Origin: Candidatus Daviesbacteria bacterium RIFCSPHIGHO2_12_FULL_37_16
Lineage (GTDB): Bacteria > Patescibacteriota > Microgenomatia > Daviesbacterales > UBA10151
Direction: 5' to 3'
Length of the DNA stretch: 64,000 bases
NCBI GenBank assembly: GCA_001776785.1
Contig: MFDF01000006.1
Span: forward strand, 16,769 to 80,768
Shown here: one piece after another, positions 1-64,000 of the stretch
Layout: every line of letters begins with the position of its first letter
Numbering within the stretch: the stretch's first letter is position 1
The notes under the pieces: model-generated
What the model was told of the DNA's origin: nothing
What the model saw: only the letters and a program-made list of their open reading frames with translations
Databases searched by the model: none
Program-made: the position numbers and the translations under genes

Positions 1-1
1 A

Positions 2-481
2 GATCCAAAAAAAGATATTGATGGATTAACTTCAAAAAGACTAGTACCTCCTGCTGCTGCAAAGGCTTCTATGCAGATTCTACTTGATGAAGGAGTTGAA
101 GTTAAGGGTAAAAATGCAGTAGTGTTGGGAGCAAGTGAACTGGTTGGAAAACCAATGGGAAGATTACTTGAGGAATATGGGGCCAAAGTTATAGTGTGCA
201 ATAGTAAAACAGAAGACTTGGTTGAAAAAACTAGAAAGGCAGATATTATAGTAAGTGCCGTAGGAAAACCCGGGATATTAACAGGAGATATGGTTTCAAA
301 AGGAGTTGTGGTTGTGGATATTGGAGCAGAAAAAGTTGGAGATAAGGTTGTAGGAGATGCAGATTTTGAAAGTGTTTCTAAAAAAGCTTCTAGGATTACT
401 CCAGTCCCTGGAGGAGTTGGTCCCATGACAATTATTGCACTTATGGAAAATGTATTAGAGCTTGTAGAGAAATACAAATAG
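2..481 (+). CDS. folD: Bifunctional methylenetetrahydrofolate dehydrogenase/cyclohydrolase FolD, 5'-truncated by the window edge
   Basis: Open frame runs from base 2 with no stop. DPKKDIDG and GKNAVVLGxSxLVGKPM...GKPG motifs are typical of FolD. C-terminal part only. Confidence 0.75.
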   Translation, partial: DPKKDIDGLTSKRLVPPAAAKASMQILLDEGVEVKGKNAVVLGASELVGKPMGRLLEEYGAKVIVCNSKTEDLVEKTRKADIIVSAVGKPGILTGDMVSKGVVVVDIGAEKVGDKVVGDADFESVSKKASRITPVPGGVGPMTIIALMENVLELVEKYK

Positions 482-485
482 ATTA

Positions 486-3302
486 ATGGTTGTAAGAATC
501 GAGGTTACCTCAAAGGTATTAGACACCAGGGCCAGGGTACTAAAAGAAAGATTAGATTCTTTTGGTTTTAAAAATATTTTGGATATTTCAATTGCTGATG
601 TTTATACAATTGAAAAAGATTTTTCAAAAAAACAGCTGAAAGAGATTGGACAACTTTTAACAAATCCCGTATCGCAAAAATTTAACATTAATACAGACTC
701 TGCACTGCCCAATTTTAGCTGGGCAGTAGAAATAGGATTTTTACCCGGAGTTACTGACAATGTGGCAAATACTACAAAAGAAATAATTGAAGATTTTTTT
801 AAGGATAAACTTAGAGATGGTGATAGAGTATATACCTCAAGACTTATATTTATAAACGGGAAGATATCAAAACTAGAGATAATTCAAATTACAGAGAGTT
901 TATTTAATCCTTTAATCCAAAGAGTTTCAATAAAAAAAAGAGATCAGTTTATTAAAGATAGCGGGATGGATCAAGTTGTCCCTGAGGTTAAATTAAACCA
1001 TGAAGTTAAAGTCTGTGAAGTTAATTTGAATATCACAGATGAGGATCTAATTAAAATTGGTAAAAGTGGGATTGAAAATGAGGATGGAACAAGAAGGGGA
1101 CCACTGGCGCTGGATCTGCAATATATGAAAACCATCCAAGGGTATTTTAAGAAACTTAAAAGAAATCCTAAAGATATAGAAATTGAATCTTTAGCCCAAA
1201 CTTGGTCTGAGCATTGTAAGCATACAATTTTTGCAGATCCAATTGATGATATTAAAGATGGTTTGTATAAAACATTTATTAAGGGAGCAACTGAGAAGAT
1301 TAGAAAAAAGTTAGGAAAAAAAGATTTTTGTGTTTCTGTATTTACTGATAACTCTGGTGCAATTGAATTTGATAAGGATTTTCTAATTACCCATAAGGTT
1401 GAAACCCACAATAGTCCCTCTGCTTTGGACCCATTTGGCGGGGCTATAACCGGGATTGGTGGGGTTAATAGGGACACAATTGGGTTTGGACTGGGAGCAA
1501 AACCTGTTGCTAATGTTTATGGATTTTGTTTTGCAGACCCCTCTGACACGTCTTCCCTTTTCAAGGACTCTAAATTAACACAAAAAATGCTTTCACCCAG
1601 AAGAATCTTGGATGGGGTAATTGCAGGGATTAATGCCGGAGGCAACCAGTCTGGAATTCCAACTCCCCAGGGGTTTTTATATTTTGATAAAAGCTATAAG
1701 GGTAAGCCATTGGTTTTTTGCGGGACTTTGGGGATTATTCCAAAAAAAGCTGGGAAAAGAATTTCTCATTTAAAAAAAGCAGAAAATGGAGACTACATAG
1801 TTATGGTGGGAGGAAGAGTTGGACTTGATGGGATTCATGGAGCAACTTTCTCTTCAGAGGCATTGTCTTCAGGTTCTCCTGCATCAGCTGTCCAGATTGG
1901 TGACCCAATTACCCAAAAGAAATTTTCTAATGCAATAGTTAAAGAGGCAAGGGATCTAAATTTATATAACTCCATTACTGATAATGGGGCTGGTGGACTT
2001 TCTTGTTCTGTTTCAGAAATGGCCAAAGAATCTAATGGATGTGAGGTAAATTTGGAGAAAGTACCTTTAAAATATCCAGGTCTTGACCCCTGGCAGATTT
2101 GGATTTCTGAATCTCAGGAAAGAATGACACTTTCAGTCCCTAAGAAAAATTTAGAAAGGTTTTTAGATTTAATGAAAAAAAGAGGGGTGGAGGCAACTGT
2201 AATTGGAAAGTTTACTAATTCAGGAAAATGTCAGGTCAGATTTAAAAATAAACTGAAAGTGGATTTGGATTTAGAATTTTTACATAATGGTTTGCCAAAA
2301 AGAAATCTGAAGACTAAAAAACCTAAACTTTTAAAAAAGAAGCTCGTTGTTAACAACTTAAATTATTCAAGCTTTGAATTTGTTTCAAATCAATATGACC
2401 ATGAAGTACAAGGATCATCTGTCTTAAAACCTTTGCAGGGAAGAGGCAGGGTTAATGCAGATGCATCAATTATTAAACCAATATTTAATTCAAATAAAGG
2501 AGTAGCAATATCCCAGGCTTTATATCCTGAACTTACTGATATTAATCCATATTTAATGGCTTCCTACTGCATTGATGAGGCAGTCAGGAATTTAGTTGTT
2601 GTAGGGGCAAATCCGCAAAAGATTGCACTTTTAGATAATTTTTGCTGGTGCAGCTCAAATGACCCTGAGAGGCTGTGGCAGTTAAAGGAGTCTTTAAAAG
2701 GGTGTTTTGATTTGGCAACTTTTTACAATACGCCTTTTATTTCTGGAAAAGATAGTATGTTTAATGATTTTAATGGATTTAATGAAAAAGGCAGGCCAGT
2801 TAAAATTTCAGTCCTCCCTACCCTTTTAATTTCATCTATAGGAATAGTTGAGGATATAGAAAAAGCTGTATCAATTGATCCAAAATTTTCTGGTGATTTA
2901 ATTTATTTACTGGGGGAACATCCCAAAGAATTACTTCCTAAAGTTAATCCCAAAATAAATCAAAGAATTTATCAAATATATCATCAGGCAGCAGATAACG
3001 GGTTGATCTCATCTGGAATAAGCATTACAAGAGGTGGATTAAAGGAAGCATTAATTAAAATGTTTCTTTCAGGAAATTTAGGATTGGAATTAAATGATAA
3101 TAATACTTTGAATAATTTATCTTCTGGAAGAATTATTGTAACAATTAATCCTGATTTAAAAATACAATTTGAAAAGTTATTTAAAGGTTTGCCATTTAAA
3201 CAGATAGGAACCATCCAAGGAGATAAATTATCAATAAAGGGACAAGAAACAAATCTAAAATCTGCAGAAAAATTATATAAAGATAGTTTTAGAAGTTTTT
3301 AA
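486..3302 (+). CDS. purL: Phosphoribosylformylglycinamidine synthase II (PurL) with an N-terminal PurS-like extension
   Basis: 938 aa with AIR-synthase-related/PurL domain blocks (e.g. GGVNRDTIGFG, GDPxTQKK). The ATG follows the folD stop directly. The ~200-aa N-terminal extension is PurS/FGAM-N-like. Confidence 0.85.
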   Translation: MVVRIEVTSKVLDTRARVLKERLDSFGFKNILDISIADVYTIEKDFSKKQLKEIGQLLTNPVSQKFNINTDSALPNFSWAVEIGFLPGVTDNVANTTKEIIEDFFKDKLRDGDRVYTSRLIFINGKISKLEIIQITESLFNPLIQRVSIKKRDQFIKDSGMDQVVPEVKLNHEVKVCEVNLNITDEDLIKIGKSGIENEDGTRRGPLALDLQYMKTIQGYFKKLKRNPKDIEIESLAQTWSEHCKHTIFADPIDDIKDGLYKTFIKGATEKIRKKLGKKDFCVSVFTDNSGAIEFDKDFLITHKVETHNSPSALDPFGGAITGIGGVNRDTIGFGLGAKPVANVYGFCFADPSDTSSLFKDSKLTQKMLSPRRILDGVIAGINAGGNQSGIPTPQGFLYFDKSYKGKPLVFCGTLGIIPKKAGKRISHLKKAENGDYIVMVGGRVGLDGIHGATFSSEALSSGSPASAVQIGDPITQKKFSNAIVKEARDLNLYNSITDNGAGGLSCSVSEMAKESNGCEVNLEKVPLKYPGLDPWQIWISESQERMTLSVPKKNLERFLDLMKKRGVEATVIGKFTNSGKCQVRFKNKLKVDLDLEFLHNGLPKRNLKTKKPKLLKKKLVVNNLNYSSFEFVSNQYDHEVQGSSVLKPLQGRGRVNADASIIKPIFNSNKGVAISQALYPELTDINPYLMASYCIDEAVRNLVVVGANPQKIALLDNFCWCSSNDPERLWQLKESLKGCFDLATFYNTPFISGKDSMFNDFNGFNEKGRPVKISVLPTLLISSIGIVEDIEKAVSIDPKFSGDLIYLLGEHPKELLPKVNPKINQRIYQIYHQAADNGLISSGISITRGGLKEALIKMFLSGNLGLELNDNNTLNNLSSGRIIVTINPDLKIQFEKLFKGLPFKQIGTIQGDKLSIKGQETNLKSAEKLYKDSFRSF

Positions 3303-3304
3303 AA

Positions 3305-4108
3305 ATGAGTAAGCCAAAGGTTCTAGTATTTTCAGGATATGGATTAAATTGCGAGGAGGAAACAAAGTTTGCATTTGATGAAGCTGGAGGTAAAGCTGAG
3401 ATTGTTCATATTAATGATTTAATAGATGGCTCAAAAAAATTAGAGCAGTTTCAGGTGTTAGCTTTTCCCGGGGGATTTTCCTATGGGGATGATACAGGTT
3501 CTGGGAATGCCTATGCTAATAAATTAAGAAATCATTTATGGGAAAAAATAGATAAGTTTATAAAAGGGGATAAATTAGTTATTGGGATCTGTAATGGTTT
3601 TCAAATTATAGTTAATTTAGGATTACTGCCCGCACTTGGTAAGAATTATGGGGATAGACAAGTGGCACTTTTACATAATGATAATGCCCGCTATACTGTC
3701 AGATGGGTGGATTTAAAAGTTGAAGAGTGTAGTTCTCCATGGGTAAAAAATCTTCCTGATTTTTTTGCACCTATTGCCCATGGAGAAGGAAAGTTTTATG
3801 CAAGTGATAAGGTTTTAAAAAAATTGAATGAAAATAAACAAGTAGTTTTCCGCTATACTTTGAGGGAGATTTGTGAGTTGCAGAATCTAGACCCAAATCC
3901 AAATGGGTCTTTAGAGGATATTGCAGGGATTACAGATGAATCAGGAAAGATCTTAGGGTTAATGCCCCATCCTGAGAGAGCTATGTTTTTTACCCAATTC
4001 CCCCACTGGACATATTTAAAGGAAAAATTTAAAAGAGAGGGAAAACCAATTCCAAAATTTGGACCAGGATTGCAAATTTTTAAAAATGCAGTGAATTATT
4101 TTAAATAA
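3305..4108 (+). CDS. purQ: Phosphoribosylformylglycinamidine synthase glutaminase subunit PurQ
   Basis: Class I glutamine amidotransferase with GICNGFQ catalytic Cys and MPHPER motifs. Immediately downstream of purL. Confidence 0.85.
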   Translation: MSKPKVLVFSGYGLNCEEETKFAFDEAGGKAEIVHINDLIDGSKKLEQFQVLAFPGGFSYGDDTGSGNAYANKLRNHLWEKIDKFIKGDKLVIGICNGFQIIVNLGLLPALGKNYGDRQVALLHNDNARYTVRWVDLKVEECSSPWVKNLPDFFAPIAHGEGKFYASDKVLKKLNENKQVVFRYTLREICELQNLDPNPNGSLEDIAGITDESGKILGLMPHPERAMFFTQFPHWTYLKEKFKREGKPIPKFGPGLQIFKNAVNYFK

Positions 4109-5058
4109 TGGAAAGGTATTTATTAGCTTTTGATTTTGATAATACAATTGCCCAAACATTTGTTCCAAGTCCAAACAACCTTGGAGTTTTAGAAGTGCAT
4201 GATTATGTGGTTAAAGATATTTTTGGAGAAAAAGGTTTGACAATTTATAAAAATAAACTGCAAGGATTACAGAATAGAGCACCTTTGGAACTTGTGCATC
4301 AACTATTGACACAAGAATGCAGTGAAACTTTAAAAGATTGCGCCTTAGAGTTTCTCAGAACAAAAGCTGAGAGTCTAAATGGACAGGTCCCAAAAGATAA
4401 AGGTATTCCCTTAGATCTTAACCTTAGGCCTTTAGATCAGGTTTTAACAGAGCTATTTGTTCGAACTAAATTATTATATCTTCTTTCTGAAGTTGGCCAA
4501 AAATTTCCGGATAGTAGGATATGGCCACAGCCGACTAACGGATTTTTAGAATTCTGGGAAACTGTCACAACGATTAATAGCCAAAGCGATTTTAGGATTG
4601 ATACAGCTATTATTTCTTCGGGACATGAAAATTTTATCAGAAAAACTTTTTCTGTTTGGGGAATTGATTGCCCGAATATTTTAGTAACTGATGATGATAT
4701 ACGGGCAAAGAAATATCCTCAGCAGCTAAATAGAAGAGTTAAACCTGGTGTATTTCCATTTGCTCTTGCACACCATGAGTGGTTAAGAATGCAAGCGCTT
4801 ACAGATTGCCACTTTGATATTAATTATGCTTCTGCAATAAGAGACAGAATAGTTTACTTTGGAGATGATCCACAAAAAGATGGGATGTTAGCAGAAAATT
4901 CTGGAGTAAGTTATGGTCAGTTTGGTAGTTTAGCATGGCAGCACCTTTATAATAATCAGTTTGCCTTTGATGATTGGTGCGATCCAGCGTATGCTCTTAA
5001 ATCGCACCAAACCTATCTTCAAGTAGGAATGCCTATTGCCGAAGCTTTTATTTATTAA
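4108..5058 (+). CDS. Hypothetical protein with HAD-like DxDxT motif (possible phosphatase/nucleotidase)
   Basis: N-terminal FDFDNT motif only. Sits in the purine operon. Confidence 0.3.
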   Translation: MERYLLAFDFDNTIAQTFVPSPNNLGVLEVHDYVVKDIFGEKGLTIYKNKLQGLQNRAPLELVHQLLTQECSETLKDCALEFLRTKAESLNGQVPKDKGIPLDLNLRPLDQVLTELFVRTKLLYLLSEVGQKFPDSRIWPQPTNGFLEFWETVTTINSQSDFRIDTAIISSGHENFIRKTFSVWGIDCPNILVTDDDIRAKKYPQQLNRRVKPGVFPFALAHHEWLRMQALTDCHFDINYASAIRDRIVYFGDDPQKDGMLAENSGVSYGQFGSLAWQHLYNNQFAFDDWCDPAYALKSHQTYLQVGMPIAEAFIY

Positions 5059-5061
5059 ATA

Positions 5062-5586
5062 ATGAATAACTGGTATGTAATTACTGGCGGACCAAGTTCC
5101 GGCAAGACAACACTAATTAAATTATTGGGGGGCAAAGGTTACAGAGTTATCCATGAACAAGCGCGTGAATTAATTGATCAAGAATTATATAAGGGTAAAA
5201 CATTAGGACAAATTAGAAGAGACGAGGGTAAATTTCAAAAAAAAGTTCTGGAGATGAAGATTACTTTAGAAAAAAAACTTTCCAAAGAAGAGTTAATATT
5301 CTTTGACAGAGGGATTCCTGATACTTTAGCATACTGCTGGTTTCATAAGATTCCTGTTGATAAATTGTTAAAAAAAGCCCTAAAAAAATCTAGTTATAAA
5401 AAAGTATTTTTGTTGGAACTAATAAAATATTATGAGGATTATGCAAGAAATGAGAGTGCTGAAGAATCTAGAGAAATAGAAAAATTACTAGAAAAAACTT
5501 ACCGAGGACTTAATATGTCAGTGATAAAAGTTCCAGAGGGAACTATAAAAGAAAGGGTTAAATTCATACTTAAAAATATAAATTAA
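5062..5586 (+). CDS. P-loop NTPase (predicted nucleotide/nucleoside kinase-like ATPase)
   Basis: Walker A GGPSSGKTT within 15 residues of the N-terminus, in a small 174-aa protein. Confidence 0.4.
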   Translation: MNNWYVITGGPSSGKTTLIKLLGGKGYRVIHEQARELIDQELYKGKTLGQIRRDEGKFQKKVLEMKITLEKKLSKEELIFFDRGIPDTLAYCWFHKIPVDKLLKKALKKSSYKKVFLLELIKYYEDYARNESAEESREIEKLLEKTYRGLNMSVIKVPEGTIKERVKFILKNIN

Positions 5587-6857
5587 ATTATAATTAAATC
5601 TTCTCTTCCTTCACCAATCCCAATTAAGCTTATTCTGGTATCAGTTATCTGGGATATTCTATTGCAGTAAAATTGTGCCTCTAATGGTAAATCTTTAAAT
5701 TTTCTAACCCAAGATATATCCTCCATCTTAAACTTAGAAATGTTGCAGGGGATACATTTTTCCAGGGCATCATTATCATTTGCTGGAAATATATCTGTTT
5801 GTTCACCATCAAGCTGATATCCATAATTGATTTGGGCTTTCCCAAATTCTGACAGTGTATCAAGCCTTGTTAGAGCAATATCAGTGTAACCATTTAACTG
5901 ACTGGAGTATAAAGCTGCAACACCGTCAAACCAGCCAACTCTTCTTGGTCTATTAGTTGTTGCTCCATATTCATGACCCAGCTCTCTAAGCCTATCTCCT
6001 TCTTCACCTTTTAACTCTGTTGGAAAACCGCCGTTTCCAACTCTTGAATCATATGCTTTGAATACACCAATTGCCTGAGTTAGTGCAGATGGCGGAATTC
6101 CTGCACCCTGCAGTAATCCTCCAATTGTTGTTGAGGAAGAAGTTACATATGGCAGTGTTCCATAATCTTTGTCCAAAAGTGTGCCCTGTGCTCCTTCAAT
6201 TACTATTTTTGAATCATGGCTTAAATATTTATTTATTAAAGCTTGAGAATCTGTAATATATTCTTCTAATTCAAGAAACCATTGCCCCCTTAAATCTTCA
6301 TAATAATCTGTATGCAACTGGGGATTATCTGCACCCGGATAAGAATCTCGCTTTCTTTTAAGGAGAGGTTTAAGTTTTCCCATGAATGTATCCAAGTCAT
6401 TAATATCAGCAACTGATAACCCATCCCTGCTTGTTCTGTCTGTGTATGCAGGACCAATCCCTCTGTTTGTTGTTCCAATTCCTCCATTTTCTCTTTGTCC
6501 TTCTCTTAATTTATCTTCAATGATATGCACTGGAAGGACAAGAGCAGCACGGTTGCTTATTCTAATATTTGAGACATCAACACCTTTTTCTTGCAGATCA
6601 GCTATTTCATTAATAAAACTAACTGGATTGAAAACAGTTCCTGTGCCAATAATATTTAAACAATCTGGATTAAAAATACCTGAAGGGACTTGATGAAGAA
6701 CAAATTTTCCAGTCCCATTTTTTATTGTATGGCCTGCGTTATCACCGCCTTGTGCCCTGATAACTACATCTGCGGATTGTGCAAAATGATCAACAATTTT
6801 TCCTTTACCCTCGTCTCCCCATTTACCTCCATTTACTGCAATTACTTCTGCGCTCAT
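5583..6857 (-). CDS. purA: Adenylosuccinate synthetase
   Basis: N-terminus VNGGKWGDEGKGKIVD and GGDNAGHT are canonical PurA motifs. Confidence 0.9.
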   Translation of the reverse strand: MSAEVIAVNGGKWGDEGKGKIVDHFAQSADVVIRAQGGDNAGHTIKNGTGKFVLHQVPSGIFNPDCLNIIGTGTVFNPVSFINEIADLQEKGVDVSNIRISNRAALVLPVHIIEDKLREGQRENGGIGTTNRGIGPAYTDRTSRDGLSVADINDLDTFMGKLKPLLKRKRDSYPGADNPQLHTDYYEDLRGQWFLELEEYITDSQALINKYLSHDSKIVIEGAQGTLLDKDYGTLPYVTSSSTTIGGLLQGAGIPPSALTQAIGVFKAYDSRVGNGGFPTELKGEEGDRLRELGHEYGATTNRPRRVGWFDGVAALYSSQLNGYTDIALTRLDTLSEFGKAQINYGYQLDGEQTDIFPANDNDALEKCIPCNISKFKMEDISWVRKFKDLPLEAQFYCNRISQITDTRISLIGIGEGREDLIII

Positions 6858-6952
6858 ATTTTAAAACCTTAAGAAGTTTACCAATCTAAAAAATTATTTT
6901 CAAGTTATTGAAACTATGGACAAATATTTAAGTTTAAGTTATATAATAATGA

Positions 6953-7966
6953 ATGTTAAATGGCAAATTAACGATAGTTACTCTGGGATCACATTCTGCA
7001 CTACAAATTCTTAAAGGGGCAAAAGATGAAGGTTTTAAAACTTTAGTTGTAACAACAACTGAGAAAGCCCATTTTTATAAAAGATTTAAATTTATTGATG
7101 AAATTTTATCAATACCTGAATATTCAGATTTTGAAAGTATTGAAAAAAAATTAAGAAACAAAAATTGCATACTTGTTCCCCATGGATCTTTTGTTGCCCA
7201 CTTAGGGCTTGAGATAAATAAGAGAATGTCTTTGCCATATTTTGGGAATAAATCAGTATTGGACTTTGAAGCACATAGGGAAAAACAAAGACAGTGGTTG
7301 AAAAATGCAGATATTAATGTCCCGGCCCAATTTGAAGATGTTGAAAATATTTCTTATCCTGTAATTGTTAAATCTTATGGAGCTGCCGGTGGCAAGGGTT
7401 ATTTTTATGCTAAATCAAAAAATGATTTTAAGAAAAAAATGGGAAACTTTAAAGCCAAACATTATGTTATCCAGGAGTATGTAATTGGAGTAACTTTATA
7501 TATACATTATTTTTATTCTCCATTGACCAGTGAGCTTGAGATATTAAGCATGGACAGAAGATATGAAACAAATGTTGATTCTTTGGGCAGGATTCCCCTG
7601 AGAGGGCAGGTTGGTCTTAAAATTGAACCAAGCTATGTAGTTGTGGGAAACAGCCCGCTAATTTTGAGAGAGTCTTTATTGCATGAAGCTTACGATATGG
7701 GTGAGCGGATTATCAAAGCATCAAAAGAGCTGATTGATAAAAGAGGTCTTTGGGGACCATTTTGTTTAGAGACTGTCATAACAGAGGATTCTGAATTTTT
7801 TGCAATGGAGATATCCTGTAGGATTGTTGCAGGGACTAATTTATTTATTGAAGGGTCCCCATATTCCTGGCTTACATATGATGAACCTATGAGTACTGGC
7901 AGAAGAATTGCCAGAGAGATAAAAATTGCAAAAAAGAAGAATAAATTGTCTCAGGTTTTAAATTGA
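6953..7966 (+). CDS. purP: PurP-like ATP-grasp enzyme (5-formaminoimidazole-4-carboxamide ribonucleotide synthetase family), paralog 1
   Basis: N-terminus IVTLGSHSALQILKGAKDEGF matches the archaeal PurP/ATP-grasp (DUF1297) family. Confidence 0.65.
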   Translation: MLNGKLTIVTLGSHSALQILKGAKDEGFKTLVVTTTEKAHFYKRFKFIDEILSIPEYSDFESIEKKLRNKNCILVPHGSFVAHLGLEINKRMSLPYFGNKSVLDFEAHREKQRQWLKNADINVPAQFEDVENISYPVIVKSYGAAGGKGYFYAKSKNDFKKKMGNFKAKHYVIQEYVIGVTLYIHYFYSPLTSELEILSMDRRYETNVDSLGRIPLRGQVGLKIEPSYVVVGNSPLILRESLLHEAYDMGERIIKASKELIDKRGLWGPFCLETVITEDSEFFAMEISCRIVAGTNLFIEGSPYSWLTYDEPMSTGRRIAREIKIAKKKNKLSQVLN

Positions 7967-9051
7967 TGAATTATACAGTTGCAACAATTGGATCGCATAG
8001 TGCACTTGATATATGCAGAGGGGCCAAAGATGAAGGGTTTGAAACTTTAGTTGTGGCCCAAAAAGGTAGAGAAAAAACTTATGCAAAATATTATAAAACA
8101 CATGCTAATTTGGGATGTATTGATGAGGTAGTAGTATTAAATAAGTTTTCTGATATTTTATACAAAGAGATTCAAGAGAAGTTAAAAAAAAGTAATTCAA
8201 TTTTTATTCCAAACAGGTCTTTTGAGGTTTATCTGGATTTTGATTACTCCTCAATTGAAAAAAAGTTTAATATTCCAATTTTTGGGAATAAGTTTTTATT
8301 AAAAATTGAAGAAAGGTCTGCTAAACCAAACCAATATGATCTTTTGGATAAGGCAAAAATAAGAACCCCTAAAAGATTTAAAGATCCTAAAAAAATTGAC
8401 AGGCTTTGTATAGTTAAAGTTTTAGAAAGCATCAGAGGATTTGAGAGGGCCTTTTTTTTAATAGATAGTTATAAAGATTATCAAAACCAAGTTGAGCAAA
8501 GGTTAAAAAATAAAGTTTTTACCAGTGTGCAGTTAAAAAATGCTGTCATTGAAGAATTTATTACAGGGGTACAAGTTAATTTTAACTTTTTTTATTCACC
8601 TATTGATAAAAGATTAGAGCTTTTGGGAACTGACACAAGAAGACAAACAAACTTAGATGGAATACTTAGAATTCCTGTAGATCATCAACTGAAGATTATA
8701 GAAAAATTAGATGTTAAATATGAAGAGGCAGGACATATTGCAGTGACAGTTTTAGAATCTATGCTTGAGCAGATTTTTGAGATAGGTGAAAGATTTGTAA
8801 AGACCAGTCAAAAACTTTATCCCCCTGGGGTTATTGGACCATTTGCACTGCAAGCTGCAATACTTCCAGGACCTCCAAAAAAAGAAATTGTGGTTTTTGA
8901 TGTTTCCCCAAGAATGCCTGGCAGTCCCGGGATCTCTGCCACCCCCTACTCTGGTTATTTATATGGTGAACCAATTTCTGTTGGTAAAAGGATAGCAATG
9001 GAAATAAAAAGAGCAATTGAAATAGATAGATTAAAGGAGATTATAACTTAA
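7963..9051 (+). CDS. purP: PurP-like ATP-grasp enzyme, paralog 2 (start overlaps the paralog 1 stop)
   Basis: VATIGSHSALDICRGAKDEGFETLVV gives the same family signature. The ATGA overlap implies translational coupling. Confidence 0.65.
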   Translation: MMNYTVATIGSHSALDICRGAKDEGFETLVVAQKGREKTYAKYYKTHANLGCIDEVVVLNKFSDILYKEIQEKLKKSNSIFIPNRSFEVYLDFDYSSIEKKFNIPIFGNKFLLKIEERSAKPNQYDLLDKAKIRTPKRFKDPKKIDRLCIVKVLESIRGFERAFFLIDSYKDYQNQVEQRLKNKVFTSVQLKNAVIEEFITGVQVNFNFFYSPIDKRLELLGTDTRRQTNLDGILRIPVDHQLKIIEKLDVKYEEAGHIAVTVLESMLEQIFEIGERFVKTSQKLYPPGVIGPFALQAAILPGPPKKEIVVFDVSPRMPGSPGISATPYSGYLYGEPISVGKRIAMEIKRAIEIDRLKEIIT

Positions 9052-9054
9052 CCA

Positions 9055-9106
9055 TGTCATTCTGAGTGAAACGAAGAATATATCCTTCACATAGTTCGGG
9101 ATGACA
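9055..9106. repeat. Palindromic repeat element, copy A (TGTCATTC...GGGATGACA termini), in the purP2-purB intergenic region
   Basis: Terminal inverted motifs TGTCAT / ATGACA. Belongs with the copies at 17682, 31306, 57318 and 60495. Confidence 0.5.
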
Positions 9107-9120
9107 AGAAACACAATATT

Positions 9121-10509
9121 ATGAATGATTTTAAAACTTACCAATCCCCTTTTTCCTGGAGATATGGATCAAAAGAGATGAGAGAAATTTTTAGTGATGA
9201 AAATAAGTTTTTAACCTGGAGAAAGATTTGGGTTTCTTTGGCAAAAGCCCAATATGAGGCGGGATTAATTACAAAACAAGAACTTAATGATTTGGAAAAG
9301 AATCAAAAAAATTTAGATATTGAAAGAATATTAGAAATAGAAAAAGAAACCAATCATGATGTAGTTTCAGCAATTAGAGAATTTGCAGAAAAAGCAAAAA
9401 TTGGTGGTAAAAAAATTCATCTTGGTGCAACCAGCCAGGATATTGGTGACAATGCAGAGATTTTAAGAGACAAACAAGCTCTAGAGCTGGTAAGAGAGAA
9501 ATTAGTTCAGGTGATCAAAATATTTGGAGAAAAAATAGAAAAATACTCAGAACTTTCATGTATGGGCTATACCCACCTTCAGCCTGCAGAACCAACAACT
9601 TTAGGATACAGGTTTGCTTTTTATGCCCAGGATCTTTTGATAGATTTAGATTTCTTGGATTACATTTGCAAAACAATCAAAGGTAAGGGTTTAAAAGGGG
9701 CAGTTGGGACAGGAGCAAGTTATACAAGCTTACTTTATGGCAAAAAAACTTCAGCTGACCAATTAGAAAAAAGATTTTTAGCACTTTTAGATTTAGAGGC
9801 AGTAGAAATATCCAGTCAGGTTTATCCCAGAAAATTTGATTATTTAATTTTGACAGTTTTAAATTCTATCTCCTCGTCTCTTGCAAAGTTTGCTTTTGAT
9901 TTAAGAATTATGCAGTCCCCTGGGTTTGGGGAATGGCAGGAACCATTTTCTAAAAACCAGGTAGGGTCTTCTGCTATGCCGTTTAAGAAAAACCCATTAA
10001 ACTCAGAAAAGATTTGTTCCCTGGCAAGATATATTAATAATTTACCTCCAGTATTAGCAGAAAATGCCTCCAATTCCCTACTTGAGAGGACCTTAGATGA
10101 TTCTGCCAATAAGAGAGTTATTTTACCTGAGGCTTTTTTAGTTGCAGATGAAATATTAAAAACTTCCCAAAAAATAATTTTAGGAATATTAATAAATGAA
10201 AAAAAGATTAAATCTAATTTAGATCTTTATGCCCCATTTTCTGCTGTTGAATCAGTAATTATAGAAGCTGTAAAAAAAGGAGCTGACAGACAAGAGGTAC
10301 ATGAACACTTAAGAGAGCTTTCTATGAAATCATGGGGGAGGATACAAGATGGAGAAATTAATCCAATGATAGAAATGCTATTAAAGGATGCATATTTACT
10401 GAGGTACTTAAAATCAAGTGAGATTGAAAATTTACTTGATGTAAGAGGACACATTGGAGATGCACCTAAAAGAGCATTAAGGCTTGTTAAAATAATAAGA
10501 AAGTTGTAA
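9121..10509 (+). CDS. purB: Adenylosuccinate lyase
   Basis: Lyase_1/fumarase-fold motifs (GSSAMPFKKNP). Length and N-terminus are typical of PurB. Confidence 0.85.
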   Translation: MNDFKTYQSPFSWRYGSKEMREIFSDENKFLTWRKIWVSLAKAQYEAGLITKQELNDLEKNQKNLDIERILEIEKETNHDVVSAIREFAEKAKIGGKKIHLGATSQDIGDNAEILRDKQALELVREKLVQVIKIFGEKIEKYSELSCMGYTHLQPAEPTTLGYRFAFYAQDLLIDLDFLDYICKTIKGKGLKGAVGTGASYTSLLYGKKTSADQLEKRFLALLDLEAVEISSQVYPRKFDYLILTVLNSISSSLAKFAFDLRIMQSPGFGEWQEPFSKNQVGSSAMPFKKNPLNSEKICSLARYINNLPPVLAENASNSLLERTLDDSANKRVILPEAFLVADEILKTSQKIILGILINEKKIKSNLDLYAPFSAVESVIIEAVKKGADRQEVHEHLRELSMKSWGRIQDGEINPMIEMLLKDAYLLRYLKSSEIENLLDVRGHIGDAPKRALRLVKIIRKL

Positions 10510-10518
10510 AAAATCTTA

Positions 10519-11052
10519 ATGAGTAAAAGTTTAGTTGGGATAATAATGGGGTCTGATTCTGATTTACCTGTTATGGCAGATGCTTGTAAGGTTTTAGAAG
10601 AGTTTAACATTCCATTTGAAATAAAAGTTCTATCAGCGCATAGGGCACCTGATTTAGTTACAGAATATGCAAAAGGTGCAAATTTAAAAGGGCTAAAGGT
10701 AATTATTGCAGCAGCTGGAGGGGCTGCCCATCTGGCAGGGGTTGCTGCAGCCCACTGCCCTTTGCCAGTAATTGGTGTTCCAATTAAGGGGAAAACTTTG
10801 GATGGGCTTGATTCACTGCTTTCTATTGTCCAAATGCCACCCGGAATTCCAGTTGCGACAGTTTCTATAGATGGAGCAAGAAATGCAGGAATTTTAGCTA
10901 TTGAAATATTAGCAGTTAGTGATAAAAGTTTAATTAAAAAGTTATTAGAATTTAAAAAGAATTTAAAAGAACAAATAATTTTAAAAAATGATAAATTAAA
11001 AAAAATAGGCTATAAGAAATTCCTGGAAGAAAAAGAAAAGGCCAATGGTTAG
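10519..11052 (+). CDS. purE: N5-carboxyaminoimidazole ribonucleotide mutase (AIR carboxylase catalytic subunit)
   Basis: VGIIMGSDSDLPVM...SAHR motifs. Confidence 0.85.
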   Translation: MSKSLVGIIMGSDSDLPVMADACKVLEEFNIPFEIKVLSAHRAPDLVTEYAKGANLKGLKVIIAAAGGAAHLAGVAAAHCPLPVIGVPIKGKTLDGLDSLLSIVQMPPGIPVATVSIDGARNAGILAIEILAVSDKSLIKKLLEFKKNLKEQIILKNDKLKKIGYKKFLEEKEKANG

Positions 11053-12028
11053 TAAAAATAAAATTTTAAAAGCTATCCCTAATATTTTAAAAACAGTTAA
11101 TATCCCAAACCTGGGAGAAAAACACCAGGGTAAAGTAAGGGATTATTATGTATTGGCTGATGAGCAAAGCTCGCGCTTGCGCACTAAAAGAATAATTATT
11201 ACAACAGACAGGCAGTCTGCTTTTGATCGGGTTTTAGGACATATCCCCTATAAAGGAGCTGTCTTAAATTTATTGTCTGCTTTTTGGTTTGATAAGACAA
11301 AAGATATTATAGATAACCACTGGGTCTGCAACCTCTATTATAATGTAATAGTTGTCAAAAATTGTCAGATCATCCCAATTGAAATGGTCGTCAGAGGCTA
11401 TATTACAGGAGTTACAGATACTTCCATCTGGGGATCTTATGAAAAAGGTGAGCGGGTTATTTATGGAATTAAATTTCCTGACGGGCTTAAGAAAAACCAG
11501 AAACTCCCCTCCCCTGTTATTACTCCAACTACAAAAGCAGAGAGCGGCCATGATGAAAGATTAACAGAAAAAGAAATTTTAGAAAAAAAGATAGTTTCAA
11601 AAAAACTTTGGACACAAATGAAAAAAGCTGCAGTGGAGCTTTTTGAAAGAGGCAGTAAAATTTGTGACAGGGCTGGAATAATACTTGCAGATACTAAATA
11701 TGAGTTTGGACTTTTCAATGGAAAACTAATGCTTATTGATGAAGTCCATACACCTGATTCTTCAAGATTTTGGGTTAAGAAAAGTTACAAAGACAGGTTA
11801 AAAAAAGGATTAGAGCCTGAAAGTTATGATAAAGAAATTTTAAGGATCTGGTTTAAAGAAAAAGGATATAGTGGGGAGGGAAAACCTCCAAAAATGCCTG
11901 ATGATTTTTTAGTTAAAATGAGCCAAAGGTACATTGGGATCTATGAAAAAATTACAGGGAAGAAATTTAAAACATTTGATTACCCAATAGAAAAAAGGAT
12001 CAGAGATAGTTTAAAAAAAATTGGATGA
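11045..12028 (+). CDS. purC: SAICAR synthetase
   Basis: GKVRDxY...TDRxSAFD motifs of the long-form PurC. Confidence 0.8.
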   Translation: MVSKNKILKAIPNILKTVNIPNLGEKHQGKVRDYYVLADEQSSRLRTKRIIITTDRQSAFDRVLGHIPYKGAVLNLLSAFWFDKTKDIIDNHWVCNLYYNVIVVKNCQIIPIEMVVRGYITGVTDTSIWGSYEKGERVIYGIKFPDGLKKNQKLPSPVITPTTKAESGHDERLTEKEILEKKIVSKKLWTQMKKAAVELFERGSKICDRAGIILADTKYEFGLFNGKLMLIDEVHTPDSSRFWVKKSYKDRLKKGLEPESYDKEILRIWFKEKGYSGEGKPPKMPDDFLVKMSQRYIGIYEKITGKKFKTFDYPIEKRIRDSLKKIG

Positions 12029-13185
12029 AGAAATTACACTATGAACAGTCTGGGGATAACTATAAATTAAAAGATCCTTATAAACTGATTGCACTTGCTG
12101 CTACCAGAAAAACCAGAAAAAATTTAAAGAGATTTTCTAAATATGGGATTGAGGTATTGGACCAGGATAATAGTAGAGGTGAGAGTGCATATAGAATTAA
12201 ATTTGCATCTAAAAAACCAGTAGATTTTGAATTTGCCCATGTTGAAGAATCTATTGGGACAAAAAATATGATTGCAGATGAACTTCAAAAAATTTATAGA
12301 GAAAGTTTTTATTTTTCCATTGGGATTGATAATGTAGCAACTATTGTTAATGACCTTTCAACCTGCGGGGCATTCCCTTTAAGTTTTATGCTTCACATTG
12401 GGGCCTTTCCAAATGAGTGGTATTTAGAACAGGAAAAGATTAAAGCATTAATGGATGGGACTGCATATGCATGTAATTTAGCAGGATGTGCTTGGGGTGG
12501 TGGTGAATCAGGGACTGACAGGGATATTATCTATCCAGGAAGGTCACTTTTATCAGGATCTGCAACAGGGATTATTATTCCCTCCTCTAAAGTTTTATCT
12601 GAGGAAAAATTAAAAGATGGCGACAGAATAATTGTTTTTGAAAGCAGCGGAGTCCATACAAATGGAATAACGCTTTTAAGAAAAGAGCTTTTAAAAAGAT
12701 TGCCTAAAGGGTACAAAACAAAACTTTCAGATGGAACAGGTTATGGAGAAGCTTTACTGACTCCTTCTATCATTTATTCAAAACTTGTTGAGGATCTAAT
12801 TGTTAATACAGAGGTTCATTATGCAGTCCACATAACTGGCCATGGATGGAGAAAATTAATGAGATCTAAAAGGAATTTTTCATATATTGTAGATTTTGTT
12901 CCAAAACCCCAGCCAGTCTTTGAATTTATTCAAAGACATACAAACTCTTCTGATAAAGATATGTATGAAACATATAATATGGGTGCAGGCTTTGCGGTTT
13001 TTGTGCCCCCATCTCAAGTGCAAAAAGTTTTGCAAATTTTCAAGAAGAATGAACAAGTTCTTTCTCGCTTCGCTCGAAATAAAATTAAAGCCTGGGATGC
13101 AGGTTTTATAAAAAAGGGTGAAAGAAAAGTTGTTATAAATCCATTGAGATTAGAGTTTTTAGGCGAAGAGCTTATTCTGCGCTAG
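12025..13185 (+). CDS. purM: Phosphoribosylformylglycinamidine cyclo-ligase (AIR synthetase)
   Basis: PurM blocks are present: IGIDNVA..VNDL, GGGESG, SSGVHTNG, HITGHG, YNMGAGF. Confidence 0.7.
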   Translation: MKKLHYEQSGDNYKLKDPYKLIALAATRKTRKNLKRFSKYGIEVLDQDNSRGESAYRIKFASKKPVDFEFAHVEESIGTKNMIADELQKIYRESFYFSIGIDNVATIVNDLSTCGAFPLSFMLHIGAFPNEWYLEQEKIKALMDGTAYACNLAGCAWGGGESGTDRDIIYPGRSLLSGSATGIIIPSSKVLSEEKLKDGDRIIVFESSGVHTNGITLLRKELLKRLPKGYKTKLSDGTGYGEALLTPSIIYSKLVEDLIVNTEVHYAVHITGHGWRKLMRSKRNFSYIVDFVPKPQPVFEFIQRHTNSSDKDMYETYNMGAGFAVFVPPSQVQKVLQIFKKNEQVLSRFARNKIKAWDAGFIKKGERKVVINPLRLEFLGEELILR

Positions 13186-13299
13186 ATTTTTCCAGTATTG
13201 ATGGGTAAAGTCTGGGAGTTAGTGAAAGAAGTGCAGTTATTATAAAAGTCCAGAAACAATTGTTAGTTTGATGGAAAACAGTCTAAAACTTTTAAAACT

Positions 13300-14505
13300 T
13301 CAGGCTGCATAACTTTTATCTTTTGGAGTAACGTAAGGATAAAATCTGGTGGTAAGGGCAAATACCGCTGTGATAACAAAAAGCATTGGGAAAGGCATCC
13401 CAAACCAAAAAAGAATTCCTAAGGGTATTAAGAAAATAACCCTTCCTAAAGATGCTGCTACTTCTCTTTGAGTAATTATTGACATAACATCTTCATGTCT
13501 AGCCCGTTCATAGACTATGGTATCTAAGGTTATAAACTGACCCTGGTTGGTAACTGAAGTTACTATTGAACTTAAGAAAACATGCATGGGGGTTGTAACA
13601 AAGCTTCTAGTCAGGCCAGATATAGCATCAAGGGATGAGATAATTTTTATTATCTTTTTTGGTCCAAATCTGTCAATAATATAGCCTGTTAATAAAGTAG
13701 ATATGGTCGCAAATAATGCAATTAATGATCCCATAAAACCAATACCAATTATTCCTGACACCAAAGTAATGGCAAAAATAGGCCAGAAAATTTCTGAAGT
13801 TAGCTGATCAGCGGTTTGTCCAGTTAAGGCAAGGTAACTTTTGGCTTCTTTTTTTGGAGAAAGTGCTAATGCAGTTTTCCAAATACTTATAGACATCCTA
13901 TCTTCTTGTTTGGGAAGATATTTAAGCGGGATTATGGCAATAAAGACTAAAACTATCATGGCAAGAAATAGTACGTTATAACCATAGTAGCTAATGAGCA
14001 GCCCTCCAAAAGCGGGTGCCCCAACCAGAGCAATTGCAGAGAGTGATGAAGAGATAGCAACTTCCTCACCCTGTTTCTTGTCATCTGTTAACTCTACAAA
14101 AAAGATATGATAGGCCATCCAATAGAACCCTAGTTCAATACCCCCCAGTATTGATGCGATGATTAAAAAGATCATGTCAAATTGGGCAAGGTTTAAAGTT
14201 ATTAAAAATAGAATTAAAAAAATATTTCCCCAAAAAACTGAAAATCTTAATCCCTTTTTGGAAATAATCCAGATGGCCAAAGGGATTGCTACTGCTTGAA
14301 CTAGGTGAAGGAGAGCGATGACTAGGGCAGTTGTAGAGAGAGATTGGTTTGCACTCAATCCTTGCTTGAGTAAAATTTGATAGACATATATACCACTAAA
14401 GATCTGAAAGATTCCCACAGTAAAGAATCTAATTAGGGAATGTAAGTAAAATGCCCCCAGGTATCTAAATTGCTTAATGTGAAGGATGGATTTGAACACT
14501 ATCAA
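13300..14505 (-). CDS. Polytopic membrane transporter (MFS-like)
   Basis: About 12 hydrophobic segments in 401 aa. No specific motif recognised. Confidence 0.4.
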   Translation of the reverse strand: MIVFKSILHIKQFRYLGAFYLHSLIRFFTVGIFQIFSGIYVYQILLKQGLSANQSLSTTALVIALLHLVQAVAIPLAIWIISKKGLRFSVFWGNIFLILFLITLNLAQFDMIFLIIASILGGIELGFYWMAYHIFFVELTDDKKQGEEVAISSSLSAIALVGAPAFGGLLISYYGYNVLFLAMIVLVFIAIIPLKYLPKQEDRMSISIWKTALALSPKKEAKSYLALTGQTADQLTSEIFWPIFAITLVSGIIGIGFMGSLIALFATISTLLTGYIIDRFGPKKIIKIISSLDAISGLTRSFVTTPMHVFLSSIVTSVTNQGQFITLDTIVYERARHEDVMSIITQREVAASLGRVIFLIPLGILFWFGMPFPMLFVITAVFALTTRFYPYVTPKDKSYAA

Positions 14506-14522
14506 TTAGGATAGCATAAATA

Positions 14523-15128
14523 TCATTCCATGGTCTGCTCTGGACCATGGTCCCTGTGGGCATCTATGAATTTTTCAATCCTGGCTTTATCAAAATCATT
14601 AAACTTATCTATATACCTCCAGGATGTTAGGGCAATTTTAGAATCAAGCTGGGGTCTTGGGACTAAAATTAATTTTCTTTTGCCTTTGCCATCATAGATT
14701 GAAGTTAGATTTTTTACTAACTCATTGCATTCATCTGATGTGAAGTCACTGGTTAACATTGCTGATTGAGTTGAGTCTTCTGTATTAGTTTTTTTCTCAA
14801 GTGGACCCAAAGGGGATGAGGATTTTCCAAAAGCACAGTTGTAAGAAATGATGACATAGCCATGTTCTAATGAGTGGATTAAATGCCCGTCATCCTGGGG
14901 CCTATCATACACTCCAGCCCTTACCCATTCCTCATAGTGGTTTCCAGAAGTTGGCGGGTTTGAATTATATTCAACTACAGTCCCAATTGGGACATGGGTC
15001 CTGCCTAAATCCTCAAGCTGGGTACCTGGTTTTGGTTTAGTTTCATTAAAGATAAAAAAACCTAAACCAATAAGCATTAAAACAACTGCTCCAATAATTA
15101 TTTTCTTTTCCATAGTTAGGTTATTCAT
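14523..15128 (-). CDS. Membrane-anchored hypothetical protein (DUF3105-like conserved His/Glu block)
   Basis: N-terminal TM segment. PTSGNHY...HSLEHGYV block. Confidence 0.3.
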   Translation of the reverse strand: MNNLTMEKKIIIGAVVLMLIGLGFFIFNETKPKPGTQLEDLGRTHVPIGTVVEYNSNPPTSGNHYEEWVRAGVYDRPQDDGHLIHSLEHGYVIISYNCAFGKSSSPLGPLEKKTNTEDSTQSAMLTSDFTSDECNELVKNLTSIYDGKGKRKLILVPRPQLDSKIALTSWRYIDKFNDFDKARIEKFIDAHRDHGPEQTME

Positions 15129-15733
15129 TACTGCTGATTATACTGGTTTTGGGCTTTTTCTACACCTTTTTCTAAAATTGTTTCCAGTGCTTTAACCCCT
15201 TTTTTAATTAAAGCTTTTGCTTTTGATTTTTCATTTGGCAAAAAATCTTCTGTAACAAAGTGCTCTGCATTAAATGCTCTATGCTTGTGTTCCCCTGATT
15301 GGGATTTTAAATTTCCAATTCCAAGCCTTACCCTGACAAAATTTTCACTGCCCAGGTGGGTTATTATAGACTCTATACCATGATGTCCTGCATCTGAACC
15401 CCCTACCCTGATTTTTAAATGTCCTAAAACAATATCCAACTCATCATGGATAATAATAATATCTTCTGGTTTTATTTTGTAAAATTTTGCTAATGTGGCA
15501 ACGCAAAGGCCTGACTGGTTCATAAAAGTTTGGGGACGAGCAAGAATAATTGTTAATTGTTTATTGTTAATTGTTAATTGAGTCTTTATCACTTCTGCTT
15601 TAAATTTATTATCTAGGACCCACTCCCCAAGTTCTTTTTTTCTTTTAAACTCATCCAAAACATCAAAGCCTAAATTATGCCTGGTGTTAAGATATTTTTC
15701 CCCTGGGTTTCCAAGACCTACAACTAATTTCAT
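15128..15733 (-). CDS. pth: Peptidyl-tRNA hydrolase
   Basis: MKLVVGLGNPG...RHNLGF canonical bacterial Pth N-terminus. Contains an internal TTAATTG 7-mer tandem run at ~15541-15585 (coding). Confidence 0.9.
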   Translation of the reverse strand: MKLVVGLGNPGEKYLNTRHNLGFDVLDEFKRKKELGEWVLDNKFKAEVIKTQLTINNKQLTIILARPQTFMNQSGLCVATLAKFYKIKPEDIIIIHDELDIVLGHLKIRVGGSDAGHHGIESIITHLGSENFVRVRLGIGNLKSQSGEHKHRAFNAEHFVTEDFLPNEKSKAKALIKKGVKALETILEKGVEKAQNQYNQQ

Positions 15734-15749
15734 AATAAGTTATTAGAGC

Positions 15750-16136
15750 TTAGTTATCTGAGCTCAGTTTATTTAATCTATAATTTTTTGTTTGCTTTAT
15801 CAAGCCACTTAACATTTTACTAACTTCTTCAATTAAGGAAATTGCTTCATTTAATTGAACTTTATCCATATACTTTTGATCCAAACAAATGTACAAATGG
15901 CTTCTTATTTCTAGTAAAGATCCACGCGCTGTTCTATAAAATTGCATGCTTTCTTGTGAATGATACCTACCAAAACCTTCGGCTATATTGGCACTAACTG
16001 AAACACTAGCCCTTCTTAGTTGACTGGTTAGATTACTTCTTTCACTTGCAGGAAACTTAGAAGTTATCATATAAATCTTTTGATTTAACAATCTAGATTT
16101 CTGCCAAACAATTAAGTCCTCAAAACTTTTTATCAT
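15750..16136 (-). CDS. Four-helix-bundle protein (TIGR02436-like)
   Basis: DLIVWQKS...FPxxE...SQLRRASVSVSANIAEG signature. Confidence 0.7.
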   Translation of the reverse strand: MIKSFEDLIVWQKSRLLNQKIYMITSKFPASERSNLTSQLRRASVSVSANIAEGFGRYHSQESMQFYRTARGSLLEIRSHLYICLDQKYMDKVQLNEAISLIEEVSKMLSGLIKQTKNYRLNKLSSDN

Positions 16137-16167
16137 AACTGACCTCTGAGCTCTATGCTCTTTATAG

Positions 16168-17433
16168 CTAGAATAATCCCATCTGCTCCTCCTCTTTTAA
16201 TTTATCCTCATTTTCATCCCAGATTTTAACTACTCCATAAGTATTATCAAAACCTGGTTTTATAGTTAGTTTTCCTTTCCTAATCCTTTTAACGCCTTCT
16301 GCAATTTTTACTCCTGCATATTTTTCAATTTGTTCAAGTGGAGTTTTAGTTAAGATTTTTAATTCTGTATCTAGTGTTGTAACCAGTCTTTCATATTCAT
16401 TTTTGACTTTTTGGGAGGAGACTGTAGAATTTAGAGCTTCTGCAATTATTTCCTCCAGCTGAACCAGCATTCTGAATCCAGGCTTATCAGGAAATGCTTT
16501 TGATTTAATTACTCCATTTTCATTTGAAATTTGTAATTTGTCATTTGAAATTCCTGCAAGGTCCTCTACTCTTTGCATTACTCCAACTGTTAATTTTCTT
16601 TTACATTTGGGACAAATTACTCCTTTTTCTTTAAGCTCCTCTGGTCCATAAACTACTCCACAATTTCTGTGACCTGAGTAGTGGTATTTTCCCTCTTCCG
16701 GGAAAAATTCTATGGTACCAATGATTTTTCTTTGTTTAACTGACTTAGATAAACCCTCAAATGAACATTCCCCTCCAATTATTGTGGCTTCCCGTCCAAG
16801 CCTTGGCAGGGAGTGGGCATCTGAAAAAGAAAGTATGGCCTTTTCATCTAAGTCTTTTACTCTCCAATTCATGGCAGGTTCAGAAGATAAACCTGTTTCT
16901 ATGCCATAAATTTTGTCAGAAAAATCTCCAAAGCAGTCTGCAAATTTGTCATAGCCTGACTGCGACCCAAATAGAGAAAACCAGGGGGTCCAGATATGGG
17001 CAGGTATTATTAGGGCTTCTGGCTCTACAGAAAAAACTATTTCACACAAAGCTTTAGTGCTCATTCCCATAATTGGCCTGCCATCTGAAACCAGGTTGAT
17101 GCCTTTTTTTGTTAAGACTTCTGATAATTTTGCTGCAGAATCTAAGTTTGGCAGGAAAATTAAAATGTGGATCCTTCTAACTCTTCCTGCCTCTGAATAA
17201 ATACAGGCAACCTCTGTTGTGGGGATAAAAGTTATGCCATTAACCTGATATTTGCCATCAACCAATTTTAAATCTTTTTTTAATTCTGCCTGCCAAAGTG
17301 GGTGAAGACAATCCCCTGTTCCCATTAGACTTATACCTTTATATTTTGCCCATTTAGCTAGATTGGGGATGTTTAGTGCTGATGAACAGGCCCTGGAGAA
17401 TCTGGAGTGGATGTGTAAGTCTGCTACATAAGC
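16168..17433 (-). CDS. PHP-domain nuclease, endonuclease Q-like, with C-terminal zinc ribbon
   Basis: ADLHIHSRFSRA PHP motif and CPKCKRK Zn finger. The track ORF extends to 17616, but the MAYVADLHIHS start at 17433 avoids overlap with tatD. Confidence 0.5.
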   Translation of the reverse strand, partial: AYVADLHIHSRFSRACSSALNIPNLAKWAKYKGISLMGTGDCLHPLWQAELKKDLKLVDGKYQVNGITFIPTTEVACIYSEAGRVRRIHILIFLPNLDSAAKLSEVLTKKGINLVSDGRPIMGMSTKALCEIVFSVEPEALIIPAHIWTPWFSLFGSQSGYDKFADCFGDFSDKIYGIETGLSSEPAMNWRVKDLDEKAILSFSDAHSLPRLGREATIIGGECSFEGLSKSVKQRKIIGTIEFFPEEGKYHYSGHRNCGVVYGPEELKEKGVICPKCKRKLTVGVMQRVEDLAGISNDKLQISNENGVIKSKAFPDKPGFRMLVQLEEIIAEALNSTVSSQKVKNEYERLVTTLDTELKILTKTPLEQIEKYAGVKIAEGVKRIRKGKLTIKPGFDNTYGVVKIWDENEDKLKEEEQMGLF

Positions 17434-17440
17434 CATAGAT

Positions 17441-18325
17441 TTGATTATTGTACAATATGTGCCAATGCTATTTGATACCCATTCACATATCCAGTTTAAA
17501 TCTTTTGATAAAAACAGAAAAAACGTTATTGAGAGGGCAAAAAAAGCTGGGGTTAAGAAAATTATTGCTATAGGGACTGATTTAGAATCTTCTAAAAAAG
17601 CAGCAGAAATTTCCATAGAATATCCTGAAGTTTTTGCATCTGTTGGAATCCATCCCCACCATGTATTTAGCTACCTTTCTCGTCATTCCGAATTTATTTC
17701 GGAATCTTATAAAGAGATCCTGAAACAAGTTCAGGATGACGGGGTTGGTGTTCAGGATGACATTAGACATTTAGAAGACTTATTTAGCAACCCTAAAGTT
17801 GTAGCTGTTGGGGAAACAGGAATGGATAAATACCAATATAAAATTACCAAGTACTCCAATTATTCAGTATCCAAACAATTTATCAAATTACAAAAGGAAA
17901 TATTTAAAATGCAGATTAAGCTGGCAATTATGTATAAAAAAGCTTTAATAATCCACAACAGAGAAGCAGTTGAGGAAACTTTAGAAGTTTTAAAAGAAAG
18001 TTGGGATAAAAAATTAGAAGGAAGAACAGTTTTCCATTATTGTGAACCAGACAAAAGAGTTTTAGATTTTGCAAAATCCCACAAAATTTATATTGGAGTT
18101 GATGGGGATGTTTTAACTGATAAAATAAAACAGGAATTTGTTAAAATAATCCCTCTGGATTTGTTAGTTTTAGAAACAGACTCCCCTTTTCTAAACTCTG
18201 AACCTGCAAAAATAAAAACAATTTTAGAATTTATTTCTAAACTTTTAAAAATTCAACCTAAAGGATTTGAAAAAATATTATTCAATAATAGTTCTTATTT
18301 ATTCAATAACTACTTGCTTAAATAA
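17441..18325 (+). CDS. tatD: TatD-family metal-dependent DNase (with an in-frame repeat-element insertion)
   Basis: FDTHSHIQF, GIHPHH, GETGMD motifs. The likely true start is MLFDTHSH at 17465. A ~30-aa insertion is encoded by palindromic element B. Confidence 0.75.
   Translation: MIIVQYVPMLFDTHSHIQFKSFDKNRKNVIERAKKAGVKKIIAIGTDLESSKKAAEISIEYPEVFASVGIHPHHVFSYLSRHSEFISESYKEILKQVQDDGVGVQDDIRHLEDLFSNPKVVAVGETGMDKYQYKITKYSNYSVSKQFIKLQKEIFKMQIKLAIMYKKALIIHNREAVEETLEVLKESWDKKLEGRTVFHYCEPDKRVLDFAKSHKIYIGVDGDVLTDKIKQEFVKIIPLDLLVLETDSPFLNSEPAKIKTILEFISKLLKIQPKGFEKILFNNSSYLFNNYLLK
17682..17763. repeat. Palindromic repeat element, copy B, in-frame inside tatD
   Basis: GTCATTCCGAATTTATTTCGGAATC hairpin, CCTGAACAAGTTCAGG hairpin, and two CAGGATGAC ends. 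Encodes RHSEFISESYKEILKQVQDDGVGVQDD. Confidence 0.55.
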
Positions 18326-18342
18326 AAGCTAAGTGATATTTT

Positions 18343-19053
18343 TTGCAAATGCCTCAAACTACCGAAAGAATTAAATTACCTGAACCATATAATTCAAAGG
18401 TTGGCCAGGTTATTGAAGAGATAGAGGATATTAATTCGAGACGAGCTTGGTTTATTCCTAGAACACTTGATGAAAGCGAATACTATCTTTCACAGATCAT
18501 GCCTTTTTTTGCTGAATTAAAAGAATCCTTCCAACCTTTTGTTTTCAATGATCAATCCTTAAGACAATCCTGGCATTTTGCCAGGGATAGTGCATACGAG
18601 CTTGCTGAGGAATATCATAGAAAATTATGGTGGGATGAGGCCTGGAAAAGGACTAATGATGCTTCACTAGTGTCATTGAAGAGGGCTGCAGCGAATGCTA
18701 TTTCCGGAGATAATAGAAGATCCGCTGAACTAACCCATACTTATAATAATTTGATAAAAAACACCGGTGTAATTTTGGGAAGGATTGCTGCTTGGGAAGT
18801 TGTTTCTGATTTGCCTGAACTTGAAGGCTTGCAAAATCCAGACAGGGTTTTGCTTGAATTTTATAAACGAGGGCTTGTATTTATAGATCTTAGGTATTTT
18901 AATGACAAACAGGTTCCTGTAGCCCATCAAATAGTAAGACCTTCTGCTGATAGTCCTGAGAGATATTTAGTCTGTCTTATAGATAACCAGACCAAAATTA
19001 AATTCAAGCATGGATTAAATAGGGTCTGCAAGGATGCTGTTGAAATAAATTAA
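18343..19053 (+). CDS. Hypothetical protein
   Basis: 236-aa ORF with no recognisable motif. Confidence 0.3.
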   Translation: MQMPQTTERIKLPEPYNSKVGQVIEEIEDINSRRAWFIPRTLDESEYYLSQIMPFFAELKESFQPFVFNDQSLRQSWHFARDSAYELAEEYHRKLWWDEAWKRTNDASLVSLKRAAANAISGDNRRSAELTHTYNNLIKNTGVILGRIAAWEVVSDLPELEGLQNPDRVLLEFYKRGLVFIDLRYFNDKQVPVAHQIVRPSADSPERYLVCLIDNQTKIKFKHGLNRVCKDAVEIN

Positions 19054-19056
19054 CAA

Positions 19057-20784
19057 TTATTTCTTAAACTGCAACTTATACATCTCTTTTAATTCTTTGA
19101 CTGTTGTAGCGTCCTCAGCTTGTTTATCTTTTTCCCTAAATTTAACAAGCCTTGGGAAGCGCAGGGCATAGCCCACACCAGTTTCATCTTTGCCTGCAGT
19201 GTGGGTTGGGGACCTTGTGATTTCATCTGCTAAAATTTCTATAACTATTTCTGGGGCAATCCAGACAGATGGGGTCATAATAGAATTTATCCTGGCAGGC
19301 TTTTTATTAACTTTAATTTTGTCTGCCCGCTTGTGAATCTCCCTCCATTCTTCATCTGTTAAACCTGTGCCAATTTTTGAAACAGTTACAAATTCATCTT
19401 TATCTTTATCATAAACTCCAACTAAAAGTGCGCCTGCACCAAATTCTGCCCTTTTTCCTCTGCCAAAGATATAACCTAAAATTACACAGTCCACTGTGTC
19501 TTTTAATTCACCTGCAGAATGCCTTTTTTGTTTGACCCAGTTAAAATTTCTGGCACCTGCTTCATATTTTGAATCAGGCCTTTTAACTATTAAACCCTCT
19601 AAACCTTCTGAGATAGCTTCATCAAAAAGAGCCTGGATCCTTTCCGGCTTATCTGTAATTTCCCCGGGTTCTGCAATTAAAACTTCATTGCCATCAATAA
19701 CTTTTTCCAAAACTTTTATCCTTTCTGAAACCGGCTCATCCATTAAGGAACTACCATTTAAAAACATTACATCAAAGACCATGGCTTTTAAGGGCAGCCT
19801 TTTAACAGCTTCTTCTATGCCATGCTTTCTTCTTCTTTGGGTTGTTTCCTGGAATGGCAGGAATTCTTCTGACTGCGGGTTAAAGGCTAAGGCTTCTGAG
19901 TCTAAAATTGCAGTCTTGGCTTTAACCTGACTAATAACCCCTTTAATAATATCTGGAAACATTGGGGTGGTTTCTTCTAAATTTCTGGAAAAGAGTCTGA
20001 TATTATCCCCATCTTTGTGGATCTGGACCCTAAAGCCATCAAACTTTTTCTGGACATGGGCTGAGCCATCAAACTTTTTTATAATAGCTTCTGCATTAGG
20101 CAGCCTTTCAGCAAGCTGCGACCTAATAGGCCTGCCTACTGTAACATCTAATTTTTCTACACCCTTTAAACCATCTTTCCAAAGGGTTTGGCCAATTAAC
20201 CCCAAGTCTGAAACTTTGTTGTATGCCCCCTCTAAAAGTTTTCTTTTGGACTTATCCCCAAGTTTTGTGAGGGCAAAGGCATCCAAAATTGTTGGGTCCC
20301 CTATTCCTAACCTTGAGGTACCAAGTGGGACTCTGACTAAATGTTTTGCCTCAATTCCCGATGACTTTTCCAGTAAATTAGTTAGGGCAGATATTTTATT
20401 TTCTACTGTTCCATCACCTGAAAATTTGGCAATTTTTAAAAGGGAGTCAAAAATTTCTTTGATAGATTGGTCTTTACTCTTTTTATTGCCAGCCAGGTCT
20501 GCTGCAACACTCCCTAAGTCCCCTACTTTGCCATACATTTTAGTAATATCTTCTAAAGGTTTCCCATAAACCCTGGACATGGCTTTGGCAACAGATTTTT
20601 CTGCCATACCAATCTCTATTGGCTCATAAAAAGGTGCTACTCTGCCCTGGAGAAGATAGGAGATTATAGGAATTTCTTCTGCACCTGCTTTTTTAAAAAG
20701 TTTTGAGAGAATATCAATTAGGGAAAGCCTAGAGGAAGTACTCTCCAGTTTTTCAAAATATTCAGATAATTGTTTAAAAGTCAT
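19057..20784 (-). CDS. lig: ATP-dependent DNA ligase (archaeal/eukaryotic Lig-type)
   Basis: KFDGFRVQIHKDG adenylation motif with an N-terminal DNA-binding domain. 575 aa. Confidence 0.85.
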   Translation of the reverse strand: MTFKQLSEYFEKLESTSSRLSLIDILSKLFKKAGAEEIPIISYLLQGRVAPFYEPIEIGMAEKSVAKAMSRVYGKPLEDITKMYGKVGDLGSVAADLAGNKKSKDQSIKEIFDSLLKIAKFSGDGTVENKISALTNLLEKSSGIEAKHLVRVPLGTSRLGIGDPTILDAFALTKLGDKSKRKLLEGAYNKVSDLGLIGQTLWKDGLKGVEKLDVTVGRPIRSQLAERLPNAEAIIKKFDGSAHVQKKFDGFRVQIHKDGDNIRLFSRNLEETTPMFPDIIKGVISQVKAKTAILDSEALAFNPQSEEFLPFQETTQRRRKHGIEEAVKRLPLKAMVFDVMFLNGSSLMDEPVSERIKVLEKVIDGNEVLIAEPGEITDKPERIQALFDEAISEGLEGLIVKRPDSKYEAGARNFNWVKQKRHSAGELKDTVDCVILGYIFGRGKRAEFGAGALLVGVYDKDKDEFVTVSKIGTGLTDEEWREIHKRADKIKVNKKPARINSIMTPSVWIAPEIVIEILADEITRSPTHTAGKDETGVGYALRFPRLVKFREKDKQAEDATTVKELKEMYKLQFKK

Positions 20785-20863
20785 ATTGGAATTGTAACTA
20801 AAGTTTATTTTTTAAACAATTCTTACTTACAAATTATGAAAAAAATGTATAATCTTATTTAAG

Positions 20864-21502
20864 ATGACAGAGATTGCAGAAGTTGCTATTTTAGAACCAA
20901 AGGAATTGGAGGTGACACCCAAACAGCTTGCTGCGCTAATTCTTGATACATTAGAGATTGATAGTAGTGAAAAAGCTAAACAAATCGAAGCCTTAACTGA
21001 GGGTTTGGATCCTGAGAATGATTTTGACTCTGAAATCATAAACTCTGCAAAGAGAATGGTTGGTTCAATAGATAAAACAGTAGCGTTAGGAAGAGATGCT
21101 TTGGCTGGTAAACCAATCCCTATAGTTGAAAGAAGTGCTGAGAGAAGCTTTATATACTTAGGTGATGAACTGGGACCTGAGCCATCAGAACATCAAAAAA
21201 TAACAGAGTATACATTTGATCCCAATAAATCTACTGATAATGCTCATTTAGTAGATTTGCTATGTAGAACTTTAGAAAATAGTGTCAGACAGGATGCTTC
21301 ACCTATATTTGGTTACTCACAATTGTTAGAAAGAACTGCTGAGTCTGATGCGGTTAAAGATAAGTATGCTACTTTAGCAAGTCAGTCCATGAGTTTAAGC
21401 CAGGATACTCTGGCTTTTGAAAGAATGAGAGATGCTTCATTTGCTGGGAACCAGATTAATGTTGCTGCCCGAGGATCTGTACAGATTTTATCTCTTTCTT
21501 AA
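20864..21502 (+). CDS. Hypothetical acidic protein
   Basis: 212-aa ORF rich in D/E. Convergent with fic. Confidence 0.3.
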   Translation: MTEIAEVAILEPKELEVTPKQLAALILDTLEIDSSEKAKQIEALTEGLDPENDFDSEIINSAKRMVGSIDKTVALGRDALAGKPIPIVERSAERSFIYLGDELGPEPSEHQKITEYTFDPNKSTDNAHLVDLLCRTLENSVRQDASPIFGYSQLLERTAESDAVKDKYATLASQSMSLSQDTLAFERMRDASFAGNQINVAARGSVQILSLS

Positions 21503-21508
21503 AATTCC

Positions 21509-22597
21509 CTATCTTAAAACATAGGTTGCTTTTTTGGTACCGCCTGTTTTTCTGACTAAACCTTTTTGCTTCAGAAATTTTATCTCTCTTAAAACTGTGT
21601 CATCTGAAAAATCCGGGAATATTTTTCTAAAATCTTTATTTTGCATACTTCCATGCCTATGAAGATATTCCATAATTAACATCTGTCTTTCATTTAACTG
21701 GACTTGTCCTCCAAGTTTATTTTTAACATGGGTATCTGCAGAGATCCGCTGGACTCTTTCTTTAACCTTATTTAACTCAACTGCCACCCCTTTTACAAAA
21801 TATTCAAGCCAGGGAGTTAAGTCCCGCTCATGGGTATCCAAAACTAACTGATTAGAAACTGCCTGTAAGGTTAAATAATAATCCATTGGGTTTTCATCAA
21901 AATATTCTTCCAGTGAAAAAAACTTTCTGATGTCATAGTTATCCAAAAACATAATTAAGGTTGCCAGGGCCCTGGCAGTCCTGCCATTGCCGTCAACAAA
22001 AGGGTGGACCCTTGATATTTCATAGTGGATTATTCCAGCTTTTATAACAGGGTGCATATCTGCTGCCTCCTGCGAATTGATCCAGTCAATTAAATCCTCG
22101 ACTAAGTATGGAACTTCTGCTGCAGGCGGAGGAGTGTAGGAGATTTGTCCAGTAGCAGTATTTTTTATAACTACCTGTCTTAACCTAAACTGCCCAACTG
22201 CATCAGAAGGCAAAATTTTATCGGTTGCTACCCTGTGAATTTCTAACATGGTTTCTAAAGTTAGTTCATAAGACTTAGCTGAACTTAGCTGCTGGGCAAC
22301 ATTATCTAAAAACTTTAATACATTTCTTAAATTAATAACTTCCTGGACATCCCTGTCCCTGGCAAAAATGTCTTTGCCGTCTAAAACATCTTTAACTTCT
22401 TCTTCTGTTAACCTGTTTCCCTCAAGGTGGGTGCCGTGGTGGACTGTCCGCTCAAGCGCTTCTTTTCTAAACTTTGCTTCCCAGGCAGGAATAAGCGGGG
22501 CATTCATAACTATTTCCCTGGATGCATCTATCATCCCAATGTTTTTAAGTATTAAATTAGAAATCGTGTATTTAGGTACAAACATATTAAAAATCAA
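21509..22597 (-). CDS. fic: Fic/DOC family protein with C-terminal winged-helix
   Basis: HPFVDGNGRTARAL matches the canonical Fic motif HPFxxGNGRxxR. Confidence 0.8.
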   Translation of the reverse strand: MIFNMFVPKYTISNLILKNIGMIDASREIVMNAPLIPAWEAKFRKEALERTVHHGTHLEGNRLTEEEVKDVLDGKDIFARDRDVQEVINLRNVLKFLDNVAQQLSSAKSYELTLETMLEIHRVATDKILPSDAVGQFRLRQVVIKNTATGQISYTPPPAAEVPYLVEDLIDWINSQEAADMHPVIKAGIIHYEISRVHPFVDGNGRTARALATLIMFLDNYDIRKFFSLEEYFDENPMDYYLTLQAVSNQLVLDTHERDLTPWLEYFVKGVAVELNKVKERVQRISADTHVKNKLGGQVQLNERQMLIMEYLHRHGSMQNKDFRKIFPDFSDDTVLREIKFLKQKGLVRKTGGTKKATYVLR

Positions 22598-22679
22598 ATA
22601 TTAAATAGCAAATATACAAATCAAAGATTAAATATTTTTTATCTTTAATATGTATTTATGATTTTTTATTTTTAATATT

Positions 22680-23375
22680 TCATTTATCATTTTTTCCAAG
22701 TCTTAATAAAAGCATAAGTCCTGCTGCCAGACCAATCAGTAAAAATGAAAACCTTTTGAAGATATCCAAAAAGACTTCACCCAGAGAATAAACCAGTATC
22801 CCCCAAAATGATGTCCAGACAAAAGTAGCTAAAATTGCAATTGTCAAAAATATTTTCCAGTTAAAGTTTATAGTACCTGCAGTTAGTGATAAAAAAGATC
22901 CTAAATTTGAATGAATAAATCCTAAAATTAATCCCCTTTTGCCAAACTTTCTTAAATTAGATTTTGCCAGAGTTAAAAAATCTGAATAACCCATCTTTTT
23001 AATTACATCTGAAAATCCAAAATAACCCAAAATATAATCCAAGCAATAACCTGAGAATGCTCCCAGTCCTGCTACTAAGATTACCAGTGGAAGCTCAGTT
23101 TGACCAGTGCGGGCAAAGACGGCACCAAGTGCCATAGCAACCTGTCCAGGGACAAAAAGGTTAACTAAAACTAAACTTTCTAAAAAAGCTGCCACAAAGA
23201 TAATTTCATAACCATATTTATGATAAAGTGAGGCAAAAGAATTAATGATCTCTGCTCCGCTTGGGATTATTCCCCTGACTATAAATAAAAATCCAATGTA
23301 GGCAATAACCAAGACCAGGGGGAAGAATAAGTCACTTTTAAAAATTGTCTGGATGTATTTTAAATATTGAGACAT
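22680..23375 (-). CDS. DedA/VTT-domain membrane protein
   Basis: FLESLVLVNLFVPGQ block and TM topology typical of the DedA family. Confidence 0.5.
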   Translation of the reverse strand: MSQYLKYIQTIFKSDLFFPLVLVIAYIGFLFIVRGIIPSGAEIINSFASLYHKYGYEIIFVAAFLESLVLVNLFVPGQVAMALGAVFARTGQTELPLVILVAGLGAFSGYCLDYILGYFGFSDVIKKMGYSDFLTLAKSNLRKFGKRGLILGFIHSNLGSFLSLTAGTINFNWKIFLTIAILATFVWTSFWGILVYSLGEVFLDIFKRFSFLLIGLAAGLMLLLRLGKNDK

Positions 23376-23442
23376 AAGCTAGATTATTGCATATTTACCG
23401 CAAAAAATCATCAATTGCAAAATTTATGCTACAATTTTAAGC

Positions 23443-23727
23443 ATGGCACGGATAATAAAACAAAAGGAAAAGAACCAGGAAAAGAGGTTTCATACAGAGC
23501 TTTTGGAACAGCTTTTGACTTTGGCAACTTCAGGGTTTGGGCTAGTGGCAGCATTGGCCTGGAATGAAACTATACAGGGATTTGTAAAAGAGTTTATTGA
23601 ACCAAGAATCCCAGGCTCTGGGCTTTTATCTAAATTAATTTATGCACTTTTAGTGACGCTTTTGGCAGTTTTGATTACTTATCAGCTTTCAAGGTTATCT
23701 GCCCGTTTTCAACAGTCAAAACATTAG
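23443..23727 (+). CDS. Small membrane protein (hypothetical)
   Basis: 94 aa with two hydrophobic helices. Overlaps the recF 3' end on the opposite strand. Confidence 0.25.
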   Translation: MARIIKQKEKNQEKRFHTELLEQLLTLATSGFGLVAALAWNETIQGFVKEFIEPRIPGSGLLSKLIYALLVTLLAVLITYQLSRLSARFQQSKH

Positions 23728-24736
23728 CCATACCAAAAGTTTTTTTTAAATAATTATCCCATTCAACAGTAGTTATTATAGTCTGCTGCAGTTTTGAAAG
23801 GTCTGCAACATGTTTTCTATGGGAGTCATCAAGTTCTGAAAAGATATCATCAAGCAAAAGAACTGGCCTATCTTTTAAAACTTGTTCCACATAATTTAAC
23901 TGAGTTAATTTTAAATCCAAAACTGCAGTCCTTTGTTCCCCTCTTGAGCCAAATTTTGAGAGGTCTTTTTCTTCCAGGAAAAAAGTAAAGTCATCGCGGT
24001 GAGGACCAATTAAGGAGCTTGCTGCAAAAATTTCTTTTTGCTGGTATTCTTTTAGTCTTTCCAAACTAACAAGATTTGGTTTATATTCAAACCTAAAATC
24101 TCCAAACTTTCTTTCAGAGGAATTTAAGAATTCAAAAAATGATCTTCTTTTTTCTATTAAAATATTTCCCAGTAAAATTTGCTGGTCTGTCCAAAATAAA
24201 AGTTCATCAATTTTACTAAAACCTTCCTGAATCCTTTTTAATAGCCTGTTTTTATTTATTACTACTCCTTCATAATTTGAAAGGGCTTTTTTATAAGAGC
24301 GATCAATTTGGGAAAGGACCTGGTCAATGTGGGACCTTCTTAAGGAGGGTGAGCCTTTAACTAAATTTATATCTTCAGGGCTAAACTCTATAACTACTAA
24401 ATTGCTTGAATAGTCAAAAACCCTTCTTGGGATACCATTTACTTTAACTCTTTTTTTTACTCCTAAGTCTGACTGGTTAAGCTGCATGGCAACCTCAAGG
24501 GTAGTACCATCCTTTAAAACACCTTCTACTCTTAAAAAATCTTCACCTTCTAAAATTAATTCCTGATCTTGTGTTGACCTGTTTGACTTAGAGGAGGCCA
24601 GAAAGTAGATGCTTTCCAAAAAATTAGTTTTACCCTGGGCGTTATCCCCTTTTAAAATAGTGATGGGAGTTTTAAAATTAAAATCAAGTTTTTTGTAATT
24701 TCTAAAATTTGTTAGTTTAATTTGTTTTAAAAACAT
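23675..24736 (-). CDS. recF: DNA replication and repair protein RecF
   Basis: MFLKQIKLTNFRNY...GDNAQGKTN Walker A. Start chosen at MFLKQ (the track ORF extends to 24772). Confidence 0.85.
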   Translation of the reverse strand: MFLKQIKLTNFRNYKKLDFNFKTPITILKGDNAQGKTNFLESIYFLASSKSNRSTQDQELILEGEDFLRVEGVLKDGTTLEVAMQLNQSDLGVKKRVKVNGIPRRVFDYSSNLVVIEFSPEDINLVKGSPSLRRSHIDQVLSQIDRSYKKALSNYEGVVINKNRLLKRIQEGFSKIDELLFWTDQQILLGNILIEKRRSFFEFLNSSERKFGDFRFEYKPNLVSLERLKEYQQKEIFAASSLIGPHRDDFTFFLEEKDLSKFGSRGEQRTAVLDLKLTQLNYVEQVLKDRPVLLLDDIFSELDDSHRKHVADLSKLQQTIITTVEWDNYLKKTFGMANVLTVENGQITLKADK

Positions 24737-25119
24737 GAAGTTGATGTTAGTTGGTTTTTTGATATCTTGCAATAAGTTTATATCAGTATTAATATATTTT
24801 TTTGATGCCAGAGTCTCCTAAGTTTATCCCTTTCAAAGATTTAGAAATGCGTCCCAGAATAGTTCAGCTGAATCAGGACGCAAATGGTCACCAATCTCCC
24901 GAATTAAGGATGCCCGATGGATTTGTACAAGATGGTTTTATGGATATGAGACCAAGGGTTTTAACACGCAGGTTAGAGTTGGCAGCTGCTGCAGAAGTAA
25001 GTTCCTCTTCCTCCTAGTTTTATTTTAATAATTTTTAATGTAAGAACTAGTCTTAATGTTTCTACTTCTGGAAACTCTAGTAATGGAAAAAACCTCCTTT
25101 TATAAGAAGATTATACAAT

Positions 25120-25440
25120 TTAGTTCCTAGGGAATTTGATTAAAGTTGGAGCATTTACCCAACTCATGATTAATTTAGCGCCTTGCATAAGTGGAGAAAA
25201 TGGGGCAAGCAATTTTTGCCTAAGAGGTGCTACTGCAATTGCTGTATCTGGAATTGCCCGGCCATCCATTAATGCCTGATATACTGGTATCACCTGATCT
25301 GGTTCAACATCAGTAAACACTGCACCTCCTGCTTCAGGGTGCTCGAACTCTTCAATCATTTGTTCTGGCAGAATTACTGGATCTACAACTATTGTAAGGT
25401 TGCCTGGAGTTTTTTCGATAATTTCAAGATGATGAGACAT
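25120..25440 (-). CDS. Hypothetical protein
   Basis: 106-aa ORF. Confidence 0.3.
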   Translation of the reverse strand: MSHHLEIIEKTPGNLTIVVDPVILPEQMIEEFEHPEAGGAVFTDVEPDQVIPVYQALMDGRAIPDTAIAVAPLRQKLLAPFSPLMQGAKLIMSWVNAPTLIKFPRN

Positions 25441-25449
25441 ATATTCAGT

Positions 25450-26649
25450 TTAGTCCTGTTTGAGATTTTTTTCAATCAAGTCTTTAATCTCTTTTTTAAA
25501 CTTTTCTTTGGAGAATCTTTCTGCATTTTTTTTGAGATCTTCTGATTTATACTTTTTATAGTCAAAGGTTTCTAAAACTTTTATTAGAGAATCTACATCT
25601 GCTTTATCAAAAAACTCACCAGTTTTGCCTTCAATGATAGATTCTAAGTATCCCCCAGCTTTTACAGCTATAACTGGAGTTCCTGCACTTTGGGCCTCTA
25701 CTGAGGTAATACCAAAATCTTCATCTTCAGATGCAACTATTAAAGCTTTACCATTTGCATAAATTTCCGGTAGATCCCCATCACTTATTTCTCCCAAAAA
25801 TTCTACACTTTTTCCAGCAAGTTTTTTTAACCTTTCTAGCTCAGGGCCTGAACCTGCAACTTTTAGAGGTAAGTTTAACTTTACCGCAGCTTCTACAATA
25901 ATTTCTGTCCCCTTCCCTCTAACAAGTCTACCCAGGGAAAGAAAATAATTTTTTCCTTTTTCCTTTTTACTTTGTACTTGTTCCAGCTGAACTGGCGGAT
26001 AAATCACAGTGGAGTCTCTTCTATCAGCGAGCTGTAAGCGAGCTGAGAAGCTCTGCTTATAAAACTTTTTTATATCTACAGGCGGGTATATTACTATAGC
26101 ATCTCTCCTATAGAATTTCTTTATTCGCTCCCTTACATTTTTTGAGTTGGCAACTAAAATATCAGGGCGCTGGGAAGTTTCAAAATCATAAATTCTTAAA
26201 AAGTGGTTTGCTATCTCCCCAGCAATCCTGGTCCACCAATGTTTTTTATAATTAAAAGAGGTTGTGTATCCATACAAATACCTGGGTGGGGTGTGAATGT
26301 AGCTTATGTGAAGAGCTTCTGGTTTTGTAATAACAGCTTTTGAAAAATATGTATTACAGGAGGAAATTACTAAGTCATAATCTTTTAGATCAAAACTTTC
26401 AAAGATTGAGGGTGCAAAAATCCTAAAAGGTGAAATTAATTTTCTACCAAATGGAAAATTTTGCAACCAGGAAGTTTTTATATCCCATTTTTTAACTCTA
26501 CCAGAGTGAGGACCCAATCCATTTAAATCCAAAAAGGCTGTAAAAATTGGAGCCTCTGGATACATTTCATGCAGAGCTTCCAAGACCCTCTCTGCACCAC
26601 CAAACTCTATTAAATAATCATGAACTAATGCTACTTTTAAATTTTGCAT
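25450..26649 (-). CDS. Glycosyltransferase family 4 (GT-B, group 1)
   Basis: N-terminal VHDYLxEFGGAERV and C-terminal EDFGITSVEAQSAGTPVIA motifs. Confidence 0.7.
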   Translation of the reverse strand: MQNLKVALVHDYLIEFGGAERVLEALHEMYPEAPIFTAFLDLNGLGPHSGRVKKWDIKTSWLQNFPFGRKLISPFRIFAPSIFESFDLKDYDLVISSCNTYFSKAVITKPEALHISYIHTPPRYLYGYTTSFNYKKHWWTRIAGEIANHFLRIYDFETSQRPDILVANSKNVRERIKKFYRRDAIVIYPPVDIKKFYKQSFSARLQLADRRDSTVIYPPVQLEQVQSKKEKGKNYFLSLGRLVRGKGTEIIVEAAVKLNLPLKVAGSGPELERLKKLAGKSVEFLGEISDGDLPEIYANGKALIVASEDEDFGITSVEAQSAGTPVIAVKAGGYLESIIEGKTGEFFDKADVDSLIKVLETFDYKKYKSEDLKKNAERFSKEKFKKEIKDLIEKNLKQD

Positions 26650-26676
26650 GAATAAATTGTAGCAGAATATAGAATA

Positions 26677-27684
26677 TTAAGGAGAAAGTAGGTCTATGAT
26701 TTGAGAAAGAAGTGATTGCTCTTCCTGCACAAGGTTTCCTGTTTGGGCTGAAACTATTGCAGTTATTTGGGTCTGAATTGGGATAAAACCAAGTAAGTTT
26801 TGATTTTTTACTCCTTTAATAGTGTAAACTGGCAAACCATTTAGTTCACCCAAAGTTATTGCATCCTGTACAGATGCAAGGGATGCTGACTGGGTGGCAG
26901 GAAGCTGTGAGATAACATTTGCTGCAAGCATATTTTTAACTGCCTGGTCAGGGAGGACTGTTAAAATTTTAACCCCTGCAGAGGTTGAGGCAATTAACTG
27001 GTTGGTGGCAAGGTCTATAGACAGAGGGAAGCTGCTTAAGGCCCCAAAGTTACCCCTGGCTATTGATAGTTTACCACCTGCTGTTGAAACTTTAATATCA
27101 TCTTTGTCTAACCTGTCAACAATTTTAAATATCTCTTCATCCTCAACCTCTTCCCCATCCTCTGTTTCCGCTTTTATTATTACCCTGCCATCTTTTAATT
27201 CATACCTTACTTTTATCCCGCCTGAATATATATCTATCCTTGACCTGCCATCATCTTCTACTTTAGTTTTAATTTTTTCTCCATCTGAAAATTCAAATTC
27301 TGATTCTGATTTATTTCCCTCTCTTTGGATTTTTATATTAGGGGTTTGGGATGGTTTGGGGGATTTTATAGAAGTAGGGTTCTCATTTTGATCATCATCT
27401 TCATCTTCATCCTCATCCTCATCTTTTGGTTCTGGAGTTTTAGCAGGTTCAGCAGTTTTGAAAGAGTCTGATGAGCTGCCTCTTGACCCGCTGCCTGAAT
27501 TAGAATCATCTCCGTCTTCACCTCCTTTGGCAAGAAGCACTCCTTTAACAGCACCTGTAGCAGAATCATATTCCCTGGAAATTTTTAACTGGGAGGCAAT
27601 AAAAAGAAATATAATTAAAACTATGGTAAAAATAGATAATAAAACTACAACCTGGGCAAAGCCTTTTTGGGAATTAATGGGCAT
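26677..27684 (-). CDS. Secreted/membrane-anchored acidic repeat protein (hypothetical)
   Basis: N-terminal TM segment and a DEDEDEDEDDD acidic tract. Confidence 0.35.
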   Translation of the reverse strand: MPINSQKGFAQVVVLLSIFTIVLIIFLFIASQLKISREYDSATGAVKGVLLAKGGEDGDDSNSGSGSRGSSSDSFKTAEPAKTPEPKDEDEDEDEDDDQNENPTSIKSPKPSQTPNIKIQREGNKSESEFEFSDGEKIKTKVEDDGRSRIDIYSGGIKVRYELKDGRVIIKAETEDGEEVEDEEIFKIVDRLDKDDIKVSTAGGKLSIARGNFGALSSFPLSIDLATNQLIASTSAGVKILTVLPDQAVKNMLAANVISQLPATQSASLASVQDAITLGELNGLPVYTIKGVKNQNLLGFIPIQTQITAIVSAQTGNLVQEEQSLLSQIIDLLSP

Positions 27685-27720
27685 TTAATAATTTTAATGA
27701 AAAATTTTAAGTAATGTCAA

Positions 27721-28533
27721 CTAAATTTCTTTTAACACATCTATTAATTGATCAAATGAGAGTATTGTAGTTTTGGACTCTGGGGCTGAGCCACTCCCAC
27801 AAATTACCATGTGGTGGGATTGGTGCAGAAACCAGGAAGCATCAGGATCTAATTTTTTTAAAGCTTCATAGATTGGTCCTAAGTCTATTTCGTTGGGGGT
27901 AAAATATTGGACTGAATTGTATTTTGGGTCTAACATTAGAAAAATATCTGCCCCACCCATTTGTTTGCAAAAAGCCCTGGTGATAAATTCTGATTTTACT
28001 GCCACTGCTTTACCAAATTTAGATTCAAACTCAACCCTTCCCTCCCAATCCTTTCGGGCCATTTTTTTATTTTTAATTACTTCAAATAACCTGTCCAAAA
28101 CTTCTTCTCCAAGTTTTAATGATTTTAAAGAAGAATCCTGGTCAGTTGCAGGAGGCCTTAAAATTGACTGCAGCGAATATTCAGAAAAATCAGAAGTTGG
28201 AGCTTTGCCTGTGTCTATTAAATTATTCCACTCAACCAGTTCTTCCAGTGCAGCAATCTCAGTTTCATCTTTAACTAAATTTTTTTCTAAAACTTCATTC
28301 CAGACTAAAGAACCTGCAGACTGGCCTACTTTTTTCTCAGTGTGTTCATCAAATTTTCCCCCTCCTGTACCAAAATAAATTTTGTCCTCTGACTGGTCAG
28401 AAGCAGCATCCCTTGAGGCAGAGATAAATTCTACTTTTGCATCTTTAAAGTCAGGATTAAACTTTTTAAAAAGCCAGATGGCAAAAATGTCATCCAGATG
28501 AGGATTAGTGTGAGTTATTAGTATTTTTTCCAT
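27721..28533 (-). CDS. Hypothetical protein (possible metal-dependent hydrolase; HTNPHLDD motif)
   Basis: ILITHTNPHLDDIFA N-terminal motif. Family not resolved. Confidence 0.25.
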   Translation of the reverse strand: MEKILITHTNPHLDDIFAIWLFKKFNPDFKDAKVEFISASRDAASDQSEDKIYFGTGGGKFDEHTEKKVGQSAGSLVWNEVLEKNLVKDETEIAALEELVEWNNLIDTGKAPTSDFSEYSLQSILRPPATDQDSSLKSLKLGEEVLDRLFEVIKNKKMARKDWEGRVEFESKFGKAVAVKSEFITRAFCKQMGGADIFLMLDPKYNSVQYFTPNEIDLGPIYEALKKLDPDASWFLHQSHHMVICGSGSAPESKTTILSFDQLIDVLKEI

Positions 28534-29041
28534 TTGTATTATTAATTTTTCTTTCTCTTATATGATGAAGTACATCTAAAGTTACAGCAGTCACTGTTAC
28601 AGTTGTTCCTGCAACAACAGCTGTCACTTCTGCAGCTTTTATTATCTCTTTTTTGTGTTTTTTAATCCATTCTTTTGGTCTTTTCCACCACCTGACCACC
28701 TGACCTTCTGGACCTAATGAGCATGCTTCAGCACCATCTACAACGTATTTTTCATCTTCATCATCAATAAGTGTTGGGATAAGAGCATGGTCATTATCAA
28801 TCATTTCATCTAAAGTTTTTTTAACCCCAGCAAGATTGGATCCACTATGATTTATCCTTCTTTCACCTGGCATAAATTCTATATTGGCTGGAAAATCTCC
28901 ATATTCATTTGGTTCTACTTCTGCAATTGCCATATTATTTACTATATTATACTAAAACTATAGGTTAAAATCAAATTTAAAAGAATTGAAAATTATATTA
29001 CAGGAGTATTTAAAATAAAACAATACTGGTAAAATAATCTA

Positions 29042-29965
29042 GTGAAAATTTTCAAAAAAATTTTATTTGCTCCCCTATTTTTAATATTTTTAGCTTTTAG
29101 TTTATATCAGTCCTTGGGGCAATTTAATATAGATAGTGCATTAAGTTTTAATTTAATGCCTTTAATTTATCTTTGTATTTATTTAATACTGGCAAGCTTT
29201 TTTTATGTTTTATTTGTAATTTTTTCAAATGATTTAAAATATGCATCTCCATTTATAATTTTAGCTTCAATTATTACTATATTTCTATTTGATTTAAACT
29301 TAGCAGTAGTTTTAGGGTTTGGGGTTTTAGTAGTTTTCTTTGCAGGGTATTACCAGCTAACTCATAAATTAAAGACTTATATTACTTTCTCCCCTACTAT
29401 ACTTTTAATCCCATCAATAAAGCTTATTACTACATTATTAATATTAGTTTTATCTTTTGGATATTACCTTTCTATAAATAAAATTATAAAAGAAAAAGGA
29501 TTTGAGATCCCTGATGGTTTAATAGACACCACACTTAAATTTACAATGCCTTCCAGTAATTTAGATTTAGTTAAGGGTGATAAATATTTAGCCCAGATTA
29601 CCCAGGAGCAGATAGATTTTTTAAAGTCTAATCCCCAGCTTCTAGAGCAGCAGGGACTGGACCCATCCATTTTAGATAATTTATCAGTTTCTACCCCTGC
29701 CCCAAAAGCTACAAAAGTTCCTACAATTTCTAATGACTTGACCAAAAAATTAATAAAAGACCAATTTAATAAGATGCTTGAGCCTTATAAAGATTTTATT
29801 GCACCATTTTTGGCAATTTTATTTTTTATAACTTTACAATCTCTTTCCTCTCTTTTATCACTACTTTTATATCCTTTAGTTTCTTTACTTTTTTATATTT
29901 TAGAAAAGAGTGGGTTTATAAAGTTTGAGAAAGAAATGAGGGAAGTTAAAAAAATGGTGGTTTAG
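29042..29965 (+). CDS. Polytopic membrane protein (hypothetical)
   Basis: Several hydrophobic helices. No motif recognised. Confidence 0.35.
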   Translation: MKIFKKILFAPLFLIFLAFSLYQSLGQFNIDSALSFNLMPLIYLCIYLILASFFYVLFVIFSNDLKYASPFIILASIITIFLFDLNLAVVLGFGVLVVFFAGYYQLTHKLKTYITFSPTILLIPSIKLITTLLILVLSFGYYLSINKIIKEKGFEIPDGLIDTTLKFTMPSSNLDLVKGDKYLAQITQEQIDFLKSNPQLLEQQGLDPSILDNLSVSTPAPKATKVPTISNDLTKKLIKDQFNKMLEPYKDFIAPFLAILFFITLQSLSSLLSLLLYPLVSLLFYILEKSGFIKFEKEMREVKKMVV

Positions 29966-32292
29966 ATTTTTAAGGGAGTCATTTCACCCCAGTTTGAGCC
30001 TGATTTTAGGTCAACTACTACTGGAATATCAAGTTTTAGGGCGTTTTCCATCTTCTCTTTTATTAATTTGGCAGTTTTTTCTAAATTTTTAGGGTTACAT
30101 TCAAAGAGAAGCTCATCATGAACCTGGAGAATGAGTCTACAGCTATCAGACCGCTCACTTTGTTCGCTGTCAGTCTTCAGATTTTTTTTATCTGATGACT
30201 GACGACTGACGACTGATAGCTCTCTCCCAATCTCTACCATGGCTTTTTTGATCATGTCTGCGCTAGTTCCCTGGATTGGGTGGTTGATGGCAGCCCGCTC
30301 CCCAAAAGATTTGAGCATCCTGTTGCCAGCCTGGAGTTCCGGGATATACCTTCTTCTGCCAGATAGAGTTTCTACAAACCCCATTTTATAACCAAACTCT
30401 AAAACACTGGCCATCCAGTTTCTAACTTTGGGGAATTGGGCAAAGTATTCTTCTATATAAAGCTTGGCTGTAGCATAGTCCACCTTTAGTTGCTGAGAGA
30501 GAGCCCTTGGGCCCTGTCCATAAAGGGTGGCAAAGTTCATGGTTTTTCCTACCATCCTCTGCTGTCTGGTAATCTGGTCTAAAGGGACATTAAAGATTTT
30601 TGAGGCTGTGATGGCATGGATATCCAAGCCTTCTTTAAAAGCTTTTTCTAAATTTTTATCCCCACTAAGGTGGGCTAAGATCCTTAGTTCAATTTGGGAA
30701 TAGTCAGCACCCAATAAAACTTTACCTTTAGGGGCAATGAGTACTCCAAGCGCTTTGCGCTTGTCCTCCTCTTGACCTTCGGCAATAAAAGCTTTTCTGA
30801 TTTCCCCACCCATTTCTCCTTTAACAGGAATATTTTGCAGGTTTGGGTTAGTTGAAGAGAGTCTGCCAGTAGCTGCTCCTTCTACATTAAAGGTTGAGTG
30901 GACCCGGGCGTCTATACCTACTGATTTGGGGAGGGCATCAATGTAGGTTGAGACCAGTTTAAAAAGAGTCCTGTATTCTAATAAAAGAGGGATTGAAGGG
31001 TGGGCTGAGGAGAGCTCATTTAAAGTTTGTTCATCTGTACTTCTTCCAGTTTTCGTTTTTCTGATCACAGGCAGATGGAGTTCATCAAATAAGACCTCTG
31101 AAAGCTGTTTTGGACTGTTAAGATTGAACTCATGTCCTATAAATGAGTAAATTTGTTTCTCTAAACCTAATAATCTGGCTTTTAAGTCTTTTCCTAATCT
31201 TTCTAAAAACTTAAGATCTATTAGTACCCCAGCTTCTGTCATCTTCTTTAGGACTGGTTCCACAGCCTGGTCTAAATCAGTAGTGTGCTGGTTTTGTATC
31301 CCCCTGTCATTGCGAGGAGTCCCGACTTCAGTCGTGGACGACGCGGCAATCTCTAAATCCAAACTAGATTGCTTCGCTGCGCTCGCAATGACGTTTGAAG
31401 AGCCTTTTAATGGATCAGATCCTGAGCCAGTGAGCCTTGTAATTAGGCTTTTAAATTCAAGCTCTTCAAAGACAGAAATAACCTTACCTTTATCATAGTC
31501 ATGGACTTTGCAGGCTGATAAATCAAGCTTAATAGGTGCTTTTAAATCTAATGTTGCTAGTTTTTTACTCAAAACTGCAGATTCAGCTCCCTCTGATAAT
31601 AATTTCTGCATTCTTTCTGGTAGAGTCTTTAGATTTTTAGGAATGTAGATTTTTTCCATTGAACCAAACTGGTTTATAAGTTTGGTGGCAGAAACTTCTC
31701 CAATGCCTGCTACTCCAGGGATGTTGTCTGATTGGTCCCCTGCTAAAGCTTTATAATCAATAATTTGTTTGGGTTCAAAGTTAAACCTGGCAAAGAATTC
31801 ATCCCTGCCATAAAGGCCAACATCTGTTAAAGTTTTTCTGGGCATTAAAATTTTTATTCTCTTGTCTATAATTTGCATAATGTCCCTGTCTCCTGTTAAA
31901 ACAATTACTTCCAGCTTTTTATCTTTTTCTACTGCCTGGCGGGCAAGGGTGCCTATTAAATCATCTGCTTCATAGCCATCTACTCCAAATTCAGGGATAT
32001 TTAAAGCATTAATTACCTGGTGGACCCTGTCATACTGGCTGTGAAGGCTGTCATCTGTTGGGCCCCTGGTAGCTTTATATTGAGTGTAAGCAGCATGCCT
32101 GAAGGTTGGAGCAGCTTTGTCCCAGGCTATAGCCATAAAGTCAGGAGTGAGATCATCCCAGCATTTTAAAAGCATATTTGTTAAACCTAAAACTGCATTA
32201 ATTAACTCACCTTTTGAGGTGGTTAAAGGAGGGGTGGCATGATAAGCTCTGTGGAGCAGTGCATTTCCATCTACAAGAACTAACCTTTTCAT
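29962..32292 (-). CDS. polA: DNA polymerase I (5'-nuclease + polymerase domains, compact Taq-like length) carrying two in-frame repeat-derived insertions
   Basis: N-terminal LVDGNALLHRAYHA (5'-3' exonuclease). Motif A DYSQIELR, motif B RxxAKxxNFGxxYG and motif C QVHDE are present. Insertions at ~30150-30225 and 31306-31392 coincide with repeat DNA. Confidence 0.9.
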   Translation of the reverse strand: MKRLVLVDGNALLHRAYHATPPLTTSKGELINAVLGLTNMLLKCWDDLTPDFMAIAWDKAAPTFRHAAYTQYKATRGPTDDSLHSQYDRVHQVINALNIPEFGVDGYEADDLIGTLARQAVEKDKKLEVIVLTGDRDIMQIIDKRIKILMPRKTLTDVGLYGRDEFFARFNFEPKQIIDYKALAGDQSDNIPGVAGIGEVSATKLINQFGSMEKIYIPKNLKTLPERMQKLLSEGAESAVLSKKLATLDLKAPIKLDLSACKVHDYDKGKVISVFEELEFKSLITRLTGSGSDPLKGSSNVIASAAKQSSLDLEIAASSTTEVGTPRNDRGIQNQHTTDLDQAVEPVLKKMTEAGVLIDLKFLERLGKDLKARLLGLEKQIYSFIGHEFNLNSPKQLSEVLFDELHLPVIRKTKTGRSTDEQTLNELSSAHPSIPLLLEYRTLFKLVSTYIDALPKSVGIDARVHSTFNVEGAATGRLSSTNPNLQNIPVKGEMGGEIRKAFIAEGQEEDKRKALGVLIAPKGKVLLGADYSQIELRILAHLSGDKNLEKAFKEGLDIHAITASKIFNVPLDQITRQQRMVGKTMNFATLYGQGPRALSQQLKVDYATAKLYIEEYFAQFPKVRNWMASVLEFGYKMGFVETLSGRRRYIPELQAGNRMLKSFGERAAINHPIQGTSADMIKKAMVEIGRELSVVSRQSSDKKNLKTDSEQSERSDSCRLILQVHDELLFECNPKNLEKTAKLIKEKMENALKLDIPVVVDLKSGSNWGEMTPLKI
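31306..31392. repeat. Palindromic repeat element, copy D, with perfect 11-bp terminal inverted repeat GTCATTGCGAG/CTCGCAATGAC, in-frame inside polA
   Basis: TIRs read directly from the sequence. The segment translates in frame as VIASAAKQSSLDLEIAASSTTEVGTPRND between the 5'-nuclease and polymerase domains. Confidence 0.6.
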
Positions 32293-32316
32293 GAAGTGAT
32301 TTTAACAGATTTTGAA

Positions 32317-32895
32317 CTAAAAAAGCGGGATGTTTCTGAATCTTGGATCATTTCTGGTTTTTCTTCTTGAGAGCGGACCTGAGACTTTTAGGGGGACTTC
32401 TAATTCATCACTGCCTACTCCATGGACATTGAATGGCCTTGGTCCAACCATTACCTTGATTGCCTGGTCTGGATAAATATTAATCCTGCATGCATCTAAG
32501 AAAGCTCTATCTAATTCTTTCCAGGCAGGAGACCAGCCATATCTCCATGACTCTAAATCTTGTAATCTAGTGGAGCCTATTCTTTCAAGATCAGGCTGGA
32601 TAACCCTTATTTGATCCCATCCAAATTTCCATCTGCCTTCCATAGCAATACCACTTAGAAACCTTAATCTGCCCCTTAATAACTTAAATGCCTTTGGATT
32701 CCCTTCAAAACGGGTGCCTATATAATCTTGCGGATAATCCATTCTATACCACTCCCAGCCATGAGATTTTGTTTCACCAATCCAGCCATAATTCCAAAGT
32801 TCTAATGCATTGCGCAAAGCACTGTCAAAGGGGTTGGTGGGATTTGGTCCATATTCCCAGTAGTGTTTGAATTGTTCTGCTCTTTCTAGTGACAT
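32317..32895 (-). CDS. Hypothetical Trp-rich protein
   Basis: 192-aa ORF with many W/Y/R residues. No known motif. Confidence 0.3.
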   Translation of the reverse strand: MSLERAEQFKHYWEYGPNPTNPFDSALRNALELWNYGWIGETKSHGWEWYRMDYPQDYIGTRFEGNPKAFKLLRGRLRFLSGIAMEGRWKFGWDQIRVIQPDLERIGSTRLQDLESWRYGWSPAWKELDRAFLDACRINIYPDQAIKVMVGPRPFNVHGVGSDELEVPLKVSGPLSRRKTRNDPRFRNIPLF

Positions 32896-32907
32896 AAAAG
32901 GAGAGTA

Positions 32908-33651
32908 TTACTGCAAAGTCTTGAAAATTCCAAATGGATATTCTACAGGATTTCCTTTATAACCATACCTGGTGATGTGATACATAGACCTTAACATCTT
33001 TATTGCATAATTTCTTCTGCCCTCTAAAACATACCTTCTGACTGAGGTATACATCTTCGAGCTTTTTAAATAGATAAACTTGCCCCCTACTTTGGCAATT
33101 TTCTGAATAATTTCTGAATCCTCACCTAGATAGATATCCTCTGCATATCCTCCAACTTTTAGGAATATATCCCTTCTTATATACTGATTCATGCCATTAG
33201 CCATGGGCCAGAAGGGTTTGATCAGGGCAAAAACAGAGTTCATTCCATAAAAAAAGATCTTATCTTTCCATAAATCAGAGAGTGGATAATTAAAAGCTGC
33301 TGCAGAGTCAGGCTTTTTTTTATAAATTTCCTCCATATATTTTTCCAGGGTATTAGGAGAAAGCATAAGCATGTCTGCATCCATAAATAAAAGGTGGTTT
33401 GAGATTGTGGATTTTGCCCCAATATTTCTTTGTTTGGCTGCAGTTGACCTTTTAACTTTTAAAATTTTAATCTGGCTTAGATAAAACTTTCTTTTTTCTA
33501 TTTCTTCTATAGTGGCGTCAGAGGAGTTTGCATCAACCACACAGATTTCTTTTGGGTGGACAGATTGGAAATATATAGAGTCCAAAAGTCTGCCTATAAA
33601 CTTTTCCTCATTGAGGGTGGGTATTACTATTGCAAGGTCAATTGTTTTCAT
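32908..33651 (-). CDS. Glycosyltransferase family 2
   Basis: IVIPTLNEE...VVDANSSDAT...DAD GT-A motifs. Confidence 0.65.
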   Translation of the reverse strand: MKTIDLAIVIPTLNEEKFIGRLLDSIYFQSVHPKEICVVDANSSDATIEEIEKRKFYLSQIKILKVKRSTAAKQRNIGAKSTISNHLLFMDADMLMLSPNTLEKYMEEIYKKKPDSAAAFNYPLSDLWKDKIFFYGMNSVFALIKPFWPMANGMNQYIRRDIFLKVGGYAEDIYLGEDSEIIQKIAKVGGKFIYLKSSKMYTSVRRYVLEGRRNYAIKMLRSMYHITRYGYKGNPVEYPFGIFKTLQ

Positions 33652-33684
33652 AAACTGACTGGACAGTGTTACAATTTTATCACA

Positions 33685-34761
33685 ATGCGCAAAATTTTAG
33701 TCTTTTATTCAAAAACAGGCTCAGGACACTTAAGGGCTGCCCAGGCTTTAAAAGAGGAGATTGAGGCTAATCCGCCAGCTGGCGTAAGTATAGAGGTGGT
33801 CTTACAAGAGGGTTTGGGCAAAGCCAGGATGGGGGTAAAAACTGACCCAAGTTTTGCTTATGCTTTATTTTCTTCTAAGCTCCAGGGGTTTTATAACTTT
33901 ATCTATGTAGTTACCAACAACAAACTTGGGGTAAAACTTTTAAGGCTTTTTATAAGAGGGGTTTGGGGGAAGAATTTAAGACAGATTATAGATTCTGAAA
34001 AACCAGATTTGATAATTACAACCCACCATCATATATCCCCCCAAACTGTTGGGAGGAGCAAACACAAGGCCCCATTTATAAATATAGTGACAGATTTAGG
34101 GTATCCTCACATTATCTGGTTTGATAAAAATTTAGACAAAATTATCACTCCAACTGAAGTTATAAGCAAATATGCTCAGGCTTTAACAAAAGGCCAAAGT
34201 AATAAAATTGTGCATATTGATTACCCACTTAAAAACCACTTTAAAACTATTAAAAAAGAGGGGTTTTCTAATACTTTATTAGTTTTAGGGGGAGGGTTAG
34301 GGAGTGGAAATATTAAAAAGCAGGTTGAAGTGCTTTTGGATAATTTTCCCAGCAAAAAGATAGTAGTAGTTTGCGGGGAGAATAAAAAATTATTTAAAGA
34401 ACTGGATTCCCGCTTATCGGCTGGGAATGACAATTTAGAAGTACATGGGTATGTTGACCACTTAATGGAGCTTTATCAGGAGGCAGATATTATTTTAACC
34501 AAAGCAGGGCCAGGGACAATAGTTGAGTGTGCTGTTTTAAAAAAACCTCTAATAATTACTTCGTGGATTGGGATGCAGGAGAAGGATAATGTGGATTTTG
34601 TGGTAGATAACCACTTAGGAGTTTATGTACCTGATCCAAGAAAACTTCCAGGGGCAATAAACAGGGTTTATGCCAGTTATGATAAATACACCCAGGGTAA
34701 TTCCCTATTTTCAGATGGGACTAAAAAAATAGTTGAGTATATATTAAAAGGATATAGTTAA
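33685..34761 (+). CDS. GT28-family glycosyltransferase (MGDG synthase / UgtP / MurG-like)
   Basis: ILVFYSKTGSGHLRAAQAL N-terminal G-loop and C-terminal GAGTIVEC. Start moved to MRKILVFY (33685) to avoid overlap with the GT2 gene. Confidence 0.55.
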   Translation: MRKILVFYSKTGSGHLRAAQALKEEIEANPPAGVSIEVVLQEGLGKARMGVKTDPSFAYALFSSKLQGFYNFIYVVTNNKLGVKLLRLFIRGVWGKNLRQIIDSEKPDLIITTHHHISPQTVGRSKHKAPFINIVTDLGYPHIIWFDKNLDKIITPTEVISKYAQALTKGQSNKIVHIDYPLKNHFKTIKKEGFSNTLLVLGGGLGSGNIKKQVEVLLDNFPSKKIVVVCGENKKLFKELDSRLSAGNDNLEVHGYVDHLMELYQEADIILTKAGPGTIVECAVLKKPLIITSWIGMQEKDNVDFVVDNHLGVYVPDPRKLPGAINRVYASYDKYTQGNSLFSDGTKKIVEYILKGYS

Positions 34762-34875
34762 GGGAATTTCTCCACTCCAGTCGAAGAGAATGAATTCTTT
34801 TTTGTTCGAGCGCAGCCGAGAACTACAAAATGTACTTCTCGACTCACTTCGTTCGCTCGAAGAGGAAGTGAGAGG

Positions 34876-35082
34876 TTAAGCTTTTAACTCAGACTGTTTA
34901 ACTATTTCTGAATAGACTCCATTATTTTTAAGTAACTGGGAGTGGGTGCCTTTTTCTACCAGCCTGCCCCTTTCCATGACTATAATCTGGTTTGCCCGCT
35001 GGACTGTTGAGAGCCTGTGGGCAATGACTATTTTAGTAATTGAGCGCTGCTTTGAGATATCCTCCAGGGCTTTTTGAATCAA
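34876..35082 (-). pseudogene. C-terminal remnant of an ABC exporter ATP-binding/permease protein
   Basis: The 68-aa ORF IAHRLSTVQRANQIIVMERGRLVEKGTHSQLL...GVY matches only the last ~70 residues of MsbA-type ABC ATPases (H-loop onward). No Walker A or TM domain lies upstream. Confidence 0.5.
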
Positions 35083-35083
35083 G

Positions 35084-37027
35084 CTATGCTAGTATTGGGG
35101 TTTGGGTGGATCTTGGGACTGAGCCTCTTTTTTTACCCACAATACTCTCAAATTCATCTGTATCTAAGGTTTCTATATCTAAAAGAGCTTTGGCAACTTT
35201 ATCTAAGTTGTGCCTGTTTTTCTTTAAGATAACTTTAGCCTGGGCATAACCTGTGTCTATTATTTTTTTAACCTCTGCATCTATTTTTGACTGCATAGAT
35301 TCTGAAATATCAGTACCCTCTTCCCCTCCCCTGTACATGCCAAACATTGAGCGGGGCTTAATATTTATCGGACCTATGGATGACATCCCATATTCCATGA
35401 CCATATCCCTGGCAATTGAGGTTGCAACTTCTAAATCATTGGCTGCGCCTGTTGAAACATCTGTAAAGACCAGCTCTTCTGCAGCCCTTCCACCTAAGGC
35501 TGTAGAGATCTGTTCAAGTAACCTTGATTTTGTTTCATTTGACCTATCCTCTGTTGGAGGAAACATAGTGTGGCCCCCAGACATTCCCCTGGAGACTATG
35601 GTGATCCTGTGGACCGGGTCTACATTTGGCAGGTTGTGGCCAACTATAGCATGACCTGCTTCATGGTAGGCTGCTAAGGACCTATCCCTTTCAGACTGCA
35701 TCCTTTTTCTTTGGGGACCTAGTTTTACTTTGGTTGCAGCTTCTTCCAAGTCTTTATTATCAATTTCTTTTTTAGCCTCCCTGGCAGCTAGAATTGCAGC
35801 CTCATTTAACATGTTAGCCAAATCTGCTCCAGAAAACCCTACAGTTCTTCTGGCTATTCTTTCTACATCTACATCTTTAGTAAAGGGTTTTCCCTTCATA
35901 TGAAGTCCAATTATGGCTTTTCTTTCAAATAGGTCGGGCATGCCAATAACTACCCTCCTGTCAAACCTTCCTGGCCTAACCAGTGCTGGGTCTAATAAAT
36001 CTGGCCTGTTGGTTGCACCAATGACTATGACTGATTCATTTGGGGCAAACCCATCCATCTCTACTAAAATCTGGTTTAAGGTCTGTTCCCTTTCATCATG
36101 GCCTCCTGAGAAGCCCTGGCCCCTCATCCTGCCAATAGATTCAATCTCATCAATAAAAATTATTGAGGGGGCATTTTTTTTAGCAGTTGCAAACATATCC
36201 CTGACCCTGGCTGCACCCACTCCAACTAACATTTCCATAAATTCTGAGCCTGCAATAGAGAAAAATGGGACACCTGCCTCACCTGCAACACTTCTTGAAA
36301 GCAGGGTTTTTCCAGTTCCCGGAGGCCCTACTAAAAGCACGCCTTTAGGGGTCCTGGCTCCAATCTCTTTATATTTTCCGGGGTTTTTCAAAAAATCAAC
36401 AACCTCAGAAAGCTCCTGCTTGGCTTCATCTACACCTGCCACATCTGTAAATTTAACCTGAGGGGCATCTTTAGAATAAAGCTTTGCCCTTGACTGGCCA
36501 AAAGAGAATATTCCCTGGCCTGCATCTTTGGCCTGCCTGAAGATAAAGAAAAAGAGGATGACCATAACTAAAACCGGGAGTAGGGTTCCAAGCAAAGCAA
36601 ACCAGCCCTGCTGCCAGGACATATCTTTTATTTCTATATTGACTGTTTTTGGGTCAACATCTGAGTTTTTTAAAACCTGATAGATAGATTCCCCTGGTTC
36701 TTTTCTGGTGGAGGCTACTTTGCCATCTTTATAATTTACACTGACTTTATCTCCTTCTAAATCCAGTTTTTGGACTTTTTGGTCTTTTACATCCTGGACA
36801 GCCTGAGAGAGAGGGATCTGATCACCAGTTTTTGTGCCACCAGAAAGTCCTGCAAAAAAGACCAGGGCTGCCAGGGTAATAAGTACATAGACTGCAATTC
36901 CCCTTAAAAAACCTATAAATTTATTTGGGGCCCCATTTTTGCCTTTTTGGGATGAAAATGGGTTTTTTGCTTTTATTGGGAGCTTGAATTTAGCATTTGA
37001 GTTTGCCATCTGCCAAATATACCACAA
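35084..37027 (-). CDS. ftsH: ATP-dependent zinc metalloprotease FtsH
   Basis: N-terminal TM segments, AAA module (GPPGTGKT, DEID), and HEAGHA zinc motif. Confidence 0.9.
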   Translation of the reverse strand: MWYIWQMANSNAKFKLPIKAKNPFSSQKGKNGAPNKFIGFLRGIAVYVLITLAALVFFAGLSGGTKTGDQIPLSQAVQDVKDQKVQKLDLEGDKVSVNYKDGKVASTRKEPGESIYQVLKNSDVDPKTVNIEIKDMSWQQGWFALLGTLLPVLVMVILFFFIFRQAKDAGQGIFSFGQSRAKLYSKDAPQVKFTDVAGVDEAKQELSEVVDFLKNPGKYKEIGARTPKGVLLVGPPGTGKTLLSRSVAGEAGVPFFSIAGSEFMEMLVGVGAARVRDMFATAKKNAPSIIFIDEIESIGRMRGQGFSGGHDEREQTLNQILVEMDGFAPNESVIVIGATNRPDLLDPALVRPGRFDRRVVIGMPDLFERKAIIGLHMKGKPFTKDVDVERIARRTVGFSGADLANMLNEAAILAAREAKKEIDNKDLEEAATKVKLGPQRKRMQSERDRSLAAYHEAGHAIVGHNLPNVDPVHRITIVSRGMSGGHTMFPPTEDRSNETKSRLLEQISTALGGRAAEELVFTDVSTGAANDLEVATSIARDMVMEYGMSSIGPINIKPRSMFGMYRGGEEGTDISESMQSKIDAEVKKIIDTGYAQAKVILKKNRHNLDKVAKALLDIETLDTDEFESIVGKKRGSVPRSTQTPILA

Positions 37028-37046
37028 ACTGAGCCTAAAAGCTAGA

Positions 37047-37649
37047 CTAATAAAGAGTAGGGGGCCTTAAATATTCTCTTAAAGGTCCGGCATTAGAACA
37101 GTCCCTTAATCTCTTCATACCATCAATTGTAATTTGCCGTGCACGCGTTGCTGAAGTTCCTAAAACTTCCAAGCCAACTTCTTCATAAGTTCTTAACATT
37201 CCATCAGCAAGTCCAAATCTGAATATTATTGCATCTACAGCCCTTGGATGTAGCACTGTCAAACCCCACCTTGCATCTTCTGCTTTATCTTGTTTTACTA
37301 AACAGGGATCTATTGTTGTACATTTAAGAAAGACTGTTACCAGATCCTGCTGTAATTGTCTAAACCTGTTATTATCCAGTTTTTCTACTCTTTCGTTAAA
37401 AGTTTCCTCTAAGAGATCCCTATAGCAAGGTTTAATTACATCAATTTCATCATCTTCAATGTCCATTAATCCCTGGACGCGGGCCTTAAATGAAGCTAAA
37501 TAGACATCTAGTTCTGTCCTTAAATCTTTAACTCTGTAAATCTGGGACGAGGTTTTAATTTCTGCACCTGGAATGTTCCTTGCAGTTTCCAGTAGCTGCT
37601 CCTGAGAACCTTCAGGAACCCATATTCTTAAATTAATTTCAGGACTCAT
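37047..37649 (-). CDS. Hypothetical protein with C-terminal sigma-70 region-4-like HTH
   Basis: C-terminal LRTYEEVGLEVLGTSATRARQITIDGMKRLR resembles the sigma70 region 4 helix-turn-helix. Lies immediately upstream of ftsH. Confidence 0.35.
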   Translation of the reverse strand: MSPEINLRIWVPEGSQEQLLETARNIPGAEIKTSSQIYRVKDLRTELDVYLASFKARVQGLMDIEDDEIDVIKPCYRDLLEETFNERVEKLDNNRFRQLQQDLVTVFLKCTTIDPCLVKQDKAEDARWGLTVLHPRAVDAIIFRFGLADGMLRTYEEVGLEVLGTSATRARQITIDGMKRLRDCSNAGPLREYLRPPTLY

Positions 37650-37686
37650 AGTATTGAATTATTACCTTTGCTGATAAAAAAGTCAA

Positions 37687-38022
37687 TTATCTAATTTTAG
37701 AACCATTGGGGACTTTTTTGGAGGGTTTGAGTATGACAGGTTTGTCTTCACCCACTGCCAGAAGCATGCCCTGAGACTGCAATCCCATCATTAACCTTGG
37801 TTCTAAGTTTGTGACATAGACAAATTGTTTTCCAACCAAAGAGTCAGGTTTATACCATTTTTTAATTCCTGAAAGGATCTGGCGCTTTTCATCCCCAAAA
37901 TCCACAATCTGTTTAATCAATTTATCTGAACCTTCTACTTCTTCAGCTTCTAAAACAGTCCCAACTCTCATTTCCAGTTTTACAAAATCATCAATTGTGG
38001 CCATGTCTTTTGTATTCTCCAT
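37687..38022 (-). CDS. tRNA-binding domain protein (CsaA/Trbp111/EMAP-like)
   Basis: IDDFVKLEMRVGTVLEAEEV...LVGKQFVYVTNLEP...QGMLLA matches the tRNA-binding OB-fold family. Confidence 0.6.
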   Translation of the reverse strand: MENTKDMATIDDFVKLEMRVGTVLEAEEVEGSDKLIKQIVDFGDEKRQILSGIKKWYKPDSLVGKQFVYVTNLEPRLMMGLQSQGMLLAVGEDKPVILKPSKKVPNGSKIR

Positions 38023-38500
38023 AATATTTTGGATTTAGTAGTTCGTCAATTGGATAGCTTCTGCCTCCATCTAGACAAGCTTCTTGAACATAATAGTTCA
38101 TTTCTCTGTTTTTATCTGGAGAGAGCATTGACCCTAAAAATCCAAATTCCACCATTGCATCTTCTGCCTCATGAATAATCAATCCTACTGCCAGACCATG
38201 AACATATTCAACAGTGATTACTCCTCCCTTTTTCCAGCTGTAAACCTTTTTTAGCTTTTTATCATATTCATTGTATGTAGGAAAATTCAAAGCTATTTGG
38301 TCTGTTCTGGGAAAAAGTTTTGTTTCTACAACATGATGTTCTTCAAAAGTTATATCACTATAGTTAATTTCTACATAAGGACCTCTATACCTTAAACTGT
38401 TTTTACCTTCTTCAATGCTGCCCATAAAGAGTTCTACAGTTATAATTTCATATTGATTTCCTTGAGAATTTGATCGCTGAACAGGTTCTTCTTCCTTCAT
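37991..38500 (-). CDS. Hypothetical protein
   Basis: 169-aa ORF. Confidence 0.3.
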   Translation of the reverse strand: MKEEEPVQRSNSQGNQYEIITVELFMGSIEEGKNSLRYRGPYVEINYSDITFEEHHVVETKLFPRTDQIALNFPTYNEYDKKLKKVYSWKKGGVITVEYVHGLAVGLIIHEAEDAMVEFGFLGSMLSPDKNREMNYYVQEACLDGGRSYPIDELLNPKYYGEYKRHGHN

Positions 38501-38534
38501 AGATGTGAGATTATAGGCTTTTTAAAAAAGAACT

Positions 38535-39533
38535 TCAATCAAAGTAATTTAGCTTCATGGCTTTTTTAACTTCTGTCAAAGTTTTTTTGGCCTCAATCCT
38601 GGCTTTTTGAGTACCTTCTTTGAGGATCTTTTCTACCAGTTCTGGATCTTCTTCATACTTTTTCCTTCTTTCCCTGATAGGTTCTAAAAAGGTATTTAAA
38701 ACTTCAACTAGGAATTTTTTAACCTCCACATCCCCTACAGTACCTTCTTTATATCTCTCTTTGTAACTTGTAACTTGTGACTGGTGACTTGAATCTGAGA
38801 ATGCATCTAGATAAGTAAATACTGGATTGCCCTCAACATTTCCCGGGACTGTGGGGCTTGTTCTATTTGGGTCTGTGTACATTCCCATAACCTTTTTCTC
38901 AACAACTTCTTTAGAGTCTGTCAGGTAGATTGCATTGCCTGTGGATTTACCCATTTTACCTGCACCATCTGTGCCTGGAAGAGTAGGAACTTCACCTATC
39001 AGGGGCTCTGGAATAGGAAAAACTTCTCCATAGAGGTTGTTAAACTTAATAGCTATGTCCCTGGCAAACTCTACATGGGCTTTTTGGTCTTTACCCACAG
39101 GAACCAGGTGAGCTCTGGGGGTAAGGATATCTGCAGCCATGAGTACGGGGTAATAATATAGTCCTACTGTGTCCTGATTACCCTGGTCTAGTTTTTCTTT
39201 TAGAGCAGGCTGGCGCTGTATAACTGCCCTGGGAGTGAGAGTGGAGAGATAGTAAGCAATCTCAGTAGTTTCTGGCAGGCCTGACTGGAGACAGAAAGTG
39301 ACTTTGTCTGGATCCAAACCCACAGAAAGATACCCAAGCATTAAGCCTTTTATATTTTCTTTTAAAACATCAGTCCTGTCAAAATGGGTGGTCAGGGCAT
39401 GCAGATCTGCAATCAGGATAAAGGTTTCATACTCATCCTGAAGCTTAACCCTGTTTTGCAAAGAACCCACATAATTTCCAAGATGAAAACTATCTGAGGT
39501 TGGTCTGTCTCCTGTTAAAATTCTTTTTTTCAT
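38535..39533 (-). CDS. trpS: Tryptophanyl-tRNA synthetase
   Basis: HLGNYVG (HIGH-class) and KMGKS motifs. Internal 7-mer tandem run GTAACTT/GTGACTT at ~38758-38790. Confidence 0.85.
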   Translation of the reverse strand: MKKRILTGDRPTSDSFHLGNYVGSLQNRVKLQDEYETFILIADLHALTTHFDRTDVLKENIKGLMLGYLSVGLDPDKVTFCLQSGLPETTEIAYYLSTLTPRAVIQRQPALKEKLDQGNQDTVGLYYYPVLMAADILTPRAHLVPVGKDQKAHVEFARDIAIKFNNLYGEVFPIPEPLIGEVPTLPGTDGAGKMGKSTGNAIYLTDSKEVVEKKVMGMYTDPNRTSPTVPGNVEGNPVFTYLDAFSDSSHQSQVTSYKERYKEGTVGDVEVKKFLVEVLNTFLEPIRERRKKYEEDPELVEKILKEGTQKARIEAKKTLTEVKKAMKLNYFD

Positions 39534-39802
39534 AAATTCCTTTTTAGTTTATCACAACTTCTGTTTTACTTGGGGCCAATCCTGACCCCAAGTTTACCAG
39601 CCTCCCATTCCATATGGGTAGAAGATAATCTGTTTTGGGAAAAACCTTTCACAACCCCTGCCTTCAATAAACCCATCTAGCCTATTTCCCTTTTGGTCTA
39701 TCTGTCCAGCCTCAATACAGACTTTTTTATCTTCCTGCATTTGCCTATCAGTATCAACCATAAGCTTAAGCCCAAAACTTGTTGTCAGAATTGCTAAACC
39801 TG

Positions 39803-40582
39803 CTATGGCAATGTCTGTCTTTGAGATTTGTAATCGTTCCATTTGTCATCACCACCTCTCAGAAGTGAAGTTAAACTTACTTTTTTAGCCATTAAACAAA
39901 GAATGTTTGGATAACTTTTTTCTCTGGGAAGAATTGGGTAGAAATCTTTTTGGGAATATTTATTATTTTTGCCTTTTGAACTTAAGAGGAAACCTTTTTT
40001 AACCAGTTTAAAGGCAGAGATTTCTTTTGATAGTTTTTCATTTTTACTTTCCCTTAGTAAAACATCAAACACTACAAAATATTCCTTATTTTGATCCTCA
40101 ACATAATTTTTAAGATAGTCCTCAATGAATTTTTTAACTTCTTTTTTTGTACTCTCTGATTTTCCTCCAACTTCAAGAGAAATTCCTAAATCCACATGAT
40201 CAATTAAAGACTTTCCTGAGGCAATGCTATTTTGCATGTAAACCACTTTTTTTGTATTAAGTTTATTGATTAAAGTTAGGTGGTTGGGAGTTAGTTTGGT
40301 TGTAATAATAAAAAGTTCTGAAGGGTCAGTTGCTGTATGAAAATCTAGCACAGCCTCATATTTTTTAAGCTGTTTTAATAACTTTGAAGCTAATTTTTCC
40401 TCTTTTGTACCTTTAGGATTGCCTGGGAATGCGCGGTTTAAGTCACTTTCTATAAACCTGACATTATTATCAAAGGCTTCCTTATTTGCTATTAATAATT
40501 TGAATTTTTTAAAATATTTGTTTATAACTTTGTAGGGGGCTTTTTCTCCACCGTGCTGACAAACAACAAAAATTGTATTCAT
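39803..40582 (-). CDS. Succinylglutamate desuccinylase/aspartoacylase (AstE/AspA) family zinc hydrolase
   Basis: QHGGE...DLNRAFP...DFHTA motifs. Confidence 0.45.
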   Translation of the reverse strand: MNTIFVVCQHGGEKAPYKVINKYFKKFKLLIANKEAFDNNVRFIESDLNRAFPGNPKGTKEEKLASKLLKQLKKYEAVLDFHTATDPSELFIITTKLTPNHLTLINKLNTKKVVYMQNSIASGKSLIDHVDLGISLEVGGKSESTKKEVKKFIEDYLKNYVEDQNKEYFVVFDVLLRESKNEKLSKEISAFKLVKKGFLLSSKGKNNKYSQKDFYPILPREKSYPNILCLMAKKVSLTSLLRGGDDKWNDYKSQRQTLP

Positions 40583-41250
40583 AATAACCTCCTATAGCCT
40601 ACTAAAAGCATTGCATCTCCAGCACTATAATCTAAAATATCTGTAAAATTAGTTACTCTAGGGTTTGAGCTTCTTCTACGCTCACCTTGTGCAATCATAG
40701 GACTGCCAAAGTAGCCTGGAAGGACTAATCTTTTTTCATCAATTTCAGTTTCTGGAGTGATTAAACCTATATTCTGAAGCAAAGTAATTTGTTTACTTCC
40801 TGCAACCTCATCCATTGCAATAACTCTGGAGCAGGTATTAGCCATGATTTCAACAACCCTGTCATTTTGAGTCCTAACTGCAACTGTTTCCGCTTGATTT
40901 TGATCCAAGTAGTGGTTAACAATTTTTTCAATTACCCTGGAAGGGGCCTGGGGTTTTTTGACTATTCCTGCAATATAGATAACCCCTTCTGCTGGATAAT
41001 TTTTTAATGCTGCAAAACCTGTTGGTAGAGTGTCATTAACAGTCATATATAAATCCGCTCCTCTTATATGACTTGCTACATCCTCACTAAACTCAGGCGT
41101 TAAAGATCTTTGAAATGCGCAAGCTGCTACCTCTGATAATTGAGGCTCTAATAATTTCTTTGAGTCACCAGGTAAAGCATCAAAATTATTGGTCTTATAA
41201 ACCTGTGAACCTGCATATTCAAAACAATATTCTAACCCTTTTATATTCAT
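40579..41250 (-). CDS. Hypothetical protein (possibly acetyltransferase-like)
   Basis: 223-aa ORF. Preceded within 10 nt by an intrinsic terminator hairpin (see leader feature). Confidence 0.3.
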   Translation of the reverse strand: MNIKGLEYCFEYAGSQVYKTNNFDALPGDSKKLLEPQLSEVAACAFQRSLTPEFSEDVASHIRGADLYMTVNDTLPTGFAALKNYPAEGVIYIAGIVKKPQAPSRVIEKIVNHYLDQNQAETVAVRTQNDRVVEIMANTCSRVIAMDEVAGSKQITLLQNIGLITPETEIDEKRLVLPGYFGSPMIAQGERRRSSNPRVTNFTDILDYSAGDAMLLVGYRRLL

Positions 41251-41262
41251 CTTTTTAGGACT

Positions 41263-41309
41263 AAAAAAGCCCTTGCTTGCTCACTAAAAACTAATGAACA
41301 AACAAGGGC
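41263..41309 (-). terminator. Rho-independent terminator/attenuator hairpin immediately upstream of the 40579-41250 gene
   Basis: On the minus strand: GCCCTTGTTTG...CAAGCAAGGGC stem followed by TTTTTTAG. Confidence 0.55.
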
Positions 41310-41350
41310 CTTCTTTAGGCGGTGCCACCTTGTGTTTGATAATTTTCCAA

Positions 41351-41375
41351 ATAAAAAGCGACTTGTAAGTCGCTA
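41351..41375 (-). terminator. Rho-independent terminator ending a ~185-nt promoter-driven transcript
   Basis: On the minus strand: AGCGACTTACAAGTCGCT hairpin followed by TTTTTATTT. Confidence 0.55.
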
Positions 41376-41537
41376 AAGTTTAGGAAAAGTATCCTCTTCC
41401 AGTACTCTAGCTTTTGGCTGACATACTGCTGTCTTATGATAACGGAAGACTTCCGGATTAGACATTCCTTCGAATTCTCTCAGGATAGCCTAATCAGCTC
41501 AGGGATCCCAATCAATCCCTTCAACGCCTTTTTAATA
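41376..41537 (-). ncRNA. Candidate small RNA / regulatory leader (identity unknown)
   Basis: Lies between a consensus sigma70 promoter and an intrinsic terminator. No ORF in the track. Internal hairpins (e.g. TCCGGAAGTCTTCCG). GC higher than the surrounding intergenic DNA. Confidence 0.3.
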
Positions 41538-41543
41538 TTAAAT

Positions 41544-41572
41544 TGTAAAACTAATTATACTTAACTGTTTAC
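41544..41572 (-). promoter_or_regulatory. Sigma70-type promoter, TTGACT-17 nt-TATAAT on the minus strand
   Basis: Perfect -10 TATAAT (revcomp of 41544-41549) and -35 TTGACT (revcomp of 41567-41572) with a 17-nt spacer. Confidence 0.55.
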
Positions 41573-41587
41573 TATAAGTCAAATCAA

Positions 41588-41866
41588 TTATTCTGCATTA
41601 ATATCAATTAATCTTTCATTAACTGGTGGAAATACTTCAACTATTGGCCTGTTATCTATATGGCCTCTCCTTGAGATATTTAATAGATCTTCGGTCACAA
41701 CTTCTTTGGTGTCATGCTCTTTCATTAAAACATCTGTTCCCATTATTCCTAAAACAGTTAGGGTCCTGTCTATCCCACCAGCTCCTCTGGCAATAAAGGT
41801 TTGCCCTCTTTCAATAGGGTTAATCATAAATCCATTTGATCCTAGTTCTTTTCTGTCTATACTCAT
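41588..41866 (-). CDS. Hypothetical small protein (possible gene fragment)
   Basis: 92-aa ORF. The VLGIMGTDVLME segment weakly resembles HisG-type motifs. Not reliable. Confidence 0.2.
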   Translation of the reverse strand: MSIDRKELGSNGFMINPIERGQTFIARGAGGIDRTLTVLGIMGTDVLMKEHDTKEVVTEDLLNISRRGHIDNRPIVEVFPPVNERLIDINAE

Positions 41867-42058
41867 ATTTTTAAAACATAAAAAAAGCCACCTATCTGAG
41901 GTGGCTTTGTGGGTTTATTTAATTTGGATGACCCTTATTCTTTTGGGGCCTCCAACCCACAAAGCCTCACCCAATTGTGCATTGGGTATTGGCATTTAAT
42001 AATATTTCTAAAAAGTTTTATAGACATGTTTATGTAATATACATTACAAAAACTTAGC

Positions 42059-42730
42059 TTACTTGTCAAGGGTGTTTAAATATTGGGCACAGAGGCCTGG
42101 AGTGCGGGCAATGATAAAAACTGCATTGGAAAGTTTCGGATCCCAACCAAGGGTACAGAGTACAACTGCTATAGCTGCATCTATATTTAAAGGCAGTTTC
42201 TTGCCTTTTTGAGCTTCCATTTCCTTCTCCAGATCCCTGGCAATATTTATAAATTTATTATCCATATTAAACTCAGACATTTTCTCAAAAATTAATTTGG
42301 TCCTTGGGTCTTCATCTTTGTAGATCCTGTGGCCCAAGCCTGGCATACGCTTATCATCTTTCAAATACTCATCAACTAAATTGTTAATTGGTAATTGTTC
42401 ATTGTTAATTGAATAGAGAATTTCCATGCAGGGTTCGATTGCTCCACCATGGGAAGAGTTTATTTGCAAAATTCCTGCTGCAACTGATTCTGAGATATTT
42501 TTTCCATCAAGAGAAGCCTGGATTGTGGCTACTGCTGAGGGTGTTTCTGCCCCATGATCTATAGATAAATTTAAGATAAGTTCAAAGATTTTAAGTTCAT
42601 TCTCAGAAGGAGTTTTTTCTGAGAGCATTTCAAAGATTAATTGAGCAAAAGAAGATTTTTGGGAGACCAAAAGGTGGTCTTTATCCCCAAAATATGACTT
42701 GAGCTCTTTGTGCTTAACAGTTTTAGCCAT
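42059..42730 (-). CDS. Citrate synthase-like domain protein (citryl-CoA lyase-like)
   Basis: HGGAIE and GLGHRIYKDEDPR correspond to the citrate synthase catalytic His blocks. At 223 aa it is too short for a full citrate synthase, like the Ccl/AclA C-terminal domain. Confidence 0.5.
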   Translation of the reverse strand: MAKTVKHKELKSYFGDKDHLLVSQKSSFAQLIFEMLSEKTPSENELKIFELILNLSIDHGAETPSAVATIQASLDGKNISESVAAGILQINSSHGGAIEPCMEILYSINNEQLPINNLVDEYLKDDKRMPGLGHRIYKDEDPRTKLIFEKMSEFNMDNKFINIARDLEKEMEAQKGKKLPLNIDAAIAVVLCTLGWDPKLSNAVFIIARTPGLCAQYLNTLDK

Positions 42731-42782
42731 GTTTTATGAATTTTCAATTTTTAATTTTAAATTTGAATTCAAATTGTAAATT

Positions 42783-43688
42783 TCAAATTTTAAATTGTAA
42801 AGCCTTTTTTAGTAATCCTGCTATTTGGTCAAAATCTTCAACAACTAGAACACCACTCTCCTTAAGAACCATTCTCTTGTGGTCTGGTTTACCTCTTTCC
42901 CCTTCAATTATTGCACCTGCATGGCCAAATTGCACCTCTGAAGGTAAAGTCATTGTGAACTCACCTGCAATAAATGCTACTATAGGTTTTTTAATCTTTC
43001 CAGCTTTGACCATTTCTGCTACTCTTTCTTCATAAGTTCCACCCAGTTCTCCAAAAATAACAGAAGCTTGAGTATTAGGATCATCTTCAACTGCCATTAA
43101 AAAATCTGCAAAATCTGTGCCTGCAATCCTGTCCCCACCTATTCCTAAAGCATATGAAACACCCAAACCATTATTTCTTAAGTGAAGACCAATTTCACTG
43201 CTCATGCCTCCTGATTTTGAGATAATACAGATATTACCTTCCTTAAAAACCCTGTCAGGGTCTGCCCCACCTATTGAGCCTATTTTTAGTTTTTTTGCAG
43301 GATTTATCAGGCCCACAGAAGAAGGTCCAATAATATTTGCTCCCTTTTCTTGTGCCAGAGCATAAATATATGCAGAATCAGAAGTAGGCACTTTTTCTGT
43401 GAATATCAGCAAAAATTTGATTCCAGCCTCTAAGGCTTCCACAGCTGCAGCTTTTACAAACAGTGGTGGCACATATATTACAGTTGCATCAATCTCACCA
43501 AATTTCTCTGACAATTCTTTTACAGAATTAAAAACAGGCACACCTAAAACATCAGTGCCTCCTTTACCTGGGGTTACTCCTCCAACTACTTTTGTGCCAT
43601 AGCTTAACATGGTTTCCAAAGCCTTTGAGCCCTCTGAACCAGTGATACCTTGGCCAATTAATTTAGGATTATCAGGTAAAATTAACAT
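42783..43688 (-). CDS. Succinyl-CoA synthetase alpha-like / citryl-CoA synthetase small subunit-like (CoA-binding, phosphohistidine)
   Basis: GITGSEG...GTKVVGGVTPGKGG...GHAGAI phospho-His loop. Confidence 0.7.
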   Translation of the reverse strand: MLILPDNPKLIGQGITGSEGSKALETMLSYGTKVVGGVTPGKGGTDVLGVPVFNSVKELSEKFGEIDATVIYVPPLFVKAAAVEALEAGIKFLLIFTEKVPTSDSAYIYALAQEKGANIIGPSSVGLINPAKKLKIGSIGGADPDRVFKEGNICIISKSGGMSSEIGLHLRNNGLGVSYALGIGGDRIAGTDFADFLMAVEDDPNTQASVIFGELGGTYEERVAEMVKAGKIKKPIVAFIAGEFTMTLPSEVQFGHAGAIIEGERGKPDHKRMVLKESGVLVVEDFDQIAGLLKKALQFKI

Positions 43689-43769
43689 CGTATAAAGTTT
43701 ATCGGTTTCGATGCCCGTTTGGTTTAGGGGTTACGTTTAACGTCCAACTCCCTTACGATACTGGCTTCG

Positions 43770-44924
43770 TTACCCATTTCCTCCTAACTTTTCAGCATAT
43801 TCTTTGGCAAGCTTAACAATTATCTCTGCTGAGGCTGGAATTGAGGTGTCCTCACCATATAAATGCAGATCAAATTCTTTAACTTTTTTAAGCATTTCAA
43901 AAGCTTCATCATCCCTTGGTCCTGCCCTTCTTATGACTATTGGATATTTGGGATTAGGTTCAATTTTTTTCAGGGCATCAATTATGCCAGATAAAGTTTC
44001 ATAGATATCTGTAAAGTTAGCCAGGGCCCCTACTATCCAGAGACCATTTAAATTGGGTTTGTCTAAAACTATTTTAGTTAACTTCTCCACTTTTTCCCTT
44101 GGTGGGTTGCCTGAATATTCTGTAAAGTTTGCAGGCTTGCCACCTGCATTTAAAAGTGCATCCATGGCTGTGATTGAGGCTCCTCCTCCTGAGGCTAAAA
44201 TTGCAATGTCCCCATCAAAGTCAAAGTAAGTTGAGCCTGCAACACCCCTGTAGTCATTTTCATCAATTTTTTTAGCTTCTATCTCATTTTTAGTTGGAGT
44301 GTAGCCTGCAACAGAGCGGGGGGGGTAATCCTTCCAGGCTTCATGCCTGCCAATGGCAGTATCATCTAATTTTATTTTTGCATCCAAAGCTATCCAGCCA
44401 TCTTTGGTTTTTACAAGGGGATTAATTTCTAATAAAAGCATGTCTTGTTCAAAGAAGAGCTTGACCAGCTTATTTACTATTTCAGTTATATCATTTGGGT
44501 GTGCGACCGCACACTTTAGTGATAATGGGTCCACTGGATAAACTTGCACTTCCTTTTCTTCTATTCCTGTTCCCCCAGCTTCTGAGAAGGTTAAAATAGG
44601 AGATCTTGAATCTGTGTCATAGGATAAAGAGAGGTAATATTCTTTCTCAATCTCTACCTTTTCTTCTACCAAAACCTTTTCCACCTTTTCCTTATTAATT
44701 ATTTTTCCCAACAAATTTGAAATTTGAAATTTGAAATTTGAAATTTCGTCGCAGACGACTATTCCTCCAGCATCTGCCCTTTTGCCTGAGAGGACCTGAG
44801 CTTTAAGGACAACAGGATACTGCAGAGCTCTGAGCTCAGAGCTCTGATTGAATAGTTGGGAGGCTGGGACTTTGATGCCTGCATCAGCTAAAAGCTTTTT
44901 TCCTTCAAATTCAAAGAGGATCAT
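43770..44924 (-). CDS. Succinyl-CoA synthetase beta-like / citryl-CoA synthetase large subunit-like (ATP-grasp)
   Basis: N-terminal ATP-grasp and C-terminal GDIAILASGGGASITAMDALLNAGGKPANF ligase-CoA domain. Confidence 0.7.
   Translation of the reverse strand: MILFEFEGKKLLADAGIKVPASQLFNQSSELRALQYPVVLKAQVLSGKRADAGGIVVCDEISNFKFQISNLLGKIINKEKVEKVLVEEKVEIEKEYYLSLSYDTDSRSPILTFSEAGGTGIEEKEVQVYPVDPLSLKCAVAHPNDITEIVNKLVKLFFEQDMLLLEINPLVKTKDGWIALDAKIKLDDTAIGRHEAWKDYPPRSVAGYTPTKNEIEAKKIDENDYRGVAGSTYFDFDGDIAILASGGGASITAMDALLNAGGKPANFTEYSGNPPREKVEKLTKIVLDKPNLNGLWIVGALANFTDIYETLSGIIDALKKIEPNPKYPIVIRRAGPRDDEAFEMLKKVKEFDLHLYGEDTSIPASAEIIVKLAKEYAEKLGGNG
44713..44747. repeat. Perfect heptanucleotide tandem repeat (AAATTTG)x5 inside the sucC-like CDS
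   Basis: Read directly. 35 bp, not a multiple of 3. The same AAATTTG/AAATTTC motif recurs in the AT-rich 42731-42782 intergenic region. Confidence 0.6.
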
Positions 44925-45040
44925 TTCTTTATGAGTTTATATTTTCTTTCCTAAAATTGCAAAGCAATTTTGAAAGGAGGAACAGATGCAAACTGGAACA
45001 ATTCAGAAATTGTGGAAGTTGAAATCTTGTTCCGACGCAG

Positions 45041-45115
45041 TAGCAGGGGTGAGATTCGAACTCGACGATCTCGGCGTTATGAGTGCCGCGCTTTAACCAA
45101 CTAAGCTACCCTGCC
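45041..45115 (-). tRNA. tRNA with CAT anticodon (elongator Met or Ile2-lysidine type)
   Basis: Minus strand: acceptor GGCAGGG/CCCTGCT, D-arm GCTT-AGTTGGTTA-AAGC, anticodon loop CTCATAA, T-loop TTCGAAT. The T-stem pairs poorly as I read it, so a scan is needed. Confidence 0.55.
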
Positions 45116-45199
45116 ACGGAATGAATTTTAACAGAAACTTGCTCATCAGACAAACTTAATTGCAATCAAACAATTAAAAGATATATACTCATTTTTATT

Positions 45200-45478
45200 A
45201 TGAATGACATACAAAAAATGCTAAGAGCTATAATTAATGGACAAAGTGCCTTTAGACAGGAAGTATTAAGTAGGATTAATAACCTTGACCTAAAGATAGA
45301 TAAATTAGGCGAGAGATTAGAAGGAAAGATTGATAGTATAGAAGCTAAATTGACTAAACGATTAGACATAATTGGCAAGCAACTTGCCTACTTAGAAGAT
45401 GATGCTCCAACCAGAGAGGAATTTAATAATTTAGAAAAAAGGGTAGGTAAGATTGAGTCAAAAACCACTCAAGTCTAG
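45200..45478 (+). CDS. Small coiled-coil protein (hypothetical)
   Basis: 92 aa with heptad-like L/I spacing. Confidence 0.3.
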   Translation: MNDIQKMLRAIINGQSAFRQEVLSRINNLDLKIDKLGERLEGKIDSIEAKLTKRLDIIGKQLAYLEDDAPTREEFNNLEKRVGKIESKTTQV

Positions 45479-45657
45479 CTTACTACTAAACTTTTCTTTC
45501 GTTTTCCTTACCTAAATTTAGTTTTTATCTTATTTAAAATCTTCATAATTAAGATAATCAGGTTTGGGGGTAGGAAACTAAATTGCTGAGTTGGAAGAGA
45601 TAGGAGAGTTCACTAGTGTGATTTATTAAACTTTCCAAAACTACCCGGCCCTACCCT

Positions 45658-46341
45658 TCATCTGATTTTTTTTATACTTAATTTAACAAACCCTAAAATT
45701 ATCAGGTCAATAATTAAAGGCAGGCTTAAAAAAAGGTTGGCTTTTTTTAAGACCTCTACCATAGTTTGACCCCAGCCTGAAGATAAAATTGTATTAAAAT
45801 CCAAAAGTCCAACATAATAAAAAGCTATTAAAATTGCAAAAAGGATGGCAAAGACCATTAAAGTCCCTTCCATGTCTTTTTTGGAAGAAAACATAGTATT
45901 TGAGACTATAAAAATTAAATAAAACATCAAAGCCCAAACCCAGATAGATATTCCAGAAGAATTAGTAATATACCAGGAGATGCCAATTATTAAGCTTAAA
46001 CCTACTAATACAGGTGCTACTCCAATGATTGTCCTTCTTAAGGGGTCAGTTTTTTGAATTTGGGCACTACCCAGCTTTACCCCATCTTCCCTTATTTCAG
46101 GCATGAACTCAATATCAGATGACTCAACAAGCATCATGCCTGCTACTATGACATGGGCCAGCTCATGAATAATTGTTCCAGGCAAAAATAAAAAGGCTAA
46201 AAGACCAATTGTTTTTTTGTGGGAGTGGGTTAAAAAATAAAAAAGTGTCCCTAAAGATTTTAATAAAAGTTTGGAGACAAAATATATTAAAAAAAGCAGG
46301 ATAAAAAAGAGAGTTATCTGGATTGGGGTAGAATCCAACAT
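45658..46341 (-). CDS. Polytopic membrane protein with HExxH motif (putative membrane metalloprotease)
   Basis: TIIHELAHVIVAGMM lies within a TM-rich 227-aa protein. Confidence 0.35.
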   Translation of the reverse strand: MLDSTPIQITLFFILLFLIYFVSKLLLKSLGTLFYFLTHSHKKTIGLLAFLFLPGTIIHELAHVIVAGMMLVESSDIEFMPEIREDGVKLGSAQIQKTDPLRRTIIGVAPVLVGLSLIIGISWYITNSSGISIWVWALMFYLIFIVSNTMFSSKKDMEGTLMVFAILFAILIAFYYVGLLDFNTILSSGWGQTMVEVLKKANLFLSLPLIIDLIILGFVKLSIKKIR

Positions 46342-46370
46342 GAACTTAAGTATATAAGGCTAAAATCTAA

Positions 46371-46399
46371 TTGACAACTTATTATTAATAGCTGATACT
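46371..46399 (+). promoter_or_regulatory. Sigma70-like promoter (TTGACA-17 nt-GATACT) with strong SD GGAGG upstream of the small acidic protein/giant protein operon
   Basis: TTGACA at 46371-46376, GATACT at 46394-46399, AAGGAGGTGA at 46419-46428, ATG at 46436. Confidence 0.4.
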
Positions 46400-46435
46400 G
46401 AATTTAACCTATATTTTTAAGGAGGTGATTTTTAT

Positions 46436-46825
46436 ATGGATAATACTCAACAAATCTTACAGATACCTCCTGATGTAAGATCATTTCTTGAAGGATTATT
46501 AACTGATGCCGGGATGACAAGCTTAGATGATGAAATGCGCGAAGAGATGTTAAAAGAGCTCTACGGGCGGCTTGATAATCACTTAAGTGCAACTATTATT
46601 GATAACCTGCCTCCTGAGAATTTAGATGAATTTATTAAATTAAATGAGGATGGAAAAACCAAAGAAGAGATTGAAAGTTACCTTAAAGAGAAGATGCCTA
46701 ATGCCCAGGAGGTATTAGCAAAGGCATTTATAGAATTTAGAGATCTTTATTTGGGAAATGTAACTGTTGCCAGGAATGCTCCCCCATCAGAGAGTCAACC
46801 TAGTGAGGGAGGCCAGACAAACTAA
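46436..46825 (+). CDS. Small acidic protein, 7 bp upstream of the giant ORF (possible chaperone/partner)
   Basis: 129 aa rich in D/E. Consensus RBS. Intergenic gap of 6 nt to the giant gene. Confidence 0.5.
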   Translation: MDNTQQILQIPPDVRSFLEGLLTDAGMTSLDDEMREEMLKELYGRLDNHLSATIIDNLPPENLDEFIKLNEDGKTKEEIESYLKEKMPNAQEVLAKAFIEFRDLYLGNVTVARNAPPSESQPSEGGQTN

Positions 46826-46831
46826 AATAAA

Positions 46832-49800
46832 ATGGAGGGATCTGCCGAAGTTAGTTCTTCACCACCGCCTGCTGCAGAAACAGGGACAAGGCCTGAAGCT
46901 CGGGTAAAGGATACCCGCGAGCAAGTCTTAAATGCCTTTAACGGGGCATTAGACATTCTTGAAAATACTCCGGAAGATAAATTAACTACTCACGAAAGGG
47001 CTGGTAAAAAATTAATAAAGGAGGTCAAAGCTAAAACTTTAGACCAGGATAAGACTACATTTAGGAATAGGTTCAAAGATGCAGCTGGAAATGAATATTC
47101 ACAGATGGAGTCTGTGCCTGTAGATGACCTGATTGATTTTTTGACTGAAAGGATAAAAAGCAATGATCTATCTGAGCAACAATTACAGGATTATAGAGAT
47201 AAAAGAGCTGTGCTTATTAGAAACAGCAAGCCCTATTATAGACTGGGCAGAGGCAACCCATTAAGGCTTGATGCCCGAGTTGACCAGGAATTAAAAAGAT
47301 TAGAAGAGGCAGGATTAACAACTGGTGATGGTGCAGTAGATAAGGAAGCAGCTGGAGCAAGCCTAACCAAGAGGCGCGAGCTCATTTTGCCAAGGGTTGA
47401 CAGAGGAACTGAGCCACCCCCTGTAGAACCTCCACCACCTATAACTGAACCTCCTGAACAACCACCTATAGAACCACCCCCTCCTGTGGAACCACCACAA
47501 CCACCTCCTACTGCAGGTGAAGTTATGAGAGAGCTTTTAGTTGCTAATGGAACTTTGCAGGTTGGAAGAAGGGCAGCTGAGACAGCAGAGGTGCAGCTTA
47601 GAAATGAACTTAGAAGAGGCCAATGGTATGAATTTTGGCATTGGCCAAGAAAAATAGGAATGAGGGTTGCAGAACAATTTCATAGACAAAATTATATTGA
47701 GAGAGCAAGAGCAGCTATGCTTGAGCACAATAATACACTTGGGGATTTTGATGTTGTCCATAATGTTGCAAGAAATGCTCAGGCAAATATTGATCAGGAG
47801 AGAGCAGAAGGTAAGGCTAAAGTTGCCCAAATAAAATCTGGTGATCTGATTGCTGGTCAAAATGTAGTTGAAGCTACAGGTGAGCTTAAAAACATGATGA
47901 TAAATGATATTTTAAGGCCAGTTGTTGAAGGAAGGGTGACTGAGCAGGGCCAGATTCAGCAGGCTTTAAGGGATTTTGTCCAAAATCACCAAGGAGACCT
48001 GCAGGTCCAGGCTGTTTTTGGCAGGGATGCAACCCAATATGGAAGACTAGCTGAATATTTTGCATCAGATTTAACAGAGACAGCTGAACTTGTCAGATCT
48101 GACATTGAAGCTCACAGGTATGCTATAGACCAGCTTAGTCAGGTAGTAAAGATAAATTTGGCAAATACTTCATGGGCAGCAGAAAGCCAGGCTAACTTTA
48201 ATGCAGTAGATAGGGCTGTAGCCTGGGCAGAATCCCATCAACTGCGCGGCTGGCTTCTAAACCCAGCCACTATTGGAGCTGTGGCCTCTTTGGCTTCATT
48301 TGGAATAAGCAGAGCATTGGGAGCTGGGTCTGCTGCTGCAAATATTATTGCACCAGGAGCAGGAATGATTGCTGGTGCAGCAGTTGCAGGAGTAAGGAGA
48401 AGTTATGACTTAAAGGTGGACCGGGCTGCTGATCAGGTTGAGGAAACATATAATGGACAAGTTCCAGCTCAGGGAGCACCAAGAAGGGAGGCTTTAAGAG
48501 AATTTAGATACAATACAGCTTCAGTTAGAGATTTAATTAATGGAGGTGGGGATGAGCTTTTAGGCGGGGGCAGAAGATTGAGCATGGATCAGCTTTTAAC
48601 TCAGGATCTGTCAGATGGGCAAAATGATAACAGAGAAGCTGTTGTCAGAAGAATTTCTGAGATTAAATCCAGGCTTGATTTTTCTGCAACTGAACATGTG
48701 GATTTAGTGACTTTTGAAGCCAGAGGAAAGGTTGAACAAGGCAGAATGCAGCTTGTCCAGGAGCGGGCAAGGGCAAGGATTGCATTAAGAAATGCCGGGA
48801 TGCTTGATGATGAAATTTTAACTTTAGAGACCAGGTTGACAGGAGAGTGGAATGAGAGGTTTACCCAAAATAGAGAGCAGCAGGATCACAGATTCCAGCT
48901 TTACAGATTAAGGAATGCCGGGGGGGCTGCTTTGTTTGGTGCAGCTGTTGGACTGGCTGGAGGGTTGGCAATTCAGCAGGGAGAGGCCTGGATTGGCAGG
49001 GCTGTGCCAGGGTTGTCTGAGGCTCCAGTTGTGGGGGCACTTTTTGGAAAAGGCCAAACCAGGATTGAGGCAGCTTTTGGCATAGCAGGGCCTACTTCTC
49101 CTGAGAGGTTTAATGTGTTTGGAGTTGATTTAAATGAGGCTTTTGATAAGCCTAAAAACTTTGTGATGAAAAACCCTAACACTGGTGAGGAGTTTTGGAT
49201 GGCAATCCACCCTGAGGATATCAATAAAACAAGGGAGATAACTTTTCTGGATACTAATGGGAATAAGCTTGATGGGCCCGCCATGTGGCTTGAAAAGAGT
49301 GATGATGGCAAGGTGAGTATTATTGGGGCTGGGGACACAAATTTGATGCCTAAGCAAGTCCAGGAGCTGGTTGGGGGCTGGGACAAGAATACTACTGAAA
49401 CCCACAACTTGAGAAGCTATATGAAGTTTTTAACTAAGGGTGGAGTTGAGAATACCTCTGATGAGGTAGTCGAATATGGGAATTTTAGTTTGAACTCACA
49501 TGATGTGCATGAATCAATTTTATTAAATGATGAGGGCAAACCATATGATGTGTGGGCACAGGAGGCTGGGAGGCTAAAGCCAGATGGAACTCCTGAGGTT
49601 GGGAAGATGTCTGTGACCTTACTCCCTACCAAAACCCAATTTCATGGATTTTTAAGGGAGGATGGGTCATTTGATGTTGATCCTAAATATTTTGTAGATG
49701 GAAATTATAGAGGTAATGCAGATATAAACCCCACTGATTATCAGGATATGCTTGATAATTTAAAGGCTGAGGGTTGGGGTGTAGATACTGGAGGGGTAAA

Positions 49801-52156
49801 TGGGGACCATATAAGCGCACCTGAAACATTTGAATATACCCCACCAGAAGTGGAAATAAATGAAGCTCCAATAATTCCAATACCATTTGCCCCAAGACAC
49901 CCACTGGAACCATTAATAATTCCCCGCCCGCCGGAAAACCCATACTACCTTTTTGGTTATGAAATTTTTAGGATGCCTGATGGTTCAATTGGAACTCTTT
50001 CAGATTTTATGCGCATAAGATCAGATGAAGCTAGAAATAGAGTCCCAACAAGAGAAGGTGAGTCTGAAGGTGAGCATGCGCTGGCAACAATCAGAGATGC
50101 TTTTGACAATGCAGACAGGGTTTATATTGACCTTTCTGGAGCAATTGGAGATGCTATTATAACTTCAGCTTACATTGATGGAATAAGAAAGCTTAATGAG
50201 TCTGAAGGAAAAGATAGAAAAATAACTTTAATTGCGACTCCTTTAATAGAATCTCTGCTTAGACCTACAGCAGATAAGTATGGTTATGAACTAATAGAAG
50301 CTCCAAGAGGCGAAGGGTTTGATAAGGCCAAGTCTTTGATTGATGAGCGGGATGAACAAAATCCACTGGTTTTGGATTTTGAACACTATACAGGAATGCC
50401 TGAGATAGATACCTTGCCTAAAAATGGTCTCGTGATAAAGGATCTTTTTGCATCCTCAGTTGTGATGTATGACCAGCAAAGATCTGGTAATAATAGGTTT
50501 ACAGCTTTCTTTTCAGATCTCTTAAGTATTCCTGCGGATCAAAGGGTTGATGTTGCACCAAGAATTGAGCTTCCTGAAAATAGTGAGGAGATTTACCAAA
50601 GTTTGGTGGAAAGATTTAGAATTGATAAAAATAAGCCACAAATCACCATAATTTTAGAGTCCAGCCACAAAATGAAAAAGTATTCTTTGGATAATTGGAG
50701 GGATGTAATGGATAGACTTTCAAGGGATATTCCTAATGCAGAATTAAATATTATCTATAATCCAAGAAGTCCGGAATATGATCCTAATAGATTAAGAGAG
50801 ATATTTAATGGAATCCCCAGGTCTAGATTTGTTGGTGGAGATTTGGATGAAATGGCAGTACTTCTTTCTAAACAGCAGCTGGTAGTCTCTAACGATACTG
50901 GATTAGCTCATGTGGCTGCAACTCTAGAGGGTGGTCCAAGGGTACTAACTCTTCATGTACCAGTCTTTCCACCTAATGCATGGGTTACTAATTCTAACAG
51001 ACATGTTGGGCTTCTTCCAAGGAATGAGAGTTTAACAAATGATTTTAATTCTGAGGAAAGTGATGAGTCTAAGAAGTGGATAAATAAGATAACACCAGAA
51101 GAAGTTGTCAGAAGGGCAGTTATGATATACCAAAATAATCTTACATCTCCCCCTTCTGTGGAAGAAACAACAGACCCTGTAACTCCACCACCTGCACCTA
51201 GAGTTAGATTGGCTACTCCTACTCCAGAAGAGGAAGATATATCACCTTCCAGGTTAGAACAGTTGAGAAATAATGTTAGTGATTTGCGGGCTAGGGCTGC
51301 AGCTGCATCAGGGCCTGCAAGAAGAGGTTTAGTTGAAAGGTTGAATAGAGCTGAGGAAGCATTAAGTAATGTTCTTAGAAGAAGAGATGAAACAGTTTCA
51401 TCACCTGCCACTGTGCCTGTTCCTCCAACACCTACTCCACCAGAGGCTGCACCAGTCCCTCCTGCACCTGATTTACCATCTCCAGCTTTTAGAAGAACAG
51501 AGGCTACAATTCCTGTGCCACCACCTGCACCAAGAGTTAGAGTTGCACCTGCTCCTGCTCCCACTCTTACTCCTACCAGGGTAGAGACTGCTCCAATTCC
51601 AACACCAGAAACTCCTCCCCCACCACCAGCACCAAGAGTTAGAGTTGCTCCTACAACTACTGTTGAGGCTACAAGTGAAGCATTTGATACAGAAGCGCCT
51701 ATAAGTTCAGGTAATTTATTAGAATCAGTCAATGAAAAACTTACCAACTCTTCTTCAAATCTTGAAACTGTTTTGAGTACTCCATCTGCTTTGACTGAAT
51801 TTTTGAAAACCTTAGAGTTTAATTTCGGAGCTAAATTTAAAGATGCCCAAACTAGTATTTCCGGGCGTCAGATAATAATTAACAATGGAGTAATTGAAGT
51901 GCCTGGAGGTGAAGCTAAATTTAATGGAATACTTGCAATTGATCCACAGGGTAAATTAACTCTTTTGGGAGAACCTAAGATTGATTTACCATTTCATTTA
52001 GGACTTCTTAGAGGGAAAGTTAATGATGCGTTGAAAAATCTAGATCAATCAGTCAGGAGTCAAATAAACAAAAGAATTGATCAAAGCTGGGAAGTGTCAG
52101 GATTTAATATTGACAGTGGGAATTTAGCTGTAGACTTTAGAAGACAAACTACTTAA
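46832..52156 (+). CDS. Giant (1774 aa) multidomain proline-rich protein with an embedded GT9-like (heptosyltransferase-fold) glycosyltransferase domain
   Basis: Single uninterrupted ORF. PPVEPPPPITEPPEQPP linker. Gly/Ala-rich hydrophobic segments at ~aa 520-575 and ~730-750. GT9 signature SGAIGDAIITS...LVVSNDTGLAHVAATLEGGPRVLTLH. Three PPAPRVR(V/L)A repeats. GC visibly higher than the neighbouring DNA. Confidence 0.7.
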   Translation: MEGSAEVSSSPPPAAETGTRPEARVKDTREQVLNAFNGALDILENTPEDKLTTHERAGKKLIKEVKAKTLDQDKTTFRNRFKDAAGNEYSQMESVPVDDLIDFLTERIKSNDLSEQQLQDYRDKRAVLIRNSKPYYRLGRGNPLRLDARVDQELKRLEEAGLTTGDGAVDKEAAGASLTKRRELILPRVDRGTEPPPVEPPPPITEPPEQPPIEPPPPVEPPQPPPTAGEVMRELLVANGTLQVGRRAAETAEVQLRNELRRGQWYEFWHWPRKIGMRVAEQFHRQNYIERARAAMLEHNNTLGDFDVVHNVARNAQANIDQERAEGKAKVAQIKSGDLIAGQNVVEATGELKNMMINDILRPVVEGRVTEQGQIQQALRDFVQNHQGDLQVQAVFGRDATQYGRLAEYFASDLTETAELVRSDIEAHRYAIDQLSQVVKINLANTSWAAESQANFNAVDRAVAWAESHQLRGWLLNPATIGAVASLASFGISRALGAGSAAANIIAPGAGMIAGAAVAGVRRSYDLKVDRAADQVEETYNGQVPAQGAPRREALREFRYNTASVRDLINGGGDELLGGGRRLSMDQLLTQDLSDGQNDNREAVVRRISEIKSRLDFSATEHVDLVTFEARGKVEQGRMQLVQERARARIALRNAGMLDDEILTLETRLTGEWNERFTQNREQQDHRFQLYRLRNAGGAALFGAAVGLAGGLAIQQGEAWIGRAVPGLSEAPVVGALFGKGQTRIEAAFGIAGPTSPERFNVFGVDLNEAFDKPKNFVMKNPNTGEEFWMAIHPEDINKTREITFLDTNGNKLDGPAMWLEKSDDGKVSIIGAGDTNLMPKQVQELVGGWDKNTTETHNLRSYMKFLTKGGVENTSDEVVEYGNFSLNSHDVHESILLNDEGKPYDVWAQEAGRLKPDGTPEVGKMSVTLLPTKTQFHGFLREDGSFDVDPKYFVDGNYRGNADINPTDYQDMLDNLKAEGWGVDTGGVNGDHISAPETFEYTPPEVEINEAPIIPIPFAPRHPLEPLIIPRPPENPYYLFGYEIFRMPDGSIGTLSDFMRIRSDEARNRVPTREGESEGEHALATIRDAFDNADRVYIDLSGAIGDAIITSAYIDGIRKLNESEGKDRKITLIATPLIESLLRPTADKYGYELIEAPRGEGFDKAKSLIDERDEQNPLVLDFEHYTGMPEIDTLPKNGLVIKDLFASSVVMYDQQRSGNNRFTAFFSDLLSIPADQRVDVAPRIELPENSEEIYQSLVERFRIDKNKPQITIILESSHKMKKYSLDNWRDVMDRLSRDIPNAELNIIYNPRSPEYDPNRLREIFNGIPRSRFVGGDLDEMAVLLSKQQLVVSNDTGLAHVAATLEGGPRVLTLHVPVFPPNAWVTNSNRHVGLLPRNESLTNDFNSEESDESKKWINKITPEEVVRRAVMIYQNNLTSPPSVEETTDPVTPPPAPRVRLATPTPEEEDISPSRLEQLRNNVSDLRARAAAASGPARRGLVERLNRAEEALSNVLRRRDETVSSPATVPVPPTPTPPEAAPVPPAPDLPSPAFRRTEATIPVPPPAPRVRVAPAPAPTLTPTRVETAPIPTPETPPPPPAPRVRVAPTTTVEATSEAFDTEAPISSGNLLESVNEKLTNSSSNLETVLSTPSALTEFLKTLEFNFGAKFKDAQTSISGRQIIINNGVIEVPGGEAKFNGILAIDPQGKLTLLGEPKIDLPFHLGLLRGKVNDALKNLDQSVRSQINKRIDQSWEVSGFNIDSGNLAVDFRRQTT

Positions 52157-52213
52157 ATGGAAGGGTTGGATGCTTCTTTTGAACATGATCCCAAGTTAGT
52201 TTCAGGTTTTAAT

Positions 52214-52474
52214 TTAGGATCTTGGGCCTGGGTTTGACCAATCATGGAATCTTTCAGCACCCCTGGCAACATGGTATGCCCCATCAGAAATACCTTTTCT
52301 TACCTGGTAACTTACTTCTTCTATTGCTTCCCCTGTTTTATTAACTAGTCCGAATTTATATTCTAAAACTGCACCTGTTCCAACAAGCAATAAAGCTCCT
52401 GCTAGACCTGTTCTGACAATATTTTCTCTTATGCCTGAAACTCTTTCTCTCATAATTGTTATGGGATAATACAA
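52214..52474 (-). CDS. Small hypothetical membrane protein
   Basis: 86-aa ORF with one hydrophobic helix. Confidence 0.25.
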   Translation of the reverse strand: MYYPITIMRERVSGIRENIVRTGLAGALLLVGTGAVLEYKFGLVNKTGEAIEEVSYQVRKGISDGAYHVARGAERFHDWSNPGPRS

Positions 52475-52480
52475 TATGTC

Positions 52481-52729
52481 TTATAGTTTGTCAAGAAGCC
52501 TCAATTTCTCTTCCCTGCTCCAGGATTTTATCTCTATTTCCCTTTTTAGAGCTTCTGATTTAGTTTTAAAAATTTCTTTATAAATAATTTTTAAGGGCTT
52601 GTGGGATCTGGTGTAGCTGCCGCCTTTTCCATTTTGGTGGCTTAAAAACCTTTTTTCTAAGTTATTAGTTGAGCCTGTATAGAGTGAATTATCTCTGCAA
52701 AGAAGTATATATACAAACCACATTACCAA
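52481..52729 (-). CDS. GIY-YIG domain protein (UPF0213-like small nuclease)
   Basis: FVYILLCRDNSLYTGSTNNLEKR contains the GIY...YIG-type motif. Confidence 0.6.
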   Translation of the reverse strand: MVMWFVYILLCRDNSLYTGSTNNLEKRFLSHQNGKGGSYTRSHKPLKIIYKEIFKTKSEALKREIEIKSWSREEKLRLLDKL

Positions 52730-52737
52730 TAATTCTA

Positions 52738-53031
52738 TCAGTCAGTGTCTTCAAAGCCACCATGGTTTCTAATGGCATCCTGGGTTTTTTTGAGGTTTGA
52801 GAGGGCTTTTTCTTTACCATAAGTTAAGTTAGTCTGAACCATTTTTTTATAGTAAGTTTTCCACTCTTTAGAAGTAATTTTGTTAGTTATATCTATTGAA
52901 CTACCTTCTAAAAGTCCATCCTTCCAGCAAAGAATTTTTACCACTAATTTGTGCCAAAGCTCCCTTTTTTCAAATTTTTCCAGGTAGGCAGCTTTAATAT
53001 TTGGATGATTTGATATACTTGGTACTCTCAA
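52738..53031 (-). CDS. Hypothetical protein
   Basis: 97-aa ORF. Confidence 0.25.
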   Translation of the reverse strand: MRVPSISNHPNIKAAYLEKFEKRELWHKLVVKILCWKDGLLEGSSIDITNKITSKEWKTYYKKMVQTNLTYGKEKALSNLKKTQDAIRNHGGFEDTD

Positions 53032-53041
53032 AAAATTAAAT

Positions 53042-53398
53042 TTACCTTCTGTGGCTGCCTCTTAAGAAGCTGCCTCCACCACCTCTTTTAGAGTTGTCTC
53101 TTCCAGAATAAGAATTGTTGTTTCTGTTTTGGTTGTAGCCTCCTCTATTATCTTCTCTTGGTCTGGCAACTGAAACTCCAATTTTTCTGCCTTCAAGTCC
53201 AAAGCCATCAAGTTCTTTGATAGCAGTTTGGGCTTCAGTGTCATTTGGCATTTCTACAAAAGCAAAACCTTTTGACTGGTTTGTGTATTTATCCATGATA
53301 ATTTGGGCTGAAGAAACTGTTCCATACTTTTCAAATAATTCTTTTAATTTTTCATTTGTTAAAGAGAAAGGAATACCTCCAATAAATAATTTAGTCAT
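53042..53398 (-). CDS. RRM-domain RNA-binding protein with Gly/Arg-rich tail
   Basis: RNP-2 LFIGGIP and RNP-1 KGFAFVEM, with a C-terminal RGG/G-rich tail. Confidence 0.75.
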   Translation of the reverse strand: MTKLFIGGIPFSLTNEKLKELFEKYGTVSSAQIIMDKYTNQSKGFAFVEMPNDTEAQTAIKELDGFGLEGRKIGVSVARPREDNRGGYNQNRNNNSYSGRDNSKRGGGGSFLRGSHRR

Positions 53399-53499
53399 AA
53401 ATTTTCACCACCTTTTTTTTGGATTTAAACTTTTAATGGAAGTGTTTAGGGTCAAATATTTAAACTGCAAACATTAAATGAGTTTAAAGAGTATAACAG

Positions 53500-53522
53500 C
53501 TATGGGGTGGGAATACAAGGAA
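53500..53522. repeat. 23-bp direct repeat CTATGGGGTGGGAATACAAGGAA (copy 1), 6 nt from the stop of the 53529-54134 ORF
   Basis: Identical 23-mer recurs at 54174-54196. Confidence 0.6.
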
Positions 53523-53528
53523 AGCGAG

Positions 53529-54134
53529 TTAGTTAGGGATTATCAGTTTTGGTTTATCCTGTAATCTTGTAATAGGCTGGTCAGCCATAGGGCAACGTAA
53601 ATATTGATCCATGCAGTCCCATTCAGATGCTGTACAAAGACCTAATCTATAACCTTCAGGAAGCATAAGTAATGGAGCATCCCCTTCTCTAACTTCAACT
53701 AAGGGTTTGCGTGCTCTTTGCGCATAAACATTTTCAGATCTTAAACCTACAACAAAATGATGTTCTTCTATTTGAGTCACAAACATAACTAACCATGGTT
53801 TAGCTTGACCATCAAATTCAGGAAGAGAATTTGGATGATAACTTACAGCTAGAAGTTCATGCGTGGCTGGAATTTTAGCTAATTCTCTTTCTACATCTTC
53901 TTTGTAGATTTGCATCCTTCCTTCACTCTTGTCCACAATTGCCATATCTTTTGGTGTATATTCAAACTCAGCTCCAAATGCTTGTAATATATTTAAAGCA
54001 GTGTTTATTGGTCCTGGTAGGTTTGCAAGCCACTCACGTCTGGTATTAATTTTATCTAAGGCTGCTTCCTTTTCTTCTGCCGCTTCTCTAAAATATCCAT
54101 ATGCGCCTCTTAAATCTGGGTTTATATCTAACAT
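53529..54134 (-). CDS. Hypothetical protein, a GC-richer single-gene unit flanked by 23-bp direct repeats
   Basis: 201-aa ORF. Composition differs from the flanking DNA. Confidence 0.4.
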   Translation of the reverse strand: MLDINPDLRGAYGYFREAAEEKEAALDKINTRREWLANLPGPINTALNILQAFGAEFEYTPKDMAIVDKSEGRMQIYKEDVERELAKIPATHELLAVSYHPNSLPEFDGQAKPWLVMFVTQIEEHHFVVGLRSENVYAQRARKPLVEVREGDAPLLMLPEGYRLGLCTASEWDCMDQYLRCPMADQPITRLQDKPKLIIPN

Positions 54135-54173
54135 ATTAGGGAAATTATACTTAAATTTTACTAAAAGTCAAAC

Positions 54174-54196
54174 TATGGGGTGGGAATACAAGGAAG
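54174..54196. repeat. 23-bp direct repeat CTATGGGGTGGGAATACAAGGAA (copy 2)
   Basis: Identical to 53500-53522. Confidence 0.6.
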
Positions 54197-54322
54197 TGGA
54201 CAGAAGAGATGTAGATATGGGAGATAAAATTATTAAGAGGAAGATCGAGGAAAAATAATATCCAGAAGAGGGTGTCTACGTTGTGGACTTTAAAAAATAC
54301 AGCTTTGAGTGTATAATACAGG

Positions 54323-54396
54323 CGCGGGGTAGAGCAGTGGTAGCTCGGGAGGCTCATAATCTCCAGGTCAGTGGTTCGAATCCACTCCCCGCAACA
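54323..54396 (+). tRNA. Initiator tRNA-fMet (CAT anticodon, C1·A72 mismatch)
   Basis: Acceptor CGCGGGG/CCCCGCA, identical to the E. coli tRNA-fMet acceptor. D-arm GAGC-AGTGGTA-GCTC, loop CTCATAA, T-arm AGTGG-TTCGAAT-CCACT. Confidence 0.75.
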
Positions 54397-54402
54397 GATT
54401 TG

Positions 54403-54430
54403 AAAATCCGTCCAAAGGATGGATTTTTCA
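54403..54430 (+). terminator. Hairpin/terminator after tRNA-fMet
   Basis: AAAATCCGTCC-AAAG-GGATGGATTTT stem-loop followed by TC. Confidence 0.4.
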
Positions 54431-54505
54431 AAGCTAGTTGTTGGAGACGGGATCGAGAATCGGATCTTTGATCCGGTTCGACAATTTCTTTAGAAATTGG
54501 GACAT

Positions 54506-54522
54506 ATCCACTCCCCGCAACA
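54506..54522. repeat. 17-bp direct duplicate of the tRNA-fMet 3' end (ATCCACTCCCCGCAACA); att-site-like remnant
   Basis: Identical to 54380-54396, about 110 bp downstream. Confidence 0.55.
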
Positions 54523-54544
54523 CAACTTCCTGCTCTTCTAATCC

Positions 54545-55288
54545 ATGGCTGAAAGAAGAAGACCTACACCTGAAGAAACCTCTAGGTCAATACTTGCTTT
54601 AAAAATTCATGCTGCTAATTTATCTGATGCTAAGGGTGTTGATTTTGGGAAAGTATTAGAAAATGGAGATAATCTTCAAATCCGATTAGATTATCTTAAT
54701 AATGAGTCCAGAAGAAGTATCCCAGATCCCCTATTAAGGTTTGCAAAAAGAGTGTATGGAAGGGAAGTTCTAATTAGAAATATTACCTTGTGGTGGGTAA
54801 ATCAGATTAAAGGAGAGGTGGCAGAGGAAAATTTATACAGCAATGTTATTGAAATTTTAGTCAGGCCTCCTGGAAGTACATCAGGTCTGGAAAATCAGCA
54901 CATGGCTATTGTTGACCAAAAAAATGAATTGCTTACTGATAACCTACTTTGGTTGAGGCTAGAAGAAAACCGTGCAAGCTGGTCGGTTAACTACAATCTA
55001 GCGAAAGAGATATATAGTACAGAAGATCATGTTTTAACACCCCAAAGAAAAGAAGGTAATCTTGTTCCAAGAATTATAGATTCGCTATCAGCTATATTAT
55101 CTTCAGTCAAAGAGGACAGGTTGGGAAAATTTAGCCCTCAAGATCTTTTAAGACCTTCAAGACAACTTGGTATACAAACAGCTGCAGTATTTTTAGATAA
55201 ATATTTACCACAGTTGCCTTCACCTGTAAAACAGCCTGTCTGGGGAGTTTTTGTAATTGACAGAGATTCAAATTTGCTGACTATCTAA
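54545..55288 (+). CDS. Hypothetical protein
   Basis: 247-aa ORF. Confidence 0.35.
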   Translation: MAERRRPTPEETSRSILALKIHAANLSDAKGVDFGKVLENGDNLQIRLDYLNNESRRSIPDPLLRFAKRVYGREVLIRNITLWWVNQIKGEVAEENLYSNVIEILVRPPGSTSGLENQHMAIVDQKNELLTDNLLWLRLEENRASWSVNYNLAKEIYSTEDHVLTPQRKEGNLVPRIIDSLSAILSSVKEDRLGKFSPQDLLRPSRQLGIQTAAVFLDKYLPQLPSPVKQPVWGVFVIDRDSNLLTI

Positions 55289-55634
55289 AAAATAGCTTTA
55301 ACCACCCTTGCCAGTTTGGGAGTTTGGGCTCCTCTACCTTTTTTTGGGCATTGATTAAGTTATTTATTAAATCCTCCTGAATAATAACTACAGTCTCATT
55401 TGGTCTCCCTAAATTTAGGTTATTTCTGGCTATTTGTTCTATAAATTCGAAGCTTTTGGTGTTTTCCAGTTTTTGCTTTAATGCTCTATTCTCAGCCTGG
55501 AGTGAATTTACCTCATCTGTGGCAGTATCCAACCTTGACCCAGCCTCAAGGGCATCTTTAATTTGGCGCACCAAGCCTATCAAAATTACTATTGAGATTA
55601 TAAAAATAACCAGCAAACTTACAGTTTTTGACAT
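55281..55634 (-). CDS. Septum-formation initiator-like (FtsB/DivIC-like) membrane coiled-coil protein
   Basis: N-terminal TM then coiled coil (LQAENRALKQKLENTK). Confidence 0.45.
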   Translation of the reverse strand: MSKTVSLLVIFIISIVILIGLVRQIKDALEAGSRLDTATDEVNSLQAENRALKQKLENTKSFEFIEQIARNNLNLGRPNETVVIIQEDLINNLINAQKKVEEPKLPNWQGWLKLFFR

Positions 55635-55723
55635 GGATTTTAGTAATTTATCTTTTTTTTGTGCTTATTTTTATGCTTCGAGGCTATTTCCTCATTGACA
55701 TTTGTAGGGTTTAGATATATATT

Positions 55724-56605
55724 ATGGGACATAATATGATTAGTTTAAAAGATGCCCACCAGCAATTTATTGGCCATTTAAAGGGTAGAGGCAGAGCTTC
55801 TGCTACTATCTTAGCCTATGGCAAAGATATTGAGCAACTGGTTTCACACCTTCAATCCTTAGGAAAAGAGGATGCAAATGCTGTAGAAACAACTGACTTA
55901 CAGATTTTTATGGACAAGCTCTCAAAAGAGGCTTATACAGCTAAATCCATTTCAAGAAAGACTAATTCTACCAAAACTTTTTTTAAATTCTTAAAATCTT
56001 CAGGCATAATTGAAGATGATCCAGCCAGAGGCTTAGAACACCCTAAATTTGAGAATAAACCACCAAGAATTTTATCTGAGCTTGAATATAGGGCTTTAAG
56101 GGATGTTGCAAGATCAGATTTAAGGATGTTTGCCATTATTGAGCTCTTTTTACAGACTGGAATCAGGATTGGAGAGCTGGCAAAGATTACAGTTGATGAT
56201 GTGACTTTGGAGGGACCTACATCCGTGCTTCATATTAAACAGGCAGAAGGGGCTGTGGAGAGGACAATCCCTTTAAATAAACCTGCTGTAGAGGCTTTAA
56301 AGAGGTATTTAGAAGTAAGACCACAAACTCAAAACAAAACTTTATTTGTGACAAAAACTGGAAAACCACTTTTAATAAGGAATATCAGGACTGCAATTGA
56401 CAGATATTTTAGATTAGCAGGGATCTCAGGAGCAAAGGTGAATGATTTAAGACATACCTGGATTGCACATCACCTTAAATCTGGTACTTCCCTACTCCTT
56501 ATATCCAAATTAGCAGGACACAAAAGAGTTTCTACAACTGAAAGATATTTACAATTTATTACTGGGGTAACAAATGAAGGCAAAGTTCAACTAGAAGAAC
56601 TTTAA
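55724..56605 (+). CDS. xerC: Tyrosine recombinase (XerC/XerD/integrase family)
   Basis: N-terminal SAM-like domain. Catalytic R (LRHT), HxxR-like GHKRV and RY (TTERY) near the C-terminus. Confidence 0.8.
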   Translation: MGHNMISLKDAHQQFIGHLKGRGRASATILAYGKDIEQLVSHLQSLGKEDANAVETTDLQIFMDKLSKEAYTAKSISRKTNSTKTFFKFLKSSGIIEDDPARGLEHPKFENKPPRILSELEYRALRDVARSDLRMFAIIELFLQTGIRIGELAKITVDDVTLEGPTSVLHIKQAEGAVERTIPLNKPAVEALKRYLEVRPQTQNKTLFVTKTGKPLLIRNIRTAIDRYFRLAGISGAKVNDLRHTWIAHHLKSGTSLLLISKLAGHKRVSTTERYLQFITGVTNEGKVQLEEL

Positions 56606-56616
56606 AGAGATTCTGA

Positions 56617-57006
56617 ATGTTCTCCCCGGAAAGTTTAGTTAAATGGTATTTTACTCCTAAACCTTTTGAAAAAGATGGTAAAGTTTATGAACAACTTGGC
56701 ATCAAACACCTTGAGAAACTAGTAGTTATGATTGGTACTCACTTCAACTCTACGCACTACTTTCTAAAAGACTTCTCAATTTCTTCACTCACTCACTATG
56801 AAATGAATACTCGATTTTTTGAATCTACCCATTTAAAAGGATTTGGAGCTTTAGTGGTAGCGGCGGTGATTGTTAGTCCCTTAACTCGAGAAGGAGCAGC
56901 TATTGCTATTGCTGGAGCAGGAATGAACTTAGCGTTGGTAGCTTTACAACGATATAACAGAAGTCGAATTTACTCAATTTACGATAGAAAGGGTCTTGAT
57001 CACTAA
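56617..57006 (+). CDS. Hypothetical protein
   Basis: 129-aa ORF with a hydrophobic C-terminal half. Confidence 0.3.
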   Translation: MFSPESLVKWYFTPKPFEKDGKVYEQLGIKHLEKLVVMIGTHFNSTHYFLKDFSISSLTHYEMNTRFFESTHLKGFGALVVAAVIVSPLTREGAAIAIAGAGMNLALVALQRYNRSRIYSIYDRKGLDH

Positions 57007-57076
57007 TCTATCGGCTGGTGCGCGGACTATACACCCAATTCCCGTTTCACTCGAATTGCAGGATTTGAATTTAGTG

Positions 57077-57101
57077 TGGAGCAGCCTGGACTCGAACCAG
57101 G
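57077..57101 (-). other. Orphan tRNA 3' fragment (T-arm CCTGG-TTCGAGT-CCAGG plus acceptor strand CTGCTCCA) without a 5' half
   Basis: Read on the minus strand. No complementary GGAGCAG within several hundred bp. Its sequence differs from the adjacent intact tRNA. Confidence 0.45.
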
Positions 57102-57111
57102 AACTAATATG

Positions 57112-57182
57112 TAGGCCCGGAAGGAATCGAACCTTCGTCATGACTGTATAAGAATCAGGCATTACCATTATGCAACGGGCCT
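57112..57182 (-). tRNA. tRNA with TAT anticodon (putative tRNA-Ile UAU)
   Basis: Minus strand: acceptor AGGCCCG/CGGGCCT, D-arm GCAT-AATGGTA-ATGC, anticodon stem TGATT/AGTCA with loop CTTATAC, T-arm GAAGG-TTCGATT-CCTTC. Confidence 0.55.
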
Positions 57183-57317
57183 ATCGCGCTAATTGTACCA
57201 AAAAAGTCCACTTTTTTCTCCCTAAGAGTCTGAAATTGCCTTTATAGATAAGTATCAAAATAGTACACCCTAAGGGTGAATTAGCTAGGACACCTAGCCT
57301 TTATATGATTTGTATAG

Positions 57318-57372
57318 ATTCCCGATCCCGTCTTCGCTGCGCTTCGGCAGGGCAAGCAAGTCGGGAATGACA
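57318..57372. repeat. Palindromic repeat element, copy E (…TTCCCGATCCC…CTTCGCTGCGCT…CGGGAATGACA)
   Basis: Shares the 12-mer CTTCGCTGCGCT with copy D and the GAATGACA terminus with the others. Confidence 0.45.
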
Positions 57373-57382
57373 GAGGGTGCGG

Positions 57383-59743
57383 TTATAGTCTGGCGCGGTT
57401 GGAGATTTCGGCTTCTACCATAGTTCTATCCCTGCCATAGGTTAACCTGGAGAGTTCTTTAATTGCCCTTCCTACATCAGGCCTTAACATAGCTTTCCAG
57501 GCTTTCATATCCTTAATAGTTGAAACAGAAAAAGGCGGGACAGGCTCACCTGCAACCTGAGTTTTCATATATACATGAAAGGCTTCAATATTGACTAAAT
57601 CTTTTTCATCAAAGATTGGTTGGAATTCATGCTGCAGGAAGCTAGCATCTGTTACTCCAACCCTAAAGGCTACAACTGACCCTACATTTCCAAAAACTGC
57701 ATTTTTTAAATCTTCCCCTATCTGGCCAATAAACTGATTGGCTACTGTTAAATTTAACCTGTATTTTCTGGCCTCAGATAAAATCTCTGCAAAGGTGTCT
57801 GTGGCGAAATTTTGAAACTCATCAACATAAAGATAAAAATCCCTTCTCTGGTCTACAGGCATATCTGCCCTGGACATGGCAGCAGCCAGTAGTTTTGGCA
57901 CCAAGACTAATCCCAGGAAGTTTGAGTATTCCTCCCCTATCCTTCCTTTAGAGAGGTTAACAATTAAGATCTTTCCTTCATCCATGACTTTTCTTAAGTT
58001 AAATGAAGACTCTGACTGGCCAATAATATTTCTCATCATGATGTTGGTGACAAAGCGGCCAAATTTGGAAACATTGTAGTCTAAGATCTCTGATTTGTGG
58101 AAGTCTGCAGTCTGGGCAATCTGGTCAGTCCAATACCTTCTGACAACAGGGTCACCAACATAGGGCAATAACTCTTTGACAAACTCAGGGTCTGTTAAGA
58201 CTCTAACAACCTCTAAAAATGTTCCGCCGGGACGGGACATAACAGTAAGCATGGCGTTTCTGACATTGTGTTCAAAGCGGGGGCCAATGATACCTGTTTT
58301 ATTTGGATCATAAAGTTTGTACATAAGTCCTATAATTGAGGCCACCACAAAGTGCTTTTGTTCTTCTGAGGTAGCTTCAAGCATGTTCACACCCATAGGC
58401 CTGTCTGTATCTGATGGGTCAAAGTAGATAACATCCTGGGCCCTATTGGGCGGGATAAGCTCCAACATCTCCTCTGCTGCATCACCGTGGGGATCAATAA
58501 AACATAAACCCTTGCCTGCATGGATGTCCTGGATCATTAAGGTTTTTAAAAGCTCTGATTTTCCTGTACCAGTCCTTCCGATAATATACATGTGCCTTCT
58601 TCTGTCATCCTCTGAAATATAGACAGGCCGTTCAACTCCCCTAAAGACAGATTTTCCTATATATAACCCAGAAGTTGGGATCTTTTCAGGAGCAGGTGCA
58701 GACTTGGCTGGCAGCCAGGTGATGTGAGGGGTTTCAATGGCTTTTGATGGAAAATGAAAAACAGAGGCTATCTCATCTGATGTTAAAACTGGCAATCTGT
58801 CAAAGCGTGGTAAGTATCTGTAAATAAAGTCTTTAATAAAACCTTTTTCAGAGCGAGTTTTCATGCCTGAGAAACCATTGTAAGGGCCATTAAACTGCTC
58901 AAATGAGGCCTTAATATTAGACAAATGTGCCCTGGCTGCTTCTTTTGAGGTAGAAGAGGTGACAATCCTGATAACTGCATTAAAGCCTGATTTTTGGATT
59001 TTTCCTTCAACTGCTTCAATTTGTTTTTGGTCGGGGGGGGCTTTAGGTTTTTCTCCATCTCCAGGGTCCCTTTCTTTTTTTATAAACTTTTTACCAGGCT
59101 CTTTCCACTTTCCATCTGCCGGGGCAATGATCATTTGGACTACTGCTCCCTCCCCTGGCTGCATTTTGGCTAAAGCTGATGTTAAACCGGAGAGGGGATC
59201 TGTTGGCAGGTCTTTATAAGTTTTTATTGGGAAGTAATTATTAGCTCTAAGCCCCAGCATGGTGTAGGCTACCTCACCTGTTTCTGAAAAGATGTTATAT
59301 TCAGGGACTTCTTTTATTGAGGCATCAGGGTAGGCTCCATTAATCTGCTTTTCTACCAGATCCTGGAATTTTTTATGACAGGAGACATAAAATCTGATGG
59401 ATTCAGGCAAGGCTACAATTTCAAAGGTGATGTGGGGCTGGGGCCTCAAAAAATCAAGCCAACTAATAAACCCGCCTGAGGTTTTAATAGAGTAAAGGGC
59501 GCTCATTAATTGTTCTGCTGCGTCTATTTTTATCTCATTTCCCCTGGGGATTGTGACCTGGAGGAGGACAAAACCTAATGAGTATTGTTCCCTGTCCCTA
59601 TATTTATACCAGCCTATGATGTGAGGCAAAAAATAATAGATTAGGCCTGCAATGGATAAAATGGCAGTAATAATACCTCCTGCTATTAGAAGCAGGCTGA
59701 AAAAATTAAAATTTTGTGGGGTTTGGGCAAGTTGAGCTTCCAA
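57383..59743 (-). CDS. VirD4/TraG/TraD-like coupling-protein ATPase (T4SS DNA-transfer family, FtsK/HerA superfamily)
   Basis: N-terminal TM helix. Walker A GRTGTGKS, then FIDPHGD, and Walker B LYVDEFQNF. Confidence 0.5.
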   Translation of the reverse strand: MEAQLAQTPQNFNFFSLLLIAGGIITAILSIAGLIYYFLPHIIGWYKYRDREQYSLGFVLLQVTIPRGNEIKIDAAEQLMSALYSIKTSGGFISWLDFLRPQPHITFEIVALPESIRFYVSCHKKFQDLVEKQINGAYPDASIKEVPEYNIFSETGEVAYTMLGLRANNYFPIKTYKDLPTDPLSGLTSALAKMQPGEGAVVQMIIAPADGKWKEPGKKFIKKERDPGDGEKPKAPPDQKQIEAVEGKIQKSGFNAVIRIVTSSTSKEAARAHLSNIKASFEQFNGPYNGFSGMKTRSEKGFIKDFIYRYLPRFDRLPVLTSDEIASVFHFPSKAIETPHITWLPAKSAPAPEKIPTSGLYIGKSVFRGVERPVYISEDDRRRHMYIIGRTGTGKSELLKTLMIQDIHAGKGLCFIDPHGDAAEEMLELIPPNRAQDVIYFDPSDTDRPMGVNMLEATSEEQKHFVVASIIGLMYKLYDPNKTGIIGPRFEHNVRNAMLTVMSRPGGTFLEVVRVLTDPEFVKELLPYVGDPVVRRYWTDQIAQTADFHKSEILDYNVSKFGRFVTNIMMRNIIGQSESSFNLRKVMDEGKILIVNLSKGRIGEEYSNFLGLVLVPKLLAAAMSRADMPVDQRRDFYLYVDEFQNFATDTFAEILSEARKYRLNLTVANQFIGQIGEDLKNAVFGNVGSVVAFRVGVTDASFLQHEFQPIFDEKDLVNIEAFHVYMKTQVAGEPVPPFSVSTIKDMKAWKAMLRPDVGRAIKELSRLTYGRDRTMVEAEISNRARL

Positions 59744-59794
59744 GTTAATTGTCCTTTAGAAGTATTTTACAGTTGCTTTAATCTTAAAGCAATG

Positions 59795-60199
59795 TTAAGC
59801 GGCTTTTTTAGTACTGGTTACTTGTACCTGGCCCTGGATTCCCTGGGCTTTCATTTTTTTATTCATAGCTTCAATTTTTTCATTTAGGGCACTACCTGAT
59901 TTTCCAAAACCTATTTTAGAAACCCAATCCCTCTCAAGCTTTTCCAATACTGGGACATTATCCATAAGTCTGACAGTTTTGTATGGGTCAGGGACCTCAG
60001 GGATTTTTAAATCTGCATTTTTTAAATCATCCGGGGAGATAACTATCTGGTCCGGGAGAGGGTCATTTAAGTCATGTTTTGGGGATTGAACTGCTGAGGA
60101 TAAGGCAGGCTCCAGCGTTGCATCAGCAACATTCTGGGCAATATTTTCTTGGTGGGCTTTTTTCCAAGCATCAAGTTCAATTATTTTTTCTTCGGGCAT
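59795..60199 (-). CDS. Hypothetical protein
   Basis: 134-aa ORF. Confidence 0.3.
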   Translation of the reverse strand: MPEEKIIELDAWKKAHQENIAQNVADATLEPALSSAVQSPKHDLNDPLPDQIVISPDDLKNADLKIPEVPDPYKTVRLMDNVPVLEKLERDWVSKIGFGKSGSALNEKIEAMNKKMKAQGIQGQVQVTSTKKAA

Positions 60200-60209
60200 T
60201 AAATTTATC

Positions 60210-60488
60210 TTACCAGAAAATTAAAACTTTGCCCAATATTTTTGATCTGTCTACTTCACCAAAGTCTTTTGAGTCTAGAGTATTATCCCCTTCCACTTTA
60301 TATTTTTCACTTTCCACTTTAATAATTCTTTTAATAATAAATTTTTTATCTGATTTAAAAATAATTAAGTCATTTACTTTTGGTGGAGAAAAAAGGTAAG
60401 GCAAGAAACTGGCTATGACAAACTGACCAGGGTTTAGGGTGGGAACCATAGAGTGGCCTGAGACTTCAAATTTAGATAGCAATATCAT
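60210..60488 (-). CDS. sodX: NiSOD maturation peptidase SodX (S26/S24 signal-peptidase-like)
   Basis: GHSMVPTL catalytic Ser motif. Immediately downstream of sodN. Confidence 0.6.
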   Translation of the reverse strand: MILLSKFEVSGHSMVPTLNPGQFVIASFLPYLFSPPKVNDLIIFKSDKKFIIKRIIKVESEKYKVEGDNTLDSKDFGEVDRSKILGKVLIFW

Positions 60489-60494
60489 ATAAGC

Positions 60495-60555
60495 TTGTCA
60501 TTCCCGCGGAAGCGGGAATCCAGAACGCTGGATCCCCGATCATGTCGGGGATGAC
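60495..60555. repeat. Palindromic repeat element, copy C, between sodN and sodX
   Basis: TGTCATTCCCGCGGAAGCGGGAATCC ... ATCCCCGATCATGTCGGGGATGACA contains three nested hairpins and terminal TGTCAT/ATGACA. Confidence 0.55.
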
Positions 60556-60563
60556 ACTTTGTG

Positions 60564-61061
60564 TCATTTGTGAGAGACAATTTCACCTTCTGTTGGGTAG
60601 AGTGATGGAATTCTAACTGGTTCTAAATTTTTAGTCTGAAAAAAGATCTCTGCAATTTTTTGGGTGTTTTCTAAAAGCTCATTTGCTGCATCCAAATTAA
60701 TTTCCTGTTTAGTTTTTGAGGCTAATTTCATTGTTTTCCAGACTAAATCATGTAAATCTGGGAATTTTTCTAAGTGCTCTTCCTTAAAATAATCAGACCA
60801 TAAAACCTGGAGTTCTCTTTTTAATATTTCTGCATGGTCTTCTTTGACTTTGGTAAGCCTTGAAAGCTGATGAGTGTACTTTTTCTCAGACTGTTCACTA
60901 TCATCCTCCTCATTTAAATCCTGAATCATAGAAGTCATCCTGATTACAGTGTGAGATGCTGTCTGCATGTTGTGTGGGTCATAGATTCCACAGGGGATGT
61001 CACAGTGAGCATAAACTGGTTGTGATGGAAGAATTGAGAATAATGAATGAAGGATATTCAT
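60564..61061 (-). CDS. sodN: Nickel superoxide dismutase precursor
   Basis: Propeptide followed by the HCDIPCGIYDP nickel-hook motif. Confidence 0.8.
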   Translation of the reverse strand: MNILHSLFSILPSQPVYAHCDIPCGIYDPHNMQTASHTVIRMTSMIQDLNEEDDSEQSEKKYTHQLSRLTKVKEDHAEILKRELQVLWSDYFKEEHLEKFPDLHDLVWKTMKLASKTKQEINLDAANELLENTQKIAEIFFQTKNLEPVRIPSLYPTEGEIVSHK

Positions 61062-61160
61062 TACAAAAATCTTAGCACTTTTTGGTAAAAAGAAAAGATA
61101 TAAAAGAGTAAGAAAAATTATTGATTTGAATACTATAAGTTACTGTGATATAATTTAAAC

Positions 61161-61457
61161 ATGTCTAATAAGGAAAATCCATTTGAAAACTTTGTAGAAA
61201 GATGGCCAATGCCTGAGTCTATGCATTCTGAAGAATTTCATGACTGGATAAAAGGCTTAGACCCTGAAGATCAGAAAAAAGTTTCAGGTCATCTTAGTAA
61301 TTTTATGAGAAGAAGCTTAGATGGAATGAGTTTGGAGCAGGTTATTGGAAAAGATCCTATAACAGAGGCTCCTGATGCCTATCAAAACGCCTTTCCCTCA
61401 ACTGATATTCCAGATATTTTTAAAAGTGCTTTTGAAAAAGGTTCTGATTCGAAATAA
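61161..61457 (+). CDS. Hypothetical protein
   Basis: 98-aa ORF. Confidence 0.3.
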   Translation: MSNKENPFENFVERWPMPESMHSEEFHDWIKGLDPEDQKKVSGHLSNFMRRSLDGMSLEQVIGKDPITEAPDAYQNAFPSTDIPDIFKSAFEKGSDSK

Positions 61458-61486
61458 GTTTTATTTTAGCTTTTCTAAATAGTCTC

Positions 61487-61777
61487 TTAAGGCTGTTTTT
61501 GAGTGGTTTTATTTAATTTTTCTTTAATCCACATTCTTGCCAAAGTTGTAGGACCAATCCCAAGATGTGATGCCTTTTTACGAAGCTGCTGAATATCATC
61601 AGATTCAAACCTTATAGTTAGAGTATCCATCTTGGCTGCATGATGGATACCAACTTTGATATCCTTTCCAAAAACATCAACCGCATCATGGGTATCCCAA
61701 AAATTGGCCTCCTCCTCTAAGGTTTTGAAAGGCTTAGTTGGCTTTATTGTTCCTTTTTTAGCAAATGTTACTTTCAT
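61487..61777 (-). CDS. brnA: BrnA-like antitoxin (ribbon-helix-helix)
   Basis: EEEANFWDTHD motif. Overlaps the upstream toxin gene by 4 nt. Confidence 0.55.
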   Translation of the reverse strand: MKVTFAKKGTIKPTKPFKTLEEEANFWDTHDAVDVFGKDIKVGIHHAAKMDTLTIRFESDDIQQLRKKASHLGIGPTTLARMWIKEKLNKTTQKQP

Positions 61778-62067
61778 TTTTTATCCTCTTTTTCAAACTT
61801 ATTCTGATATAATAATTTCTCTTTTTTCTTAGCAGACCTTGCAGTTACTAATCCATATCTATGTAATCCAACTCTTTGACCTATTATAACAGTAATCAAT
61901 CTCTGGTTTAATGTTTTACCAGTAAGTAGTATCCTATCAGATTTTCCCCTAGCTGTAATATAATCACCAAATACTATTTCTAAAACTTCATCAATCGTAA
62001 CTTTATGCTTGGCTATGTGCTCTGGTCTATCTTCTTCAATAACTAGTTCCTCAATAATTAGATCCAT
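61774..62067 (-). CDS. brnT: BrnT-like toxin (DUF497 ribonuclease)
   Basis: About 97 aa with an HIAKHKVTIDEVLEIVF block. Toxin-first gene order is typical of brnTA. Confidence 0.55.
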   Translation of the reverse strand: MDLIIEELVIEEDRPEHIAKHKVTIDEVLEIVFGDYITARGKSDRILLTGKTLNQRLITVIIGQRVGLHRYGLVTARSAKKKEKLLYQNKFEKEDKK

Positions 62068-62103
62068 AATTATTGTAACACGTTGTCTTACAAAATGTAT
62101 ATA

Positions 62104-63033
62104 CTATTTTAAATTTTCTAGGTAGTCTTCTACTTCCAGGGCGGCTTTGGTGCCTGCACCTGCGGCTGTGACACCTTGGCGGTATTTGTGGTCTGAGACA
62201 TCCCCTGCTACAAAGACTCCATCTACTGAGGTGTAGATTTCATCTGTTACTAAAATATAACCTTTTTCATCCAGATCTATCTGGCCTTTTAGAAAACCTG
62301 TATTTGGTTTGTGGCCAATGGCGACAAAAACCCCATCAATGGGCATTTGGGAGATTTCACCAGTTTGAGTATCTTTTAATTTAACTCCTGTAACTTTTTG
62401 ATCTCCCAGGATCTCTTCTATAACTGTATTAAATTTAAATTCCACATTTTCTTTGGATTTAACCAGCTCTTCTAAAGCAGCCTGGGCGCGCAAGCTGTCA
62501 CGGCGGTGCACGACAGTCACTTTATTTGCAAGCTTAGATAAATGCTGGGCTTCCCTCATGGCTGTATCCCCTCCTCCAACTACTATTAAATTTTTGCCTT
62601 TAAAGAAAAAGCCATCACAAACTGCACATGCAGATACCCCCTTGCCAATAAATTTTTGCTCAGACTCCAGACCCAACCATTGTGCTGATGCACCTGTGGC
62701 TATTATAATGCTTTCAGCTTTTAGACTACTGCTTTCAGTATTAACCACGAATGGTTTTTGAGAAAAGTCCACAGATACAACGTCTTCTTCAATAAATCTG
62801 GTATCAAACCTACTAGCCTGCTTTCTGATTTTTTGCATCAACTCTGGCCCCTGGATGCCTTCAGGAAATCCTGGAAAGTCATCCACGTCTGTTGTCAGCA
62901 TTAATTGACCGCCAGCTGCCCTGCCTGAAATTACCAGGGGATTTGCCCCTCCGCGGGCTGCATAAATGGCTGCAGTTAAACCTGCAGGACCAGAACCAAT
63001 AATAATAAGCCTTTCAACTTTGGGATTTTCCAT
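62104..63033 (-). CDS. trxB: Thioredoxin-disulfide reductase
   Basis: IIGSGPAG FAD motif, CAVC redox-active disulfide, and NAD(P)-binding GGGDTA. Confidence 0.9.
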   Translation of the reverse strand: MENPKVERLIIIGSGPAGLTAAIYAARGGANPLVISGRAAGGQLMLTTDVDDFPGFPEGIQGPELMQKIRKQASRFDTRFIEEDVVSVDFSQKPFVVNTESSSLKAESIIIATGASAQWLGLESEQKFIGKGVSACAVCDGFFFKGKNLIVVGGGDTAMREAQHLSKLANKVTVVHRRDSLRAQAALEELVKSKENVEFKFNTVIEEILGDQKVTGVKLKDTQTGEISQMPIDGVFVAIGHKPNTGFLKGQIDLDEKGYILVTDEIYTSVDGVFVAGDVSDHKYRQGVTAAGAGTKAALEVEDYLENLK

Positions 63034-63180
63034 GGATATTATTCTAACATGGGGAAAAGTTCTTTAACATTACTAAAAGTACCACGGGGTTTTAAGGTAT
63101 CACGAGTATCACGGGGACATAAGTCCTTTTTATCTTACCCGTGGTACCTGTGGTACCCGTACCTCCCGTGATACCCTTCC

Positions 63181-63423
63181 TTACCTTGCTGTAGCTGCAG
63201 GTGTTGCAGTTTTAGTCCCTGATTTAGTTGCTTCTTTGGGGCTAGCTGAAGCAGAAGCAGTAGGTGTAGGGCTAAGTATTGGTGAAGGTGATATTGTTAC
63301 TTGTGGAGTTGGGCTTGGTGAGGCTTCTGTGGTAGCTTGGTACCTTCCCCTAAGCCAGACTAAGTAGGCTGCCAAAAGCACAATGATCAAAATGATTACT
63401 ACTATAGTTACATTTCTACTCAA
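63181..63423 (-). CDS. Small membrane protein with Ser/Thr/Pro-rich tail (hypothetical)
   Basis: 80 aa with an N-terminal TM helix. Confidence 0.3.
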   Translation of the reverse strand: MSRNVTIVVIILIIVLLAAYLVWLRGRYQATTEASPSPTPQVTISPSPILSPTPTASASASPKEATKSGTKTATPAATAR

Positions 63424-63751
63424 AAGTTAAATCACCCCAATCCTTGGCAGTTTGGATTTAGTATATTGACCTAGATTTATTTTGACAAGTACTTAAAATT
63501 TGTAATTTGAATTACTGACAAAAATCAAATTCAGTTATAGATTAAATACAGCGTGGGAGGAAAGGTTTATTTCAGTTTCAAGACTTATTTAATTTTTATT
63601 ATACTTTCTTTTTTTCACCCCAATAAATTTTCTAAAAAAGCTGCAAAGTTATCTAAAAATAAACGAAGCTTTTCTGCGAATAAATTAGGTATCCTGTATT
63701 TTTTTATTAATATCCAGTTCGGGTTACTGCTTTTTGGATTAATCAAAGTTT

Positions 63752-64000
63752 ATGCTTCCAAAAATTCAGATATTTTTTCTCCATCTTTAGTTTTTTTCCC
63801 AACTATGTCTGAAATAATTTTTATTACTCCACTTATTGGGTTTGGATTTATTTCTTTTATAATTTTTTTACATCTGATTGCAAAATTTGTAGGAGGGGTT
63901 GGAAGTTTAAAATCTACACTTCTATCCAGCGCCTGGATGAGTGCCCCACTGATATTTATTTGGGTGCCTTATATCCAGGCAGCTGCAATTATACTTCAAA
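63752..64000 (+). CDS. Membrane protein, 3'-truncated by the window edge (hypothetical)
   Basis: Open frame from the ATG at 63752 to the window end. Hydrophobic. Not in the ORF track because no stop lies within the window. Confidence 0.3.

Follow-up and report, generated by a model that had tools for sequence, protein, structure and literature searches.

A citryl-CoA synthetase/citryl-CoA lyase-type gene cassette with a short-form lyase in a small CPR bacterium

Citryl-CoA synthetase (CCS) and citryl-CoA lyase (CCL) are usually taken as a marker of the reductive tricarboxylic acid (TCA) cycle in Aquificae and Leptospirillum. In Hydrogenobacter thermophilus and other Aquificaceae, which are autotrophs, CcsA, CcsB and Ccl (KO K15232, K15233 and K15234, the last with the NCBIfam PRK06224 subfamilies; PDB 6HXQ, 6HXP) are three separate polypeptides, and Aoshima et al. 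(2004), as cited in other papers, describe the Hydrogenobacter CCS and CCL as separate enzymes with separate activities. ATP-citrate lyase (ACL; AclB/AclA in bacteria and archaea, the single-chain ACLY in eukaryotes) carries out the chemistry that is predicted for the proteins described here. Succinyl-CoA synthetase (SCS; SucC/SucD) belongs to the same superfamily as the synthetase subunits and has the same subunit architecture, and citrate synthase (CS) and 2-methylcitrate synthase share the catalytic core of the lyase.

A stretch of 64,000 nucleotides (hereafter the window) was analyzed. Its host is a small groundwater CPR bacterium (Microgenomates/Daviesbacteria-like). An open reading frame check recovered, as a compact cassette at exactly the following coordinates, the three co-directional, adjacent genes (384, 301 and 223 aa) described in an earlier note on this DNA; a consensus scan added a terminator-like hairpin.

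44924..43770, minus strand: ccsA-like, citryl-CoA synthetase large (beta-like, ATP-grasp) subunit; 384 aa, ATG start, TAA stop
43688..42783, minus strand: ccsB-like, citryl-CoA synthetase small (alpha-like, CoA-binding, phospho-His) subunit; 301 aa, ATG start, TGA stop
42730..42059, minus strand: ccl, short (tail-less) citryl-CoA lyase; 223 aa, ATG start, TAA stop
41884..41908, minus strand: terminator-like hairpin; 10-bp stem with 5 GC pairs, T-run

The two synthetase genes are separated by 81 nt, and the small subunit gene and ccl by 52 nt. The hairpin, ∼150 nt beyond the ccl stop codon, is likely to mark the end of the transcription unit, as a pattern match in a region where the number of such sites is not above shuffle expectation. 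The GC content across the 64 kb ranges from 0.31 to 0.45 and is mostly ∼0.36, in keeping with the AT-rich setting noted earlier. The remark that no other TCA genes were in view also held over a longer distance: in ∼84 kb of a genome of roughly 1 Mb (the window and 10 kb on each side), no other TCA or reductive TCA gene was found, citrate synthase, aconitase and isocitrate dehydrogenase included, nor was a citrate exporter, a citrate transporter or an oxaloacetate-using enzyme seen near the operon. In this respect, and as a bacterium with a small genome that is not an autotroph, the host differs from the Aquificaceae.

Domain searches with the large subunit returned Pfam ATP-grasp_2 (2e-28) followed by Citrate_bind (PF16114; 5.5e-25; 88 bits, cutoff 26.8). 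Its best phmmer match among solved structures was Hydrogenobacter CcsA (6hxq_B, 181.9 bits), with AclB (123.8 bits) and the best SCS-beta (123.5 bits) as runners-up. In a neighbor-joining tree, CPR large subunits, CcsA, AclB and ACLY were split from SCS-beta as one group with 96% bootstrap support, without a clear order of CcsA, Acl and CPR branches inside the group. Together, the Citrate_bind domain, the top match and the tree bear out the proposal that this subunit is of CCS/ACL type rather than SucC.

The same picture emerged at the residue level. Asn346, Thr348 and Arg379 of ACLY are reportedly citrate ligands. Residues G246-248, S271, G272, A302-N303-F304-T305 and R333 of the large subunit correspond to ACLY G281-283, S308, G309, A345-N346-F347-T348 and R379 (the ACLY catalytic-center list being from a published source and its numbering validated by a 100% match to PDB chains). 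The equivalents of N303, T305 and R333 were invariant in 76/76 CPR/DPANN homologues, irrespective of whether the genome encodes a tail-less or a tailed lyase. By contrast, E. coli SucC has G-A-G rather than GGG, V323-R324-C325-D326 rather than A-N-F-T, and L349 rather than R333 at the aligned sites; the second arginine of “RR” in the large subunit is the counterpart of ACLY R379, and SCS has V/L there. At the sites reported to bind citrate, the large subunit has the ACLY-type loop and arginine. In the NCBIfam collection, its top match was a SucC model at 195 bits against a cutoff of 370. The curated models for SCS, malate-CoA ligase and acetate-CoA ligase stayed far under their cutoffs, and none of the three cassette proteins reached a curated cutoff.

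The small subunit was assigned to Pfam CoA_binding (7e-25) and Succ_CoA_lig/Ligase_CoA. The phosphohistidine motif quoted previously, QFGHAGAII, is present, and its H256, invariant in 72/72 homologues, aligns with H760 of ACLY and H247 of E. coli SucD. E98, a glutamate conserved also in SCS, aligns with ACLY E599, and S159-G160-G161 with ACLY S663-G665; this S-G-G is as in CcsB and ACLY, whereas SCS has S-G-T. Two indels, “IGSIGGA..DP” and “FTMTLP-SEVQFGHAGA,” are common to the small subunit, CcsB and ACLY and are missing from SCS-alpha. Overall similarity did not separate the families: scores against PDB chains were about equal for CcsB (238.6 bits) and archaeal SCS-alpha (244.4 bits), the top NCBIfam matches were SucD models (282-285 bits against cutoffs of 336-353), and support in the neighbor-joining tree was only 34-58%. 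Neither score nor tree tells the small subunit from SCS-alpha; what sets it apart is the pair of indels shared with CcsB and ACLY. The gene is under purifying selection (dN/dS 0.05).

The 223-residue protein matched Pfam Citrate_synt (9e-37), with an alignment limited to profile positions 140-346 of 357. Its best NCBIfam matches were citryl-CoA lyase models (top, NF004869, 155.7 bits; cutoff, 212), but no citryl-CoA lyase or citrate synthase model in that collection reached its cutoff. Among solved structures, Hydrogenobacter Ccl (6hxp_A) scored 143.7 bits and the best citrate synthase 68 bits. A confident AF2 model (pLDDT 92.9) gave CCL modules as the best 40 Foldseek matches, with 6HXP at a TM score of 0.91 and an rmsd of 2.1 Å; TM scores were 0.85-0.91 for CCL modules and 0.67-0.76 for citrate synthases. 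With Thermocrinis Ccl, the protein formed a clade (99% bootstrap) that excluded the CCL modules of ACL as well as CS. Score, fold and clade concur with the earlier assignment to the Ccl type.

The catalytic motifs quoted for this protein, SSHGGAIE (H94) and GLGHRIYKDEDPR (H134, R143), were also found. H59, H94, H134, R143, D184, F205 and R209 align with H229, H264, H305, R314, D362, F383 and R387 of E. coli CS (GltA), taken from the published active-site list. These seven are invariant in short and long forms of Ccl, so that 7/8 active-site residues are kept in the short lyase. The dN/dS of ccl is 0.06-0.13, indicating strong purifying selection and hence that the gene is not a pseudogene.

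The eighth residue is lost with the C-terminal tail. [quoted passage not shown] The short lyase ends 14 residues past R209 and has no counterpart of E. coli R407 or ACLY R1085; of 32 long-form Ccl sequences, 97% have Arg in the corresponding column, which is missing from all 39 short-form sequences. Relative to the 259-residue Ccl of Aquificaceae (identity ∼36-41%), the window protein lacks a 30-45-residue tail, “EE..KP(F/V)RR..EY.G,” that carries the conserved arginine, and its N terminus reads “MAKT.TH...FG” rather than “T.IS....IRGY.” Compared with citrate synthases (∼360-430 residues), ∼150-200 residues of large-domain helices are absent along with R407 and the C-terminal arm. The CCL modules of ACL are only 19-22% identical to the short lyase, which lies outside their clade, lacks the arm bearing the R1085 equivalent and keeps the citrate-synthase-type H94 where ACLY has Phe935.

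The tail-less clade comprises the window Ccl and ∼38 relatives (220-232 residues in ∼39 species) from Daviesbacteria/Woesebacteria-type Microgenomates and some Lloydbacteria. Invariant changes specific to the clade are H7, P64, I70, I90, M102, Y106 and C192. The apparent docking residues of the arm were lost with the arm itself, an invariant Arg being replaced by Ile70 and “EE” by “NN.” No hidden or frameshifted tail follows the stop codon in any downstream frame, nothing obvious was found that would replace the arginine in cis, and no change in alpha or beta length or architecture tracks tail loss, core lengths being identical in tail-less and tailed genomes. Two candidates for a replacement in trans were discarded: a downstream 92-aa open reading frame is unconserved (one weak match in 80 loci), and the inserts between cassette genes at some loci are mutually unrelated. 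Tail-less Ccl is a derived short subfamily, apparently not described before, in which the C-terminal arm and its oxaloacetate-binding arginine have been lost, and because that arginine is lacking, substrate affinity or specificity may differ.

Conservation of the cassette was assessed in 80 loci from distinct species, fetched from 330 matching species genomes (mostly CPR). The beta-alpha-ccl order was kept in essentially all 80, with varying neighbors. Junctions between alpha and ccl are short or overlapping in many loci, and alpha-Ccl fusion proteins occur in related lineages (P0270, P0284). Elsewhere among CPR lineages, the cassette directly follows, in the same orientation, genes for GlmS, a CofD/YvcK-like protein and a small GNAT, or alternatively a gene for a GlmU-like NTP-transferase/hexapeptide acetyltransferase. 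This synteny hints at a role in acetyl-CoA supply, although it does not occur in the window and is in part due to inheritance within a single lineage. Around the short-form cassette, no conserved metabolic partner was found among the compared loci, only genes for the housekeeping proteins TrpRS, DnaG, RpoD and FtsH, a NUDIX protein and an HExxH membrane protein. An AstE/AspA-family gene at 39803-40582, considered as a link to acetyl-aspartate, showed synteny in none of the 80 loci.

Taken together, the data suggest that the cassette probably encodes CCS and CCL, the latter in a short form, and that it would act as a stand-alone route from citrate to acetyl-CoA and oxaloacetate in a CPR bacterium with no TCA genes in the ∼84 kb inspected. 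The large and small subunits are predicted to form a citryl-CoA synthetase (citrate + ATP + CoA → citryl-CoA) and the lyase to split citryl-CoA into acetyl-CoA and oxaloacetate, the pair being a split, two-enzyme counterpart of ATP-citrate lyase. Most likely, scavenged citrate would feed this non-cyclic module, which would then be no part of a reductive TCA cycle. The acetyl-CoA could be used for acetylations, such as those in amino-sugar and cell-wall precursor synthesis, and the oxaloacetate would be a likely precursor of aspartate. While the family assignments, residue conservation and purifying selection can be read directly from the sequences, it is from these that we infer activities, flux direction and physiological role.

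A bolder version of this scheme is rather doubtful. It would make tail-less Ccl a distinct minimal lyase, with another assembly or another substrate, and the citrate-fed cassette the main source of acetyl-CoA for envelope acetylation. The short Ccl would either dock directly on CcsAB, as a non-covalent mini-ACL, or take a different substrate, and ultra-small bacteria without a TCA cycle would take citrate from hosts or the environment.

Operation in the opposite direction, from acetyl-CoA and oxaloacetate via citryl-CoA to citrate and ATP, is improbable. It would amount to substrate-level phosphorylation, saving thioester energy in a fermentative cell without citrate synthase, an enzyme not seen in the ∼84 kb inspected. 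Desulfobacter postgatei reportedly uses ATP-citrate lyase to form citrate with a gain of ATP. [quoted passage not shown] Little energy separates substrates and products (CCS, −5.9; CCL, −2.1; ACL, −8.0 kJ/mol), and since the reactions are close to equilibrium, their direction is not readable from sequence. However, with no aconitase, isocitrate dehydrogenase or citrate exporter seen in the inspected part of the genome, citrate would be a dead end, and the acetyl-CoA consumers (GNAT and GlmU-like) and GlmS that adjoin the cassette in other lineages fit acetyl-CoA production better.

There is an equally small likelihood that the three proteins form a non-covalent, ACL-like complex with the short Ccl acting chiefly as scaffold, CoA-binding module and allosteric regulator, and with cleavage taking place on the synthetase. 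Such an assembly would be consistent with the collinearity of beta-alpha-ccl with ACL/ACLY domains, the short or overlapping alpha-ccl junctions and the alpha-Ccl fusions, and it has a model in ACLY, for which Wei et al. (2023) argue for an allosteric CSH module and place the residues for citryl-CoA cleavage in the ASH domain. If the lyase site were partly dispensable in this way, loss of its active-site arginine would be tolerated. The strong purifying selection and the invariance of the CS-type catalytic residues, H94 included, argue against it, as do the grouping of the lyase with free-standing Aquificae Ccl rather than with ACL modules and the separate activities of the Hydrogenobacter enzymes attributed above to Aoshima et al.

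It is similarly unlikely that the tail-less lyase, or perhaps the whole cassette in this clade, acts on the CoA ester of a citrate analogue (malyl-, citramalyl- or 2-methylcitryl-CoA, for example) in which the carboxylate that the lost arginine would otherwise bind is missing or moved. Loss of the R407/R421* equivalent, the clade-specific invariant changes and the position of all lyase scores under the curated Ccl cutoffs are compatible with this idea. Against it stand the citrate-loop residues and R333 of the synthetase, unchanged in all 76 homologues whether or not the lyase has a tail, the invariance of the other seven lyase active-site residues, and alpha and beta subunits whose length and architecture do not vary with tail loss.

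Finally, an ordinary sucCD pair followed by a degraded citrate synthase pseudogene, to which the SucC/SucD top matches of the ligase subunits, the slightly higher archaeal SCS-alpha score and the SCS or citrate-synthase names of many database homologues might point, is effectively ruled out, as far as sequence allows, by SucC and SucD scores short of curated cutoffs (about half for SucC, 195/370; 282-285/336-353), by a Citrate_bind domain, citrate loop and R333 unlike SCS in a subunit set apart from SCS-beta in the tree, and by a complete, confidently folded CCL core of 220-232 residues that is maintained in ∼39 species at a dN/dS of ∼0.1; the combination of SCS placement and pseudogene, named in the earlier note as what would overturn its reading, was thus not what trees and selection revealed.

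The CCS/CCL assignment itself is not new. Proteins identical to those of the window are already named as CCS/CCL in GenBank (NCBI: “citryl-CoA synthetase large subunit”) and likewise in IMG, and a 2022 preprint placed CPR sequences in CCS/CCL clades; this passing mention was all that a literature search on citryl-CoA or citrate lyase in CPR bacteria (Patescibacteria, Microgenomates) returned. What is new here is the conservation of cassette order, the tail-less Ccl clade, the lack of TCA genes in the ∼84 kb and the adjacency to GlmS, GlmU-like and GNAT genes in other lineages.

The window cassette shares with ACL the Citrate_bind domain, the A-N-F-T loop, the R379 equivalent, the “SEVQFGHAGA” phosphohistidine loop and the IG..GG insertion, but its alpha and CCL proteins are unfused, being separated by the TGA stop and the 52-nt gap. 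With its collinear operon and the fusions in related lineages, it looks like a stage just before the gene fusion that gave ATP-citrate lyase. As a natural tail-less enzyme, the lyase provides a test case for the share of the partner arginine and C-terminal arm in catalysis and oligomerization, and it bears on the current disagreement about the homologous module of human ACLY, held by some to be catalytic and by others to be allosteric. More broadly, the conserved three-gene CCS/CCL cassette occurs widely among CPR bacteria, and in some DPANN archaea, with no TCA cycle in view. Automated calls of carbon fixation that rely on these genes could therefore mislead in these groups, and such symbiont-like cells may need citrate from outside as a source of acetyl-CoA and oxaloacetate.

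The three genes lie on the minus strand exactly where the earlier note had placed them, and the GHAGA, HGGA and GHRIYK..DPR motifs it quoted were all found in the encoded proteins. Its description of the DNA as AT-rich was also correct (GC ~0.36 across the window). The cassette and its immediate surroundings are as follows.

44924..43770, minus strand: ccsA-like large (beta) subunit, ORF of 384 aa, stop TAA
43688..42783, minus strand: ccsB-like small (alpha) subunit, ORF of 301 aa, stop TGA
42730..42059, minus strand: ccl in its short form (without the C-terminal arm and its arginine), ORF of 223 aa, stop TAA
41908-41884, 3' of ccl: terminator-like hairpin from a pattern scan
45115-45040, minus strand: tRNA-Met, 115 nt upstream of ccsA
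45153-45125, upstream of tRNA-Met and ccsA: promoter-like site with an extended -10

Gaps of 81 nt (large to small subunit) and 52 nt (small subunit to ccl) separate the genes, and the tRNA-Met and the cassette may form one transcript. Further upstream lies a gene for a 227-aa multi-pass membrane protein with a HELAH (HExxH) motif (45658-46341, minus strand), for which a Pfam search returned zero matches; it is syntenic with the cassette in 8 of 80 related loci, all 8 being short-form loci. Beyond it, a 1774-aa protein (46832-52156, plus strand) combines long proline-rich low-complexity stretches with one GT9 heptosyltransferase domain at residues ~1245-1366; local GC reaches 0.45 at this gene, which a different assembly of the locus (L003) shows as two ORFs. 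A succinylglutamate desuccinylase/aspartoacylase family gene is found 1.5 kb downstream of ccl (39803-40582, minus strand); a link to acetyl-aspartate is tempting, but such a gene was near the cassette in none of the 80 loci and the idea was rejected.

That these genes encode a citryl-CoA synthetase (CCS) and citryl-CoA lyase (CCL) module of the CcsA/CcsB plus Ccl type, and not sucCD, was borne out by domains, PDB ranking, residues, fold and trees. Pfam searches identified ATP-grasp_2 and the ATP-citrate lyase (ACL)/CCS-specific Citrate_bind domain in the 384-aa protein, CoA_binding and Succ_CoA_lig/Ligase_CoA in the 301-aa protein, and, in the 223-aa protein, a match to no more than the last two-thirds (C-terminal part) of the citrate-synthase profile. 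Curated NCBIfam models for SucC, SucD, malate-CoA ligase, acetate-CoA ligase, citrate synthases and citryl-CoA lyases all scored far below cutoff, the top matches of the 223-aa protein being citryl-CoA lyase models. Among all PDB chains, the large subunit was closest to Hydrogenobacter thermophilus CcsA (6HXQ_B, 182 bits), compared with ~124 bits each for Chlorobium AclB and the best succinyl-CoA synthetase (SCS) beta subunit. The 223-aa protein was nearest to H. thermophilus Ccl (6HXP, 144 bits; best citrate synthase, 68 bits), and the small subunit scored similarly against archaeal SCS-alpha (244 bits) and CcsB (239 bits). A confident AlphaFold2 model of the 223-aa protein (pLDDT 92.9, pTM 0.89) superimposed on 6HXP with a TM score of 0.91 and an rmsd of 2.1 A; its 40 best PDB structure matches were all CCL modules, and citrate synthases reached only TM 0.67-0.76.

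Residues that discriminate citrate from succinate binding were compared with human ACLY, the numbering of which could be used because the sequence was 100% identical to the PDB chains; E. coli K-12 provided the SCS and citrate synthase outgroups. The large subunit was of ACLY type: G246-248 corresponds to ACLY G281-283 (G-A-G in SCS), S271/G272 to S308/G309, A302-N303-F304-T305 to A345-N346-F347-T348 (V-R-C-D in E. coli SucC) and R333 to R379 (V or L in SCS). N303, T305 and R333 are invariant over 76 CPR/DPANN large subunits and match ACLY N346, T348 and R379, which are reported to be citrate ligands (Sun et al. 2010). In the small subunit, H256 (ACLY H760) and E98 (ACLY E599) are invariant, and there are two insertions, IGSIGGA..DP and FTMTLP-SEVQFGHAGA, that CcsB and ACLY also have and SCS-alpha lacks. 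Published ACLY work supplied the list of catalytic-centre residues and the role assigned to F347. The 223-aa protein retains seven of the eight residues of the published citrate synthase checklist, with H59, H94, H134, R143, D184, F205 and R209 aligning with E. coli H229, H264, H305, R314, D362, F383 and R387.

Neighbour-joining trees (100 bootstraps) grouped the large subunit with CcsA/AclB/ACLY against SCS-beta (96%), and the 223-aa protein with Thermocrinis Ccl, the identity of which was confirmed, against ACL CCL modules and citrate synthases (99%); given few outgroups and some references rebuilt from PDB alignments, these trees are indicative and not definitive. Phylogeny against SucCD, Acl, Ccs and Ccl references agreed with the earlier note for two subunits, and the small-subunit tree gave no resolved placement. 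The ccl gene showed dN/dS of 0.06-0.13 against its two closest relatives, with dS near saturation yet pN far below pS; the alpha gene gave a similar value of 0.05. An SCS accompanied by a decayed citrate synthase is therefore rejected on the fold, the trees and the purifying selection on ccl. The evidence supports placing the cassette among the CCS/CCL systems already known, and it almost certainly works by a conventional mechanism.

Alignment of the lyases revealed two forms, one of 239-264 aa and one of 219-232 aa. Long forms, among them those of Curtissbacteria, Magasanikbacteria, Thermocrinis and the DPANN archaeon, end in PGLVAH..EE...KP(F/V)RRL..E..EY.G, and this tail aligns with ARPRQLYTG of E. 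coli GltA and LYRHPWDDISY of ACLY. The tail arginine, 97% conserved in long forms, aligns with E. coli R407, pig R421* and ACLY R1085; in citrate synthase, R407/R421* enters the active site of the partner subunit and binds an oxaloacetate carboxylate. The short form, comprising the window protein and 38 others, ends 11-21 residues past R209 as ...PGLC(A/G)(H/Q)(Y/F)LNN, and no tail-coding sequence was found in any frame downstream of the window ccl. In the short form Ile70 replaces an otherwise invariant Arg and NN stands in place of EE after the last helix, as if, judging from the alignment, the docking site of the arm had been lost together with the arm. H7, P64, I90, M102, Y106, R135 and C192 are invariant in the short form only. 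Neither the alpha nor the beta subunit was found to carry an extension that would make up for the loss, and a search for a conserved extra gene found none. Short forms make up one derived group within the Ccl clade, the exact node having only 41% neighbour-joining support. Since a few more distant tail-less sequences occur among 50%-identity representatives, the tail may have been lost more than once.

A scan of one genome per species detected large-subunit relatives in 330 genomes, the best 80 of which were examined as loci. Where record names were informative, these 80 came from CPR lineages (Daviesbacteria, Woesebacteria, Curtissbacteria, Magasanikbacteria, Lloydbacteria, Giovannonibacteria, Jorgensenbacteria, Woykebacteria and others) and one DPANN archaeon. 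Many third-party 'binchicken' assemblies carrying the cassette (among L009-L085) are titled 'uncultured Gammaproteobacteria', 'Pseudomonadales' or 'Methanosarcinales', which look like placeholder or wrong taxonomic labels. The order beta, alpha, ccl on one strand was kept in essentially all of the best 80 loci with enough sequence; flanking genes vary by lineage, and the occasional inserts between cassette genes are mutually unrelated. CP066686.1 and OY970314.1 are examples of complete CPR genomes with the cassette. Two proteins from related lineages, P0270 (555 aa) and P0284 (575 aa), are natural alpha-Ccl fusions annotated 'succinyl-CoA synthetase alpha subunit', with CcsB-like alpha parts 41-43% identical and tailed Ccl parts 35-38% identical to those of the window. 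By sequence they are ACL-A-like fusions in or near the CCS/CCL lineage, mirroring the fusion that gave ACL subunit A, and their existence argues that alpha and Ccl act together.

The earlier note saw no other TCA genes, and this held: within the window and the 10 kb flanking it at either end (~84 kb of a likely ~1 Mb genome), neither TCA nor rTCA enzymes were found, nor was a citrate transporter or an enzyme that uses oxaloacetate. The same region encodes a complete de novo purine pathway, two steps of which (PurA and PurC) consume aspartate, together with housekeeping genes, genes of the MEP pathway and glycosyltransferases for the cell envelope. Two PurP-like genes sit inside an otherwise bacterial purine cluster (FolD, PurS-L, PurQ, PurA, PurB, PurE, PurC, PurM), and PurF, PurN and PurD lie a short way outside the window on its upstream side:

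6953-7966 and 7963-9051, plus strand: tandem PurP-like genes (DUF1246/DUF1297, archaeal-type FAICAR synthetase family)

Also present are an ATP-dependent DNA ligase of archaeal/eukaryotic type, complete in its three domains (19057-20784, minus strand), and a tRNA-Ile with anticodon TAT (UAU; 57111-57182, minus strand), which is unusual because bacteria normally read AUA by a lysidine-modified CAU tRNA. Oxidative-stress genes are represented by a nickel superoxide dismutase (60564-61061, minus strand) and a thioredoxin-reductase-like flavoprotein (62104-63033, minus strand); descriptions of this lineage usually call it anaerobic and fermentative.

Unbiased clustering of neighbour genes over the 80 loci revealed a recurrent upstream association that is not present in the window itself:

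L054, L062, L065-L084, and also L030, L046, L055 and L056, upstream of position 5001 on the cassette's strand: GlmS/CofD-YvcK-like/GNAT or GlmU-like neighbours

GlmS, a CofD/YvcK-like gene and a 110-aa GNAT acetyltransferase lie directly upstream in a Magasanikbacteria-like group, a Jorgensenbacteria genome and a single-cell genome. Several further lineages, with one short-form locus among them, have a GlmU-like nucleotidyltransferase/hexapeptide acetyltransferase before the cassette. Part of this synteny reflects inheritance inside a single lineage, and the GNAT may be a regulator instead; a functional link to acetyl-CoA-dependent amino-sugar synthesis is possible. Acetyl-CoA users and amino-sugar enzymes as neighbours fit a role in which the cassette would supply acetyl-CoA, the oxaloacetate by-product going to aspartate. 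Less probably, the module may run in the citrate-forming, ATP-yielding direction, since published energies put both the CCS and the CCL reaction close to equilibrium.

Annotation of the module as CCS/CCL is already known. GenBank holds identical proteins of an uncultured groundwater bacterium under the names 'Citryl-CoA lyase' and 'citryl-CoA synthetase large subunit', the locus also occurs in assembly GCA_001777025.1, and a 2022 preprint placed CPR and DPANN sequences annotated SCS or citrate synthase inside the CCS and CCL clades. A study of complete Nanobdellota (DPANN) genomes reports that 6 of 31 Maxwellarchaeales carry 'succinyl-CoA synthetase alpha' and that citrate synthase is absent altogether (bioRxiv 10.64898/2026.05.13.725050); that synthetase protein could be the same CCS-like family under an SCS annotation. 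A literature search found no paper on CCS/CCL function in CPR or on the tail-less lyase variant. What appears undescribed is the conserved subfamily of tail-less lyases, how widespread and how strictly collinear the cassette is in CPR/DPANN genomes lacking a TCA cycle, and its repeated occurrence next to amino-sugar genes whose products consume acetyl-CoA. The absent active-site arginine and the stand-alone context of the cassette are real puzzles.

Follow-up and report, generated by a model that had tools for sequence, protein, structure and literature searches.

The stretch of a tRNA gene from the T-loop to the 3′ end is, as a general principle, a target of integrases (PMC9897764). In Patescibacteria, T4CP-like ATPases are chromosomal and near-universal (2,918 of 3,035 genomes), their genes are mostly distant from virB4, and relaxases are rare (PMC12102498). 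Both observations bear on a 64-kb stretch of DNA (the window) from a tiny groundwater CPR bacterium of Daviesbacteria-like type. A sequence-only reading had taken its 45–60 kb part for a decayed integrative, possibly conjugative, element that entered a tRNA gene by way of a XerC-like integrase and had a VirD4-like coupling ATPase aboard. Comparison with related loci indicates that this part is probably ordinary chromosome of a Daviesbacteria-like lineage (Microgenomates, CPR), marked by micro-scale scars of tRNA-targeted insertion and replacement.

Results

The backbone of the region is composed, in order, of ACL-like genes, tRNA-Met, a variable stretch, tRNA-fMet, FtsB/DivIC, a Xer-type recombinase, tRNA-Ile(UAU), a membrane ATPase of the HerA/FtsK/T4CP superfamily, an S26 peptidase, Ni-SOD and TrxR (Table 1). 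Synteny was assessed in 51 species-level loci, each with at least 5 kb past the ATPase. tRNA-Ile(TAT) is present in 36 of them; a Xer homologue occupies the same position in 25 and is missing from the block in about half; and 23 carry tRNA-Ile, Xer and tRNA-Met in the order of the window. FtsB/DivIC homologues adjoin Xer in 18 of the 51, and tRNA-Met likewise stands beside an ACL-beta homologue in the related loci L044, L005, L011 and L087. The block spans Davies-, Levy-, Woese-, Gottesman-, Collier- and Shapirobacteria as well as Dojkabacteria-level relatives, and in closer relatives (Xer 78–84% identical) the backbone is kept while the cargo differs. The backbone is inherited vertically. Same-species contigs, drawn from many samples, show 99.9–100% identity, with all scars fixed and no presence/absence variation among them. 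No near-identical strain pair with an empty and an occupied site was found, so the case for mobility comes from between-species comparison only. Fluidity in the region is limited to the short slots that adjoin its three tRNA genes.

Table 1. Features of the 45–60 kb part of the window (positions are those of the window).
Feature	Position	Strand	Evidence and remarks
tRNA-Met(CAT), elongator-like	45040..45115	-	ARAGORN; Rfam 55.3 bits; left anchor of backbone, adjoins ATP-citrate-lyase-like genes
Variable slot between divergent tRNA-Met genes	45200..54134	.	p92, TM227, DUF5663, giant protein, p86, GIY-YIG, p97, RRM, ORFan p201
Giant ORF, 1774 aa	in variable slot		GT9 domain
GIY-YIG gene	52481-52729		1.6 kb off, on the opposite side of the tRNA; outside the repeats
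RRM protein	53042-53398		in variable slot
ORFan p201	53529-54134	-	within repeat-bounded 53500..54195
Initiator-type tRNA-Met(CAT)	54323..54395	+	ARAGORN, Rfam; C1 x A72 mismatch; intron-free here
109-nt mini-insert	54397..54505	+	between the two 17-mers; terminator-like hairpin ~54398-54434, then multi-hairpin segment
tRNA-fMet 3′-end copy, exact 17 nt	54506..54522	+	T-loop position ~59 to discriminator, then 2 nt of gene trailer (ACA instead of CCA)
ORFan p247	54545..55288	+	fills the slot between tRNA-fMet and FtsB/DivIC
FtsB/DivIC septum-formation protein	55281..55634	-	Pfam DivIC 48.9 bits; conserved backbone
Xer-like tyrosine recombinase	55724..56605	+	Phage_integrase 101 bits plus SAM_1; conserved backbone
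CrtO-like small membrane protein	56617..57006	+	Pfam CrtO 67.5 bits; lineage-specific cargo of the slot between Xer and tRNA-Ile
Nested tRNA-Ile(TAT) fossils	57018..57110	-	tails of two other alleles
Functional tRNA-Ile(TAT), AGGCCCG-type allele	57111..57182	-	ARAGORN, Rfam, allele comparison
Hairpin element, GTCATTCCCGAC...GCGAAGACGGGATCGGGAATC	57310..57375	-	between ATPase stop codon and tRNA-Ile
Membrane-anchored P-loop ATPase, 786 aa	57383..59743	-	DUF8128 plus DUF87/HerA-FtsK-T4CP superfamily

The recombinase scores 157, 155 and 152 bits against the NCBIfam models for XerC, XerD and XerA, respectively, all under the equivalog cutoffs, and the PDB structures that match it best are XerD (1a0p) and XerA. 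Its identity across loci correlates with that of the ATPase (Spearman 0.77, p = 8e-8, n = 34). The enzyme is the resident Xer-like recombinase of the lineage, vertically inherited, and does not belong to a mobile element. Because no dif site was found, nor any dif-like 11-6-11 palindrome near xer or within the repeats, it is conservation that suggests a housekeeping role. The ATPase, previously labelled VirD4/TraG-like, falls below threshold with the T4SS-family profiles (17.8 against a cutoff of 20.1 for T4SS-DNA_transf, 18.3 against 20.5 for TrwB_AAD_bind and 19.2 against 22 for TraG-D_C), and only DUF87 exceeds its cutoff; in the PDB it matches TrwB best, with 21.7 bits across 48 residues. 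At least 594 relatives are present in one-genome-per-species contigs. The ATPase is a phylum-wide, chromosomal, T4CP-like core gene of CPR bacteria and lies outside any mobile element.

In favour of the decayed-element reading, a span of 15 kb brings together three tRNAs, a direct repeat of a tRNA tail, many lineage-specific ORFs, a tyrosine recombinase and a P-loop ATPase that weakly resembles T4CPs. The parts themselves stand: the three tRNAs are recovered by ARAGORN and Rfam, and the recombinase, GIY-YIG, RRM and giant-protein ORFs are as described. The tRNAs do not, however, delimit an island, as the direct repeat encloses only 109 nt and no gene. Recombinase, ATPase and tRNAs co-diverge, and together with the flanking genes they make up a syntenic block conserved across the superphylum; GIY-YIG, p97 and TM227, all inside the supposed island, are common to relatives. 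No VirB4, relaxase or other conjugation or phage gene was found in the 64 kb. The claimed compositional distinctness also fails: GC3 is 0.284 for the giant ORF and averages 0.279 ± 0.052 over the window, the surplus GC of this ORF is confined to codon positions 1 and 2, core genes such as those for the ATPase and TrxR are just as GC-rich (42–43%), and the GC-rich hypotheticals between 47 and 52 kb are shadow ORFs antisense to the giant gene. Comparison of the 45–57 kb segment with related genomes gave a shared backbone and no polymorphism within the species, and T4CP-like genes are core in CPR. These results refute a decayed element that brought its own integrase and coupling protein, and we give that reading almost no credence. 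What survives of the proposed hotspot of repeated integration is of a much smaller scale, namely the tRNA-side slots and their recurring scars.

These slots hold different content, of one to a few genes, in every relative. Relatives have between 66 bp and 1.8 kb of spacer separating the tRNA-Met genes, the window has 9.2 kb, and some genes of its spacer recur elsewhere (GIY-YIG and p97 in L044, L086 and L087; TM227 and p97 in L097). ORFan p201, for which no homologues were found beyond its own population, lies between the two copies of a perfect 23-bp direct repeat, CTATGGGGTGGGAATACAAGGAA (53500–53522 and 54173–54195; 0 expected by chance), whose outer flanks are unrelated to each other. A search of 5.8 billion proteins found ORFan p247 in its own population only, and Pfam, NCBIfam and PHROG gave no match; in L006 and L011 other genes occupy its slot, which is reduced to about 10–20 bp in many relatives. 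The CrtO-like gene is missing from all relatives, in which the slot between Xer and tRNA-Ile contains p146 (L006), VapBC (L011) or GNAT and others (L086, L096, L097 and L099), or is empty (L004 and L005).

The orphan tRNA T-arm and acceptor fragment next to tRNA-Ile(TAT) is genuine (57077–57110, minus strand). It constitutes a 33-nt tail of a GGAGCAG-type allele, and the conserved flank of this tail terminates in ATTGGGTGTATA. A second fossil, GTCCGCGCAC at 57018–57027, preserves the last 10 nt of the tail of a GCGCGG-type allele. The window locus is composed of an A-type gene, a G-type tail and an R-type tail end; L006 contains the reciprocal fossil (a G-type gene with an A-type tail), L004 contains an A-type gene with a C-type tail, and in L096 a tRNA-bearing insert of ~105 bp interrupts the resident tRNA-Ile within its anticodon loop. 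The orphan tail is the fossil of another tRNA-Ile(TAT) allele. The locus has undergone repeated whole-allele replacement, with each event leaving the 3′ tail of the prior allele just downstream.

Upstream of tRNA-fMet is a promoter-like TTTAAA-17-TATAAT that ends at 54317. A group I intron is located inside the tRNA-fMet gene of L087 and L097. The 17-mer ATCCACTCCCCGCAACA has exactly two copies, at 54380–54396 and 54506–54522, 109 nt apart, in agreement with the sequence-only reading; 0 such repeats are expected from 100 shuffles with 2 mismatches allowed. The tail copy includes the gene trailer and therefore reflects a DNA-level event. In L086, the closest relative, this tRNA tail occurs in a single copy, the empty state. 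Same-strand downstream tail copies of 13–20 nt accompany 8 of 120 tRNAs of relatives, with one further case in L085; they always start at T-loop positions 55–59, end at the discriminator plus 0–2 nt and are 50–771 nt away. The duplicated tail and the tRNA debris are true scars of recombination, and relatives show others of their kind. At tRNA-fMet, a short DNA segment probably entered the 3′ end of the gene, bringing a new copy of the T-loop-to-3′-end portion and its own terminator and displacing the original tail 109 nt downstream.

Immediately 5′ of the tail copy is GGTTCGA plus a 24-nt hairpin (CAATTTC-TTTA-GAAATTG..), and part of the hairpin element beside tRNA-Ile (57317–57333) matches mini-insert positions 49–65 at 16 of 17 (blastn). 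The predicted fold of the mini-insert (−49.4 kcal/mol, z = −5.2) contains a cloverleaf-like four-way junction, the pre-tail hairpin is kept in L085 with one compensatory pair, and the tail copy is 22 nt 5′ of the p247 start codon, all of which would suit a functional structured RNA (tRNA-like/minihelix or p247 leader) whose identity to the tRNA tail would be maintained by selection or gene conversion. Such a role is nonetheless improbable, as neither Rfam nor tRNA models match the segment, L086 lacks it despite bearing the same tRNA, p247 is an ORFan, an RNAalifold consensus across related inserts is unconvincing, and the left-arm complementarity is accounted for by a T-stem-copy origin. The resident Xer might instead treat tRNA T-arms as pseudo-dif sites and shuffle one-gene modules between slots, like integrons or pdif modules, given that it is flanked by two tRNAs whose slots carry different one- to three-gene modules (including TA modules) per relative and that a perfect repeat flanks p201. 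This proposal is very improbable: tail duplications also occur at tRNAs with no Xer nearby (tRNA-Glu in L081 and tRNA-Ser in L036), dyad symmetry is lacking in the 23-bp repeat, no dif-like palindrome was found near xer or in the repeats, and the slots are fixed within the species.

A further alternative interprets the 17-nt repeat as a conventional attL/attR pair, made by a phage-, plasmid- or island-borne tyrosine integrase acting at the T-loop-to-3′-end of tRNA-fMet and reduced by near-total later deletion to a CIME-like remnant. Identity from the T-loop to the tRNA end, direct orientation and a new terminator right behind the tRNA constitute a textbook footprint of such an event; L058 and L014 carry an attR-like T-arm mimic immediately 5′ of the tail copy, and the 772-bp insert of L044 holds a VapBC-like module and no nuclease. 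But in ~1.4 Mb of related loci all 9 tail duplications are at most 771 nt apart, with no integrase or multi-kb element inside any of them. Several inserts, moreover, have conserved ends in common, which correspond to a GIY-YIG cassette and not to random deletion products, and the tail was not found as attP on viral contigs, where the sole match is a jumbo-phage tRNA cluster. We consider an att remnant rather unlikely.

Discussion

In relatives, insertion scars of this kind are associated with small GIY-YIG ORFs, of which 17 are present in 1.44 Mb of loci; 4 of the 17 lie within 51 nt of a tRNA, in or beside partial tRNA duplications (L018, L081, L046 and L036), although the gathering of the loci around one tRNA-rich block biases the statistics of this association. 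L039 contains the same cassette with an orphan tRNA tail ahead. The motif GTTTAYCCYGAG..CGAAGGG, which represents the last codons and 3′ hairpin of the L018-type GIY-YIG ORF, is found immediately 5′ of the tail copy in ORF-less inserts of L036, L024 (twice) and L068. In several relatives the intact form of the insert is a single small GIY-YIG nuclease gene, and ORF-deleted versions that retain the two ends are common.

We infer from these cases the enzyme, the insertion pathway and a GIY-YIG origin of the 109-nt insert in the window, which would be the remnant of an ORF-deleted cassette. Against this origin, the GIY-YIG gene of the window is 1.6 kb off, across the tRNA and outside the repeats. 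The canonical GIY-YIG 3′ motif is absent from this insert; its likeness to the motif is short and was found by eye (CTAGTT..GGAGACGGGATC versus CTGAGTT..GGAGTCGAAGGGATC). The predicted nucleases are 80–110 aa long without an obvious DNA-binding domain, and a tyrosine integrase would equally leave a 17-nt repeat that starts in the T-loop. The insert may have spread as free-standing homing-endonuclease genes do, whereby the nuclease would cut an empty tRNA locus and repair would copy the occupied allele into it. This GIY-YIG/tRNA cassette lead alone is novel.

A conserved chromosomal neighbourhood

The segment 45041-59743 had been interpreted, in a sequence-only reading, as a decayed and possibly conjugative island bounded by tRNA genes and carrying an integrase and a VirD4/TraG-like ATPase. 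The features on which that interpretation was built (the tRNAs, the pair of 17-mers, the tRNA fragment and the ORFs) were confirmed by ARAGORN, Rfam, shuffled sequences and ORF calls. The remaining genes of the window are housekeeping genes, including a purine biosynthesis cluster, Pth, DNA ligase, RecF, Pol I, FtsH, an aminoacyl-tRNA synthetase and ATP-citrate-lyase-like genes, and the nearest named relatives are Candidatus Daviesbacteria of the Microgenomates/OP11. The identical DNA is also present as contig AMFJ01012009 of a groundwater metagenome.

Features of the window and of related loci. Positions are those of the window unless a related locus or contig (L followed by a number) is named.
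Feature	Position	Strand	Description
Purine cluster	486-13185		near-complete de novo cluster: fused PurS/PurL, PurQ, PurA, PurB, PurE, PurC, PurM-like gene, two archaeal-type PurP paralogues (DUF1246/DUF1297)
ACL-like trio	42059-44924		ATP-grasp_2 + Citrate_bind; CoA_binding + Ligase_CoA; short citrate-synthase-like ORF
tRNA-Met(CAT)	45040-45115	-	ARAGORN and Rfam concordant
Giant protein			1774 aa, GT9 domain
GIY-YIG protein			82 aa
RRM protein			
23-bp direct repeat	53500-53522, 54173-54195		perfect; brackets p201
p201	53529-54134	-	ORFan
Initiator-type tRNA-Met(CAT)	54323-54395	+	ARAGORN and Rfam concordant
17-mer ATCCACTCCCCGCAACA	54380-54396, 54506-54522		tRNA tail and tail copy
Insert	54397-54505		109 nt
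p247	54545-55288	+	ORFan
FtsB/DivIC	55281-55634		
Tyrosine recombinase	55724-56605		293 aa
R-type tail	57018-57027		last 10 nt of tRNA-Ile type R
T-arm + acceptor fragment	57077-57110		directly abuts tRNA-Ile 3' end
tRNA-Ile(TAT)	57111-57182	-	ARAGORN and Rfam concordant
Hairpin element	57310-57375		
P-loop ATPase	57383-59743		786 aa
NiSOD/S26 region with BrnT/BrnA-like pair	60210-61061, 61487-62067		NiSOD adjoins its S26-type maturation peptidase
GTTTAYCCYGAG(C..)CGAAGGG, ~30 nt	L009:393-417, L018:12806-12830, L031:20035-20055, L036:9053-9078, L041:7621-7646, L063:7519-7538, L024		two copies in L024
GTTTAYCCYGAG(C..)CGAAGGG, viral contigs	L100:423-443, L101:381-401		
Split R-type tRNA-Ile	L096:13880-14060		
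Split tRNA-fMet	L097:5482-5815	-	Daviesbacteria relative
Split tRNA-fMet	L087:4549-4901	+	Daviesbacteria relative

With the ATPase as query and one locus taken per species, a search of 185,579 genomes found a relative in at least 594, of which the best 80 were used. The window proteins and all tRNAs were mapped onto these loci, and counts were made on the 51 that continue for 5 kb or more past the ATPase. tRNA-Ile(TAT) lies beside the ATPase in 36 of the 51, a recombinase homologue is present in 25, and the window order tRNA-Ile, recombinase, tRNA-Met recurs in 23. The loci span Davies-, Levy-, Woese-, Gottesman-, Collier- and Shapirobacteria and relatives whose ATPases are only 43-47% identical, and the less similar the ATPase, the less similar the recombinase (identities: Spearman 0.77, p = 8e-8, n = 34). 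Closer relatives, found via the recombinase or the tRNA, retain the order FtsB, Xer, tRNA-Ile, ATPase, S26 peptidase, NiSOD, TrxR, with Xer 78-84% and ATPase 78-85% identical to their window counterparts. To judge from this comparison, the backbone with its recombinase and ATPase is a chromosomal block that has been co-inherited vertically. Relatives at every depth share the gene order with the recombinase in place, which speaks more strongly against an island at 45-57 kb than the same order lacking a recombinase would.

Contigs of the same species with an identical recombinase come from many samples (at least 22 contigs). The seven compared across the region are 99.9-100% identical, scars included, and no presence/absence or empty-versus-occupied polymorphism was found among them. 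The supposed compositional distinctness of the segment disappears at the codon level: GC3 is 0.284 for the giant ORF and 0.21-0.38 across the genes at 45-57 kb, compared with a window mean of 0.279 ± 0.052. The giant protein is rich in Ala, Gly, Pro and Arg, and the first two codon positions of its gene account for the 42-46% GC at 47-50 kb. The genes for the ATPase and TrxR, which are conserved, are no less GC-rich, and what had been taken for GC-rich hypotheticals are antisense shadow ORFs within the giant gene.

What makes the window resemble an integrative and conjugative element (ICE) is the proximity, within 5 kb, of a tyrosine recombinase, a T4CP-like ATPase and a tRNA, but each of these three hallmark genes belongs to the conserved chromosome. 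An attL/attR pair around a whole element including its integrase is ruled out, as the sole tRNA-derived direct repeat encloses 109 nt and leaves the recombinase 1.2 kb outside. Pfam scans of the ORFs found no VirB4, relaxase, transposase or phage genes in the 64-kb window; with the conjugation partners missing and the ATPase below threshold for T4CP models, a conjugation module is ruled out as well. An element alternating with an empty att site is excluded by the shared order in 23-25 of the 51 loci and the identity of the same-species contigs, and a horizontally acquired island recognisable by codon composition is excluded by the normal GC3. Every defining test for an ICE failed, and the region is ordinary chromosome.

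Several neighbouring genes are worth recording in their own right. The purine cluster stands out, since the usual description of CPR bacteria has them lacking nucleotide biosynthesis. The ACL-like genes resemble subunits of ATP-citrate lyase or citryl-CoA synthetase/lyase, and the trio beside tRNA-Met is kept in L044, L005, L011 and L087. The pair formed by nickel superoxide dismutase and its adjoining peptidase is likewise kept in relatives; an inserted, lineage-specific toxin-antitoxin pair, BrnT/BrnA-like, separates it from TrxR.

The ATPase and the recombinase

The ATPase passes no T4CP family model, contrary to its description as a VirD4/TraG-like coupling protein. DUF87, the HerA central domain, is the only Pfam model above its cutoff, and precomputed Pfam hits place a DUF8128 domain at the N-terminus. 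Matches to T4SS-DNA_transf (17.8; cutoff 20.1), TrwB_AAD_bind (18.3; 20.5), TraG-D_C (19.2; 22) and SXT_TraD (57.8; 366) are sub-threshold, and a TrwB match of 21.7 bits covers the P-loop region only. A 2025 survey of 3,035 Patescibacteria genomes detected VirD4-like T4CP homologues in 2,918, almost always far from virB4 and with relaxases rare, and deemed exaptation possible (PMC12102498). Since T4CP-like genes far from virB4 occur throughout the Patescibacteria, the ATPase is no evidence for conjugation. It resembles the surveyed homologues in being membrane-anchored and chromosomal, in its P-loop and weak TraD/TrwB/VirD4 similarity, and in having no virB4 or relaxase near it (PMC12102498). 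It differs from them in falling under all T4CP Pfam cutoffs, in carrying DUF8128, and in having Xer and FtsB rather than T4SS parts as neighbours.

The recombinase possesses a catalytic and an N-terminal SAM-like domain (Phage_integrase, 101 bits; Phage_int_SAM_1, 53 bits). Its best scores are to the XerC/XerD/XerA families, but lie under the equivalog cutoffs (157 versus 335 for XerC, 155 versus 330 for XerD); the closest solved structures are E. coli XerD (1a0p, 92.7 bits) and archaeal XerA. In the alignment with XerD, Arg-I, Arg-II, His-III and Tyr are conserved, the β-hairpin Lys is Val and the first His of HxxR is Asn, as also in the orthologues of L006 and L086. These two replacements may reflect a local alignment shift or an atypical family. 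A scan for ATAA-N6-TTAT returned AT-rich chance matches only, none near xer, and alignment of the xer-ftsB intergenic region revealed promoter-like TTGAC/TATAAT boxes and no dif-like site. The enzyme shares with Xer/dif systems its length, its two-domain architecture and its status as a conserved, syntenic, vertically inherited gene beside a divisome gene, but scores far under the XerC/XerD equivalog cutoffs, leaves Lys and His-II unaligned and has no detected dif nearby. On conservation and synteny, we consider it a probable resident Xer-like enzyme.

The HerA/FtsK/T4CP-superfamily membrane ATPase, Xer and FtsB/DivIC are conserved neighbours. By analogy with FtsK-XerCD, this arrangement hints at a segregation or dimer-resolution module, albeit one for which no dif was found.

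A duplicated tRNA tail and its insert

The 17-mer occurs exactly twice, with 0 matches in 100 shuffles even when 2 mismatches are allowed. The tail copy is identical at 17/17 nt, lies on the same strand downstream of the intact tRNA-fMet, and runs from the last two bases of the T-loop to 2 bases inside the gene's trailer; because this trailer reads ACA and not CCA, the duplication took place at the DNA level. The insert opens with a terminator-like hairpin and continues into a stable multi-hairpin fold (z = -5.2). Immediately before the tail copy it contains GGTTCGA and a 24-nt hairpin, so that the downstream element resembles a T-arm with an interrupted loop. The insert matches neither a tRNA nor an Rfam family, and Rfam searches of the window at the gathering threshold, and of 54250-54650, L036, L068 and L024 at an E-value threshold, matched nothing but tRNAs to inserts. 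Hammerhead, crRNA-like guide, casposon-type TSD/TIR and integron attC readings, assessed by eye, were rejected for lack of the core motifs, TIRs and associated genes.

A metagenome scan for the tRNA-fMet T-arm and tail yielded four loci (L085 to L088), too few for covariation. The metagenome contig L085 has the same tRNA tail and the same layout; its copies are separated by 172 nt, and its homologous hairpin contains one compensatory pair. An unoccupied version is seen in the closest relative, L086 (ATPase 83%, Xer 78% identical), a different species and not a strain-level comparison, where the identical T-arm and tail are present once. The sole match to the 17-mer as an attP on viral contigs lies in a jumbo-phage tRNA cluster and is attributable to chance or to similarity at the tRNA level.

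Across the window and the related loci, 8 of 120 tRNAs are followed by same-strand tail copies. These are 13-20 nt long, start at positions 55-59, end at the discriminator plus 0-2 nt and lie 50-771 nt away; no long-range copies were found within 10-kb flanks. tRNA-fMet, elongator tRNA-Met, tRNA-Ile, tRNA-Ser and tRNA-Glu are affected. No insert exceeds 771 nt or encodes an integrase; those in relatives that do code specify either a GIY-YIG nuclease or a toxin-antitoxin pair. Element integration is known to yield partial tRNA copies as a by-product, and the window repeats belong to this known kind, left by insertion at tRNA genes (PMC9897764). Like tRNA-integration scars and CIME-like remnants, they consist of a same-strand direct repeat of the tRNA 3' end from the T-loop onward, with the tRNA intact and supplied with a new terminator; unlike them, they are 109 nt apart with neither an integrase nor any other gene inside. 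The proposed integration footprint is thus genuine as a 17-nt scar with sharp boundaries, but not as the edge of an element. That the scar was made by a conventional tyrosine integrase would agree with its position and strand, but with so short and gene-free an insert we hold it to be the less likely, though still a live, alternative.

GIY-YIG genes beside tRNA genes

A jackhmmer search of all ORFs of the loci identified 17 small GIY-YIG proteins, four of which are encoded at most 51 nt from a tRNA, inside or beside a partial tRNA duplication. In L018, tRNA-Ile(TAT) is followed by a 33-nt hairpin, the GIY-YIG ORF and a degenerate tRNA-Ile tail; in L081, tRNA-Glu is followed by the ORF and an exact 18-nt tail copy. 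L046 presents a variant in which a tRNA-Pro-like copy with a replaced T-arm precedes the ORF and the real tRNA-Pro, and the ORF of L036 sits between two tRNA-Ser genes. An L018-type cassette also follows an orphan T-arm and acceptor in L039, and the homology between L039 and L018 starts exactly at the tRNA 3' end. In L044 and L018, genes of the window GIY-YIG type have a tRNA-fMet tail ~100 nt upstream.

The last codons (..SLP, stop) and 3' hairpin of the L018-type ORF constitute a motif, GTTTAYCCYGAG...CGAAGGG, whose core has 8 exact copies in 1.44 Mb versus ~0.7 expected from a uniform-composition estimate. In L036, L024 (twice) and L068 the motif directly precedes the tail copy with the ORF gone, giving ends-only derivatives. 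RNAalifold on 5 motif-bearing inserts gave no convincing consensus structure. We also observed that the motif recurs in several Microgenomates candidate phyla, stands alone in intergenic DNA outside L018 and belongs to no Rfam family.

No GIY-YIG ORF lies between tRNA and tail copy in the window, where the GIY-YIG gene is 1.6 kb away and outside the repeats. The motif proper is absent from the 109-nt insert, which holds GGAGACGGGATC, a stretch similar by eye to the 3' half of the motif and by blastn-short to the window's hairpin element. Given this partial similarity, it is plausible, and only plausible, that the insert derives from a GIY-YIG cassette, as a putative remnant.

We tentatively propose that tRNA genes of Microgenomates/CPR bacteria are targeted by tiny selfish GIY-YIG cassettes, and that the 17-mer repeat, the 109-nt insert and the nested tRNA-Ile(UAU) relics of the window are among their products, a reading we hold possible rather than probable. 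Such a cassette would comprise one gene for an 80-110-aa GIY-YIG protein, conserved ends and sometimes a whole replacement tRNA; it would regenerate a working tRNA and might leave behind 13-20-nt tail duplications, ORF-less miniatures and displaced fossils of tRNA alleles. A full-text literature search of incomplete coverage turned up no publication that connects GIY-YIG genes with tRNA genes in Patescibacteria, which is weak evidence of novelty.

Variable slots and tRNA-Ile replacement

The cargo of each slot adjacent to a tRNA differs in every relative. Between tRNA-Ile and Xer, the window has a CrtO-like gene, L006 a 146-aa ORF, L011 VapBC, and L086, L096, L097 and L099 a GNAT gene and others; the slot is empty in L004 and L005. 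Between FtsB and tRNA-fMet lie the ORFan p247 in the window, a membrane protein gene in L006, a two-component system in L011 and 10-40 bp in many loci. The slot between the two tRNA-Met genes measures 9.2 kb in the window and 66 bp to 1.8 kb in relatives; of its contents, GIY-YIG and p97 are common to L044, L086 and L087, and TM227 and p97 to L097. Homology searches with p247 and p201 found no relatives outside their own population and no PHROG, Pfam or NCBIfam match, and p228 of L097, in the same slot as p247, is unrelated to it. The outer flanks of the 23-bp repeat around p201 are unrelated to each other; on the upstream side of the gene, the repeat copy directly adjoins the -35 box of a promoter-like p201 site.

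At its conserved position, tRNA-Ile(TAT) is represented by very different alleles in close relatives, here termed A (AGGCCCG..), G (GGAGCAG..), C (GGGCGGA..) and R (GCGCGGA..). The functional A-type gene of the window is followed directly by a 33-nt G-type tail, the conserved G-type flank and the R-type tail. L006 is reciprocal, with a functional G-type gene, the same flank and an A-type tail, and L004 has an A-type gene and then a C-type tail. Heterologous tails lie downstream of functional tRNA-Ile in L039 and L050, and a heterologous 5' half lies upstream of it in L010. In L096, an R-type tRNA-Ile is split in the anticodon loop by a ~105-bp insert that holds a complete G-family tRNA-Ile(TAT) and has 10-nt inverted ends (ATTAAAATTT / AAATTTTAAT) with TA on both sides. 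The orientations of tRNA-fMet and tRNA-Ile(TAT) at the same positions differ between L086, L097 and L044 and the group of window, L006, L011 and L087; since close relatives have either orientation, the tRNA genes have been inverted or re-inserted in place. The orphan fragment that had been read as island debris is therefore real, but these arrangements of alleles and relics make it a fossil of serial tRNA-Ile replacement.

Two further observations concern these tRNAs. A genomically encoded UAU tRNA-Ile at a conserved position is the rule in this clade; bacteria normally read AUA with a lysidine-modified CAU tRNA, and a UAU anticodon is unusual. In L097 and L087 the orthologous tRNA-fMet is split in the anticodon loop by a ~250-280-nt insert. 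Over its full length, the insert of L097 matches Rfam Intron_gpI (41.5 bits, E = 2.7e-9, under the gathering score of 50); the tRNA-fMet of the window is free of an intron.

Proposed mechanism and implications

Comparison of the loci shows that insertions fall between the T-loop and the 3' end and leave a restored tRNA with its old tail displaced, that inserts still intact in relatives code for a GIY-YIG nuclease and nothing else, that ORF-less derivatives in relatives retain both ends, and that whole tRNA alleles replace one another and leave 3' relics behind. The cassettes might spread by homing, in which the nuclease would cut the empty locus and double-strand-break repair would copy in the occupied allele. 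Free-standing GIY-YIG genes behave in this manner: phage T4 SegB is reportedly encoded by such a gene in a tRNA gene cluster, and those of fungal mitochondria, which are homing-endonuclease genes, create a second copy of the host gene's 3' end. The relatives' small ORFs are similarly placed directly 3' of an intact tRNA and before the displaced tail copy, and remnants that have lost the ORF but kept both ends are frequent, which is what a homing cycle would predict, with its succession of invasion, degeneration and loss. They differ in that the proteins, putative nucleases of only 80-110 aa, have no recognisable DNA-binding domain, and in that the window holds just a putative remnant with its GIY-YIG gene outside the repeats. 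Alternatively, the allele replacements could have occurred by homology-facilitated illegitimate recombination after DNA uptake.

These results call for caution in the automated calling of islands in streamlined uncultivated genomes, as a tyrosine recombinase, tRNAs and a T4CP-like ATPase make up a conserved chromosomal neighbourhood in CPR bacteria rather than a mobile element. In these tiny genomes, single genes come and go at the flanks of tRNA genes, and the scars there point to serial replacement of an unusual tRNA-Ile(UAU) gene and to tRNA-targeted GIY-YIG mini-cassettes, possibly a class not yet described. If confirmed, the cassettes and the tRNA-Ile replacement would explain in concrete terms how genes and tRNAs turn over in bacteria that possess few classical mobile elements.
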